From contig NW_005434669.1 of NCBI RefSeq assembly GCF_000315625.1, forward strand, positions 904,330-968,329: 64,000 nucleotides of DNA. Reading direction: 5' to 3'. The notes under the pieces are model-generated. The model was not told the origin of the DNA. It searched no databases and saw only the letters and a list, made by a program, of their open reading frames with translations. Position numbers and translations under genes: made by a program. Within the stretch, counting starts at the first letter, position 1. The number at the start of each line of letters is the position of its first letter. This DNA is from Guillardia theta CCMP2712 (lineage: Eukaryota > Protista > Cryptophyta). This document shows, piece by piece, positions 1 through 64,000 of the stretch.

Positions 1-172
1 AAAGGATGCAGACGTCGTTGGTGAGGAGAAGACGAAGACGAGGAGATGGTCCATATGCTCCTCAAGGCGACCATGAAAGGGTCTGACGAGAAGGAGCACT
101 GAACCAAGGGAGATGGCCGGAAGCGGGAGATTGACGACTTGGTCTTCGCCACGGCAGTGATCCTGTCCTGAC

Positions 173-1447
173 ATGCGCAAACTGAACGGCAGTATCGTCG
201 TCTTCATCCTAGGGCTAGCTCTGCTACAGGTGGTTGAATCTCGGTGACACCGTTGGCTGACTGTTACATGTTCCAGCAACCTCCCCTCGTATCCTCGGCC
301 AGAAGCAACCAGCATGGCTGCAGGGCTGCAGACGATCTAGTCCAGCGAGCTGTGGAGAGAGGATCTAAGGGAGACGCTGATGGAGCATTCAAGCTACTCG
401 TAGAGGCAGTTGACGGCTGTCCCAACCATGCAGTGGCGCTGGGACACCTCGGCTACATGTTTGCGATCGGAGGGAACATGAGTAGCGCGAAGCTGTTCCT
501 GCAGAGGTCCTTGACCTTCGACTCGAGCCTGATGCAAGCATGGATCAACTTGGGGAACGTGATGAAGAGCGAGCAAGAGCACCTGGATGAGACGGAGGGG
601 GACTGGAAGACGGTGTGGAGGATGTACCGAACTGCATACAGGTTGTCTCCGAGACAGGTAGGACGTGTGGCTGTCAGAGAATCTTCTTCTAAGTGATTCT
701 GAATTATCGCATGAAGAGTTCGAGTTGACGTTTGCGGGCTTTCTGATCAGTTCCTTCCTTGTAGGTGGATATTACCGCAAATATGGCAGGGTTGTATGCG
801 ATGGAGAGAAGCTGGGAACAAGCGGCATGGATGTCAACACAATCAATGCAGATTGAGTTCACAGAAGAGGCCTTCTGCGCGATGATGAAGGTTGGTGAGA
901 CAGGGCTGTTTCAAACTCATCACACTCAAAAACAGGCATTGGACAACATCTGTTTGTGGAACCATCCTCTGAGAGACGACAAGCTCCTTGTCAAACTCCT
1001 CTTCGAACGCGCGACTGCCTCGCTCTTGTCTCCGGAGCGATCGACCAAGGACAAGCTGTGCTTCAACGCCGGTACAAGAGAAACGACGACAATGGCGATG
1101 GCAGAGGGCTGAGATGAGATCGCAGGGACTGCCGCGCTGGTTGCTGACCTGCCCCCAGGTTGCCCTGATCTTTAGCGACTTGTCTTTTGTTCTTGTCGTT
1201 AATCTTACTTGTGGAGCTTTTTGGTTTTCCCTTGTTGATGGCATCTGAAGTTTGCGATTGTCATGCAAAAGATCTCGTCCTCTTGATTGCAAGAGCCGAA
1301 ATGGCGATCGAGCACAAGAAGATCGTTCCGATGCCCTCTGCACTGCACAGGTGGAGGAGGTTGAAGGGGGGCAGGAGGAAGAGGGGAAAATTGGAGATGG
1401 AGATGGAGGTGGTGGAGAGGGAGGAGAAGGATGGATGGAGTGTCAGG

Positions 1448-1532
<85 letters not shown>

Positions 1533-4223
1533 GATAGACTCAGGGGAAAGCTTCTGATTGAGAGCACAGCTTCCAACTCCTGCGGGGGAAACGACTGGTT
1601 GTGTCCTACGTTTCCGGCCACTTTGCGAATCATCCCATGATGCAGGTCAAAGTGCTGTTGAGATGGAGAACAAGATTGACACAGATTTTCAAACTCAGAT
1701 GATGCAGGGAATGTTTGTTGGCCATACAAAGGAAAAGATTGAAGTTCGTGAGTTCAACTGCAGTGTAGAAGAATGATCTTGTGCTTGAAGGTCAAGTGTT
1801 TTGCAACAACAAAGTCGGACGGAAGGTGAGCGATACAAAGATTGAGAGCGTTGACGTCAGAGGCAGAAAGATAGAGAGAAGACAGAGGAGGAGGAGGAGG
1901 AGGAGGAGGAGGAGGAGGAGGAAGAGAGGAAATGGTAGAGATTAAAACATGAATGTTCGAAGTAGAGGGTCTGAAAATGAGAAGATTGAAGGAGGGAACG
2001 AAAGCAAAAAGTAAAACAGAAGCAGAGCAGGGATCAGACATCGGGCGTGTGAGAAGGAGAATCCTCGCAGGTTGACAAGCCTCGCAGGTCTGACTTTGAC
2101 CCGATGTGACTCATCGGCTGAATGGGCAAGCAGCTCACTGAGAATGCTGGCTGAGAGAGGGTGCCAGACGTTCGTGGACGTTGGAGCCATCGAGGATTTG
2201 ACAGCCGTTGACGGGTTTTGACAGGTCAGCAGCGACGACGACGAGCGGGTTGCCGGAAAGATCAACAGGGCCGGGACGCACATCCTGGTCAACTTGTTCG
2301 GATTCCTCGAGAAGGCCAGGAACGCCATCGCAGCGTGCGCTCTCGCTCGAGACGTCGCCGAAGTTGCTCACTCGCTCCTTGCAGGTACCGAGCAGCTCCA
2401 GTCCAGATCAACCACAGGTCGGGCCATCGTTGCTGCAAGGGAGGAGGGAGGAGGAAAAAGGAAGGAAGGAATGAGACGGATGGACAGTGGAAAGGAGGAG
2501 GAGGGAGGAGGGAGGAGGGAGGATGGAGAGTGGAGGGAGGGAAAGGACGGGGAGCAGCAACCTCTCGAGAGGGTCAGGGAGGGGAACAGGAGCTGATGAA
2601 ATGTTGTGGTTGTTTTCAGATGGTGCAGCACCACAGGCTCTCCTCATATCGGTCTGTTACTTTGTCGAAATCCTTCGTCTCCCCTTAGCCCCCCGCCGCC
2701 CTCACCTCCCTTCCTCCTCGTCCCTTCTCCTCTCCCTCCTCTACTTCCTCTCTCTCCTCTTTCGCTGTGTCCTCCTCCTCCTCCTCCTCCTCCTCCTCCT
2801 CCTCCTCCTCCTCCTCCTCCTGATCCTCAATCCTCTCTCCTCACTCTCCTCTCCCTCCTACGATGCCTCTGAAAGCTTCACCAGCCTGCTCTCCCCCTGT
2901 CTGTCTGGTCTCTTCCGTTGCCAAGGCACACAGGGGCTCCATCTCCTCCTGTCTCCTGCTGCTCGTTCTACAACACTCTCAGTTGCTCATCCTCCACCCT
3001 TGTCTCCCTCAGACTTTCACGTCTCCGACAAGATCACTAGCCCTCCGGACTACCGCGGTAACCGAATCGCCTGCTGCTCTCCCCTTCCCCTTTCCCTTCT
3101 CTTGACGTGCTGCACAGGATTTTACAGCGAGTTCCTGGCGTACATGCCCAACAGCTACTTAGTGAACAGTCACAGGTGACAAGGAGGGCTGACAATTGTC
3201 ACTGCTGTGTGAGTGACTTTCCCGTCGGTCAGATTGGCGTATGCGAACCAGAAGCTGAGCAGCGCGAGTGTGAAACAAGACAAGACGTCCAAAGAAGCTG
3301 TTGTGTTTGCGAGCTTGAACAATCTTTACAAACTTGACGAGAGGTGCTGCAAGAGCAGACACAACCATCAAAATCATGACTGCCACCACAACAACAACCG
3401 CAGCACACACTTTCCCGGCTCACTCTGCTTTCCAGGTTGTTTGCAACCTGGATGCAGGTAATGAGGAAAATCCCGAGCTCGATGCTGGTAGAGGATGATA
3501 TTGTTCAATCTTGACGTTGCAAGTTGAAATTCCCATCAGGTCCTCCTTCAAGGCCGAGAAGGAATGCGAGCGAATGCAAGGCTGGCCCAGTATGCAGAAA
3601 GGTGAAGTGAAAACCCCTCGTCCTCCCTCCCCCACATCCTCTCTCCTTCCCTCCTCTTGTTTTTTCTTCCTCCCCCCTCTTTTCCTCCCTCTCCCACTTC
3701 TTCCCTCCCTCTCTCCTCCTCTTCCACCCCTCTCCCTCCAACACTCGCTCACACTCTCCTCCAAGGTTCGGAATCTCCAAGGATAGGATGGTAGACCCTC
3801 CTTTGCCCCTCGCGCTCTGCCAACCGATCTCGTCCTTTTCCAGATCACAGCTTTACCGGTCAAGAAAGAAGAGCACATCGCCCGTCACTCTCAGTTCACG
3901 TGAGATAGCATTCTTCCTCCTCCTCTTCCTCCTCCTCCTCCTTCTCCTTCCTCCTCCTCCTCCTCCTCCTCCTCCTCCACCACCACCACCACCTCCTCCT
4001 CCTCCTCCTCCTCCTCCTCCTCCGTGCTCTTCACTTCAAGCATCTCTCCGCTTTCTGCGATTGCTGGAGCTCCTCTGACTGCCTTCTCAGCTTGTTCCTT
4101 GACACGTGGAAGGTTTCGTCGCACAGCACAGCTGTCGACTCTCTGTGGGCAGGACTACCTGTGGTCGTTCTTCCGCATGTACGGGAGTTACGACATGAAA
4201 ATGTCCATGATGAAGAAGATTAC

Positions 4224-4258
<35 letters not shown>

Positions 4259-4929
4259 GGAGGAGGAGGAGGAGGAGGAGGAGGAGGAGGAGGAGGAGAA
4301 TGAGGATGATGTTGAGGATTAACTTATGTAGCATCCACTAGATCTCTACAAGTGTACATATCTCAAGAGTCTTTGTCTTCCTGTCGACACCTTGACCGTG
4401 AGATATTGACGGTCTTTGCTGCAGGAGAAGATGCAAGCTCGTGTTTCGGCAGCGCTCCTCTATGTCCTCGGCATGGTGAGCGCGGGGAGCATTGAGATCC
4501 TCCTCACTGGTTCCAGGTCGAGTTTCTCGCCAGAGATGTAGGCGATTACATGGACATCATCCAGACGTTCTGCGCCAACACGACAAAGCAAAGGGTAGCA
4601 AGAGACCGACTCGTCAGGCTCCTCGACCAATCTCCTCTCTTCGATACTCAGTAAGTTCCCTTTCCTGCCCTGTTACCATCTCCTGCCACCTGCCCTCCCT
4701 CCCTCCCTCCCTCCCCGCCTGCCTCCCCCCGCTTCCTCCCTCCCTCCATTTCTCGCTCTTCCCCCCTCACAACATCTCTCGCGCCTTCTCACGACGTTTC
4801 TCAAGGACCTGGATTAAGGATGCGGAGAGGATGCACAGGATGATGTGGGACGTGGCGACGAGGCGGAGGAGCGACGAATCAGCGCGGGCATCAAAACCCT
4901 TCCATTTGATCGTCACAGCAAGAGGTTAG
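173..4929 (+). CDS. TPR + glycosyltransferase family 41 protein (O-GlcNAc transferase / SEC-like) with N-terminal signal peptide; multi-exon
   Basis: ATG 173 gives MRKLNGSIVVFILGLALLQ; a 47-nt GT-AG intron joins it to QPPLVSSA and TPR-like helices (AVDGCPNHAVALGHLG, AWINLGNVMK). OGT motifs follow in later exons: RLVVSYVSGHFANHPM (~1590-1640), RINRAGTHILVNL, APVQIN, SDKITSPP, FYSEFLAYMPNSY, FASLNNLYKLD (~3305-3340), FLDTWKVSSHSTAVDSLWAGLPVVVLP (~4095-4175), KMQARVSAALL, SPLFDT. Stop at 4927-4929. Internal exon boundaries not all resolved. Confidence 0.9.
1450..1530. repeat. (GCA)n microsatellite in a GT41 intron
   Basis: About 27 uninterrupted AGC units, lying between coding motifs. Confidence 0.95.
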
Positions 4930-4982
4930 GACGCGCTGCTCTCCGACCTCCTCCTCCAACAGCACGAGAAGGCAGCAAGTGC

Positions 4983-5483
4983 TTATCCTGATATCACAGG
5001 ACAGTAGAACTCCTCTCCTACCGGCAAGTAGACCGGACCATCCGCCCATGACGGCCTGAAAGCATTCGTCACCGCAACATTGCAGAAGGACTACCCTGCC
5101 CCTCACCATGTCGCCTGGTAGGAAACGACGTCGATACAGCCCATGTTGGCATAGTCCTCGTCTGTTGTCAGAGGATCCCAGTCCATGTCCTGCAAGCTTG
5201 TCCTTCCTCCTCCTCCTCCTCCTCCTCCTCCCTCCCCGCCCTGCGCGAACACACGGAGCAGCGCGAACATTTTCTGGCACCCCCTCTATTTCGGGTACCT
5301 CTCCAAAGGCCGGTGAAGGGGGTGGGAGTGATGGGGGCTCACTGCATGGATTTCGTAGATTGACGTACGGAGAAGCAGCAGAAGAAGAAGAAGCAGCAGC
5401 AGCAGAAGCAGAAGCAGATGCTGCTGCTGCTGCTGCTGCTGCTTCTTCTGCAGGAAGAATTACGCGAGGACGTTAAACGACAT
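4983..5483 (-). CDS. Predicted 78-aa acidic, Pro-rich microprotein, 4 exons, unknown function
   Basis: Exons 5483-5464, 5341-5281, 5189-5107 and 5055-4983 are joined by GT-AG introns and read without a break: MSFNVLAEPPSLPPPSPAFGEVPEIEGDMDWDPLTTDEDYANMGCIDVVSYQATWPSWADGPVYLPVGEEFYCPVISG*. Confidence 0.55.
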
Positions 5484-5581
5484 GGCCAGGAGAGGCATGG
5501 GGATGAGATTATGTTGACCATCTACTTGAAAGACAACTAACTCCAAGACAACGTCATCGCCGTCTATCAGCCCCAGCCGCC

Positions 5582-7754
5582 TCACGACCTCCTTGCAGGC
5601 TTCTGCGCCTTGTAGCCGTTGGTGGGGTCGTACTCGGTGTCCTTCTTCAAGTTGCCGAAAAACTCCTTGAAAGCAGCAGCTGCCTGCGCTGACTCGTCAC
5701 GATGGCCCCGAAGCTCCTCCCTTCCTACCTCCTTGTTGGACACGACGGTGTTGGGGTTGTACTGCACTGAAGGAGTGGGGTCATGAGGAAACACAAGGCG
5801 GGGTTCCCAGCCTCACTCACAGTCTGTGGTGTGCGCTCCTGTGATCCCATACATGCTGTCCTGCACAGCCGTCACAGCCGCACGCGTCAGCTGCTGCTGG
5901 TGCACCTTGAACTCCTTCTGGATCGGCTTGGCATTGCGCTCGTAGAGCTGAGGGGATGAAGGAAGAGAGAGAGGAACGTCAGGCTTTCAACCCGCCATGG
6001 AGGTATCGATCACCTCGAAGGTCGTGAAGGAAGTCTCGGGGTAGAATATGGAGGCAACAGCTACCTCTGTGCGAAGCTGCTCAGCAGGTTGTGGCAGGGA
6101 GAGGAGGGGAGCAGTCGCGCATGCACCTGCGAGGTCTGCGCGATCGATGTCGGAGTATCCTGTGTCACCCTGTCGAGGCGGGTGAGAAGGAGATGATGTC
6201 GTTAAGAAGCAAAAGGGAATGACAGGAAGGACAGAGGACAGGACAGAGGAGGAGACAAGACAGGAAAGAGGAGGGGACAAGACAGGACAGGACAGGACAG
6301 GACAGGACAGGACAGGACAGGACAGGACAGGACAGGACAGAAATTCTTCTAATACCTGCACAGCCACTAGATTGTTCAATCCCTGTGAGTGTTGTTAATG
6401 ACGAGACCACGTGCTCCATTCAGAGCTTGCAGACCTTGGGCTTGCCAGACTGCGCAAGTTTTCACATGAGAGTCAGACTTGCAAAGTTCTGTCTTCATGA
6501 GACTGTTTCACCTGAAGCCCTCCTGGCCTGATTATGGTATAGCTGCACTTGGTCTGCAAAGTCCGTCATGCTCCAAACTCAGAGCAAGCTAGAGGAGGCA
6601 CCTGGCCCTTGTAAATCTCCCTCAGTCTCTCTTCACCCTGTTCCTTGTAGTCCATGATGTTTCCGAACAAGTTGGTGAACTGGGAAGGAACAAAATCAAC
6701 CAAACTGTCTCAACAGGCCCATAGAATCACCTTGAAAGCGAACGAATCCGGACGAGTCACACCGAGGCTTGAGATGACAACCTGCGACCTCCATCACTCT
6801 ACTGCAAGGCTCTTCCTACAGTCCACACCAGTCGCTCCACTCCTGCAGCAATGCAGGCCTTGGCAACCTGGGCACCGCAGCCGATATGAGAAGGGGAGCA
6901 CAATGATGATTAGCCCAACGTTCTCAACTCCGATGCAATCAACCGCCTCAGCGTTTCCTCCCTTCCAAGATAATCAGACAAGGCGGCAAGCAAACGCCAT
7001 GCTTGCCTTCTGGCTCGCACTGCTAGCAAACACAACAGCGCCGGCACCAGCCAGGGCCTGCAAGTTGAAGTCAGCTGCCTGTGCCCTCCAAGACGGTGAA
7101 CGAAGAGATGGTAAGCCGTTCAGAACCTCGGTCAGGGTGTCAGGCTTTGTCACGTCAACTCCTGTGAGCAGGTCGATGTCGTCTGCCGGATACTCTGAGG
7201 CTCCAAACATCTCCTTAGTCGCTTCTCCTCTCACTGACGCCCACTGTCAGAGCAAGCTCCTCTCAGCAACAAGAGGCTGACCAGCTGCACGGATGCCGTA
7301 ACCACCCTTGCGCAGAAGAGTGTTGACGACTTCCTTGCCTGTCTTCCCCGTAGCTCCCAAGACAACAACAGGACGCCTTGAGCTTCCCAAGGGAGGCTGA
7401 TCCTGCACAGAATTTACAGGGGATCTCATAAGCCCATCCGCATCGGAGTACATCAGCAAACACAGGAAATCCCAGGGAGAGACCAGCGAGCGACAGTCCT
7501 GCGACTTGGAGGAAGGACCTCCTCTGCATGCTCGTGTCTTGCTCCTGCATCTTCGGTCCCCTGGCCAAGGAAATCGTTAGCAATGAACCAACAACTCGAG
7601 CATATCACCATGATCGGCGCCCGACGGGACCAGGAGAGGAGACGCCATTGAGCGCTGCCGTTCCTCTTCGGAGGAGTAAGGAGGTGTGAGGCGAAGGGAG
7701 GTACGCATCCGCCAGAAGCGGCGCCATCGCTGCAAGCAGAACGACTTTCGCCAT
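5582..7754 (-). CDS. Plastid-targeted NAD(P)-binding Rossmann protein (atypical SDR, Tic62/Ycf39-like NAD_binding_10 family); multi-exon
   Basis: N-terminus MAKVVLLAAMAPLLADA/YLPS. Core motifs: VVVLGATGKTGKEVV, GVDVTKPDTL, VVFASSAS, VDCIGVENV, VISSLGVTRP, YKEQGEERLR, YTIIRPGGL, GDTGYSDIDRADLA. Ends FKEFFGNLKKD...RRS* at 5582. Confidence 0.88.
6281..6340. repeat. (GACAG)n pentanucleotide repeat, intronic
   Basis: About 12 tandem GACAG units. Confidence 0.95.
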
Positions 7755-8473
7755 TTTCCTTTATGTGTGCTGGGCGCCGTCAGTCGGCGGGCCTCTGAGC
7801 CTGGGCCTGCACCGCCAGGCCCTGAGGGCGCCCGGATCATGGCGGCACGCGGCCCATCGACGCCCGGCCGGGGGCTGCAGCCTCCTCAGGCTCCGTGCGC
7901 GCCGGGCGGCGTGATCCGGCGGCGAGTCGGATGGTGACTCAGTGAAAGCCCGGACTCCGGGAGTCACTGCAACCTTGCCGCAGTGCCCCGGGCTTACTAC
8001 CGTACCGGCCCGGGCCGTGAGGCGCGGCCCCCCCCACAACTGACTAGCCTATTAGGGCCTAGACTCAAGACCCGGCGGCCGGGCGCGGCCGGGCGACGTC
8101 ACATCACTGAGTTTCAAGTTACCCAGGCTGCCACTCAGTCCGATCCGATGATCAGTAGTACCGCCGTACGGTTACTCCAAAAGCGGGTGGCCCCCGCCGG
8201 CCGCGCGGCCCTTGCCCGCGGCGCGGCCCGCCAGGGCCTCGGGGCACGATCAGTTCCCGGAGTCCAGTCATGTTCCGAGTTCATCATAGTTGAAGTCACA
8301 ACTTAAGTTCGACGGCCCGGCGGCCCGGCGGCCCGGCATACGGTACTGTACTAGTACTGAGCGACCGTGATAGCTGGCCGGGCACTGCGGCATGGCATGA
8401 TGGCGCGGGCCCGCCGGGACTCCCGGTACTTTTTTTTGAAAAAGTTGAGGGTCACTGAGCCGCCCCTCTGCTC

Positions 8474-8513
8474 GATTGTCCTGGTACTGATTTTAACTTA
8501 ACTTTGAGTAAAA
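8474..8513 (+). repeat. Dispersed conserved intergenic motif, copy 1 (others at 18648-18680, 22337-22368, partial 22533-22560)
   Basis: Core TTTTAACTTAACTTYGAGT occurs three times; the 5' arm GATTGTCCTSGTACTGATTTT occurs twice. Confidence 0.8.
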
Positions 8514-8568
8514 GCCTTTCCTAAAGTAGTGACCACATCTTTTTTCCCTAACTAAGTTGGACATAACG

Positions 8569-8739
8569 ATGCAACAGTAAGGAGCAAAGGGGAGGGAGGA
8601 GAGGGGAAGGGAGATCATGCGCGCTTCCTTCTCCATGTTGCCCAGTGAGCTGGAACTCATTGATCGCCTGCGTGTCTGCAGAGAGCAGCGGGTCTGGGAT
8701 GCAAGATACTACGACAAAATGGAGTGCAACATCCGATGA
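8569..8739 (+). CDS. Candidate spliced 33-aa small ORF / uORF upstream of the Zn2Cys6 gene
   Basis: ATG CAA CA, then intron GTAAGG...CCCAG (8577-8645), giving MQHELELIDRLRVCREQRVWDARYYDKMECNIR*. Confidence 0.3.
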
Positions 8740-9125
8740 TATTTGAAGAATCGTAGTTGCTTGAGCTCGAAAGGGGAAAAAGTAGCATTTGTGAGAGGAT
8801 GTAGGAAGCCTGCAAAAAAATTTCAGCATGATGTTGTATCATATCGTGTGACGGGGAGACATCAACCAATCAGTCGTGAGGGGCCGCCGCAAATGATGAA
8901 CGATGGCTCCGTGCAAGGCATGGACTAGAGGGAGGCGAGAGACAAAGAGAGAGACAGAACAAGAAAAAGAAAACAAATAGAAAGAAATGCTAAAACAAAG
9001 ACAGAGACAGAGACAGAGAAAGAGACAGAGACAGAGACAGAGACAGAGAAAGAGACAGAGACAGAGCTAAAGATAACCTTTTTACAGCCATACCTTGTAA
9101 CATTTCTGTGCTTGCAGCTGGCTCC

Positions 9126-11043
9126 ATGAAGAGGATATCCCTGGCTTGCAAGCCCTGCAAAGACATCAAGTCCAAGTGTGATAACTTCCAACCATGCACA
9201 AGGTTGCCATCGTCTCATATTGAGCGCACTTGTTGTTTCCTTCTCTTTCGTTTCTTCTCCCTCCGTCCCTCCGTCCCTCCCTCTTTCCCTCCCTCCCTCC
9301 CTCCCTCCCTCCCTCCCTCCTTCCCTCTCACTCTGCCTCCTGCAATTGATGTATGCGGATCTGGGTCACTGAACTGAAAAGTTGGGAGCAGAGTTAGAGT
9401 GGGGAGCAACTTATCTCTTTGATTATTCAGGTGTGTTCAGTCCAACATAGCAGATCAGTGCATCAGGCTGCGAGTGGCGAGGGGGGCGAGGAAGAGAAGC
9501 ACAGTAGCGTGTATCCCTTGCAAGAGAGCAAAGTTGAAGTGTGACGAGGAGAGGCCTTGCTCGCGCTGCAAGCGTCTCGGCAGAGAGTGGGACTGCATCG
9601 ACGAGCAGCTAGAGCTCATCCAGTCGCAGCTGGTTGACCTGAACGAGGATCAGTTCGACCGGCTCGATGTGCTCTCTCCTGACCGGCCTAGCCGCGTGCT
9701 GGAGCTGCAGGTGGAGCGGCCGCTGAACTACAGGGCCCGAAGCATGTCCTTCCAGGAGCCCTCGCTTCTGCGAGAGAGAATGAACTCCATGGGATGGCCC
9801 GACCGAGTGCTGGCGAGGCACTGGGAGTTCGGGCACAGCTCGAGAGACATGATGAACATCTTCGTCTGCCTTCCTCCTTACATGCAGGATGTCACAAGGA
9901 GGGCCTTGCAGGCCTTGGAGATCATCATCGAAGATGCCATGGCCAAGAGGCAGGCGCAGCTGCTAGCGGAAACCACGACCGTCTCAGCGCGCGAGGTGGA
10001 GCTAGAACGCACGTTCTACGAGCAGCAGGAATACGGTGTGATGTCCCAGCATGTCTACTCTGGGACGGGCAAGCGAGCGCACGCCTACGTTTCTGGTGCA
10101 GCGTGCCACATGATGGGTCTGCATGTAGAGGAGGTGCTGGCAAGGATTGCGAACAGGGAGCTGCCATTGTTGAGCACGGAGCTGAACTACTTGGTCTATG
10201 TTATGTACGGGACCTGGTCCTTTGCGATGTACCCTGGCAGGCCGCTCGATCTGATCACCCCGATCCGAGTCCGTGGAGAACATGGCGAGAGCTGTGTGAT
10301 GGTCCGAATGGTCCAGCAGCAGCAGTTTGACAGTCATGGCTCTTTAAAGTCCATCAAGTCCTTTCTGCACCCGGTAAGCTGGGGACTGATCGGGAGCAAG
10401 CGCAAGGGAGAAGTAGCAGGATGAGACAAAACAGGAACGAGGAGGAAAAGGACGACAATGAGGGAGGAGGAGGAGGAGGAGGAGGAGGAGGAGGAGGAGG
10501 AGGAGGAGGAGGAGGAGGAGGAGGAGGAAATCTGACTTGGCATATGTCAGGTAAGCAAAGAAGATTTCGAGTCCCGTTTGTTAAACGCCGCCGACCCCTT
10601 CGTGCGGTTGTTGAAAATTATCAACCTCGACCGTGAAAGAAGCTACGATCGATGGATGAGCGACTTCGATGCCGACATGTATGCGGTGAGCTACCAGCAT
10701 GGCAACTTCCTGTTTGCCTGCCTGCTGCCTCTGCCTGCCTGCCTTGGCATGCTGCGTCCTTTTCCCCTGAGCTCACTCGCAGGGGGAAACGATCCTAGGG
10801 ATGCAGAAGTCGAAGGAGGGCCAGGAGCGGCTGCTTGCCCTGTCGCGGGAGCTGGAGACCCTGTACGGGCCGTTTGTTGCTAGGGCTGAACAAATACTCC
10901 AGCAGAGGTTGCGAGAGCTGTCGACAGAGCAGCCGGTCACCGCAGTGAATGTGATGCACAAGCTTCCAGGTCAGTTTCAGCCTCCTGTCAGTGCCACTGG
11001 CCAATCAGAGACACTTCGACCTACTATGTCTGAAGGGACTTGA
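9126..11043 (+). CDS. Transcription factor with two Zn(II)2Cys6 binuclear-cluster domains; multi-exon (possible earlier start at 8893)
   Basis: Domain 1 is CKPCKDIKSKCDNFQPCTR|CVQSNIADQC, split by intron 9203-9430. Domain 2 is CIPCKRAKLKCDEERPCSRCKRLGREWDC. Both fit CX2CX6CX5CX2CX8C. Long exon to ~10373, then short exons to the stop at 11041-11043. Confidence 0.88.
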
Positions 11044-11102
11044 CTCCGAGTCGCTGGCCCGAGCCGCAGCGGCCCCGGCCCGCCGGAGCGCCGGGTGCTG
11101 CC

Positions 11103-11150
11103 AAATTTTCAAATTTTCAAATTTTCAAATTTTCAAATTTTCAAATTTTC
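11103..11150. repeat. (AAATTTTC)6 tandem repeat
   Basis: Six perfect 8-mers embedded in GC-rich flanks. Confidence 0.95.
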
Positions 11151-12522
11151 GAAGTTGAAATCAGGGTGCCATGATAATCATTGAACTGTAGGTTAATGAT
11201 GCCGAGTTTAAGCCTTTCAAGTTTAATCAACATTGTGCCATGATTGAGGAGCACATCCGATATGGGGCGCGCGCCATGAGAGAGACAGGCCGCGCCCTGT
11301 ATGATGCCAGGAGGATGCCACGGTGCCTCGGGCGCCGTCCCGCGGCGGGCCCACCTCGCGGCCAGGATCGAACTTCCGAGTCACGGGCCCGGAGTCCGCA
11401 TGCGGGCCGGAACTTGCCAGTTCCCCGAGCCTGAGTCCTGTGGTTACTAAGAGCCGGGCACTTTTATTGATTTTTTTAGTGTAAAAGGCTGAAACAAAAA
11501 AGAAAAAAAAATGGATTGTTTTTCTTTGTAATCAAGCATCTGGAAAACGAGTACTTCAGGTCATCGTGTGGGTAGGGGTGGAAGTCCAATAGAAAAGCAC
11601 CCCTACTTTTTAGCTCGGTTGTAGTATTCATGGGTAGGGTACACAAGTACACCACCTCTGACAGGGGGTACCTGCAAACCCTGCGATCCTTGTGTCCCAA
11701 AGGATATTACCCTACCCTTTCCCACCCACACTGAAACTGCTACCCCTTCAACAACCACATCCACACATATCGTATTTCTATGGTCTATCTATCACCGTTT
11801 TTCTATGTCGAGACATATGAAAATTCTCACTTGACCCAACATGGCCCTCCTGTCACTCCCATCGCACTATTGCTATCGAAACATACCCCTTGTATTCGTC
11901 AGTACCCCCTTGTTTGGATCACCCACCCAGCTAATTACGAGTACCTACAGGGGTGTACCCCATTCTTTCCCGGGGCGACTGCTCAAAGTACCCCTACTTA
12001 CCATACCTACACCCTCTATAAAAGAAACTACCCCTTTTTATGACCCTACCCTTGTGGAAATTGTTATCCCACCCCCTTCCTCCTGGTGCCCTACCCTACC
12101 CAACATTGTAGGTCTCTTTCCTGTTTCCCCCGGTCACACGTACAGTTTGGATCACCCGTGGTATATTCGTGAAACAGCAGGGTACAGCTACCCACTTGTA
12201 ATTGTGGACTCTGAACGGGTAGGGAAAATTCAAGAAGGGTGTCTTGTCATAGGGTACTGTCATTTGGTGGGGTGCAGGAAAGAAATTGATGCCGCAATGG
12301 GTGGGGTGAGTTAAATTGAAGTTGAAGTACCCCTCCATTTATCCATCAAATTACTTAGATCTTATAGGGTATCTGCAATTCTATTAAAAATTACGAGGGT
12401 AGAGTATTTTCCGTAGGTAGGGTGAATTGAACTGGGGGGTTCTGGAAGAGCCTAGGGGTAGGGGTAGGGTGGTAGGGGGCTTGGCGTAATAAATCTGTGG
12501 AGGGAGGAACCGCAAGCGAAAG

Positions 12523-13609
12523 ATGCTTCGCACGTCCGTCATCGCTGCCTCTGTAGCTACTGCCACTGCCTTCTTGGCTGGCCCAGCTCTTCCTTCTGCT
12601 CATGCCCCAGCACGTAAGTCATCATCTTGTTTTATTCTGCCTTGTATTTGTGCATGTTCTTGGTCTTTCTTGCATGATTTCCGAAAAACGAAGTTTTGGG
12701 ATCGAATCTAACTTCCTGGATTCTTGATGAGTTCTCTTTGTCTGGAATGCACAGAGAGCTGTGGTTGTATGCCAAAACTTGATGCATTGTGAACTGGGGT
12801 CTAGTCAGTGTGAGAATCAATCGTGATGCATCGTGAGTGTAACCAGTAACAAAGAGCTGTAAAATATCTTTTCAAGCGACGAATTCCTACATGACTGGGT
12901 TACTGACGTCGATGTGATGACAGGCAGCAATGCCATCAGCTCCATGTCCATGCAGGCAAGAAGCAAGCCCCTCCCATGGCTTGAGGCTCCTCCTGCCCTC
13001 GATGGCAAGATGGAGGGCGATGTCGGCTTCGATCCGCTCTGGGTTTCTTCCATGCTCCCGGATGCTGGATGGATCAAGTTCCTGCGTGAGGCCGAGCTCA
13101 AGCACGGCCGCGTTGCTATGCTTGCCGCCACTGGAGCTATCGTGCAGGACATTTTCACCTTCCCTGGAGTGGACAAGGTCATCGGTGCTGCCAAGATGAC
13201 CAGCGCTCACGACAAGTACCTCTCCCTCGAGATTGGCGGAAGCAAGGTCGCCACCATGCATCAGATGCTCCTCTGGATCGGCCTCCTCGAGATCCTCTCC
13301 GCTCCTGCCATCGTCCAGACCTTCAAGGGTGAGACCTCCCGCGCCCCCGGTGACTTCGGCTTCGATCCCCTCGGTTTCTCTAAGGACGCCAAGTCTGCCT
13401 CCACCTATCGCCTCAAGGAGGTGAAGAACGGCCGTCTCGCCATGATCGGAATCGGAGGAATGGTCCATCACTACCTTCTCACCGGCAAGGGACCCCTTCA
13501 GTTCCTTGGTGGCATCCCCAACTACAAGTCCTGCGTTGCCCACGATGTCGGCCCCATCGCTAACTACTTGATGAAGCCAGTTGGAACCATCCTCCCCAAG
13601 ATGTGCTAA
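12523..13609 (+). CDS. Light-harvesting chlorophyll a/c-binding protein (red-lineage Lhcr/CAC type), 2 exons
   Basis: Bipartite leader [20 protein letters not shown]; intron 12614-12923; [47 protein letters not shown]. Confidence 0.97.
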
Positions 13610-13916
13610 ATTAGATTATTGTCGCCTTTGAATGAAACCATGGAATTTTTGTGAATGAGGATTTACCTATTGCATCAGCTGGAAACCTGCCATGGCCGTC
13701 GGTGCATTTCATACCACAAATTCTTGAGATCGGTTGATAACCATCTTTCATCTGAACAATCCTTGCAGAGGGCCAAGTTCACGCAAGCAACTTCGAACGT
13801 CATTGGTGATCGTACATCAAGTTGCGTCTCTAACTCGGATCAAGCAGACATGTCGCTTAATTTAGACGGAATTCAGTAAAAAGTAACACCGTGTGGGTTA
13901 AAAATTAAGCCTGAAC

Positions 13917-15990
13917 ATGGATGCGCTAGTGCAGTACGCATCTGATAGCGACAACGATGGGGACGACGGAGCGGGAAAGGAGGAGGAGGAGGAGGAGGAG
14001 GAGGAGGAGGTAGACTTGCTGTGACCTCGATGGTATGCCTCTGATCCCCGGACACGGCAGGATGAGGTGGCGACGATCGGGCGCTTCATAACCACTTGTA
14101 GTTCGATGCCTGACCAGGAATCCTTGGAGCGCAAGAAAACGTGCGGTGACATGCCCTGCCACGTGCCTTGTACTGACACTACTTATGAAACTTCATCTCT
14201 TACCGAAGTTCCCTTCGTTGCTTCGAGGAGCTCTGCTCCAAGGAGTTCAGGGAGGAGCTGGGGAGGGAGGGGAGGGAGGGGGGGGAGAGGGAGGGGGGTT
14301 TCGGGCTGGTCTGCTTCGGGAGCTGGACGTTCAACATGTGGATCAAGAGCAGTGACATGGACGTCAACGTGAGGACGAGGAGCAAGATCCCGAGGTTCTT
14401 CTCAAGGCTGGAGGAGGCGACGCTGAGAGAGGAGCCGTCGGCTAACGTCACGCTGGTGCTGAACGCGCGGGTGCCGCTTGCCCGGCTGACACTGAGAGGA
14501 ACGAACTTCGACGTGACGCACGAATGGGGAGAGGACAACGTGATAGCAAGACATCATGTCCAGGTGCGGGAATGGGCGAGGAGGTACAGCAGGGACGAGG
14601 CCGTCTGCCAGAGCATGCGACTGATCAAGGTGTGGGCTGGGGCGCAGAGGTTGAACAGTCCGACAGAGGGAGGTCTCAACTCCCTGGGTTGGTTTGTCCT
14701 GTTCCTGTCCTCTGTCTCCGATCTTCTCCCTCCTCAGCACGAGGAGCATGACGATGAGGTGGTGGGTGAGCAGCCCGTTGGGTGTGCAAGTGACCCTGCT
14801 GCAAGGCGGAGGGAAGAGGGGGAGGGTCGCGGCCCCTGCATGAAAGATGCATTGCCCTTGTCAAGCGCTTCTTCTCGTCCTGCAAGAGCATCGGAGACAG
14901 TAAGAGGGTATACTTTGCGCCAAACAGCGAGGTGAAGGTGAGCAAAAGGGTGTTGACAGTGTGGCGATGAGGGAGGAGGAAAAGAGGAGGGAGAGGAGAG
15001 GAGCAAGGGAGAGGAGGAAAGGAGAAGAGAGGAGGACGAAAGAGGAGGGAGGGAGGGAGAGAAACACCAAAGGCAGTGAGTTGATTTGATTGAGAGCGAG
15101 GAAGCGCTGGAAAAGATAATGGAGGAAGCAGAGTAGTAGGATTCTTAGAGGTTCTCACAGCCAGAAGGGCTAGAGCTTGATATTGCAAGACTATCTGCAA
15201 ACGTGTCGCCAACAGGCAAGAAAAGTTGCTTCCCTCCTCCTTCTCCTCCCTCCTCCCTCCTCCCTCCTCCCTCCTCCCTCCTTCCTCCTCCCTCCTCCCT
15301 CCTCCCTCCTCCCTCCTCCCTCCTGATATCCACCACCTGCCCATTTCCTCCACCTCTTCTTCCTTTTGATATTTTGCGATAGCTCATCGGGGACTTGGGA
15401 CGTCGCTCTTCATTCAAGATCCCTTCTTGGCGGATGTGAGAATGGGGGAGGAGGGAGAGGCGAGGGGAATGGTGGGAAAGGAAGAGGGGGCGGCATTGAT
15501 GGGGGCATGGAGGGAGGGAGCGAAGGAAGGTGGGGAGAAGGAGAGGAGAAGATGGCTTATGAGGAGGTGAAATCGTCGTATCAGATCAACCTCGGGAGGT
15601 TTGTGGATAAATCTTCCCTTGCGAGGATGAGGGTAAGCGCTCGAGGTGGCGAGAGAATGGGCGTACTTGCTAGTGGTGGCGGTGATGGAGGAGGGGCAAC
15701 AGGGAGGGGGAGGAGGTGGAGCAGCAGCGGCAGCAGCAGCAGCAGGAGCGTGGAGGAGGAGGAGGAGGAGGAGGAGGAGGAGGAGGAGGAGGAGGAGGAG
15801 GAGGAAGACATAGGTAGGAAAGGAGATCGATTATAGAACAGACTAGACGAGCAAGAGGAGAAGGTCTAAGGGAAGCAGCTGACTTGCTGAGCAGAAGGCG
15901 CTGGAGGAGGCGGACGCGCTCATGCAGATGGCGAGCAAGAGGAGGAGTTGGGAGGAGCTCGTCAGGCCGGTCAACAAGAGGAGGAGATGA
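13917..15990 (+). CDS. Non-canonical poly(A)/poly(U) polymerase (Cid1/TUTase-like nucleotidyltransferase); multi-exon
   Basis: Pol-beta signature FGSWTFNMWIKSSDMDVNV, then NARVPLARL, NFDVT, LIKVWAGAQRLNSPTEGGLNSLGW, PAP-associated LFIQDPF and INLGR. Last exon ends KRRR* at 15988-15990. Confidence 0.82.
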
Positions 15991-16249
15991 GGGAAGGGGA
16001 GGAAGAGGAGGAGGGAGACGACAACGAAGATCAGGCAGGCAAGTTCCTGCGTGCGTCGGGGAAAGGCTGACATGAGGGTAAGGGGACGGTGGCGGTATGC
16101 CATTGGAAGCCAACCTGGCTTTCTTATCATTTCGTTGAATTGATGTTAATCTAAGTTGTATAGTAGAATGATTCTGATTGACGGCGCATACATGAGAGAT
16201 GTGCAGTCTAAATATTGTCCGTGATTCACTATTCTATCACTGTTGCTCC

Positions 16250-16778
16250 TCACCCGTTCTTCCTTCTTTTCCCCTTTTTCTCTGCATGTCTTTGATGATC
16301 GCAGGAGAAAGACTTCGCATTCTGCAATCTTCCACTGATTTCCGGATCAAATGTCATCTCCAGAAGCTGCAAGCCCGTCAAACTATGAGATGAATCGTAC
16401 GAGGATAGAAAGAACCTATATCTTCGCAATCCGTCCAAGAAAGTTCCGACAAACAAAACAAGATCTGCCGAGTAGGAGTGAAACACTCAATCTCCGCAAG
16501 TTCTCTCCCTATCTCTCTATCTCCCTCTCTTCCGCCAGCCCTTCTCCCCCCCAACCCCTCGTCTCCTGTTGTCTTCAGCATCATCTTCGCATTCTCTTCC
16601 AACGTGCACCACCAACTCTCTCGCGCTCCTCTGCCTTCCTGTCCAACTGCCTTTAGTCCCTTACCTGAGCTCATCGCAATTCCTGTTGGTGCCCAGAGTC
16701 CATGCCCTGCAGCAAATACATCGAGAAAAATGCCTGAAATGAAAATCAGCCCCTTCTTTCCTACCGCCTCGACTCAAT

Positions 16779-16816
<38 letters not shown>

Positions 16817-16839
16817 CCACCACCACCACCACCACCACC

Positions 16840-16873
<34 letters not shown>

Positions 16874-17268
16874 TCATCTCCACTGTGTTTTCATCATTTT
16901 CATCGTCACCATCATCATATTCGTCATCACAATCATCATCATCATCATCATCGTCATCATCATCATCATCATCATCATCGTCATCATCATCACAATCATC
17001 GTCATCACAATCATCGTCATCATCGTCATCATCATCATCATCATCATCATCATCTCCACTGTTGTTTTTCATCATTTTTCATCGTCACCATCATCATATT
17101 CGTCATCACAATCATCGTCATCGTCATCATCAGCATCCAACATCAGCATCCTCAACGTTTCCATCCCCATCTCCATCTCGACTTCCTTCACCTGTACTCG
17201 CGTTGTACCGCAAGATCTCGTTGCTTTTATGTGAACTGCATAGCACCTGCAAACGTGCAGTCAGAAAA

Positions 17269-17308
<40 letters not shown>

Positions 17309-18164
17309 GCTTCCATCTCACCGTGTCGTCAGGAGCTGCCGCAAGCCCAACAGGACGGCTCAACTCTTTACCGCCAAACTCTCCCTGCTTCTTCCCCGTC
17401 GTCGCATCCACCTTCACAATCTTGTCTCTATGATAAGAAGAGATGAAGATGGAGTTGGTCTTGGGATGGAAGAGCATAACCTGTTATCCCACAGTCATCT
17501 CCATCGCCATCCTCTAACCCGCAAGCACCCTCCACTATCCCCCAAGAATTGCAACAAGCATTCTCCTCCTCACCTGCGGCCCATCCATGTACCAGCCCGC
17601 AGAGAAGATCTCCTGGAAGGAACCGTCCAGCCTGTAGCTGACCACCCTGTCGTTGAGGAAGCTTGCGACCAGCAGCCGGTCCTCGAGGAGGAGGAGCCCC
17701 TCGGGGCAGTCTAACTTCCCTTCCTCATCGTTGATGAAGATATCGATCAGGCTGCCGGTGACCGTGTCGTACCGGAGGATCTGATCCGTCCCGAACGAGG
17801 CCACGTACAGCCTCAGATCTTTGTCAACCGCCAGGCCCGTCGGGCCATCAACCCCCGTGCCCTTCGAAACTACTCGGAACCACTGCCATGCCCCTCGCTC
17901 GTCGACCACGGCACGGTACACCTCGTTGGTGATGAAGGAGGAAGCATACAGCATGCCGTCTACACCGAGCAGGACATGGTGCAGAGAGTTGGGCACGCTT
18001 GACTCAGGGACGGGGACAATCTGGTTCTTGACAGTGCGCTTGAAGGTGAGCGACATGAAGGGTATGCTGCTCGATTTCTTTCTCCCATGACCGCTCGCTG
18101 TCCCCATCCACACAAGAGGAAGAAGAACGAGGTAGAATAGGGGCAGTGCTTTTCTAGAGCGCAT
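16250..18164 (-). CDS. Secreted NHL-repeat / beta-propeller protein; multi-exon (3' end approximate)
   Basis: Signal peptide MRSRKALPLFYLVLLPLVWMGTASG. Repeated blades: GVDGPTGLAVDKDLRLYVASFGTDQILRYD, LDCPEGLLLLEDRLLVASFLNDRVVSY, LSRPVGLAAAPDDT/VLCSSHKSNEILRY, LWAPTGIAM. Confidence 0.85.
16783..17135. repeat. Compound (CAT)n/(CAC)n/(CGT) microsatellite within an NHL-gene intron
   Basis: Long CAT/CAC tracts, including an internal ~70-nt duplication (16875-16945 vs 17052-17125). Confidence 0.9.
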
Positions 18165-19869
18165 GAATCCACCTGCACTTGACAATCCAACTAGATGACC
18201 CACAGGCTCTCTTTCCCCGATCTTCTCTCGACTCCTCTCGTATGAATCCTCTCTTCTCTATCCTTGATCCTATCTCATCTCTCCTTACACTTATCTCAGG
18301 TCTCCCCTCTACCCTCTCCTCTCATGCTCTCTCTTTGTCTGCTGCTCTTCCCCAACCTCAGCGTCTTTTAGACGAGCATGGAACTTTCGCTCGTTCTGCT
18401 CAACTCAGTGTCGGGGAGATGTGGTGATGAGGGCGATGACTCATGAACGGCCCGGCCGGCCGGAGCGGCCGGGCCCGGTGACTCGATGGCAGGCTCGGAC
18501 CGTACGCCGTCCGGGCTCCCCCTCCGGGCCGCTCAACTTGGCAAAGCGGCCCAGACCGTCCGGAGTCCGTGACTGCACTGAGCCTGGCCGGGGGCCGCCC
18601 AGGGCCGGCGGGGGGGCGGGTGGTAGACCGTTCAACGGTTGTTTACCGTACTAGTTTTTAACTTAACTTTGAGTTACAAACTGAAAAGTCGCCAGGGCCC
18701 GCCAGTGATGACTCACGAGTGTTAAGAGTAAAACGAGTCCGGGCCGCCGGGCACCCCGGGCCGCCCCGAGTCACTGAACCAGGTGCCGCCCCCGGCCGAG
18801 CTCAAAGCGCTGTGCCGGGTTAGGCGGTAGAAGGACCCTACCCATCTTATTCCTCCCAAACTATACTCAATGTACCCACCACTATCCACCACCACCCCAC
18901 CCTTAGTTAGGGCAGCTGACCTCGTATTCATCGCGGTTCCATCACCTACCCCCTGTTGCCTTATCAAAACCAAGTCACAGGGGTGTGTGCACAGGCTCCG
19001 TGGGGGGTGGGTAATAGCACGGGTTGCTGTAGCGTGAAGTCACTAGTACTGTGAGGTGGGGGCTCTTGATCGAAGGGGTGCGAAGCCAGAAAAATCATAC
19101 ATGGGGGTGGGTAGGAAAGGTTGTCGGGGTGGGGTGGTTGTATGTCCTAGGATAAAAGAATGCGCTTCAGGGCGAGGAGAAGCAAAAAGTACAGAGCTGA
19201 ATAGATGAAGGGAAATGAGCAGGAAGAAAGGAAATGCAGATGTGATGTGTAATTATCGTATGCTAGTCAAGAAATCTCCTTTCATCTAACCATCAACTGA
19301 AGATTGCATTGGGCAACACAGTTCTTGCAGAGTTTCCCTGCAGAATGCGTTGGGGGCGGAATCTGTTTCTGCTGTGCGTTTTGATGTGCTTGTAGAAATT
19401 TCTTGGATGAACTCTGATGTTGTCGAAAGAGCTTTCTGGTTTGAACCATCTTTTATTTTACATCATCTTCATGAGAGACGAAAATTCGATGTAGCAGTTA
19501 AAATGTCTAACAATAAGAGTCAATGTCAGCTCGCGACTCTATTACAGGAGGAGGTTTGATCAGAGAGGAATTTCCAGTAATATTCAATTGATTTCGAATC
19601 TGTGCCTGACAAATATCTCTTCTTATGATCTTCAGAAAGAAACAGAGCAGATTGATATTAAATGTCTTGCCCACTGGGTTCGCATTGATTTCTGATGCTC
19701 TTGTCTCTGGTCAACGCGACCTTTGCCTTTTGGATCTTCTAGCGTAATGACTGTGCAAGTGTTCGAAATACGCTGATGTCGTGCTCTTCTTGAACTGTTG
19801 TTGTCTGTTCTGCTGGTTTGGCTTGTGATTGTATACCTGCTTGCTGATTTCTTCCAACGAGAACAGGAG

Positions 19870-21892
19870 ATGGACAACTGCGTGGAAGTGAACGATGTTG
19901 GCGATGAGGCTGCGGATGATGCGATACAAGAAGTGAAGATGGAAAAAGGATGGATAGCGAAACGATCGAAGAGCAACACTCTAGGAATGTTGTCTGTAGT
20001 TCCAACTGATGACGGGAAGCAGTTCAACCTCAGTGATGAAGGGTCCTACCGCGAAGGCCTTGTACATATCAGCCAGCAAGGGATCACGGTACATTCTGCA
20101 CGATCTTTGGCAAGCAATGATACCCCAACTCTCAATTCACCCTCAAGTACCCGCAGCTCGACCAGTGCGAAGAGGGCAAACAGCAACGAGGACGTTAGAT
20201 TTGAGTTGAGCAGGAACGACTTTGAGCTGATGGAAATCATCGGCAAAGGTTCATGCGGATACGTCAAGAAGGCAAGGCACAAGCGGACCAATGAACTGAT
20301 GGCGCTAAAAGTAATCAACGTGTTTGAAGAAGAGAAAAGGAAACAGATGATGCAAGAAGTGATAATGATGTGCGACGCCCATCATGATTGCCTCATCCAG
20401 TTCCATGGCGCGTTCTACAATGAGGGAACGATCTCTGTTGCATTGGAGTATATGACAGCAGGTTCTGTGGCTGATGTTTTGAAGTTATCCGGTAGTATGC
20501 CTGAAGAAATTTTGGCGATTATGGCCGAGCAGATTTTGGATGGAATGGCATTTATGCACAGTAAGAAACAAGTTCACCGCGACTTCAAACCGTGCAATCT
20601 CTTGATGGACCATAGTGGTCGAGTGAAAATAACTGATTTTGGAGTTTCTGCCGAGCTAGATAGCTCACTGGTGAAGTGTACCACGTTCGTGGGAACTTTT
20701 CTTTACATGTCGCCAGAGAGGTTTGGATCAGAGCCTTATTCCTTCCCGTCCGATATTTGGAGTTTTGGCTTGACCATGATAGAATGTGCTACGGCAGAAT
20801 ACCCTTATCAACAGAACGGAGGTGGGAAGACATATTGGGAACTTATGGATGCTATAGTCAAGAATGATGCGCCACAGCTGCCCTCAGGCAGCGCCTTTTC
20901 GTCTGCGTTCAGAGACTTGACGGAGGCATGCTTGCAGAAGGATCCCAAGTTACGGCCAACAGCGACGAAGCTGCTGACTCATGAATTCATCAAGAATACC
21001 TGCGATGGTCTTTCAGTTGCAAGCAAGCGAGCGACCCTTGCAAAGTGGTTGGGGAATGTTCGATCGTGCTATGTAAGCAGCAACTTGCCAGACTCAGCCA
21101 AATTTTCGCCTCATGAAGCGGCTTCAACCTTCATGGTATGGATGTGTGCTGTTTGATGTTTTGCGGTGTGGTGTAGCACAACTGACATGCTCTCAGTCAT
21201 TTTACCTCTCATACTTCGCTTCCCCTCGCCGTGAGGTATTGAGATTTCGGACCAAATTCATAGCCTCTAACTGCAGCACAGATCCTTTGGTCGCTTTACA
21301 CCAAGGAAGCAGTTTTGAAGATTTCGGAAACCAGAGTGGTGTGTTTTTATCGCTCCTGTTTGAAATGTCGTCTGCGAGACTGTGTTGAACTGATTCGACC
21401 CATGCGCAGGTTGGACGAGATGCGATCGTTCATGAGTTGAAGTCCCTCCAGTTCGATCTTGCTCTTGATGTAAGAAGTCGTTCCATGTCGCCTCGTGCAT
21501 GGCTGATGTTCTCGCGCCACAGGGAGAACAGGACTGGCGATCGAACGGAAGGTTGGTGTCTCTTTCATCTTAACGTTGTCAGTACTCTGATCTTGCCACA
21601 AGCTTCTCCAAGGAGAAGAACCGGCTCGTCGTTCGTATCAACTGCGTGCAGAAGCCCTGCAGGATGCCAGGTCTGCCGCTGCTGCCTTGCAAGATCCCAT
21701 GTGGTTGATTCGGTGTACAGATCATGGGAGGACCTCTCACGAGGAGCCGACAGCGTCGTCCAAGGTCAGCGCTTCCCATGTTCCCTTGCCTTGGCGCGGC
21801 TGACGAGCGTACAGGTCATGATGTACTTGGAGTTGGAGATGTCAGCGGACAAGTGCTGCTACTACATCACCCAACAAGATATATCGATGTAG
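19870..21892 (+). CDS. MAP kinase kinase with C-terminal NTF2-like domain (plant MKK3-type architecture)
   Basis: Kinase exon 19870-21135: IGKGSCGYV, MALK, HRDFKPCN, DFGVS...SSLVKCTTFVGTFLYMSPER (S-x5-T activation loop). Short exons 21197-21235, 21282-21338, 21410-21469 and onward splice in frame to TFMSFYLSYFASPRREILWSLYTKEAVLKISETRVVGRDAIVHELKSL...LELEMSADKCCYYITQQDISM*. Confidence 0.9.
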
Positions 21893-22169
21893 TTGGAGAG
21901 TTGTCAGTACAAGCAAAGACAACGCTCCAACCTTTGGGACGGCATGCACTGAAACACTTTCCGTTCTTCTTGTCTCTGTTCCACACCAAATCTTTGACAT
22001 CAAAGTGCTGCTCTCCACAAAATCGTTGTTCGTCTCTTTCCATCTTCAGCATCTCTGCATGTACACCCCCAGTCTTCCCTATGGCTTATGTCGCATCTTG
22101 AACCGCTCTACCATTTTCGCTGCCACCATTATGCTACTTCATAAAGCTTGTTGTGACTGCCCCTCATGT

Positions 22170-22251
22170 GCAATCGTGGCCGAGCGGTTAAGGCGAAGGA
22201 CTAGAAATCCTTTGGGGTCTCCCCGCGCAGGTTCGAGTCCTGCCGATTGCG
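22170..22251 (+). tRNA. tRNA-Ser, anticodon AGA
   Basis: Acceptor stem GCAATCG/CGATTGC; D-arm TGGCCGAGCGGTTAAGGC; anticodon stem AAGGA-CT AGA AA-TCCTT; long variable arm; T-arm GGTTCGAGTCC. No encoded CCA; TTTTT Pol III terminator at ~22258. Confidence 0.97.
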
Positions 22252-22874
22252 ATCTTCTTTTTGAAGTCCCGACGTGTTTTTAGTCCGATCGATGATCCGC
22301 CGGACTCCGGCCCGGATGAGACAGATCGGACTGACCTTGTTCTGATTTTTAACTTAACTTCGAGTAAAGCTGGACCGTCGGCGTGAACGGTCGCCGGGAC
22401 GACGTCGGAGGGGGCCGGGGGTTCAAGTCGCCCCGGGCCCCTCAGCCTAGCCGCAGTATGCGCCTGTGCGACAGAGCTGCAGCCTGCCTGGCAGTGCCGG
22501 TCAAGCCTCCTCTACCGTGCCTCTACTCTCCTGATTGTCCTCGTACTGATTTTTTATTTACCTTTGTCAGACTCAGTTCCGTGAACAGCTCTGAGGGTCA
22601 CACTGTGACATCCGGGGCCCTCGGCGCCGGGGCCAGGCCCGGGCCCCGGCCCGGCCCGGCCGTACGGTCCGAGTCCCGGCCGTCCGAGTCAGTCAGTGCC
22701 AGCGGCCGGGTAGGCCCGGGGGCTACACAACCCCTCGAGGATCATCCGATCGTCGGTCAATCAGTTGTTATGGATGAAACATGACCCCCCTGAAATCCCA
22801 CGAATGGACGGGTGGGCTCCCCTCGGGGTGAGGGTGGGGGTTGTGCTCTTGATAAGTCAACTAGATCCCTGTGC

Positions 22875-24402
22875 CATGGCCCGCGGCGACTCGCCGCCGA
22901 GAGCGAGAGACTCGGAGAGCACCGAGCAGGGAGAGAGATGGACATGGAAAGATAGTCGAGCGGTCATAGGACAGGAACTAGGACTCCGTAGATCGTAAGA
23001 GACCAGACGCGCGTGAAGTCGGTCGGCTCTAGGTGGAAGCGATGATTCGATTTGTGGCAAGGAAGGGTTTGAGTGCTAACGATCCATGATCATTCCAATG
23101 ATGAGAAAGTTGAGGATCAAAAGCTGATCTCACTCACAAACGCGAGATGATTGAGACATCTTGCCATCAGTACGAACAATCAATATATCGCTAGCAATAG
23201 GGTATGGCCAACTTAAGGTTTAGCCATGACTTCGTCTTTCTGCTGCAGAATCTTGAAAGCCAAGTGTCTAGGTTGGATAGAAAGAGAACCTTGCGAGGAT
23301 AGTAAGCTAATCAATCGAGTTCTAATGGCGAGAATCACTCACATCACCGGGTATTCTCACGGTCTTTTGATACATGTCATCAGTTTTACGTTTGTCATCA
23401 CGATGTTCGAGATTTGTTGGTATGCTGGCACTGAAAAGATTTTGACAGGGGTTTTAGGAAGATTCCAGCAGGCAGTGGTTTCAATCATCGACTCTGGGCT
23501 CAGACGCCTTGCTCTCAACACCATCCTTGGCACACGAAGAAATGAGGGGCTCGTGGTCAAGGGCTGTCCATCAAGAGGAAATCATCTCGACCTCGGCGCG
23601 AAGGGATAAGGTTTTGAAGCATTTACGCACAATGTGCAGTCAAGGTGAGATTCAGGATCGGGCACATAGAGAGATCACTGAATTGAATCGTGCAAGGGAA
23701 TCAAACATCTCCGAATGGTTCGAAGAAGTCGGCAATAGGCTCCCCCATCTTTCCTGAGCCTGTACGGCCGATATCCTCCTCCTTCAATGGACGTTCAACG
23801 ATACCGAGGCCCCTGAGGCTCGAGACAGCCTCGCGTACTAGAAATGTAGCATCGAGTGTAGGAATGGCTATGAAGTGTGATGGGACTGTGACAGAGCTGC
23901 CCTGATATATTGGCTGGGAAAGATGACAAGTTTGCTAAAGCTCTTTCAGCACGTGTGACACTTTTCACAACTACCATCGTCTGTTGTCTGATTTAAATTC
24001 ACCGCAGGAGATAGGAGAAGCGCGAGGGTCGGAGCCAACGAGAGGCCAAAGGTGAGACATCTGATGAAGAGAGATGGTCTGAGACGAAGGGATTGCAGAG
24101 CCCTCTTTACTTCAACGATTCGACCAAAGGCCGAATTCGCCTGGCATTCAACGAGGTATGATGAAAGATATCTATGGAGCCAAACCTCAACTTGTACTGC
24201 ATAGGTGGAGTCAGCTATAGCGGCTCCAAAGAGAGGAGAGTTCCGGCGTATTGCTCGTGCCATTTCTTTAGGGGAGGTAAGAGGGGCCTTGCAGTCTTCA
24301 GTCCTCAAAGCTTGACAGCTGCTTTCAGATATTTCCTCGCACTTATGCGGGCTGCTTCCCATGGTCTCCTTGAGGGTTCAGAATGTCGACCCATGGAGCT
24401 GA
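22875..24402 (+). CDS. Hypothetical multi-exon gene (5' end uncertain)
   Basis: Consistent plus-strand donors and acceptors from 24000 to 24402 splice to SPLYFNDSTKGRIRLAFNE|VESAIAAPKRGEFRRIARAISLGE|LLSDISSHLCGLLPMVSLRVQNVDPWS*. No family recognised. Confidence 0.4.
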
Positions 24403-24467
24403 CAACGGCTCGACCTCGGAGCGCGACTTCCTGTGTCGCTCGCACCAGACGCGCGACCTCATAAACT

Positions 24468-25807
24468 TTATTTCAACTTCTTGTGTGCCGATTGTTTCAG
24501 ATAGGAGTATGCAAAGGATGACATCAACAGGATTGTCAACCCTGTGCAACTCATCGCATTCATCCTGTTCCCATAGAACAGCACGCCGATGACTGAAGTG
24601 ACTGCTCCTTTGACGGATCCGACAATCATGTGCGTGAGGGGGCTCGTAAACTTCACCTGACGAGTTGTCAGTGCTGCTCAAGTCAATTTCAGAGGTGCCT
24701 GGAGCATGGCCGCTACGTTGAGGACAAAACCAACGGAAGCCTGAGCAGGAGTAAGCCACGATTGTTCTCTTGCTCTCCAACTCACCGTTGCAAAGTTGAA
24801 CGTCCAAAACTCAACATCGAGGAGGAAGGGGGAACTCAACAAGCCGCCAACCCAGATCTCATAGATGATCAGAGGAGTGTACCACACGAGGGACATGGCA
24901 TTGACGTTGATGCTGATTTGCCTGCACAGAATCGAGTCATCAGTCAGAGACATCTGGCAGCGAGACTTTGAGTGCAGCATTCATGTAGAGACACGCACCA
25001 GTTGTTCTTGCCCTTGAGGATGCTCGAGTGAAGCAACATGGGATATAAGGCAACAAAGAAGCTGCTCACAAAACCAGCAACACAACCATAGATCAGAGTA
25101 CTAAGGTCCTCCCCTAATTTGGTGATCACGATATCAGCCTCAGCAATGGCGTTGATGATAAACCCCAGAGTCACTCCGACACAAGACACAACAACAGGCC
25201 AAGGTTGCATTTCGTTCCTCAGAAAGTAGGAGAGCACCAAGATACAAAGGATATGTTGTGACTTGGCAGCCTGTCACCTCTCATCAGACCACAAGACTCG
25301 GTACACCATTCAAGGAAACAAACCTGGTAGAAAGACACCTGAACAAACATAAGGCAAAGGTTTCCGCTTGATAGCATCGCTGTGAAAGCCGCGGCCACTC
25401 CTGCAGCCGACAGGAAGTTCTTGATCCGCCATTCCAACTTTGGGATGTCGTCGAGGTTCAGCAAGACGTTCAATGACTTGGGTCCGTGGCGCTGGAGCAA
25501 ACTTAAGACGTAGAGCCAGAAGAGAGCAACAGCCATCTGGAAGCACGTGACGAAGAACGGGAAAGGGAACTTGCGCCCGCTGAAAGACATCTTGTTCATG
25601 AGAGTGGTTCCGACGGAGACAGTCATCTGTGTGTAGGAAACAATGTCACCCCATGCTAAACGGGAAGGAACAAGGCCGTAACAGGGACAAGGAGAGGGAG
25701 AAAGGTAAACGGCGCGAGAATGAGAGTGCGGGTGCCCTGCGAGCACTTACATAGAAGCAGACCACCATGGCCAGGAGCGGGGTCTTCCTTGCAGACATCG
25801 AACTCAT
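24468..25807 (-). CDS. Nucleotide-sugar transporter, GDP-fucose transporter (SLC35C1)-like, TPT/DMT family; multi-exon
   Basis: VCFY|MTVSVGTTLMNK, FPFPFFVTCFQ, NLCLMFVQVSFYQV, GFVSSFFVALY, VKFTSPLTHMIVGSVKG, SSFAYSYLK; about 10 hydrophobic segments. Confidence 0.88.
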
Positions 25808-26570
25808 GTTGAGGTGGCTAGTAGTCTTGCAGCAGCTCACGTCGCTCCTTGCCCTTCTCCTCCTGCTTCCTCTGCCTCCTCCTCCTCCTCCTTCCGCTGC
25901 TCTTGGATCCCTTCACCACACCATGGCACACTGCCAAGGTAATGGTCTCATCCCCGCTATGACCAGAGTTATGAGGGGGATGAGCAGTGGGGATGAGTTG
26001 CTGCCACCGGCCGGGAGTCTCAAACCAGACTGGCCGCCCAGTGGCCGGGCTGTGCATTTGCAACACAATCACATAGAAGTCAAGAATTCTCAGTCGTTGC
26101 CAGCCTCCTCCATTGTTGAAATCTCATCGCACAGCTGGTCGTCATGTACACCGTCGTACAACCGTTGAGCACTGAAGATCACTCTGTGATGCTGTTCTTG
26201 TACGGTCTCCCGCATCTTCAAGCCCAGTCAGCGATCCAGCTTCGGGGGCCCAAGAGAACCTGGAGGCTCAACTTGCTCTAACAAGTACTAGGGTAGCAGC
26301 CGCGCAAGGTCATGACAGTCTCTTTCACTCATCACCTCACCCCGGCCGCGCCGGTACCGACAGCGACCGGGTCAACCGTATGAATGATTTGAGTAAAAAG
26401 GAGTAGTGACTTTACGGCGTCAGGATGACAAGACAGGTACCTGAGTAATCTAGGCTTCCTAGGACTGTCCTATACCCCCCTATGGATTTACTCCTTGCCC
26501 ATCAGTCAAGAACTTTTCCGACCGACCCTCCACCCATCAGGCAGACAAAACCAGCTCCTACACAAGTTGA

Positions 26571-26574
<4 letters not shown>

Positions 26575-26626
<52 letters not shown>

Positions 26627-26736
26627 GAGAGAGAGANNNNNNNNNNNNNNNNNNNNNNNNNNNNNNNNNNNNNNNNNNNNNNNNNNNNNNNNNNNNNNNN
26701 NNNNNNNNNNNNNNNNNNNNNNNNNNNNNNNNNNNN

Positions 26737-26822
<86 letters not shown>

Positions 26823-26903
26823 CAGAGAGACAGAGAGACAGAGAGAGATAGAGAGACAGAGAGACAGAGAGATAGAGAGAGACAGAGAGACAGAGAGACA
26901 GAG
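26575..26903. repeat. (AG)n/(AGAC)n microsatellite spanning a 100-N assembly gap (26637-26736)
   Basis: Directly visible in the sequence. Confidence 0.97.
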
Positions 26904-26935
26904 ATCCGATGTTGTAAGGGCGACAAAGGTTCTCC

Positions 26936-27504
26936 ATGGGTTCCGAAATCAGTCAACCGTTAGAGCTTCGAGAGGACGTCAAGTGTTTGGAATGCCGCAA
27001 AGAGACTATAGAGACCAGCATACTCTGCTGTGCTTGTCAAACTCTGCAGTTCCTGGGCTACAACGTCGCTGGCTCGAACAAGCAAGAGATCGACTACTTC
27101 CTTAACCCTCAGCTTGACCCCGTGAACCAATGTGCAAGGCCCATGTACCGAGACTACGTCTGGGACAGCAGGAGATGTCGACTGACTAGGTGAGGTTGAT
27201 AGTCTCGGGTGTCTGGCAGCAACGCTGATGTGAAAGGAACAGGCTATCTGAGCTTGATCGCGCTCGGTTAAACGACGCTAAGAGCGTCGAGCAGGAGAAA
27301 CAAGAGCTCTTGCACTCGTTCCTTGAAGCCAAGGCACTCGGATCTGTAGTTGAGACAACGCCACAACAACCACTCTCATCGACAAGGTTGGCACTGCAAG
27401 TGGAGCCCGAGAGTCAATGGAAGATTGAAGTCGACAAGCTGTCAGTTGAGAAGCTGCACGATAGCGAAGTCAGACGTTATGAGATTGTCACATTCTGTAC
27501 ATAA
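26936..27504 (+). CDS. Small (~170 aa) protein with N-myristoylation-type start and Cys cluster, 2 exons
   Basis: Starts MGSEIS; contains CLEC...CCAC. An intron (~27190-27242) joins LTR to LSELDRARLNDAK...EIVTFCT*. Confidence 0.6.
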
Positions 27505-27785
27505 ACACGTTCACTTTGTGCGCCCCCCCCCCGTTGAGTTCCCGTACTAGCAGCTGATTAGAATCTCTTCTCATCGCGACATCTTAGATGAATTCGTACT
27601 CGCCGAGACAGAAAGGGGAGGCTGGAAACAGCTCGAAGACCTTGAGTGATGACTTGGATGGATTGTGTGAGGGGGGTTGGAACTGGTCTTTTGTGACGAA
27701 ACAGGGATTCGCATTCAAACTTGCAGGGGTGGCATGTGAGAGGCGTGTAAAAGATCGAAAAATCGTTTCACATCCTTCAATCGTC

Positions 27786-30700
27786 TCACACCATCGCCAG
27801 GAACTGTATCACATCTCCGCCGGCCACCAGTGACACTCGATCCCAGTCCCACATGTCGGAGGACCGGAAGCAGGCCCGTGCAAGGTTGTTGGTGACAAGG
27901 ACGCTGCTGTTGGTCCGGACGGAGGAGAAGGAGCCGCCCACCAGGAGGCAGAAGGCAGGGAACGAGGGGTCCTGGATCTGCTGCTCGTCCTGGGCTGCTG
28001 CTGGAAAGGATGCCTGGATCATGAGGGAGAAGACTGAGCCCTCGACGGCCCCGATGCTCAGCCAGGCCCTGTCACGGTAGCGAGCTACATGCATCGCCTC
28101 CTTCCCCCCTGCCGTCGTGAAGAGCCCTGAAACAAAGAGAGACCCTCCAGCCACGGCGAGAGAGCTGACGGGGCCGTTGAGCTCGCAGTTCTCCGACTCG
28201 CACGCCACATGGTCACTGTACGAGTACAAGTCAGACATCAAATCGCATCTTGCCCCTCGCATCACTCCTTTCCTCTCGCATCACTCCTTTCCTCTCGCAT
28301 CACTCCTTGACGAGAAAGTCCCTCCACTGAGAGTGTGCTCTTCCCTCCCCTGCTCGCTTCCTCGCCCGCTCCTCGCAACCTTCCATGATGCCCCTGCTCA
28401 CCTTGTTCGTGCACATCGGCGCAGGCAGGCCTCGTCCTGCAAGCCACTCCAGGCCTGACCGTCCCACTGAGCGATGTTTCTCGACGACAAGTTCCCCTTG
28501 AACATCTTGGCAGCAAGTCAGAGGGAAGGAAAGCTACGCAGGATCTCTCACAAAGTCTCCGCCGACGTAGAGCATGTTCTCATCTGCTATCATCGCTGAA
28601 ATCTGCCCGTTGGGTATGCCCCCCCCCAACGTCTTCCATCCATTCCAGCTGTTCGCAACACGTCAATCGAGAGCCACTCCTATGAATTTCCTGAACCTGC
28701 TCACGTCGCCTTCATAGGACGCCACGTTGTTCACGTTCAGGCCGGCTAGCGTCTTGAACTTTCCTCCCACGATCAGCTGCCCTCGGAACACCGCCATCGA
28801 CTCGACGTTGCCGTTGAGCTTGCTCCTCCCCACCAACGACCACTCCTGCCGCCACGTCGTCAGCGATGAACCTTTGATAAGGGGGTGGGTGGGGGGGGCG
28901 GGGGAGAGAAGGAAGAATGCAGGTAAGCAGGAGATGAGCTGCTGAAGGAGAGGCAAGAGGAAAGGGGAGGGAGAGGAGAAGGTGGAGGGGAGGGAGAGGA
29001 GAAGGTGGAGGGGAGGGAGAGGAGTAGGTGGAGGGGAGGGAGAGGAGTAGGTGGAGGGGAGGGAGAGGAGAAGATGGAGGGGAGGGAGAGGAGTAGGTGG
29101 AGGGGAGGGAGAGGAGAAGGTGGAGGGGAGGGAGAGGAGAAGGTGGAGGGGAGGGAGAGGTGTTGCGGGATCCACGAAGGGAAGGAAGATTTATGGGTTG
29201 GACCTCCTTCATCTCATTCCATGCCACCAGCCCGCCGCTACGTAACGGGTTGCCGTGAGTCTGAAGAGCAAAGGTGAAGCTTCCTCCGTAGACAATCCAG
29301 CCCTGAGAGAGGTCAGAGACAGGCTCCTCCCCTCCTCCTCTTCTACCGCATAGCTGCTGATGGCGTTGACAGCTCCGTTGACCCCTCTTGCGAGCGTCTT
29401 GACAGCAACATCGGCGTTGTTGATGTCTTGCTGCAGGTCCCATCGGACTGCATACTCGATCCGTTTCTGAGAGACCCTCGAGAAACTCCCACCGAGATAG
29501 ACCTGGAGAGCGAGAGGGTCAAAGGTGCATGCCGGGGAGGAGAGGAGGAGAGAAGAAGGGAGAAGAGGGGAAGAGAGAAGAGGAGAGGAGAGGGGTAGAG
29601 AGAAGAGGGGAAAAGAGGAGGAGAGGAGGAGAGAAGGGGAGAGAAGAGGGGAGAAGAGGGGTAGAAACAAGAGAGGAGGAGAGGAGGAGAGGTACAAGGT
29701 GAGGGGATGGAGCCGGAGGGAAGTATTGTAAGAGATGAGGGAACGGACCGTTCGATTGGCTACACACGCAGCTCTGACCACTCCCTCGATGGGTAGGTTG
29801 GACTTCTGAACGCGCGCGACGTCTTGTTTGGAAGTTTGGAAACCTGAAGAGGAGGGAGGTGCGAGCACAGTCGAGTTGTCAGAGCACAGGACGCAGGTCT
29901 CGTTGAAAATTGAGGTGTTGTTGCCGGAGCAGGAGGAGTTGCAAAGGGTAGGCTGGTACTCGTTGGACCCAAGGCCGAAGTAGTTGAGACCAGCAGCAAG
30001 GAAGAGCGGATTGACGAAGGAGCCGTTGCCTACCCCCGTCACTGTGACGTTGACAGTTGAGTTGAGAGCGTCGCAACGGATGTCGGCGACGACGAGCAGG
30101 TCGCTGACTCCGAACTTGACCGGCGGAAAGTCGCAACGGCAGGCCTCATCCCCCTCGACAGTCGTTTGCCCGCAGGGCTGCTGGCCGATGTAGATGTTGG
30201 TGCGCACACTCGAACGCTCGCAAACGTCGGAGAGCTGATAGGAGAAGTAACGACCGTACACCATCAGAGAGCTCCCTGGAGTCGTGGAGGTTTCAGTTGC
30301 TACCGAGAAGATTCTCGGACGCGGGAGAATCTTGATCAGAACCTTGACAGGAACGGACTGGTCGTTCCCTCCGTTCAAACTCCCTCCGTCATCCTGGCAA
30401 ACAGCCTGGAAGGTTGCTGTGCCGAAGAAGTAGGGGGCAAGGTGCACGAAGAGGTTTCCGTTGGAGTCCACGATTGGGGCCACCACGAAGGAGGAGGGAG
30501 ATTCGTCGACCGCCTGCACTCGTATAAAGACCGTCTGCCAACTCTCACTGGCCGGGCCAGGCTGCACGTTCTGCACGAAGTTGCTGATGATCGTGGGCCC
30601 AGCGTCCTCGACCATGAGGTAACGCTGGAGAAAGTCACACCTGGGCGGCTTGTTGATGTTGAGGATGGAGACGTAGGCAAGGGACGTCGCGAAGCCTCCG

Positions 30701-33700
30701 GGAGGCAGAGGGCCCGTGTTGGCCATGAGGACAGTGAGGGTCACGTTGCCGTGGGAGTTGGGGTAGGAGACGAAGGAGACTCCCCCCTTGGCGTCGAAGA
30801 CTGGGTAGCTCTCGAAGAGAGACGAGCAAGCCAGCGGCCGGCCGGAGGGGAGGAAGCAGGAGATGTCAAGGACTGTGATGTTGACTGAGAAGAACAGGTC
30901 AATCTCCGGATTCCCCGAGCCCGCCGACTGGATGTTAAAGTAACTCCCTCCCGACCTGACTCCGCTCGACGTTGACTCGACGATCTCGAGGACCTGGGTC
31001 GGCACGGAGAACGTGGGCCGTTCGTTGACGAGCAGCACGCTCATGCTGAAATCTTGGATCGTCCTGTTGATGCCTCCCACCTCCGGCCCTCCAAGAATGG
31101 CGTCACCGTTGTCGGTGGCAGCCAGGGACACCTTGTAGACGCCGGAGATGTGAGGGACGAGGGAGAAGGAGAAGCTTCCTGTGGCAGTGTCGAAGGAGGA
31201 AGCAGAGAACAGGTACGAGGGTGGGAAGGTCATGCTGCCCGCGGAGACAGAGACGACAGTGAAGGAGACGATCTGGCAGGGGGTGATGGAGATGTCGTAG
31301 AGGCAGGAGAAGCCGCAGAGGCACTCGTTGATCCCAGCGCTCACGTTCGAGAGGAACTCGGTAACAAGGTTCTGACCTGAGTTCGCCTGAACCTGGACCT
31401 GTTGGGGCAGGTCGAAGGTGGGAGGATTGTTCTTGGAGATGATTGTCAGCGTGATCTGCTGAGGGGCCGAAGTGTTCTTGCTCCCAGTTAGCACTGACTG
31501 ACCCCCGTTGTCCGACACCGTCGCCTGCAACGTGAACACTCCCCGTGCTTCGGGGAAGGGAGTGAAGCTGGCAACTCCGTAGAGAAGAGTCGCTGTTGTA
31601 TTCTTGACCACATCGAGTTTCAGGGCCTCCTTGAAGAATCCTCCTGGATACAGCAAGACAGCTGTGCTCGCAGTAGAAGTTACCAGACTGCACACGGACG
31701 AAGAGTAGCACCTCCCCAACGCGGGGTTGTATGTGAGGTACCTGCAGTTGGCCTGGACGCACTTCTGCTTGCAGATGGCAAGGTTGTCGACGGTCGGAGA
31801 GACGGTGAACGAGCTGAGAAGGGCGTCTTGCTCCTTGCATTGTTTCCCAGCAGAGAAATCTCTGAAATTCCACGAGAACGTGAACGTGAGGACCTGGTCG
31901 AACTCGTTCTGGGCGCCGGCGCTCAGCTGGGAAGTGAAGACAACCGAGTGGCTCACGTCTCCCTGAACCACCTGGATCGGCGTCGCTGTGAAGTATGGCG
32001 CGCTGTTCCTGCTATCCACCACCACCTTGAAGTGTGAGACCTTGGAAACGAACTCGCCGGCGGGGAGGAGCTGCAGGACTTGGGGGGTGTAGGCCCTCCC
32101 GGAGTAGAAGATCGGATCGAAGTAGGCGACCCATCCGTTGGCGAGCCCGTCGTCTTGCAAGGAAACGGAGAAGAGAGCCTCTCCGTTCTCCCCCTGGGCC
32201 GTTTCGAACACCAGGAGGCCGTCGCTGGTGATGTAGGGAGACAGGCTGAACAAGTTCTCGTTGCTCGTCGAGATCTGCGTCACGGTGAAGGTGACGAGCT
32301 GGCAAGGGAGGGGCTGTGAGAACTCAGTGCTGAACGGGAGGGCCCATCCCGGCCAGATCCTCTCCCTCCTGCATAGCGACTCTCCCTTGGGAGGAGACGC
32401 TCGCACGTGCAGCTCGTTGTCACTGGACAAGGAGACGTCCTGTACGCCCTTGAGCCCGACGATGCCTTGCCAGAAGGAGAAGAGGGTGCGGCTCATGGGC
32501 AGTGGGTCCTGCGACCATGTCTGGATGAACTTAAGGCTGTTAGATTGAAACTTGAGGGCTACAAGCGCCGAGTCTTCCGATGCGACGGCGTAGACAACCG
32601 ACGCTGTTGTGTCGGCCACAATCGATCGCAGCCCGTTGAATCCCACGATCTCTGGGAAGTCCCACTCGACGCTGACGGCTCCTTGGGTCAAGCTGGAGTA
32701 GAGCAGGAGCATGATGCCGTCAACTATCGCCAAGTTGATGGAGCGAACGTAACCTATGGGGAACCTGAGGGCTTGCTTGTGCTGCGTGAGAAAGGAGTCG
32801 GGAACCGGAACGCCCCTGAGCCTGACGTTGGTGGCGTCCGTCAAGGAGAGCATCTCGTCGAACTTTTTCGAGATCCTGTTCCACTGCAGAACGCCGCTCT
32901 GAACCTCAACGCACGGGGTTGCCTTGCATTCGCAAGAACTCGTGTTGAGGAGCAGACACTTGGTTTGTGCGAAGGCGAGGTAGTATTCTCCTGCCCAGGC
33001 AAAGAACCTGAGGGCCGTGACATCGGTGATGGGCGACATGGAAGAAACATGGTTGTAGAACAAGTCAAACTGCTTCTGCTTCCACTCATAGATCGAGATG
33101 GGGTTACATCCAGCTACCCCCGAACTCCCGCACTGCATCGAGATGGCTATGTAATCCTTCCCATTCACACTGAACGCTTCCACCCCCGTCATGGCCTTTC
33201 CAGGGATCACCTGGATGCTGTAGAAGGCGCCGGGGTTGCCGGTGAACTTGTTGAGGCCGCTGCTGGAATATCGGTAGACGTTGACCGAGGCGTTAGAGAC
33301 GCTGCCGTAGTTGACCACCAGCAGCAAGTCGATCGAGCAAGTCACCGTCGGGTCAGAGTCACACGGCTGGCTAACCGTCATCGTGCTAACGTCGTTGGCC
33401 CCGTCAGTCTCCAGAAGTTGGAACGTTGCGAACCCAGACGCCTTGGCCGTCGTGTTGTCAGCCACCTGAGTGAAGCCGGACGCCTGCCAACGGTAGAGGT
33501 ACGAGAACCACGAGTACCCGTTGCCGGTGTCCGGCCACCAGCTAGCAGCAGCCAAGTAGCTGACGTCATCGATCTTGAACTCGTGAAGCCTTCGGATCGA
33601 GTCGTGCGGGTTGCCTGTCCAGGGAGGAACAGGTCGGTCTATGCCGGGGATGACGAACTCGTTGGACGAGGAGCAGGAGCCGTCGGCGCCGCATGCAGGA

Positions 33701-36700
33701 GGGATCGAGGTGCCCCCCGGCAAGCTCTTGGGGAGGGTGTTGAACAAGTAGAACTTCTGCAGTGTCGGGTTGAACCTGTACATCCTCGATGCCCCAAGGT
33801 CGTCCGAGATCACGATGAAGTTCCAGCCGACGCCCTCAGAGTCGTAATCGAATATGCAGGCAACGTCGGTGGCTGAAAGCTCGGAGGAGAACTCCGAAAG
33901 CTTCACAAATGTCCCGTTCTTCCACTGGTAGATCAGCACAGGGCCCGGGGTCTGGTCGCCAAACTGCCCGGGGACCACGAAGAACAAAGTCTTGTCTTCG
34001 ATCTGACACATCTTGGCTGTGTAGGCATGACTGCTCCAGGGATAGCCATCACTGAATCGAGCAGGAAACGAGCCTGACAACCATTCAACTGGTTGCCCGA
34101 TTGGCTCTGACACTGTCTTGCTGGTGTAGAGAGGGGGAGGGGAAGGGAAACGATCTATCAACCTCTCGCCGCTGTAGACGTGATCCAAGTACTGCAAGCC
34201 GTTGCCTTGCACTTTAAACGCAGTTACGGCTTTGTCGAAGAGGGAGACTGAGAACAGGTAGCTGTTGGAGATGGCGAACGCACGAGCCCCTCGGAGCCCG
34301 TGCTCAGCGTCGGACGCTCTCACGGTGGTCACAAGGGACAGAGTTCCTTCTGAACTGATGGAGAAGATATGGATTGCTCCATCTCCTTCCCCCAATGAGC
34401 TGATGCAGTACAGGAGGCTGCCGGACACCTCGATGTCGCTCAGTCCGTTCATGTTCGGGTTAAGCAGCCCCGAGATGGTCGACTTGTAGTAGAAGGTGCT
34501 GGAGTACTCGAACAGCGCGATCGATTGACTGTCATAACTCGCCACGTACACGAATGACTTGCTAGTTGACACATCCTTGATGGCCACCTTGACCGGCACC
34601 TGCATCCCAGTAACCCTCTCTACTCGTGAGCGGTACAACTTAGACGACTGCCCGTCGCAGCTGCCTGCCAGCAAGAACGAGACGTTGTTGGGCGTGTCAA
34701 TCACGAGAGAGTCGCAGGAGGTGGTTGTCAGGATTTGACCGCCTGCCACGTCCTTGGGGAGGGTGTTGATGTCGTTGGACTGGAGGAAGAGCGTTCCGTT
34801 CCACCTGTACATGATGGAGGACTGGTCCTGCAGGTTGACGACTAGGTAGTTGCTGCCAAAGAGAGCGAACGGCCTGGCTGTCATGACGCCTTGAACTCCG
34901 AGAGACTGGATGGGAAGGAGCTCTGAAGAAGCTGCATTCCACTGGTACAAGACCGAATCGCCGAAGGCGATACTGGCGTAGAAGACGTAGAGGACGTAGT
35001 CGGTGCAGATAGGCTCGCAGATCTCAACGCCGATGTTGATGCTGCACACTTGGCGACAGGTAGGGATCGAGGTAGTGCTGACGCTGTAAACGTCGTGGAT
35101 GAGCGAGAGGTGGGACTGGTCCACCTGCTGGATGGAGGAGAAGTCGAAGAACTTGAAGACTTGGGGGAGCGTGCCGTAGCTGTTGGTGAGGGGGTCCAAG
35201 TACAAGGAGAAGAAGAGGAGGTAGTGGTCGGGCTGCTCGAAGATTGCAAGGCCCGATGCCCCAACCACCGGGATTTTCAGCTCGTCATTGAGGTTGACCG
35301 GACTGAGTCTGCTTACCACCGGCGAGGGTGTCCAAGATTCGTCTTGCTGGCTGAAGTATCTCGGAGCAGCCTGAGAAGGAGCGTCTATGACAGGAGCAGC
35401 GATCACTAGCGCTTTCTTCGTCACCGCACACACTCCGTTCTCCCAGTAGACAACGTTATCGTAGGTCGAATTTCCTTGACACAGAGGGTCGTTGCCCAAG
35501 GTGAAGCAAGGAAAGTTGTGTTTGTCTCCTCCGTTGCACTTGTAGGAGCCTTGAGCCCTCACCAACCCGAAGCATTCTTGTAGGCTGCTACCGAGGCAGG
35601 TCGCTAGTGTTGGGTCCCAGGTTGCGTCGTTGGGAAGGGAAACTTTCAAAGTAGGATCGGCGAGGTAGCCTTGCCCATGGTTAAGCAGCTTCGACCCCGC
35701 CATGACGGCGCTCTTGTCGAGGGTCACCTGGGCCTGGAAGCCGCCAGGCTCAACAGATCCGAGTTGGAAGGAGTCGATGGAGGGTGAGAGGCGGAGACAG
35801 TTGCGCCAGTCTCCCAGGAGGCATCGGCAGGTCTTGGAGTCCAGAGGGAGCAGCAGAGGCTCACAGGCCATGGAGACATTCGGGACATCAAGTTCAAGGA
35901 TGGTACCGTTGGAGTCGACACTCTTAACGTTGACGACAAGCCCCTGCTTGACGTCCTTGCGATTCAAAGCCGTCAGATTCATCACGAACTGCGAGGTGTT
36001 TGAGCAACCGATAGTTGAGTTTCCTATCACTTCCACCGTCTGAATAAGCCGAGGCCAACAGAACTTGGTAGGTTTGACAACCCTGAACGAGGTGATCGAA
36101 TCGTCCATCACTTGGAATGTGTTGGAGTAAACCGGTTTGATGTCAAAGTCGGGCAAGTAAGCATCCGTCTGCTCGATACTCACATTTGTGATCGTACCCA
36201 AGAAGCCACTTGTCACAGACCCGTCTACGACGAAGCTTCCCTTGAACGAGTTGATGTTGGTTGACCCTGTGCGCATACGACAAGCGTCGCCTGCACTTCC
36301 CTGCTTGCAGAACATTCTCAGGTCGCCATTGATGTACCCGCGTCCTCTGTCCATGACTTGAATGTTATCAACCGGCAAGGGGCCATTCCATTTCAAGATC
36401 TTGCTGTTGGAGTTGTAATTGACCACTACCACGTACTGTACCTCCTGGAACTTGAACAAGACGATGTCCCGTGGAGCAGAAGTGGGAATGCTCTGGACAT
36501 GGGAAAGCAGATACGAAGTTCCCGTCCTCTTCACCTCGAAGATCGGTGACAGGGTCTCATGCTGTAGACCATCCCAAAAGTTCACCCCGAACAGGTAGTC
36601 CCTGCTGCCGATCGTCTCAAACCTGATGTTGGAGCTCCCGAGAATGAGCAGCGATGAGTAGGAGCTGAAAGGCCTCTGGACGTCATCGAACACCCCAAAG

Positions 36701-39700
36701 TCCATCCATGAAGCCACGGAGTTGTCTTTGGTCTGCGCAATGTTTTGGATCCTGGTCAGCGACCCGTCGCTCTGAAGCGCCAGGGACTTGGAGTGCGAGA
36801 TCATGTATATGTAAGTGATGGAGCCTGAGATTGCGTTCGAGTACATCAAGTTAGTCGTGCAGGAGCACTGATCCTTGGTGGTGGAGAAAGGACCGCAGTT
36901 GGCAACATTGCAACAATCTGCCGACACGAACCAGGGCTTGTCCGCTACTCGATAAGGACTATTGCGATCGAAATACCCACAGATGGCAATAAGACAAGCA
37001 CGGCTCCACAGGTACTGCTCGACACCTCCATTGACTTCGACGATAGACAAGATGCTTGCCCTCACTCCGAAGTTCCAGGCTCTCTTGGTGGGCAACATGC
37101 AGTTCAGAGCGTTCACAGACTCCATGGAGCAGCTAGTCGTGATGCTCTGCTTGCCGTCCACACCCGTAAAGGAGAACATCGCCCGATACTGGCTGTTCTG
37201 CGCGAACAGTCCTCTTACAGTGAAGACTGCGTCTAGAAGACTCTCAGTGTTCACGTAAGTAATGTTGGGTGACGTTAGCGGAACTTTGGGCTGGCAAGAT
37301 GGCGCGTCAATGTTTCCCTGCCCTGTGGACTTGTACCAGAACCTGTCAGGCACGTTCTTCAATGGGAAGATGTACGAGTAGTTCATGTATCTCTGCATGA
37401 TGTAATCGGCTGGCATGGCCTTCTTCATGATTCGGAGATGTTTCAGCAATCCTGCATGCTTTGCTACGGAAGGAGGATTCTTCTCTATGTATACTCCGAT
37501 CCCCACAAGCGTGTTCCCATCAACATCGTTGTTGTCAAGGCATCCTTTGAAAATTCCATTGGACCCACAGGGGCACTTTTTCTTCTCGCATTCAGCATTT
37601 GGGCAGGTGCAGAAATCCGGGCAGGTGTGGTAGGCCGCCGGATATATGATATTTCCGCAAGAGCAGCTTTCATCGGGGCAGACAGCCGTACACATGTACT
37701 GCTTCAACTTCTCCTCCCCATTCACGTAAATTCTCGAGTATTTTCCGTCGTAGGTGGCCACGTAGTGAATCCATTCGCCTTCCTTGAAGGTAACATCCGA
37801 TGTCCACTCCACGAAGGTGACGTATCCGATCCCGGGCCAGACGCCCAGCGACTGGAACCCCTGGTAGTGGGAGATTTTTGCGTCCGGTTTCTCTACAGCA
37901 AGAGCGAAAGAGAAAATTATTACCCCTGATCCTTCAAAGCGCCAGGTCATACGGACCCCCTTTTCACAGCCACAGTTGCTGGTCCGAGTCCAGCTGCACT
38001 TGTTCCTTTGCATAGCACTGAAGAGAGCATGCTCGATCTTAAAGGACGCGTTCACTTGGAACAGAGCTTCTCCATAGAATTCCTCCAGCGGCAGTTGCGA
38101 GGTGGCAGGGTCTCCGGTCACAACGTCATCGATGTTGTCGGTGATCAAAAGCCCCGTGTTAACGTTCGCGTCAAACAGAAGCGCCTCCACGTCGTCGACA
38201 GAACTCAGGAAGTTCTCAATGCTCAAGGACTGCTCCCTGACTGTATCGAACTCGTTGGTGGCATCCTTGCAGGCAGGGCCGTTGGTGCCGAGGGTGCCGA
38301 GGAGCACCGCTGCTCCTAATCGCTCTGAGTTGTCTCGAATTGTCGCTGGGGAGATCCAGGTAGGATACTTCTCGGCGCAATCGCTATTAATTATCCTTTC
38401 ACGTTCGTACCGGCACACCCGGCTGTCGCAGGTGACAGACTGATTCACTTGTTTGCCGAACTTGTTTACCTTCATCGGGCCCTGCGCCTTGTTCACGTAC
38501 ATGGACCGGGAGCTGAACTCCCAGTCGCCCACCACGTAGTCCCAATCGGATTGGGACTCGTACGTGAGGTTGTTGGAGTAGAGCTCGCTGTTGAACAGGA
38601 GCTCGCACCCTGTAGCTGAGTAGAACGATCCGGTTACTGAGCTGTCGAACGATCCCAGTCTACAGACGTCATGCAGGACATCGATCGGATTGCCAGCCGT
38701 TGACTGATCTCCGGTGTCAACTTGAGAGTTGGCAAGGAAGCGGACACGGTCCTGGAGAGGAAGTCAAACAAATCAATCGAGCAGTCAAAGATGTCAAGTC
38801 AAGTCAAGATTGCCTCGTTGTGCGATCTTCGGTCAACAAACTGAAGTCCAGCTGTCGTATCATCCCATAGGGAGATCGTGTTGGTCACTGGCTCCGGAAA
38901 GACGGAGAAGCCTGTGTTGATAGTCAACCAGCGTTAGCGCATCGATTCGTTGGTGACCTCTCCCCGACTTAGTGCGACTCGACGCGAACTCCAACCCGGC
39001 AGTCAAGAACGTGTTGTCAGGCAGACTCTGCATGAACTGAAGGTCCCCTTCTTGCAAGCTGCTGCTCGAAGGAGCTGTGATCACTGTGTCCGTTGGCTCC
39101 GCATAATCCTCCGCTGCTGCTATTGTGGTCGCAAACGAAGAAATCGCGTACCGGCCGCCATCCTCCACCACTCGCACTTGCACGAAGTTCTCGGAAGCGC
39201 GGGGCCCGACAAGGCTGGTACAGGCAGAGGCGTTGGAACTGTGGAAGGCGAGGGAACTGTGGGAGCGTCAGGGAGCGGTGGGAGAAGCAGCCGCTACGTA
39301 CCCATCCATCATCATGGAGAGGTTCGACTTCATGGGGATGTAAGGGTACTGCGGGCAGATGCAGTTGGCAGACTGGATGTCAACAGTGTTGCACGTGACG
39401 TTCCATGAGAGCCGGAAGCCTGTGGAGCCGTCAGTAGGGTCAACAGGCAGGAGCTGTCGTACCCGGCCTCGCGTCTGCTGGCTCGACATATATCTCCGCG
39501 CACTTGGCGTCGGAAGCATTGCTGCCATACGTGCCGACGCTCTTCAGCGAATGGTCAGAAGATCAAAGAACCGCGCTCGCGCCCTCACCATTTCCTGCTG
39601 ATAGCAGCAGGTCGCGTTCGACGTCAAGCTCCCATCGCAAATCTTGCAACCTGCATTGGTCGTGAGGAGGAGGATCACTGAGAGAATGTGTTTTGACCTG

Positions 39701-42700
39701 ACAGGTCAATGGGAGGCTTGTAGCCAGAGTCTTCTGCCCCAACGCAAAAGGTCGTCATGCCGGTGCAGAACTTACACGTCTGAAAAGAAAGGTCAATCTT
39801 GAGCAGACGGTCAAGTCGACAGGACGGCACTGGTACCTGAAAGATCAGAGTTCCGTCTGTTTGGATGGTAGGGAGGATCACGAATAGGTTTGGATTCGAC
39901 ACGTTGATCGTGAAGAATTTAAAGCTCTGACTCTCGCACCCTCCAGGGATCACGTTGCATATCCCTCTCTCGTTGGGTGGACCAGCCTGGTTTGTCTGTT
40001 AAAGAGATCGCGAGGCAGGAGCGAAGAGGTTAGGTAGTTGTTACCGTGAGATTGTTGGCAAATCCTGTCACAGTGCGCAAGTTGGGAGACTCCAAAATGT
40101 AGACTCCGAAGCTAAGGGAGAAAGTTGGTTTCTGTGAGTGACGACAGTCAGAAAGAGAGAGCGCGCGAGAAGGAGTTACCTCGTTGACAGGCAACACAAT
40201 TAGGGTCACATTCCTAGCTACAGACGTGTCTTTGCCGTTGTTGGCGGTGCCGCCGTTGTCCTTGAGCTGCACGCTGACCCTGATCGAGCCGAAGGCAAAC
40301 TGTCTGGGTTTGAATGTCATGGCGCCGTTCGTGTTGATCGCTGGCGCCACTAAAAAGAACTCCGGGCTGAAAGCGTGAACCAAGAAAGTCAAAGTCTGGA
40401 TCTTCTCCGTATCTCTCGCTGGTATCCCCGACGAGTCTCTGGTTATGTCGGAACAGACGATGGCATTGAAGTCGGATCCTTCCAGCGCGTAAACAACGGG
40501 CGAGATGTAGAAGTACGGTCTGTCATTCACATCGATCACGATGATGCGGAAAACTTTGATCTGCGATGTCACATTGAACGAATCCATGCTGAAGACCGTG
40601 AAGTTTCCAACTCCAAACTGCGATCGAGCCAGTTTGAAGGACAGAGTTCCGTCTGCAGAGATGGATGGTTCTTCTTCCAGAAACTGCCCATTCCTCGTCA
40701 AAGTCTGTACGTAGAAAGTGACAGTCTGCAACGGATCTTCGACAGGGTCTCCTTTGGAGATGTTCACAGCAAACCCCATCCGAACATAAGTTCTTGTTTC
40801 GTTCCTGGAACAAACCATCACACTTCATGCATACACACTTTCGAACTGTCACCTCCTGCACTTTGCTCTTGCAAGATCACTCTGGAACGGAGGGAGACTG
40901 AAGCAGGACGAATCCTGCAGTGCATACACATCCTGCGACGCCAGGTCGAACTTGGGCGCTTGATTCACAGCCCCGATCTCAATCTGACGAGAATGTCACT
41001 ACCAGGTTTGCGCGAGCAGCAACAATTCACCGTCACGTTTTGATGCAAGATGTTGGCTGGAGCAATTTCCTCGAGGTTTCCGACGAAGGAGGTAGGCATT
41101 GTCTCGAGAGGACCGTCGTCCTCTAAAGTGACTTCCAGCACCTGGACCCCATAGAAGTACGGGAACGGCCTGGCGCCACGTCAGCAGCGGGAAATGGAGA
41201 TTCCTAGCTATCACCAGATCACGAGTTCCGCAACGTGGGAAGCGCAGGGTTCAAACTGTCCAGACCAGACGACGAGGGCAGAGCCGTCTTGAGGGTATGA
41301 ACAGGCCGGGTCGTACGAGCGATCTTGCGTGTCGTTGCAGAACATCTGCGAGTCAAGTCAGCAGCTAGTCAAATCTCACTATATCGGGCAACCTTGGCGC
41401 ACTGTACGAGGGGTGTCACTCCCAGACCGCGGATGGTGAACCGGATCTTTTGATAGTCCTCCCACACCCCGGCCCGCACGTTCCTGATGACGTGGACCCA
41501 AGGCTGGTCCACCGTAGACCCCTGCGGCATGCAAGTCAGATTGGCAAGAAGAAGCAAAGCACACAGAGCACGCACAATTGATGGGTGCTCGGTCGTGTTG
41601 AAGAATTCCGGCATTTCCATGGATGGCGCGACGTTAACTGGTTGGACTACAAACTCCAACTGCCTCGAGTAGCACAGCTCGCCGTCGCTCAGGATCACAC
41701 GGAGCACGTATATGCCGAACCTCCCTTGCTGTAGACTGAGCTGCATCGTGCCGTTGGGGTAGAGGGTCGGCCACTCGCCGTCAGTGAAGATTGACTCGAG
41801 CGTCGAGTTGAGAGAGGAGACGTTGCTGGAAGGACATCCGAAGATTTCAACAGCCCGAGTGGCCGCATGACGCTGGGAGCATTCGGAGAGAGTCTCTTCG
41901 AAGTCGAGAACCGTTGAGTTCGACGACCGGATGCTCGCAAGGCAGAAATCAACCACCTCGAGCGAGAAGGTCACGGGCTGAGCAAACTCCTCGCAGTAAC
42001 CCGAGCTGACGTTCTCCGCAAACACAACAAATCCTGAGCTGCCTGCGTTGACGACTATCCTCGAGTCAGAGGCGAGCGTGAAGGAGGGATGCTTGTTCTT
42101 GTTCTTCACGAAGACCTGGATCTCTTTGGTGGTGTGGTTGACACCGCCGTTGGCGACTCCACCATCGTCAACCAAAGTGATCGACACGTTCACTTGTCCA
42201 TAGTTGATCGCTCGGATCGCAACTGTGCCGTCGGTGTAAACCTTGAACAGGCTCATGTTGTTGTTCGCCTCGAATTGAGAACAGGGCTCCAGCTGGTCTG
42301 CGCTGTACCCGATGACGAAGGAGAGATTCTGCGTCCTCTCCTGACCGAACGGACCTGCCGAGCAGTTGCAGCTGTCGACGCAGTCGTCCAGCCCTCCGGT
42401 AGAGATGCTGGTGACGAATTGGGGACTGACGAACTCTTCCTCCGCTACCAACGTCAGGGTGTCGGGGATGCAGAACGTAGGGGGATTGTTCACTTGCAGC
42501 AGATCTAGGATGAACTCGTTCACGATGGATCTGTTCCTCCCGCCCCCGTCATCCTCCAGGTAGACCCGGAACAGAAAGGTGCCGTGCCTGTAGATCTTGG
42601 GGAGGAAGCTGAGGGTTCCGTTCGGGGAGACTGTAGGAGCAAGTTCGAAGATTCCAGGAGCCTCAGTCTGAAGCTCGACATGGAAGGTAAGCTTCTGCCA

Positions 42701-45700
42701 TGCCTCGATCAGCCCAGCGCCTGGGTCGATGTTGTAGGCGAAGCCTTCATACTGGTAGAGGGTCTGGTCCTGGGAGACTCGCTCGAGGGCCTGAAGCGTT
42801 GGGTTGATCTTGAAGAAGGGGGGCTCGTTGACTTCGATCACGTTCAGGGACAGCTCCTTCACTGACGTGTTGACTCCTCCGTTTGAGTATCCTCCGTTGT
42901 CCACCGCAGAAACCTGCAAGACCGTCGATCCCTGGACGCCAATCTTGAGCTTGAAGACAAGATCTCCCTGGACTGTCACGATTGGAAGGATATCAAACAA
43001 GCCCCTGTTTGCCACTTGGACGTGGAAGGTGTAGACCTGGCCTGGGGAGGAGTTGCTATGGCAGTCAGTGGTCAGCACTGGCGGCCTGAAGCATTCATCC
43101 TCCGACTTGGGGAGGGGCGACCTAGAGCCCATGGAATGGATATGAACGAATGACGACTTGGTCGTCAGCTGCACAAGTTCAGAGGAGGTGATGGTCACGA
43201 CGTTCAGCTCTGAAGGCATCGAGAAGTTCACTGGAGTGTTGATCATCGACACGTTCACAGGAATCGAAGCCTCTACCCTCCCTCCGTATGAATCCGTTGC
43301 CGTGATGAAAATCTCTGCCCGGCCGAACTGCCCTGGCACGAAATCTATCGACAACATGTGCCTGCACACACCCCAGTCTCCCTGCTGGTCCTTGCAGACT
43401 GAGACGTGACCCTGGTAGATCGACTCGATGTTGGTGCAGTTCTCGTACATCTGCCCGTTGTGCTCGAAGGGGAACGCGCAGGGGCTGTCAGTACCGTTGA
43501 CGTAGGCGCGGAGGGAGACGTTGAGCATGCTGGGCTGATCTGTGAACAAGGAGAAACGAAGGCTGTCACTGTACAGGTTGGTGATAGCATCGAAGTCGAC
43601 GAACGCGATGGTCCCTAAGGAAGCCGCATCGGTTGACAGGTTGAAACTTGTGCTGGGAAAGTCGTTGAGGGTTCCGACCAGGTACTTGACCGGAGCTTGC
43701 CCTTCAATGAACGCCAGGGGTGTGATAAGAGGGATAGGCACATTGTTGACTGGTACGATCCAGATCGGAACTGAGACGAGGCATGTCAGGTTGTACAAAT
43801 CGTGCGCTATGATGTCAAAGTGAAGCTCTCTGACGGAATAGGAGTGCATGTAAGGAAGCGGCATGACCAGCAGCTCATCTCCTTCGATAGCAACTTGAAA
43901 CCAAGATGTCCAATTAGTCTGCGTGGTGATGGTGAGGAAATCGACGACTGGCACGCTGTGAAAACACTTAATCTTGATAGCCATAGTGCGACAGTCGTCA
44001 AAGTCTCCGAACATGTAAGAGATGTTGAAGCGAAGCTCCTGGGCAGTCGCAGGCTGCTCATAGATCGTGATGCCAGCGACGAAAGTCGGCAGGTTCATCA
44101 CAAAAGGAGCGTCGGGGATAGACACCACATCAAAGGTCAACGTTGCTGTAACTGAAACATTCATAGAATCGACTGCCGTTACAGTCACCTCAATCAGCCC
44201 GTGCTGGTTTGGCAGGAGGTACTGTACGAGCTTGTCCCCAACGATCTGAATCTCCATGAGGTCTGGCCGGCTGTTGACCGCGTAGTAAGTCAACGTGTCT
44301 GGTGGAGCGTACGGGTCGTGATGATCCTCCAAGTCAACGTCGTAGAAGATGTCACTGAGGTTGAGGGGGGGAGGCTGGATGTCTTCGTAGTGCGTGTAGT
44401 TGAGGATGGAGTTGTTGCGGACGAAGGGAGGATGGTTGACATGCTGGACTATAAGCCGTAGAGGAGGTGAGGTCGACAGGCCGGTCGAGTCCACAGCTGT
44501 CAGGTTGAAGACTCCATGCACGTGCAGCCCTGGCCGAATCTCCAGGTACACGAAGTCAGAGTAGACCGTGCGGACCTCCACCTGCTCAGGGTCGCTGCTT
44601 AGCACATGCAGCGTGTCGCCTCCTCGGAACCACTCGTCCTTGTCCTCAAAGACCTCAAACAGCCTGAACTGCCAGGTGTGTAAGGTACAGGAGTCGTACA
44701 CGCAGGTTCCGTTGTCTTCGAGGATGGTCAGGTTGTTGGCATATCTTGGCCGGACGCTCGGCGGGTGTGCGACAGGCTGGATGGCGACCAGGATCGACTT
44801 GGTGGTGTACAACTGAGTCCTCCTCGAGAACAAGGTGACCGAGAGCTCGACGACTCCGTGGATGAAGGAAGTGTCCAGCTCGATTTCAGCTGAGAGGCAG
44901 TAGGGGGAGCAGGAGGCCTTGACAGTCGGTGGGTTGCGGAAGAAATCTCCGAAGGTACCGTTGGAGGGACTCCAGAGAAATACAGACGCCGGCGATCGGA
45001 ATCGAGAAGGGGCAACGACAAACTTCACGTACTGCAAAGACAGGAGTCAGTGAGAGAGAGGGAGGGAGAGAAGGAGGAGCCAACCTGACTGCCGTCTTCC
45101 ATCAAGAGCCCGCTGTCAACGCGGATGTTGGAGATGATCGGGACCGAGACTCTACTGCTCTCGTTGACAACGATGATGGTCAAGATGTCAAAGTCTGGGG
45201 GTTGCTGGACTATCTCGGTCAGGCTCCTCGTCTCCATCAAGGAGTAAAGGAGAGAAATGGAGCCCAGGTTGACCCTCGCGATGCTGTCGGGGCAGTTGCA
45301 GCCGAAGGCGTCAGCCTCGAACTGATCCGGCCAGCTCTCCATGTTCTGATCGAGCATTAAAGAATCATAGCTGATGTTCGAGTTGAAGAGAGACTTGGCT
45401 CTGCTGTTGATGTCCATCAATGACGAAAGTTGGTAGGCGATGACTGCAAACTCCATCGTAGCGACTTGCTCATCAGACGAGTTGCACGACAGAAGAACGA
45501 TCGGCAGCCAATCAGTCTGAGTCTGCCCCGCAATCATTGTTCTCACGCCCGAGACCACCTCATCTGTTGACGTGGTCTGCTGACCGTCACTGAACAAGTC
45601 GAACTGGAACGCGATGCGCAGGAACCCTTGCATGACATTCACTGTCAACAGATGGGTGGACGAGTTTTCAGCCTGGTGCCCATCGATCACTCCTCCTCCC

Positions 45701-48700
45701 CCGTCGTCAGTGGTGAGGATGACAAACGAAGAGTTCCCGGAGAACATCGGGGGTACAACCAGCGTGATGTTCCCGTTCTCTCCGATCTTCAAGTCAACAT
45801 CGCTGCCTTCACCCGCAGTCACTGAGAAGCTGACATGCTGGAAGGCCTCGTAAGGCCCAGCAGAGAAGTTGGCAACAGCAGGAAGGATCCTGAGGCCTCC
45901 GCAGGAAGTCCAAGGGCTGCAGCAACCCGTGTTCAAGTTGCAGGAGAGGTCAAGGGAGGGGCAGGGAGAGCAGCACCACTCCTGCAGCATCATGCCTGAC
46001 TCCCGGGTGTCGTAGGGGTTGACCCACAGCCAGACGTCGCTCGGCAGACCGACGGATGGCGCAGAGTTGACGGGGATCACAACAAAGGTCAGCCTGTGTC
46101 CTGCCGTGTAGCAAGTCGCGTTCTTGTCCCCGTTGTCGCATCCCGTGACTTCTACCGTGCTGTTGCCGTAGGCGTACGGGCGGATCACGAAGTAGAAGGT
46201 ACCGTTGGCAAACCCTTGAAGGTCCTCGAACAAAGTCGAGTTCTCCGGGCTGACGTGGAAGTGGAAGGAGAGAGACTGGTTGGCCTCGTCCCGTGGACCC
46301 ACCAAACTCCCGCCGAACTGAGCCCAACGGAGGTTCTTGAAGAACGAAAGCTCGCTCCTTCTGTTGTAAAACTTCTCCTCAACGATCACCAGAGGCTGCA
46401 AAGTGAAGTCGAACGAAGGAGGGTCATTCACAGCAACCACCTCGAGCCGCCAGACATGAGGAGTGGAGGTAGCCTGATCTCCCTGCCTCACTACTCCTCC
46501 GTCGTCCTCCAAGGTTGTGCTCAGAGTCAAGTTGCCGTTCTGATTCGGAGCGAGGAGGAGGTCGAGGGTTCCATCTGAGAGGATGGACAACGCAGACAGG
46601 AGGTTCTGGTTCCCGGACAGGTAGGTCACATGGAAGGTGACTAACTGACTGTCCTCACTACTGCTGCAAGGGAAGTTGGTGTAGTTGGAGTTGTTTGCGA
46701 ACATGGAGTCCGAGAACAGGCCCTTCTTGATGTTCCCTGCGAACTGATGCACGCGATACCTTGGAGCGTCCTCCAGCACCTGGACGGTCTGCTGGGCCAG
46801 GGAGAATGAAGGAGGCTGGTTGATCGGGTTGATCAGGATGTCGAAGTAAGACCAGGGGGTCTTGAACGAGCTGGTGACCAGCCGGAACATCATTGAGACT
46901 TTTCCGTGCATCCCCTCCCTCAGCACGAAGGACAGGGAACCATCGACATCGATCACGGGCTGCTGCCTGAAGCAGATCTTCCCTTCCTCGCTCTTCGGCA
47001 TCACCTCGAACGAGCCATCCGTAATGATCCGCTGGTCGCCATAGGTCGGCGGTGACGTCGGGGGCAGAGTGGGAGAGGCCCGTGGGTCAGCGAAGTAGAG
47101 GAAAGTCTGAGACTGGCCGACGACGACGTTCTCGTCAACCTCGACCACGTCCTGCTCTTGCATGGCTGGCTGAGAGTCCGCATTCCCCCAGAGGAGGTAA
47201 AACCGTTTGACCTGCGAACGATCGTTTCCTCCCCAGGCAGTTCCTCCGTCATCAAAGAGCTGGACGTCAAAGTATGCGCGGCCGAAGACGAGCTGGTTGG
47301 GCTCGAAGGAGAGGTCCCCAGTGTCGCTGATCCTAATCCCAGGGACGGTCTGCAACTCAAGTCACTACTAGAATAGAAGAAAACAATGTACTCCGCTCAC
47401 CTTGAAGAAGATTGGGGCAAGCACAGTCACCACAAACGTCAGCCTCTGGTCAATTTCATCCACTGCGAAGGAGTTGTCCTGGGTCCTTCCCTTGTACAGC
47501 ACTCCCGTCCAGTTCTTGATGACAAACTCCGTGGTGTTCTCAGGGAATATCTTGTTCTGCCCCACGAAGTAAGGAGCCTTGTTAATCTTGCGGAAGACGA
47601 AGATCAGATCCTGCACTGTGTCCACAACATAAGTCATGTTCTCCATCCCGACGCAGTAGGAGAGGACATCCACCCTTGCCGTCCCCTCCAGGTCCTCCCT
47701 GTAGCTCCCCCACAGTGAAGTTGACCAGGTTGGAGAGGTGCAGGTGACTAGCTCGGAGGTGGACGAGTCCGCGTTCACCGTATGGTCAAAACTTCCAGTG
47801 GAGTGAAACCTACACCTGTACCTCCACTCGCCGCATCCCGCGTTGTTCGTCCACGTCATTGGGCCCCCAAAGCCGTTCCCTACGATAGTGAGGACAGTAC
47901 CTCCGAGCTTGTCGCCGTAGGCCGGGAACGAGGCCCGGGCCCGAGGGATCAAGAAGATCTTGACGATTTCGGTCGCGCTGCTCTGGATAGGCAACGAGTT
48001 CCAGTAGACGACAAGGGTTGTATTAGCTGCTGCTTCAGTCCACGTTGGGACAGGGCAAGTCAACGTGGAGTAGGAGACGACGGTGGCGAGGGAGCTTGAC
48101 TCTTGTGACCCGTAGAGGATCCCGCACGTGTAGCTGTCCATATTGCTGAATCCAGTCCCAAAGACGGAGATCGTACCTCCTTGATAGCTGAAGATGGGCT
48201 GAGCGGGCGTTAAAATCTCGTCCCAGATCGGCCACACAGTCAAGGTCAAATTCTCCTGCAGTGCCCAGCCGTCAAAGTCTTCAGGAGTGTAGGAGGTCGT
48301 GTAACAGAGGCGGTACTGCCCGGGATACATGAGCTGAGTCGTGATGGACCGGGAGGAGTCGACGAGGCTCTCCGAGACTCGAGACACGCAGTCGCTCCGA
48401 GTGAAGGCTATGCGAGTGAAGGGAGAAGGGGAGGCTTGCTTAAAGTAGAGCTCAACTTGCCTTGCAGCGCTGAAGGATGTGTTAGTCAGGCAGTAGTCGC
48501 CTGAGCACTCGACGCTGGTGATAGAGTCAGGCTGAGTGGGGGCGAGAACCTCCAAGTTGAAGCGTTGAGGCACCCATACATGCTCCCCGTGGACCTTGTA
48601 AGTGCTGTAACAGAGCGAGTAGTTCTTGGCTGTGTCAAAGATTGCGACATAATCCTGCCGGAAGGTCTCCAGGGAGGAGCCAAAGACGGAGGTCAAGTCA

Positions 48701-51700
48701 GTACATTGGTCGCATCGATCGTTCATGACGATCTTGCAGACAGCCACGTTCCCCTTGGAGTTGAACTGCTGGCCGTAGAGCTCAACGGACATGTTGAGGC
48801 CCAGAGGGAAGAGGAGGATGTCGTGCTCTGTCGAGTTGATGCCGAACCGCAACAGTATCATCTCTTCGATCGACTGGGGGGCCGCAGCTCTCAAGGAGTA
48901 GAAGGCGAAGTCAGACTGCTCGAAGAAGCGGTCTTGACCCAGGAACGAGTAGCAGAGGACAAGTTGCCTTTCAGTCTGCTGTGCGTTCACGCCAGCGGGC
49001 CAGGCAGGGACTGTCAGGGAAAAGCCTTCCTGGTTGAATTGCCCGACGTCAGAGAAGTCAGGAAGCCCACAATGCTCAGGGTCTGCGAGCTTGAGGACGG
49101 CGAACTTTGACTCGACAACTCCTTGACACGAGATGTTGATAACCTGCCCGTTCTCCCAGCTGGAGGGCTGGCAGGCGGTGAGGGACGCCGAGTTGGCCTT
49201 GTCAAACGTGTCAAGAAACACGTAATATCGACTGGACGGCAGAGCCTGAGGCCCAGGAAGCCAGGTCCCATCCTCTCCGTTCTGCGTGCTGACACAAGTG
49301 AAGTACTCTCCGACGCTGGGGAGGGAGGAATTGATCGCAAAGGACTGATTTCCCTGCCCTTGGTCCAGGACCTGGGTGAAGGTCCTCCCATCAGCGCAGT
49401 CGGGCCTTCCCAGCCATGGGTGAATGTGAGTCGAGAAAGCGACGCGAGAGTTGTAGGAGAAGTCGACTCCTACGAACTTGAAGTAGTAGTGCACGTCCGC
49501 GGGCAGCCTCAGGCGGTAGCTCCCGTCTAGCGGGTCCTCTTCACCTTGGATGCAGATAGAGCTTGCCTCGCCGCGCTGGCATGCGCTCTGCTCAGCGGAA
49601 GGGTGGCAATGGCAAACTTGCACGTTGCTGACGTCACCGGGTCGAAAGGCATCGATGACCTTGAGGCTGACCTGGTTCTGAAGGAACGACTGAGAGCTCT
49701 GATCGAAGTAAGAGACTGAGTAGCAGATTCCGTACAGCCCAGGTGTTGTGAAAGGCTCGAAAGTGGCGTCGGAGTAAGGAACGGCGCCGTCAGACCCTTG
49801 GAGAAGGAACTCAGCATTCGATGCTTGAGAGCAGTTGGTGTTTGCCTCTGCGAAAGCAACACGAGTGAAAGGAGAGAAGATCGCCCCAGTAAACGTCATG
49901 GCCACCACGTTGCTGATCGTGATACGGTCAGGGAAAACTTGTGTCAGAGTGCTTTCATTCGCTTGTGGGAACACGTAGAGGTAGACGTCTTGCAGGGAAA
50001 GGAACGACCCTGGATCGGTGCCGAGAGTAGAGTAGCAGACGGTATAGTTGCCGACACTGGCGATAGAGAATGTGACAGTGGGGGTGTCAAACTGGACTTT
50101 CACCTCCGGGTCGTGGCAATTGACGTCGGTAGAGAAGCCAAGGTATGTGTAGTTGTCTGCATGCAGGGTAGCCCCGGTTAGCAAGGGCAGGAGGGTGAAG
50201 GTGGGACTGAGTTCCTGTGAGATCCTGTGCGGAGAGATGGATAGAATCGAGTGATGGCTGGCCTGGTAGATTGCCTCTATGACGATTGAGCTCTGCCTTA
50301 TGAAAGAACCGCCAGGCGAGTCTGTAGAGTAGAAGAGATACCAAAGGCCAGGCATCGTGAGGTTGACGTAAAGGTTGTTGGTAAAGAAGTTGAGAAAGAT
50401 CCTGGAAGGGCACGAGATGTTCATGCTGCAGCTCTGGTGCAGGAACAAGAGGCCAGAGTAGGAGGAGAACAGGTTCCTTGGCTCGATGTGGAGGGGGAAG
50501 GAGATCAGCGACGGGATCCTTCCCGGGGTCACTGACTGCACGCTAGCCGACGAGGCCTGTGCGATCACCGTGAGAGTGACTGGCTGCTTCTCAAACGACT
50601 GACCGCTGCTGGTGCTGTAACACACTGACAAAACACCCGGAGAGATTTCAGGAGGGATAAAAACTTCGAAGAGCGCGGTCGAGTTGCCGCTGCGCGAGAA
50701 AGCGAGGGAGCCAGGCTCGCAGTCCGAGGTAGAGATCGCCAAAACGCTGAAGACTGAAGGAAAGTAGCCTGAGAAGTTCAAGAGGGCAATCTGACTTGAG
50801 ATGATGATCCGCTCGCTGATAGTGAAGATGCTGCTGTTGCTTGCGGGAGAGAAGATCTCAAGGAGGACGTTCTGCTGCAGCAACTTCGCGCTGTCCCCTC
50901 CGTTTGTCTGGATCAAGATGTCATAGAGACCGACAGCGTCCAAGACCATCTCGACTCGGTTCCCGTAAATCGGGAAGGAAGCGTTAGTCTGACTGCCACC
51001 TTGCAAGGTCATCGTGAGGAAGTAATCTCCTGGCAAGGGAGGAAAGATATTGTTGGGCAAGGTGAGATTGATCGCATATCGGGCCGGGACCTTGGAAGGG
51101 AAGACTGCGGTCAGAATCTGTGAGTTGCCTACCACGTCGATCTGAACAGACTGGAGGATCCACATGGAAGAGGCGTCAGAGCCGTTAGTGCTGTAGCAGA
51201 CGTGGTACATCCCCTGAGGGAGCTCGACCCGCACGGCAGGCACTTCCTGCTCCGTATCCAACGGCATCACGAGGGTGTAGCTTTGAAAGCTGCAGGAGGA
51301 CGTGTTCGTGAAGGCGACAAAGGTCAAACTTGAGTAGCGCGCTCCGTACAGCATGATGGTGGCGTTGGACGTACCGAACCTTGAAGGGACGATGCTGGTG
51401 ATGGAGGAGTTGGTGGCTGGCGGCTGCGAGAGCACTTTGACCTTTTTTTGGAGCACGTACGACGAGCTGGTAGAGTAGCAGACGTAGACGAGCTGGTCGG
51501 GCCCAGCAAAGTCATTCATGACGTAGGCAACCACCGAAGTGGTCAGGTCAGCCTCCCAGGCAAACCAACCATCGCAAGATTCGACGAGGCTGAGAGCAAC
51601 TTTTGACTGGACGCTGCGAAAGGCTCCTTCAAAGGTGACGTCAAGGCCTTGATACTTAGGGATGGCAAGGATGAAGTAGCCAGACAAGAAATCGATTGAG

Positions 51701-54700
51701 TCTTTGACAGCGAATTGGATGAAATTGATAGGTGCTGAAGGGATTCCAAGGATGTCTGTGGCGTTGGATAGGAGGCGGAGGTTGTAGAGGTTGACAGAAG
51801 CTGGAGGGAGATTGGGCGTTTGACAGAGGATGAGAGAAGCGTTCACGAAGGTGGAGGGAGACGGAGGCAGGTTTGTGTTGTCAAACACACACTGGATCTC
51901 CTGCTCTGCAGAGAAGCCTCGTCCAACGATGGAAACAGTGTATGATTCATTCCATGGGACGATCTGGGGGCTGACAGAGAGCCAATGAGGGAGGAATTGA
52001 AAGTCTTGATAAGACCCATAAACCATGCCTCGACGTTTGATGGCGTACGTGCAGGCACTCGACTGGCTGGCAGAGTCCGAGCAAGATTGGTTGACCCAGT
52101 ACACGCTGAGGTTCACACGCTCCGCGTGATACTCCACTCCCCATGCTGGGACTTCGCACAGCAGACTGTCAGCAGAGACTTGGGCAACGGGTGACCACTG
52201 CTTCCCTGCCTGCCCCAAGAACTGGCACCTATATGCCTCTTGCGGCATGAAACCGAACCCTGTGACCGTGAGCAAGCTTCCGCCTGCCGCACTCGCATGA
52301 GAAGTCGCCTCGATCCATGTTGTGAAGAAGTAGTACAAGTCTTGACCAGCAGGCCCGATGAAGCTGATGTCTTGACTCGCGTTGAAGCTGCACAAGCTCT
52401 GACCTTCACAGCCCTGAGATGTCTGGTGGACTTTCACACGCGTGACAACCCCTTGCCTGAAGTCAGTCGGGGTAAAGGTCCCAATCAAGCTTTGGTTGTA
52501 AAGGTTTGGAGTTCTGCAATAAACCTCACACGCCCCGTTGTTACAGTGTGAGTAAGACTCCGACGATGACGTCACCTTGGTGTCCTGACCGTAGATGTCG
52601 AAGACACATTCATAGCTCGTGTTGCAATCTGCTGCGATTCCATTCAAGATCAACATGACGTGCTCCTCCCCAAACGCTTCGCCTTGGCTCGAGTTGAGGT
52701 TGTGCCATGAGCTCTGAAGACAGAAACTTCTCTCGTCCCCATGAAAGTTGATTGCAACCAAGTCACGGAGGACAGTCACGTCCACCAGGATGTTGCAGTC
52801 CAGCCCTGCGGGGAGCTGGCAAAGGATCTCATTGAAACTTGGGACGAACGCCGTCGTGGTTTCATTCCAAGTTGCAGATGTGAACTTGCAGGCGTACTGC
52901 GCTTGGTAGGGCGAGAACCCATACCCAAAGATGGAGATGTTAGTCGGAAAAAAAGGTTTGTTGAGAGGCAAGGAGAAAGAATTCCAGACTTCGGACACGA
53001 TGAGAGATGGAGATGTACACGAAGTGAACTCAGAGGGCAGGAGAATCCCACACTCCGGGTTGACGAAGGGAACAATCTCGTTGTTCCACAAAACTTGCAG
53101 GACAAGCTGCTCTGACAACGTGTAGTTGCCAGACCTGGTAGATTCGACAAGGAGAGGAGACATGTGGCAGATGAGCCTGTTCGGTGAGGGAGCAGATGCA
53201 CTGAGAGAGAGGTTGACCGATGATTCAGCTATCCGGGTGAGCTTGCACGAGAAGAGCTCCGAAGTTTGATCGAAACCGTATCCTTCCACCTCGAACCAGG
53301 CGCTGCCGTCGGCAAGCACCTCCGTGACATTCTTTTCATACCAAGTCGGATAGATCCGAAAGCGAAACGACTCTTCCTTGTCAGCAGGAACATAAGGGAT
53401 CGTCTCCAGATGCTCGTTCTCAAGCGAAAGCGTCATCTGTACCTGGCAACTTCCCACACTCTCGCACGTGCCGCCCCCTGTACAATCACTGTGCTCAAAA
53501 CAAGCATGACCGGTATTCGGCGCTTCGCAGAAGCATGTTCCCCGGCCACCGTTGCATATCGGATAACTGATGTTTCCCCTGTACCCACAGGTGCAGTAGC
53601 CATTGCAAGTGCCTGTTCGCTGGTAGTAAGTCCCTCCCTTGCACGTCCCAGCGCAGTTGGAGTGGATCCTTTGCATCGTGCACCAGGCGTTGTTCTCACT
53701 TCGCCCATCGCAGACGGGGTAACTTGCGCTGTCGTTCCAGCTGGGAATGCTGCACACCACCTTCGGCGAGACGCTCAAGAGATCAGGGGAGACGAAGGAT
53801 GGTTTGGAAAACCCACTGACACTCTGCAAGTACCTCCCATCCTTGGAGGTCAAGGAGAATTTGCAACGATAGGCGTCACCATACTCCTCGTGGTCGTACA
53901 CCAAAGTGCCGGCAAAGAATCTTGGAGAGGACTTATCTCCCCACACTTGAACCACCTGAGGACTATTCGTGGTGAAGGAGCCGATGGACAAGACCACACC
54001 AGGTCTGACGGCAAGGAAGCCATCAGAGAAGACAGATGCGTTCTCACATCTGGAAGCTCCGCATCCGTTGGAGCAACAATCCATCTTGTTCTGCGCGTAT
54101 GACGCGCAGCAAGTCGACCCCGGTGCTTGCACGTCTTCCTGCAGGAAATACTTGATCCCCTTCGAGTCAACTACCAAGATGGTGTACGTCCCGCCAGCAG
54201 TAAAAGAATAAGGCTCAGAGAACCGACACATTGTGGGGTCTTCGTATACGCATGTCCTTGAATCCCAGACAAAATTGTCCAACGATTGCTCCTTTCCTGT
54301 TCCCAGGAAATTTCCTCGTGCAATTGAAACATAGATGCCGTCATCAACTCTTTCGACTCTTTCTAGTCTCAGTGCCACCAGAGTAGAATTTCTCTTGGCA
54401 AAGACTTCAAACATCGATCCTGGCAAACTTGTATCCCCATTCCATGCCATAGGCAGGATTTGACGCAAGGTCTGATTGACTGACGTAGTCAACGACAGGT
54501 TGTACTCGCCCACAAGACCAGGATTGACTCCCCTGGTGTACAGCTCGATCGGAGTTCCACCAAATGCCGGAGCTTGAGTTATATTCACGGAATACCAAGA
54601 ACCACGACTGAACTCATGCGTGATCGAAGGAATCGTCCGGTTGTAGCTGGACCACAAGGGAAAGTACTGCTCGTTGTCAATCCGAAGCGAATCACGCTTG

Positions 54701-56169
54701 ATCGGACTATCAGTCATGTTGGTTCGCAATACTATCATGCCAATGCTGATGGGATCTTTGTTCGGGTAAAGTGCTCCCCATCCGGCGATTCTCTTGTGAG
54801 ACTCAGAGAAGAAAGTATCCCGAGTGAGCGAGTGATTGAGAAAGCTATACAGACTGACGGTTGGCATCCAACCGCTCATCATCGAAACTTGAGAGACATT
54901 ACATGTAGCGTAAGTACTGTTCTTGATCATGGCTTTGATATACAGTCTTTCTTCTGGGAGCCATGAGTAACCCGTGGAATTCGACCGCCAAAGGGAGCAA
55001 TAATAGCTATTTTCAGCAGAGAAGCCAGCACCAAAGATTTCAAGGATACTCTTATCATTGAAGGTCAATGGCGACACGTGGGAGATCTCAGAGGTGAAGA
55101 AAAGCTGAAAGGACGACTCGTGCATACTTGCTCCGTCCTTGCTCCAAAGTTTCAAACTCACAGCAGCTGGTGCCCAATCCCATCGCGGGATCGGGCATGA
55201 CAGGTACGTAGAGTCAACGAAGAGACACGGATTTGAATAGATGTAAGTCTGATTGCTCTGGTCCCAAAACTTCAACTTGTAAAACTTCTGGTCGCCGTAA
55301 GACCGCAGGAATCCGGCCCCACGGACTGCAAGAGTAGCCCCTCCCCCCACGGGAGAAACGCACTGAACCAAGCCTGTCTCATTCTGGCATTCAACGACTT
55401 CCTCCTGTGTCGTTTTCGAGCCCTCATAGTCTGACGGCGGATATATCATCTTAGGGACGGAGCCTGTTATCCTATTTACAATAGACATGTATTGGAAAGA
55501 CTGTGAAGTGGCATCCATCGGAAGTGCGCCACCACCTTGCCTTGTGATGGTAATCAATACTGCTCCCTCTCCAGAAGACGTTGCGGGGCTGACAACATAC
55601 AGCTTGTGGCTTTCCGTGACATTGGCGATTGAGAAATTATGACCGGAGCCATATTCGCTGTAGGGTTTTGAGAAATCTACAACATAGACAGACCCGACTA
55701 CGAACCCGCACCCTTCGACTGTGACCGTGGTACCTCCCAGGACACCTGAGTACTGAGGGAAAGGTAATCTCCAAGCATTCGACGCCCCTCCACCCGCACA
55801 GTTCAGGCCGTCCCCCAATGTTGGTTGTGCCGCGCCATTCAGAACCAAGAAAGTAAAAATCCCTAGAAAGAAAGACCATCGCTGTGGCTCAAACCGAGTA
55901 TAGAATACAGCATTATCAACAGAGGAACGTGTACAGTTTCCAGGCCGACATGCCTTGCATCTCTGAGACCTTCGAGAAACATGGCTGGTCTCCGAAATCC
56001 ATGCTGGTATCCTCCGTTTTGAATTTCCCTCGTCATCAATCGCACATGGCGATTGTATGCTGGTGCGCCGAGATTGAGTCATACCTGTTCTCCCTCCCTC
56101 GCCTTCCTCTCTTTCTCTAGCTCCTCGTCTTAGCTGCATGCTCTCTCTGCTGCCCTGAGACTGCTGCAT
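27786..56169 (-). CDS. Giant (~8,800 aa, estimate) multidomain cell-surface protein: N-terminal hydrophobic anchor, IPT/TIG, novel Cys-containing repeats, cadherin-like repeats, FN2, LamG, EAR/EPTP, lactonase-like blades, PAN, Rax2-like propeller
   Basis: The four long ORFs (2933, 776, 1222, 3108 aa) and the small ORFs between them are linked by short introns that restore frame, e.g. FFK|TVPG (~47397-47350), GSQ|YVKF (~45082-45031) and HNE|DRV (38813-38752). Repeat units run across these junctions. Final stop after QFLAMV at 27786. Some small central exons were only approximately resolved. Confidence 0.85.
28963..29160. repeat. 23-nt G-rich minisatellite (GGTGGAGGGGAGGGAGAGGAGWA) in an intron of the giant gene
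   Basis: About 8.5 tandem units. Confidence 0.92.
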
Positions 56170-56561
56170 GTCCCACCAGCTTTACCCTTTCCCCCAGCCA
56201 TGTCGACCACAGTGCTTGGCTTGACTAGTGCCCTCATACCTCATGTGTAAATAGTTGGCGTGCCCGAAGCAAATGTTTTGATCATTTGAACCATTTACTA
56301 TTGAAGCTCTTATAAAATTATCCTCCAAGTCCAATTTTTATCCAGAATCCAAGCCAATCTGCATTGGAGCATACCACCCCTCTCAACCCTAGCCCCGAAG
56401 AGTCAAACTCTCCATGACCGTCCATTGCTCAGATCAAATAGGGGGTACTTCAGCACTTCGTACCACCCTACCCCATCTTTCTCCTGGGCATCCCTGGTCT
56501 ACCGGCATCTCAGGTCTCTACTGGGTTTCAACAATCCATACATGCAAGGCTTGTAGCGACG

Positions 56562-57535
56562 ATGCAGCCGGTGGAAGCGCTGAATGCTGCCCTGGCGAAG
56601 ACAGAGATAGAGACAGAGAAGGAGGTGAGGAATTCACCGTGTGCTGTAATCCTTCGTACACAGCTCTTTTCTGGTATGCCACTTTTTCGGCCGATCATTT
56701 TGGGATGTTGCTATTGTTTCCTGTTTCCTTCTTGTTTCATGGCACTTAATCATTGTTGAATGATGCTGATGACTGATGTATGGACTTGTAGTTGTTCAAC
56801 GAAGAGCTACAGAGGTTTGGGGTACAAAAGGTTCTTCATGCTCGCAAAACACGGCATCGGGCATGCCAGAGGTACTGGAAATTAGTCGCCTCGAAGCGAG
56901 ACAGGTTTCGACTGGTGGCAGACAAGGTCGATCTGCTCGCTAGGCTATCATCGTACATGATGTATGCGTGGCTCACCATCTACGTGAATCAAAACCCTCC
57001 GGCGATTACTGAGTATCCTTTGGCTGAATGGATCATCGCCTGCTGGGGCTGCCTCTGTGTCCTCTGCTGCACGATGCACATGCTGATCTTGATGGTGGCG
57101 AATCTGATCCATGTTGCCATCATGAATCTCTCAGCAAAGGAGGACCTCGTTGATGAATTGCGGAATGATCGTGTCTACCATCATGAGAAGAAAGTGCTCG
57201 AGCCCTTCAGTCGTGCCTGTATGACGGTGGCGGAGCTTGACATGGTGTGGGAGGGTTTCTTCGACAAGTGGTATTCAAGGTTGGTGTACAGCTTCTCTCT
57301 CAGCATTCCTGTCTCGTTCTTGACCTTGGTGTTCCTTGCGCACGTCAAATTCTACATGTCAATTGCAAGCTCGTGGATTTCTACTGCAATCGGCATCGTT
57401 GGGGTCCTTGTGTGGGTTCGATTTCATTCGCCACTCGTTGCTTACCTGATGGTCAAACATCCAGCAAGCGTGATAATTGACGCTGAGACCCGTCTGAAGG
57501 AGCTGAAACAATTCTTGGATCCCACACATGCGTAG
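56562..57535 (+). CDS. Orai (CRAC channel)-family 4-TM protein with a divergent pore, 2 exons (268 aa)
   Basis: Intron 56625-56791. TM1 ARLSSYMMYAWLT aligns with Orai1 ALLSGFAMVAMVE. TM2 IIACWGCLCVLCCTMHMLILMVANLI aligns with [25 protein letters not shown]. TM3 ends FLAHVKF (cf. LLCWVKF). TM4 SSWISTAI (cf. AAIASTTI). Confidence 0.8.
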
Positions 57536-57808
57536 GTTGACCTTGTACATTATGTGATATGATTTACAGTATATCTGAAATCTTTTGAAACTGTTGTTCT
57601 GAAAGCTATTCTCCATTGTGTGTAGACCACTGCTGCGTGACCATGACACTAGCTCAGACCTCTGCGACTGAATCTGCAAGATCCCTCCTTGAAACCCAAG
57701 TATAGAGAAGCGATTGTTCAGTTTAATCAATATTTTTACACATCATGAGATCTCATGACCTTTCAACAATAACTCTGGACCCCTTCGGCTCCATTACGTT
57801 GTGCAATA

Positions 57809-60139
57809 TCAGGTTTCGATTCTGCTACATGTGTCAACAGCCCATTGAACAAACCAACAAGCAGGGATAACCTTCTTTGCCTTCACACGCGCTAGTTTTG
57901 CGGCCCTGTTAGAATCCAACGTTGCTGGATTATGAGAACCCAGGGTGCCTCTGAGATGCTTGTGCGCCATCACCGCATGCAAACTGATCGAGCTCATCGT
58001 CAGTTGGCAGGTGAAGATAACCCAATCATAGGGAAGAGAGAAAATCTCTGCACCTGCTCATGCGGCTGACTAGATGGCCAGAATCCTGCCCCTTGAGCAT
58101 TGCCTTGATAGTTGCCTTCTTCGAGCCTGAATCGTGGTAGTATGCGTGATAGATGGGGCCCTGGACATACATCAGCATCAGCATGTACACGCTCAAGAGA
58201 TGTTTCAATGCACAAACCGGCTGCCCGGCAGTCCCTCTGATCCCCTCGTTGCCCGGCTCGCCCTGAGGGCCCGCAGGTCCCGGCAGACCAGGGGGTCCAC
58301 GAGCACCCCTGTCAACGGAGATCTCAGCACACAGGGAGAGAGCTTCGGAGCGGTGCTGTATCGATGAAGAATGGCCGAGATAGTGTACCTCTCTCCCTCG
58401 CTGCCCTGCGATCCTTGTTTACCAGGTGCCCCCGGAGGACCCTCGAGTCCAACCTGCATCAGGGAATTATGAAGATGGAAAGGAGACCTTCCAGATATTA
58501 TGGAACGAAGGGGGAGTGTAAAGGTCAGGGCGATGGAAGGGGAGGGCCAGGGAAGGGCGATGGTGGAAGAGAATCATACAAAGCCTTGTGGTCCAGGTGC
58601 ACCAGGGAGTCCCTAAAGAGGATATCGTTAAGCTTCACTCCCCGGACAAGAATGTCCCACCTTTTCTCCAGGTTGTCCCTGGAGTCCAACCGGCCCGCGC
58701 TGTGAAGATTTGAGAGAGCATAGAGAATCAAGAGGGAGAGAAATTGCGAACCTTGCCCGGAAGCCCTTGCAGGCCTGTCATAAGGCAGTCAACGACTACA
58801 ACCTCGATCAGAGCTCGTGCTCACCCGGAATGCCGTTCTTTCCTCTCAGTCCCGGCATTCCTTGCGGTCCCTTAACCCCCTCAACCCCCGGTGCACCCAT
58901 TGCGCCTGAGACCTTGAAGTGAACAAACTTGATTCCTCCATCAACAGGCAAACCTCGTGGTCCCATGATCAGGTTGTCTCTGCCAGGGCGACCGGGCAAT
59001 CCATTTGCTCCGTTCATACCCGGAGGGCCCTGACGACCCGGGGACCCGGTGACTCCTGGAGGTCCCTGAGGACCCCTGGAGCCCGGAAGGCCTTCACACT
59101 AAGGTAAGTACAGATGCCAACTGATCCAAGTAGGCAACCTGGTGGGCCTGGTGGGCCTCGGATTCCAGGTGCGCCTGGAAGCAAGCTTCCAGGGATGCCG
59201 GGTAATCCTCTCATGCCACGAGGTCCGGGGAATCCAGGAGGCCCTTCAGGGCCCGGCGGGGGAGATTCATCCTCAATTCTCTTCAGAGCGGCTTCCAGCT
59301 CCTGGTTCGACTCTTGGATGCTATCAATCTTCTCATCCAACTGTTCCTTCAAGCGCTCCTCGTGTCTGAGCGAAGCCTTGATGTGTTTCATGTCGTTTTC
59401 TAGTCCGGTAAGCTCACTCAAGGAAGCCAGGTTCTGTGCTTGGGTCGCACGTATCGCCCACACAGGATCATCAGGCTGACCGTCTCCTGCAATCATCAGG
59501 CCTGACCCTGGAGCAGCATAGATCCCAGAAGGGCTCGCGGCACTGGGCCAGACTCCCAAGGGATCAGCCATGTTGCATGGGCGATGACACGGCGGACAGG
59601 TGGGGCATGGATCACAACAGTTTCCTGGACTGTGGTACCATCCATGCAGGATGCCGTTGGGAAAGCGCGAGGGAGAGAAGTCGTTGATGGAGCCAGACAC
59701 CACATAGACGAGCTCAGATGCTGCTGGGTCTGCACGTCCAGCCACCACCCAGGATATCACAGCGATGGATCCTATAGCCAGGGCAGTTGCCACTATGGCT
59801 ATGTGATTCCTACTCAGAATAGATTCAGCATGAAATCGACAAGAAATCAAACATAACATGGTGATATCAAGTTTTTTGCACCAAAAGTCAGGGGTTAGAC
59901 CGCCAAAGATCAACCAGAGGGAAGAGGGCAAAGTGGATAGAACAATCAAGAACGAAAGTATACTGAGAGAGAAATATTTCAGCGTTTCAGTTTTCTCTAA
60001 ACCTCATCACAACAAAAGCACAATAATTCAAGGATTATTCTTCTCTCATGTACCACATTTCGATCATCCATTAAGCACTGTCCGCTGGTCCTCTGCTTCA
60101 TATACATTACCATTGTTTAGCCGGGTATACCGGCACCAT
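57809..60139 (-). CDS. Type II membrane collagen-like protein (TM - Cys/Pro motif - coiled coil - Gly-X-Y repeats); multi-exon, 3' end approximate
   Basis: MVPVYPAKQ|WNHIAIVATALAIGSIAVISWVVAG; CCDPCPTCPPCHRPC; heptad region LTGLENDMKHIKASL...LEAALKRI; many GXY exons (GPEGPPGFPGPRGMRGLPGIPG, GVEGVKGPQGMPGLRGKNGIPG, GLPGPAGPQGEPGNEGIRGTAGQP). Confidence 0.87.
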
Positions 60140-60399
60140 TTTCCAGGAGAGCCGCCTGCTGTGGCAGGGAGGGTTGTTCAATGCGAAGGGGTCATGGGGC
60201 TTGATATTTTATTAGCTAAATATTGTTTGTAAACGTTTTTACTTAAATAATTGAACAGTATTGTCATTAGAGTGGTGGGGTGAGTGTACGAATTTTTGTC
60301 TCTTCGAACATAAAGCTCCAAAGCGCCATCTATCATAAACCTCATCGCCCAGTTCGGGAGTCAACATCCACGCATCGTCCTCACGGTGGGACGGATTTC

Positions 60400-62150
60400 A
60401 AGTTGCCATGGCCGCATGGACTCCGAGGGCATGGCACCGTGTGGACCACCGTACTATTGCGGCTATCAGATGGCATGACCAGACCGTGAGCATAGGCGGG
60501 GCGGCGGGCGGAATACCCCTGGTCACGGTCACCCGGTTATCCTATCCTTCCGACCCCCCTGAGCCTATCCGATCTCTGAGTCAGTGCGTTGCTCCGATCC
60601 TCGGATCTCTCAGACGGTGCCACGGTGCCGCGTTACGGTTATTTTCCTCAGCCCACCCTAGTACCCTTCAAGTTCACCGGGCCGTATACTTCAGCCGCAT
60701 ACAGTCCATCATAAGTATGATAAAGTACGAGTCGATAGAGGCTGAACGGTGCGGCACTGAAGCCTCACTAGGCACCGTCCCCAGCCTGAGTCACTGGCCC
60801 GCCGCTGCCCCGCCGGCGGCCCGGCCCCGGCCGGGCGCGGGGTGACACGGTGGCACCGCACGGCCCGGTGTGACAGTGACCGTCACGCCGACCCCGGCCG
60901 CGCCGCGGCGCAGTGCCGCCGGCACTGCGGCAACGCCGGGCCGCGCCCACGCCGGCCCACGGTCACGCCACGGTCACGCCCGGGGCGCCGGGCACCGGTG
61001 ACCGTCCGGCGTCGAGTACGGTCCCGGAGGCCCGGGCCCGATCAGGCCCGGGAGTCCGATCAGAGTCGCCGAGTCGGACCCCGGCCCACGGCTGGGCTGA
61101 ACCGCGCACCGCGGCACCTGAGATCAGTCAGCAGCGCGGCGCCGTTCCCGTGACGGTGCCCGGCAATGCGGCCTGGCCCGGCCGGGCCGCCCGGGCCGGT
61201 GTCCAGTCGGCAGGCCGCCGCCGAAGGCGGCTCCGTCCGACAGGGCCCGGTACTACCGTATGAGTCACCGGTGGCGCAGAGTCCGAGCATGAGCGACTCC
61301 CCCCTTCCGCGGCTCCGGCGGGGTCCCCCGGCGATCGGACCATTCACCGTCCGTACTACGGTACGGTACGGTATGGCCGCGGGCACTCGGACAGCGGGCC
61401 GGGGCGGCGCGGCCGGGCCGCCGACGGTCCGACGGTGCCGGGACGGTGCCCGGGCCGGCCCCCCCGATATTTTCACGCTTTTACAAGTTTCTTTTTACTT
61501 TTTTTTCTGTCAGATCAAAGTACACCCTACCCCTGTTGTTTCACCATTGCTGGAGAGCACCCCTTGGCATTGAGCTGAACCCTACCCATTGTATTCTTTC
61601 ATCACATGGACCCCAAATTTGGTTCATAAATGACCCGGTAGTTCTAGTTGGTTTCACTCAGAACCCGATTTACTCGTTTCCCACCCTTGTGATTTAGTAC
61701 CCCGATAACTTACTACCCCTCTGCTAATCTTTGTCGTTGCGAATTCAAAATAGGTACCCCTACCCTATATAGACCTATCATTCCAAGTACCCTATATCAA
61801 GAGGATTTTTGTACCTACCCTATCAGAGTACCAATATTTATGCTTGAGAAGGGGGGTTAGTATAGTACCCCCACCCACCTTTGATCTGAGTTTCACCCAG
61901 ACGAACCCAAATACACCGTTGGTCTTCCAACACGCCTCAATTTCCTTCGACTACCCTCGGTACCCACCCAACACGGACATTTATACCCCTTCTCAGAAGT
62001 ACCCCCTCTGATTTTTTGCTACCCCCTTTTCATCTTACTTTTCATAGGAAAAATACCTTCAGTACCGACATTTCCTTCAGACTACCCTTCCCCTTTCAAG
62101 GGTGTACCTCCCATTACCCCTACTCGCTCTGACCCCACCCCGTGTCTAGC
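60400..62150. other. Bipartite intergenic block: GC-rich palindrome-dense island plus TACCC-rich tract (similar blocks at 7780-8470, 11040-12480, 18420-19140, 22280-22750)
   Basis: Abrupt compositional switches. CCGG, GGCC, GTSAC, GASTC and GTAC words are dense, then a T-run, then dense TACCC/GGGTA words. Confidence 0.7.
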
Positions 62151-62187
62151 GAAGGCCTTCCCGTCTCATTCATTCTTCCCCGCCGCC

Positions 62188-64000
62188 ATGCAGCGGCCAG
62201 CGACGGGGATCGTCCATGTTGGAAGCAAAGAGAACGCGAATCGCAACATCATGACGAATCAGTGTTCATCCAGACCCCTCTCGGCTCCCTCCTTCAACTC
62301 ACTGAACTCCAATGACTCACCCTACATAGAACACACGAAGAAGGACTCGCGAGGTGTCTTGGTAACCAAGCGATATCTCAAGGGAGGGTTGCTGGGGAAA
62401 GGAGGCTTTGCAAAGTGTTTTAAGATCACAGACGTTGAAACAAACCAGGACTGGGCTTGCAAGGTCGTGCAGAAGTCTTCCTTAACAAAGCACAGGCATA
62501 AAGTGAAGGTACGTTTCATTTTCTGAATTCGAAAACTATCCCTCAATGGTGCTAGCTTGTTTTGAATTGTCTTGCTACCACATGTGTTGAAGGGCATCGG
62601 GGACATTTCTGGCTGACATTGCCTTTGCTTCAGTTGCAAACGGAGATTAAGATTCACAAGTCGTTGAGCCACAAGCATGTGGTGAGATTCGAAGACGTGT
62701 TTGAGGATAAGGAGAATGTGTACATCATCATGGAGCTCTGCACAAATCAAACCATGCTCGAGTTCGTGAAGCGTAAGAAGCGCCTCACCGAATCGGAGAC
62801 CCGTCGTTATATGCTTCAGATGGTGATGCGTTCTTCCATTCCATACTTGCTGTCTAATACCAGACTTGCCCAACAGCTCGATGGAGTACGTTATCTTCAC
62901 CAGAACAAAGTAATACACCGAGACCTCAAGTTGGGAAACCTGTTCCTCAACCATGGCGATGATGTCAAGATAGGAGATTTCGGACTTGCGGTGAGTTGTA
63001 CATCAAATTGCCGTTGGGCGTGTTTTTGAAACGATTTTCAGTGCAAGCTTCAGTTTGATGGGGAGCGAAAGAGAACACTGTGTGGAACACCGAACTACAT
63101 TGCTCCCGAGGTAAATCACTCGCTCTCTTGCAAAAATTTAGTGCTTTCCATCCTCTTCTCCACTCACTCCTCTGCCCCTCAAAAGGTTCTGGATGGCAAG
63201 AATGGGCACAGTTATGAAGTTGACACTTGGAGCATCGGAGTAGTCATGTATACCTGCCTGGTTGGCAAACCTCCTTTCGAGACTGCGGATGTCAAGTCCA
63301 CCTATAAGTTGATCAAGGCCAACACCTACACGTTCCCGGTTCGCACCCTCCTCCTCCCTCCTCTGCGAACTCCTGACATGACTTCCGACTTTCCAGGACC
63401 GGCTCCTTGTCTCCGACGCTGCCAAGAGCCTCGTCCGCAGGATCTTGAAATCTGTGAGCTAACCTCTCTTTTGGCTTCCCCTCCCTCCTGCCTCCATGGT
63501 CTTTCTCTTGCTCACTTGTCGTACAGGAGCCGGAGCTGAGACCGTCTATCGATGACGTAAGTGCTGCAATGCAAGGAAAATTCTGTATCCTCACTTTCTC
63601 GACAGATCTTGTGCGATGAGTGGTTCCAGGGAGAAGGTCTTGGATTGCTCTCCAAGGCTCCGAGCCTGCAGTCAGGTGTCCAGTCCATTGGTAGGAGGGA
63701 GGAGAGGCGCCTCCTGCGTCTTTGTTCACGTTGTCACAGGGTCCTTCATTCCCCCGTCACTGACTTCCGCCATTAGCATGCTTTCGTCCGAGTCCCACAG
63801 GTTCGGACCTGCCACTTCGTGTCTAACTCTTCCTTTGCTGACCCTCCCCTCCCTCCTGCAGGCTGCCACTCCACCCCATCTCAGCTGACAACACTGATTC
63901 CACTGCTCCCCACAAAAAGTTCTCCGACTACACGAGCAGGTTTGACCTCTGCGAGCCCTCCCCCTCCCGTCGGCTGATGCAATCGTTTCTCCTTCAGGAA
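62188..64000 (+). CDS. PLK1: Polo-like kinase, 5' part (runs off the window)
   Basis: [81 protein letters not shown]. Polo boxes were not seen inside the window. Confidence 0.92.

Follow-up and report, generated by a model that had tools for sequence, protein, structure and literature searches.

Five long stop-free frames follow one another on the minus strand of a 64,000-nucleotide stretch of the Guillardia theta CCMP2712 genome (contig NW_005434669.1; this stretch is referred to as the window, and all positions are given in its numbering). The question raised by this locus is whether these frames are parts of one gene, as held by the original prediction, which proposed a mosaic surface protein of about 8,800 residues, and what kind of protein such a gene would encode.

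Structure of the gene

When short GT-AG introns are removed, the five long frames merge into one reading frame. The resulting splice model, together with the features of its product, is presented in Table 1. The gene begins with an ATG at 56169 and its stop codon ends at 27786. The coding sequence of 26,721 nt specifies 8,906 residues, against the ~8,800 predicted, with a mass of ~976 kDa before glycosylation and an acidic pI of about 4.9. The two exons of about 9 kb that had been foreseen are exon 1 (8,769 nt) and exon 16 (9,003 nt). All but one of the 21 introns are of the GT-AG type, the exception being a GC-AG intron at 38813–38752, and 18 of the 21 measure 43–62 nt. The introns at 40179–40132 and 39836–39780 are in-frame and contain no stop codons, and are therefore invisible in an ORF map. 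Two earlier automatic gene models, which admitted GT donors alone and were blind to in-frame introns, put exons in the wrong places near the 3' end and in the interval 40045–38751, and the orthologue-guided model was adopted instead. Within the large exons, eight further in-frame intron candidates were discarded, since the orthologue aligns across them with no gap. For annotation the lesson is that an ORF map misses one GC-AG intron and three introns that are in-frame or filled with repeats. Database searches were run with single exons, tiles or the uninterrupted frames of the orthologue, and the joined protein was analyzed with local scripts.

Table 1. Gene model and predicted features. All features are on the minus strand.
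Feature	Position in window	Residues	Basis
Whole gene, 22 exons and 21 introns	27786–56169		own orthologue-guided splice model
Frames of 2937, 778 and 1225 aa	56181–47371; 47361–45028; 45046–41372		stop-free frames
Frames of 264 and 3184 aa	40824–40033; 38763–29212		stop-free frames
Exons 1–3	56169–47401; 47349–45085; 45031–41393		splice model
Exons 4–6	41345–41215; 41169–41031; 40983–40853		splice model
Exons 7–9	40804–40180; 40131–40045; 39995–39837		splice model
Exons 10–12	39779–39698; 39650–39589; 39541–39463		splice model
Exons 13–15	39419–39302; 39256–38958; 38911–38814		splice model
Exons 16–18	38751–29749; 29502–29347; 29302–29204		splice model
Exons 19–22	28845–28697; 28648–28552; 28505–28402; 28215–27786		splice model
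13 short introns (43–62 nt), exon 3 to exon 16	38752–41392		orthologue-guided
Hydrophilic basic N-terminal tail, 97 aa	55879–56169		translation
Single hydrophobic segment	55828–55878	98–114	hydropathy scan
First IPT/TIG block, 8 TIG-like domains	51670–55752	~140–1500	Pfam, self-HMM
Cys-rich insert in first TIG block	53754–53443	806–909	Cys pattern
rA repeat (~96 aa), about 11 copies	48250–51513	1553–2640	self-HMM
Two more TIG domains	47635–48192	2660–2845	Pfam TIG, self-HMM
First rB array, 14 recognizable copies, exons 1 to 10	39720–47628	2848–5335	repeat HMM
FN2-like 4-Cys insert in first rB array	43480–43364		sub-threshold Pfam fn2
Head, about 2,190 aa	32419–39093	5484–7672	Pfam
LamG/ConA-like domain in head	37998–37420		Laminin_G_3
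EAR/EPTP blades in head	36501–36385; 35019–34798; 33225–33139		Pfam EPTP
Lactonase-like propeller stretch in head	34563–34207		sub-threshold Pfam Lactonase
Second rB array, half copy and 4 copies	30382–32418	7673–8351	repeat HMM
PAN/apple-like insert in second rB array	31785–31681		sub-threshold PAN_1
C-terminal part	27789–30318		translation, blade motifs
TIG-like start of C-terminal part, then Cys-rich stretch	30318–30034		translation
About six GGxF blades, exons 16 to 22	29793–27789		motifs by eye

Comparison with related sequences provides good support for the reading of the long ORFs as one gene. The cadherin-like repeat described below continues unbroken across ten junctions (1/2, 2/3, 3/4/5, 5/6/7 and 7/8/9/10) when traced with a repeat HMM. 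Residues 133–8777 of the model align collinearly, at 25–44% identity, with a single strand of an environmental contig, and in this environmental orthologue one open frame of 2,673 residues spans what in G. theta is exon 3, exon 16 and the twelve small exons between them. Compared by BLASTP with that single orthologue frame, the spliced peptide gave one continuous match of 1,637 columns at 33% identity. Two contigs from close relatives, with nucleotide identities of 93.5% and 96.6%, differ from G. theta at 175 of 4,933 exon positions and 57 of 489 intron positions, a divergence 3.3-fold higher in the introns. All five indel events (1–2 nt) in these comparisons lie inside predicted introns, and those that distinguish the 93.5% identical relative are confined to the introns of the cluster between exons 3 and 16. 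Codon changes were synonymous in 109 cases and non-synonymous in 55, and the nucleotide differences at the three codon positions numbered 31, 26 and 118.

That the ORFs are instead several neighboring genes of one family with separate transcripts is most improbable. In its favor, a transcriptome protein of Hanusia phi ends just past exon 1, and the support for the splice junctions in G. theta is comparative; in one raw RNA run no reads fell on 36000–42000, but only ~6% of the run was sampled, which is too little to test expression. However, the gaps between the ORFs measure 43–62 nt, their GT and CAG signals and a branch-like TGAC are conserved, and gaps of this length leave no space for promoters or UTRs. 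The gaps also split domains that splicing makes whole, and the orthologue frame is open across thirteen of the junctions. Intron 1 measures 52 nt rather than 51 in the relative with 96.6% identity, so that the frames of the flanking DNA shift relative to one another, and yet both are under purifying selection. The remaining read sets that contain the locus are low-depth genomic contigs, introns included.

The H. phi protein (2,921 residues) is 71% identical to residues 36–2923 of the model and stops 11 codons past the exon 1 donor, apparently inside an intron that was retained. Exon 1 is thereby shown to be expressed in a sister species, but splice 1/2 is not. In G. theta, retention of intron 1 would lead to a stop 10 codons past exon 1 and a product of 2,933 residues, a rod of TIG domains and Ig-fold repeats without cadherin-like arrays or heads. 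We regard it as unlikely that the gene additionally yields such a truncated isoform. The Hanusia protein has exactly this form, with a start Met, the whole of exon 1 and a short unrelated tail, and the tail starts with the residues predicted from read-through of the GTGAGC donor. Nevertheless, intron retention in short-read transcriptome assemblies frequently reflects pre-mRNA, and the read-through tail is not conserved, a stop being reached after four codons in the 96.6% identical relative. The isoform would in any case be compatible with the main explanation, which is that the locus is one 22-exon gene whose product is a long-reach filament of adhesion or of the matrix, stiffened by calcium, carrying distal binding modules and either anchored or secreted. 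This explanation we consider probable.

Domain architecture of the predicted protein

The predicted IPT/TIG repeats are recovered in exon 1 by Pfam TIG (PF01833) with 87.3 bits against a cut-off of 20.9, and the expected Cys-rich insert is present among them. TIG matches occur in three independent tiles, with E-values of 7e-7 and 3.5e-14 in the first block and 3.9e-9 in the second, and a self-built HMM recognizes 10 TIG-like copies in the exon as a whole. Between the two blocks lies the repeat rA, of which the self-built HMM finds 9 copies at a regular spacing that implies about 11, the number originally given for a block of novel repeats. The novelty concerns the sequence rather than the fold, since an AF2 model of rA (pLDDT 73.5, seven strands) suggests an Ig-fold sandwich and has the IPT domain of PlexinC1 as its best structural match (Z 6.1). 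The rA repeat has no Pfam match in the tile search, no paralogue within the G. theta genome and, by profile-profile comparison, no similarity to the TIG copies of the same protein. Only 22 library proteins matched at E≤0.001, the named ones from Hanusia and Rhodomonas and the others that were looked up being metagenome or assembly proteins, and rA appears to have no sequence family outside the cryptophyte or environmental orthologues.

The second repeat, rB, is about 110 residues long, is found in 19 copies by a repeat HMM and has a consensus with VNxPPxF and DDGG motifs. Its description as cadherin-like stands at the level of the profile: a profile of 32 rB copies matches protocadherin gamma-A9 (E 1.7e-6) and EP-cadherin (E 0.0039), but single copies miss the Pfam cadherin models, one of the 32 matching Cadherin_4 at E 0.0048. 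The AF2 model of rB has a pLDDT of 89.5, and cadherin EC domains make up most of its structural matches, with middling Z-scores of 5–5.9; the unit that was folded is shifted against the domain, with the linker of the preceding repeat as its first 21 residues. Foldseek searches with the rA and rB models returned nothing at E≤0.001. The families found in database homologues of rB are of bacterial type, namely Big_9, Cadherin_5 and Cadherin_4. Each rB array is interrupted by a small insert. The one in the first array has four Cys and the CxFPF..G..Y..C hallmark of FN2, scores 19.8 bits against a cut-off of 22.2 for fn2 (PF00040) with only profile positions 1–19 aligned, and is paralleled in the orthologue by a weak fn2 match at the corresponding, collinear position. 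The other, which sits inside one rB copy in the alignment, scores 19.1 bits with PAN_1 (PF00024; cut-off 21.4). Both of these calls, like the lactonase-like and Rax2-like calls below, correspond to matches that fall below the Pfam threshold.

Between the two rB arrays lies a region that we call the head. Its LamG domain is recognized by Laminin_G_3 (PF13385) with 32.9 bits in a tile and 27.9 bits in the whole exon against a cut-off of 27.6, the profile being partly aligned; a TIG domain directly after it, as had been proposed, was not confirmed. EPTP (PF03736) matches exon 16 with 64.1 bits (cut-off 21, E 1.2e-17) and single tiles with 33.6, 28.6 and 28.4 bits. The EAR assignment is therefore upheld, although the two clusters described earlier are not resolved: four blades are recognizable by sequence, at three places (residues 6323, 6805, 6852 and 7418 in the numbering of an earlier model). 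The Lactonase match of 16.7 bits is below the Pfam cut-off. A single-sequence search of the head against PDB sequences, LGI1 included, gave no match at E≤0.1, and an Atlas search with the head gave no usable match. On either side of the head lie complementary half-repeats of rB, in G. theta (HMM positions 2–52 before and 56–108 after) and likewise in the orthologue (13–58 before and 56–108 after), and a loop of a single cadherin-like repeat may hold the head. A fuller version of this proposal, in which the head is carried in the loop of a single rB repeat of ~110 residues with the rod continuing beyond it, the design is conserved across cryptophytes and the protein is a cell-surface component such as a secreted polypeptide of high molecular mass in the periplast layer, is offered tentatively.

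The exons encoding the C-terminal part are homologous to frames of 592 and 137 residues in the orthologue. The blades give 18.9 bits with DUF5122 (cut-off 27, E 0.0018), and the Rax2 match, obtained on the uninterrupted frame of the orthologue, has 11.8 bits (cut-off 28.8, E 0.15).

Predicted membrane topology and relatives

The hydrophilic N-terminal tail is followed, as predicted, by a hydrophobic segment that would be a signal anchor or the core of a signal peptide; in the former case the tail is presumed to be cytoplasmic. A comparable tail is found in the transcript-derived protein of H. phi. The segment is kept in three orthologues, at the same place in Hanusia and the environmental orthologue, and a hydropathy scan of the whole protein revealed no other candidate membrane segment, the C-terminus included. 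Lacking a hydrophobic C-terminal segment, the protein does not have the type I topology of cadherins. A hydrophobic 17-mer at residue 4830 was rejected as a membrane span, its hydrophobicity not being conserved in the orthologue. The protein contains 156 NxS/T sequons, in line with the many that were expected, and 248 Cys. From these features we infer glycosylation and either type II anchoring or secretion.

With only about 17 residues, located 97 from the start, the segment is atypical for a signal peptide and a membrane anchor alike. It is possible, if rather doubtful, that it is a cleaved signal peptide and that the released protein self-assembles into the periplast surface layer or another matrix. 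Its short core, with about 11 strongly hydrophobic residues, gives way to small residues resembling a signal-peptidase site, and the environmental orthologue has a Met no more than about 30 residues ahead of the segment; Perasso et al. 1997, as it appears in the reference list of PMC6212826, was also counted toward this reading. On the other hand, the segment lies about 85–97 residues past the first Met in G. theta and Hanusia with no closer Met, which is long for the n-region of a signal peptide, and there is nothing to connect this protein in particular with the periplast.

The search for orthologues that had been recommended identified uncharacterized ones in H. phi, Rhodomonas salina and environmental contigs, and by homology the protein is conserved in other cryptophytes. 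A search for homologous proteins with residues 200–1800 of exon 16 gave no match within a length window that bars shorter and longer kin. Paralogous giant genes are present in the same genome, where the cadherin-like repeat recurs in open frames of up to 6,055 residues on other contigs. The rB repeat is thus common to these paralogues, whereas the block of rA repeats is found only in this gene, and the similarity of the head to the paralogues is low (26–33% over parts). No description of this protein or family was found in the literature on its modules or on cryptophyte surface proteins. The statement that no such protein has been described therefore holds for the literature searched, but must be qualified by the orthologues and paralogues: the architecture is new, assembled from known domain types, and the family is uncharacterized.

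Comparison with known systems and proposed role

The closest parallels come from four groups of proteins. ADGRV1 (VLGR1, Usher 2C) of vertebrates is likewise a giant extracellular chain of beta-sandwich repeats into which an EAR/EPTP propeller and a domain of the LamG/pentraxin type are set; its repeats bind calcium and it forms long fibrous links at the cell surface. It differs in having Calx-beta repeats, a GAIN/GPS site and seven membrane helices in place of TIG, Ig-fold and cadherin-like repeats, and in the protein described here no tile has a Pfam match to Calx-beta, GPS or 7TM and the hydropathy scan shows no cluster of membrane helices. TSPEAR and the LGI proteins also contain EAR/EPTP repeats, with a LamG-type domain upstream in TSPEAR as here, but they are small secreted proteins of 550–670 residues in which LamG/TSPN or LRR is joined to seven EAR repeats; four blades are recognizable here. 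Cadherin-23, protocadherin-15 and FAT share tandem beta-sandwich repeats of ~110 residues, with a linker resembling calcium-site motifs; the similarity is remote, and the C-terminal span and cadherin cytoplasmic domain are absent here. Giant bacterial RTX/type I secreted adhesins are similar in being rods built from many Ig-like repeats that depend on calcium, with modules for ligand binding close to the distal end, and rB is nearest to the Big_9/Cadherin_5 families. In contrast, the present gene is eukaryotic and spliced, its product has an N-terminal signal or anchor and sequons for N-glycosylation, and neither RTX repeats (HemolysinCabind or related) nor a type I secretion signal was detected by Pfam in any tile.

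In the mechanism that we propose, the N-terminal hydrophobic segment would direct the protein into the secretory pathway and then either anchor it in the plasma membrane (type II, with the N-terminus inside) or be cleaved, and everything after it would be extracellular. About 40 or more beta-sandwich modules (TIG, Ig-fold and cadherin-like) would form a rod of roughly 150–200 nm, probably stiffened in sea water by calcium bound at the cadherin-like linkers. The distal third would carry the binding modules, namely the lectin-like LamG domain with the EAR propellers, the insert of PAN/apple type and, at the end, a propeller of six blades. Comparative evidence gives good support to the order of the modules, to an N-terminal anchor or signal and to the prediction of an extracellular rod whose distal third bears globular heads, and such a rod would act at the cell surface as a filament of long reach, in adhesion or in the matrix. 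The length of the rod, the binding of calcium and the specific role, whether as periplast fibril, flagellar hair or tether, are what we infer from the sequence.

Cryptophytes have a distinctive proteinaceous cell covering, and to our knowledge no genes have been assigned to its outer components. Candidates for this covering, or for adhesion between cells or between cells and particles, are the conserved protein of ~1 MDa described here and the other giants of the same genome. The LamG and EAR pairing and the long cadherin-like rods, usually treated as animal features, occur here far from animals, and if the head does sit in the loop of a repeat, the pairing of animal TSPEAR and ADGRV1 would be present in this form in a distant algal lineage. 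The presence of LamG, EAR and cadherin-like modules in so distant a lineage bears on whether adhesion modules have spread or have originated repeatedly.

Gene model and introns

Between positions 56181 and 29212 the minus strand carries stop-free frames of 2937, 778, 1225, 264 and 3184 aa, with smaller ones down to 27789, and the gaps between frames begin with GT, end with a pyrimidine-AG and contain a TGAC-type motif 10–25 nt 5' of the AG. Two regions of the automatic gene model were rebuilt using the environmental orthologue (ERZ21849172 contig_20342) as a guide, and a separate scan for hidden in-frame introns added one further intron. The final model has 22 exons and 21 introns, with a CDS of 26,721 nt running from an ATG at 56169 to a stop codon ending at 27786, and would encode 8,906 aa, compared with the ~8,800 aa originally predicted. 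The introns are 43–62 nt long in 18 of 21 cases, and the three long ones (186, 246 and 358 nt) carry CT-rich microsatellite or short tandem repeats throughout. Introns 40179-40132, 39836-39780 and 29748-29503 do not show up in an ORF map, as each is stop-free and preserves the frame.

The giant gene is flanked about 1 kb downstream of its stop codon by an assembly gap (100 N at 26637-26736), which lies within a plus-strand ORF at 26482-27105. At the other end, a plus-strand ORF (56562-57535) lies head-to-head with the gene, approximately 390 nt from its ATG, and the two would have a divergent promoter region in common.

Comparative evidence for a single gene

Four independent comparative lines, namely domain continuity, a collinear orthologue, close relatives and purifying selection, support the original prediction of one gene over 27786-56169. 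The final model contains 19 copies of the ~110-aa cadherin-like repeat, and full-length copies cross junctions 1/2, 2/3, 3/4/5, 5/6/7 and 7/8/9/10. The environmental orthologue contains, in order and on the same strand, frames of 3204 aa (TIG), 206, 1344, 226 (fn2), 150, 2673 (EPTP), 438 (EPTP) and 709 aa, followed by smaller ones; residues 133–8777 of the model are collinear with nt 780–30170 of this frame run at 25–44% identity. When the G. theta peptide is spliced together from exon 3 as far as exon 16, BLASTP aligns it in one piece with the single 2,673-aa orthologue frame, over 1,637 columns and at 33% identity. This alignment spans twelve predicted junctions, and its stretch also contains the intron that the later scan added.

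Two metagenome contigs from PRJEB17505 (L013 and L014) are 93.5% identical to positions 41081-39324 and 96.6% identical to 47862-44198, and because of this identity those samples are taken to contain an organism very closely related to the sequenced strain. Exons differ from these contigs at 175 of 4,933 sites with 0 indels, and introns at 57 of 489 sites. All five indel events, of 1 or 2 nt each, are inside predicted introns, including one in the hidden in-frame intron 40179-40132 and one each in introns 1 and 2. For the first contig (93.5%), Fisher's test gives p = 1.2e-5. Codon changes in the predicted frames number 109 synonymous versus 55 non-synonymous, and the differences are distributed as 31, 26 and 118 over the three codon positions; judged from these substitutions, the predicted frames are under purifying selection.

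Orthologues were found in Hanusia phi, Rhodomonas salina and environmental contigs. When the ~96-aa Ig-fold repeat block was searched against 1.84 billion representatives, 22 proteins were found, among them one cluster of 3,147–3,281-aa proteins on 18–40 kb metagenome contigs, and two transcriptome fragments of R. salina match the same block. The best match to the block, P0001, comes from the EukProt transcriptome of Hanusia phi and is 2,921 aa long; it is 71% identical to residues 36–2923 of the model and has its own start methionine, with a hydrophilic tail and hydrophobic segment comparable to those of G. theta. As a transcriptome protein spanning exon 1, P0001 demonstrates transcription of this exon in the sister genus; its coverage is of exon 1 and not of splicing at junction 1/2. 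P0001 ends 11 codons beyond the point that corresponds to the exon 1 donor, and its final residues resemble read-through of a GTGAGC donor. It thus appears to terminate within a retained intron 1 (47400-47350 in G. theta), and retention of this intron, yielding a truncated isoform of ~2,930 aa, is a possibility; alternatively, pre-mRNA in the transcriptome assembly would account for the same end. Among the sequencing runs that carry the sequence, none was recorded as RNA. From one raw RNA run, of which ~6% was read, 0 reads were placed on 36000-42000, and the other records with the sequence are genomic contigs.

Modular composition of the predicted protein

Searches were carried out with exons, tiles and uninterrupted orthologue frames, and the joined spliced sequence was used only in local scripts. 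The whole protein is predicted to have a mass of 976 kDa and a pI of 4.87, with 156 sequons and 248 cysteines. A hydrophobic 17-mer inside the protein, encoded by exon 3 (residues 4830–4846, window ~41680-41630), was considered as a membrane span and rejected, as its equivalent in the orthologue is not hydrophobic; a buried strand or an insert specific to the lineage is the more probable reading.

Features of the gene model and of related frames in the genome
Feature	Position	Remarks
Hydrophilic basic tail	aa 1-97	From translation
Sole conserved hydrophobic segment	aa 98-114	Counterpart just before first TIG in Hanusia and environmental orthologue
Eight TIG-like domains	aa ~140-1500	Cys-rich insert at 806-909
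~96-aa Ig-fold repeat block	aa 1553-2640	Nine copies by HMM; about eleven implied by spacing
Two TIG domains	aa 2660-2845	Pfam
First cadherin-like array	aa 2848-5335	Fourteen recognisable copies, ~500 aa of more divergent repeats, FN2-like insert
Head	aa 5484-7672	Laminin_G_3, four recognisable EAR blades, sub-threshold lactonase-type stretch
Second cadherin-like array	aa 7673-8351	Half copy plus four copies, PAN-like insert
C-terminal part	after aa 8351	TIG-like start, Cys-rich stretch, six GGxF blades over seven exons
Long repeat-filled introns	29748-29503, 29203-28846, 28401-28216	Two read through by long spurious ORFs
GC-AG intron, 62 nt	38813-38752	No GT donor keeps frame and orthologue alignment at this junction
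In-frame stop-free introns (n = 3)	40179-40132, 39836-39780, 29748-29503	ORF map blind to all three
Other giant frames with cadherin-like repeat	C72:304203-311801, C24:581477-598582, C7:253454-262140, C18:832497-839100, C75, C35, C16, C61	Loci L002-L008

For the novel repeat, put at eleven copies in the original prediction, spacing implies about eleven and the HMM recognises nine, and the AF2 model gives it an Ig-type fold, a seven-strand sandwich with pLDDT 73.5. The repeat has no Pfam match and no paralogue elsewhere in the genome, and in profile comparison it shows no resemblance to the TIG copies of the same protein. The structures most like it are those of IPT/TIG and FN3-type domains with Z of 4.6–6.1, a likeness at the level of a common fold only.

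For the cadherin-like repeat, a profile of thirteen copies matched cadherin-23 at E 0.28, and a 32-copy profile that included paralogue copies from other contigs matched protocadherin gamma-A9 at E 1.7e-6, followed by EP-cadherin and further protocadherins. Its AF2 model is confident (pLDDT 89.5), and exhaustive structural comparison returned mostly cadherin EC domains with Z of 5–5.9. Database homologues of exon 7 bear Big_9, Cadherin_5 and Cadherin_4, and single copies from this protein fall short of the Pfam models. By profile and fold, then, the repeat is cadherin-like and closest to the bacterial-type families, rather than an established animal cadherin.

The head, comprising the LamG, EAR and lactonase-like region, is followed by a first cadherin-like match covering HMM positions 56–108 only and preceded by weak matches to positions 2–31 and 29–52, and joining the G. 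theta flanks raised the cadherin-like HMM score by 5.5 bits. The environmental orthologue has the same half-repeat pattern (positions 13–58 before the head and 56–108 after it) and a head of nearly equal length. This is suggestive, and only suggestive, of a head nested within one cadherin-like repeat. The GGxF blades near the C-terminus match DUF5122 and Rax2, both below threshold.

Family and predicted function

Literature searches on the modules of this protein and on cryptophyte surface proteins yielded no description of it or its family. In the 87,145,349-bp assembly (669 contigs), the cadherin-like repeat occurs in many other giant frames, of 6,055, 5,288, 3,955, 2,950, 2,909 and 2,876 aa and more, and on the basis of sequence these frames represent a multigene family of predicted giant proteins.

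The anatomy suggests a protein of the secretory pathway in which a long rod of beta-sandwich modules would hold binding heads at a distance from the membrane. Retention of the hydrophobic segment would make the protein type II anchored, and if the segment is cleaved, the protein would be free to build into a surface layer; a periplast reference (Perasso et al. 1997, as cited in PMC6212826) is a lead for cleavage and incorporation into such a layer rather than evidence for it. The protein is made up of known domain types, and as far as can be inferred its mode of action would be like that of other giant repeat adhesins.
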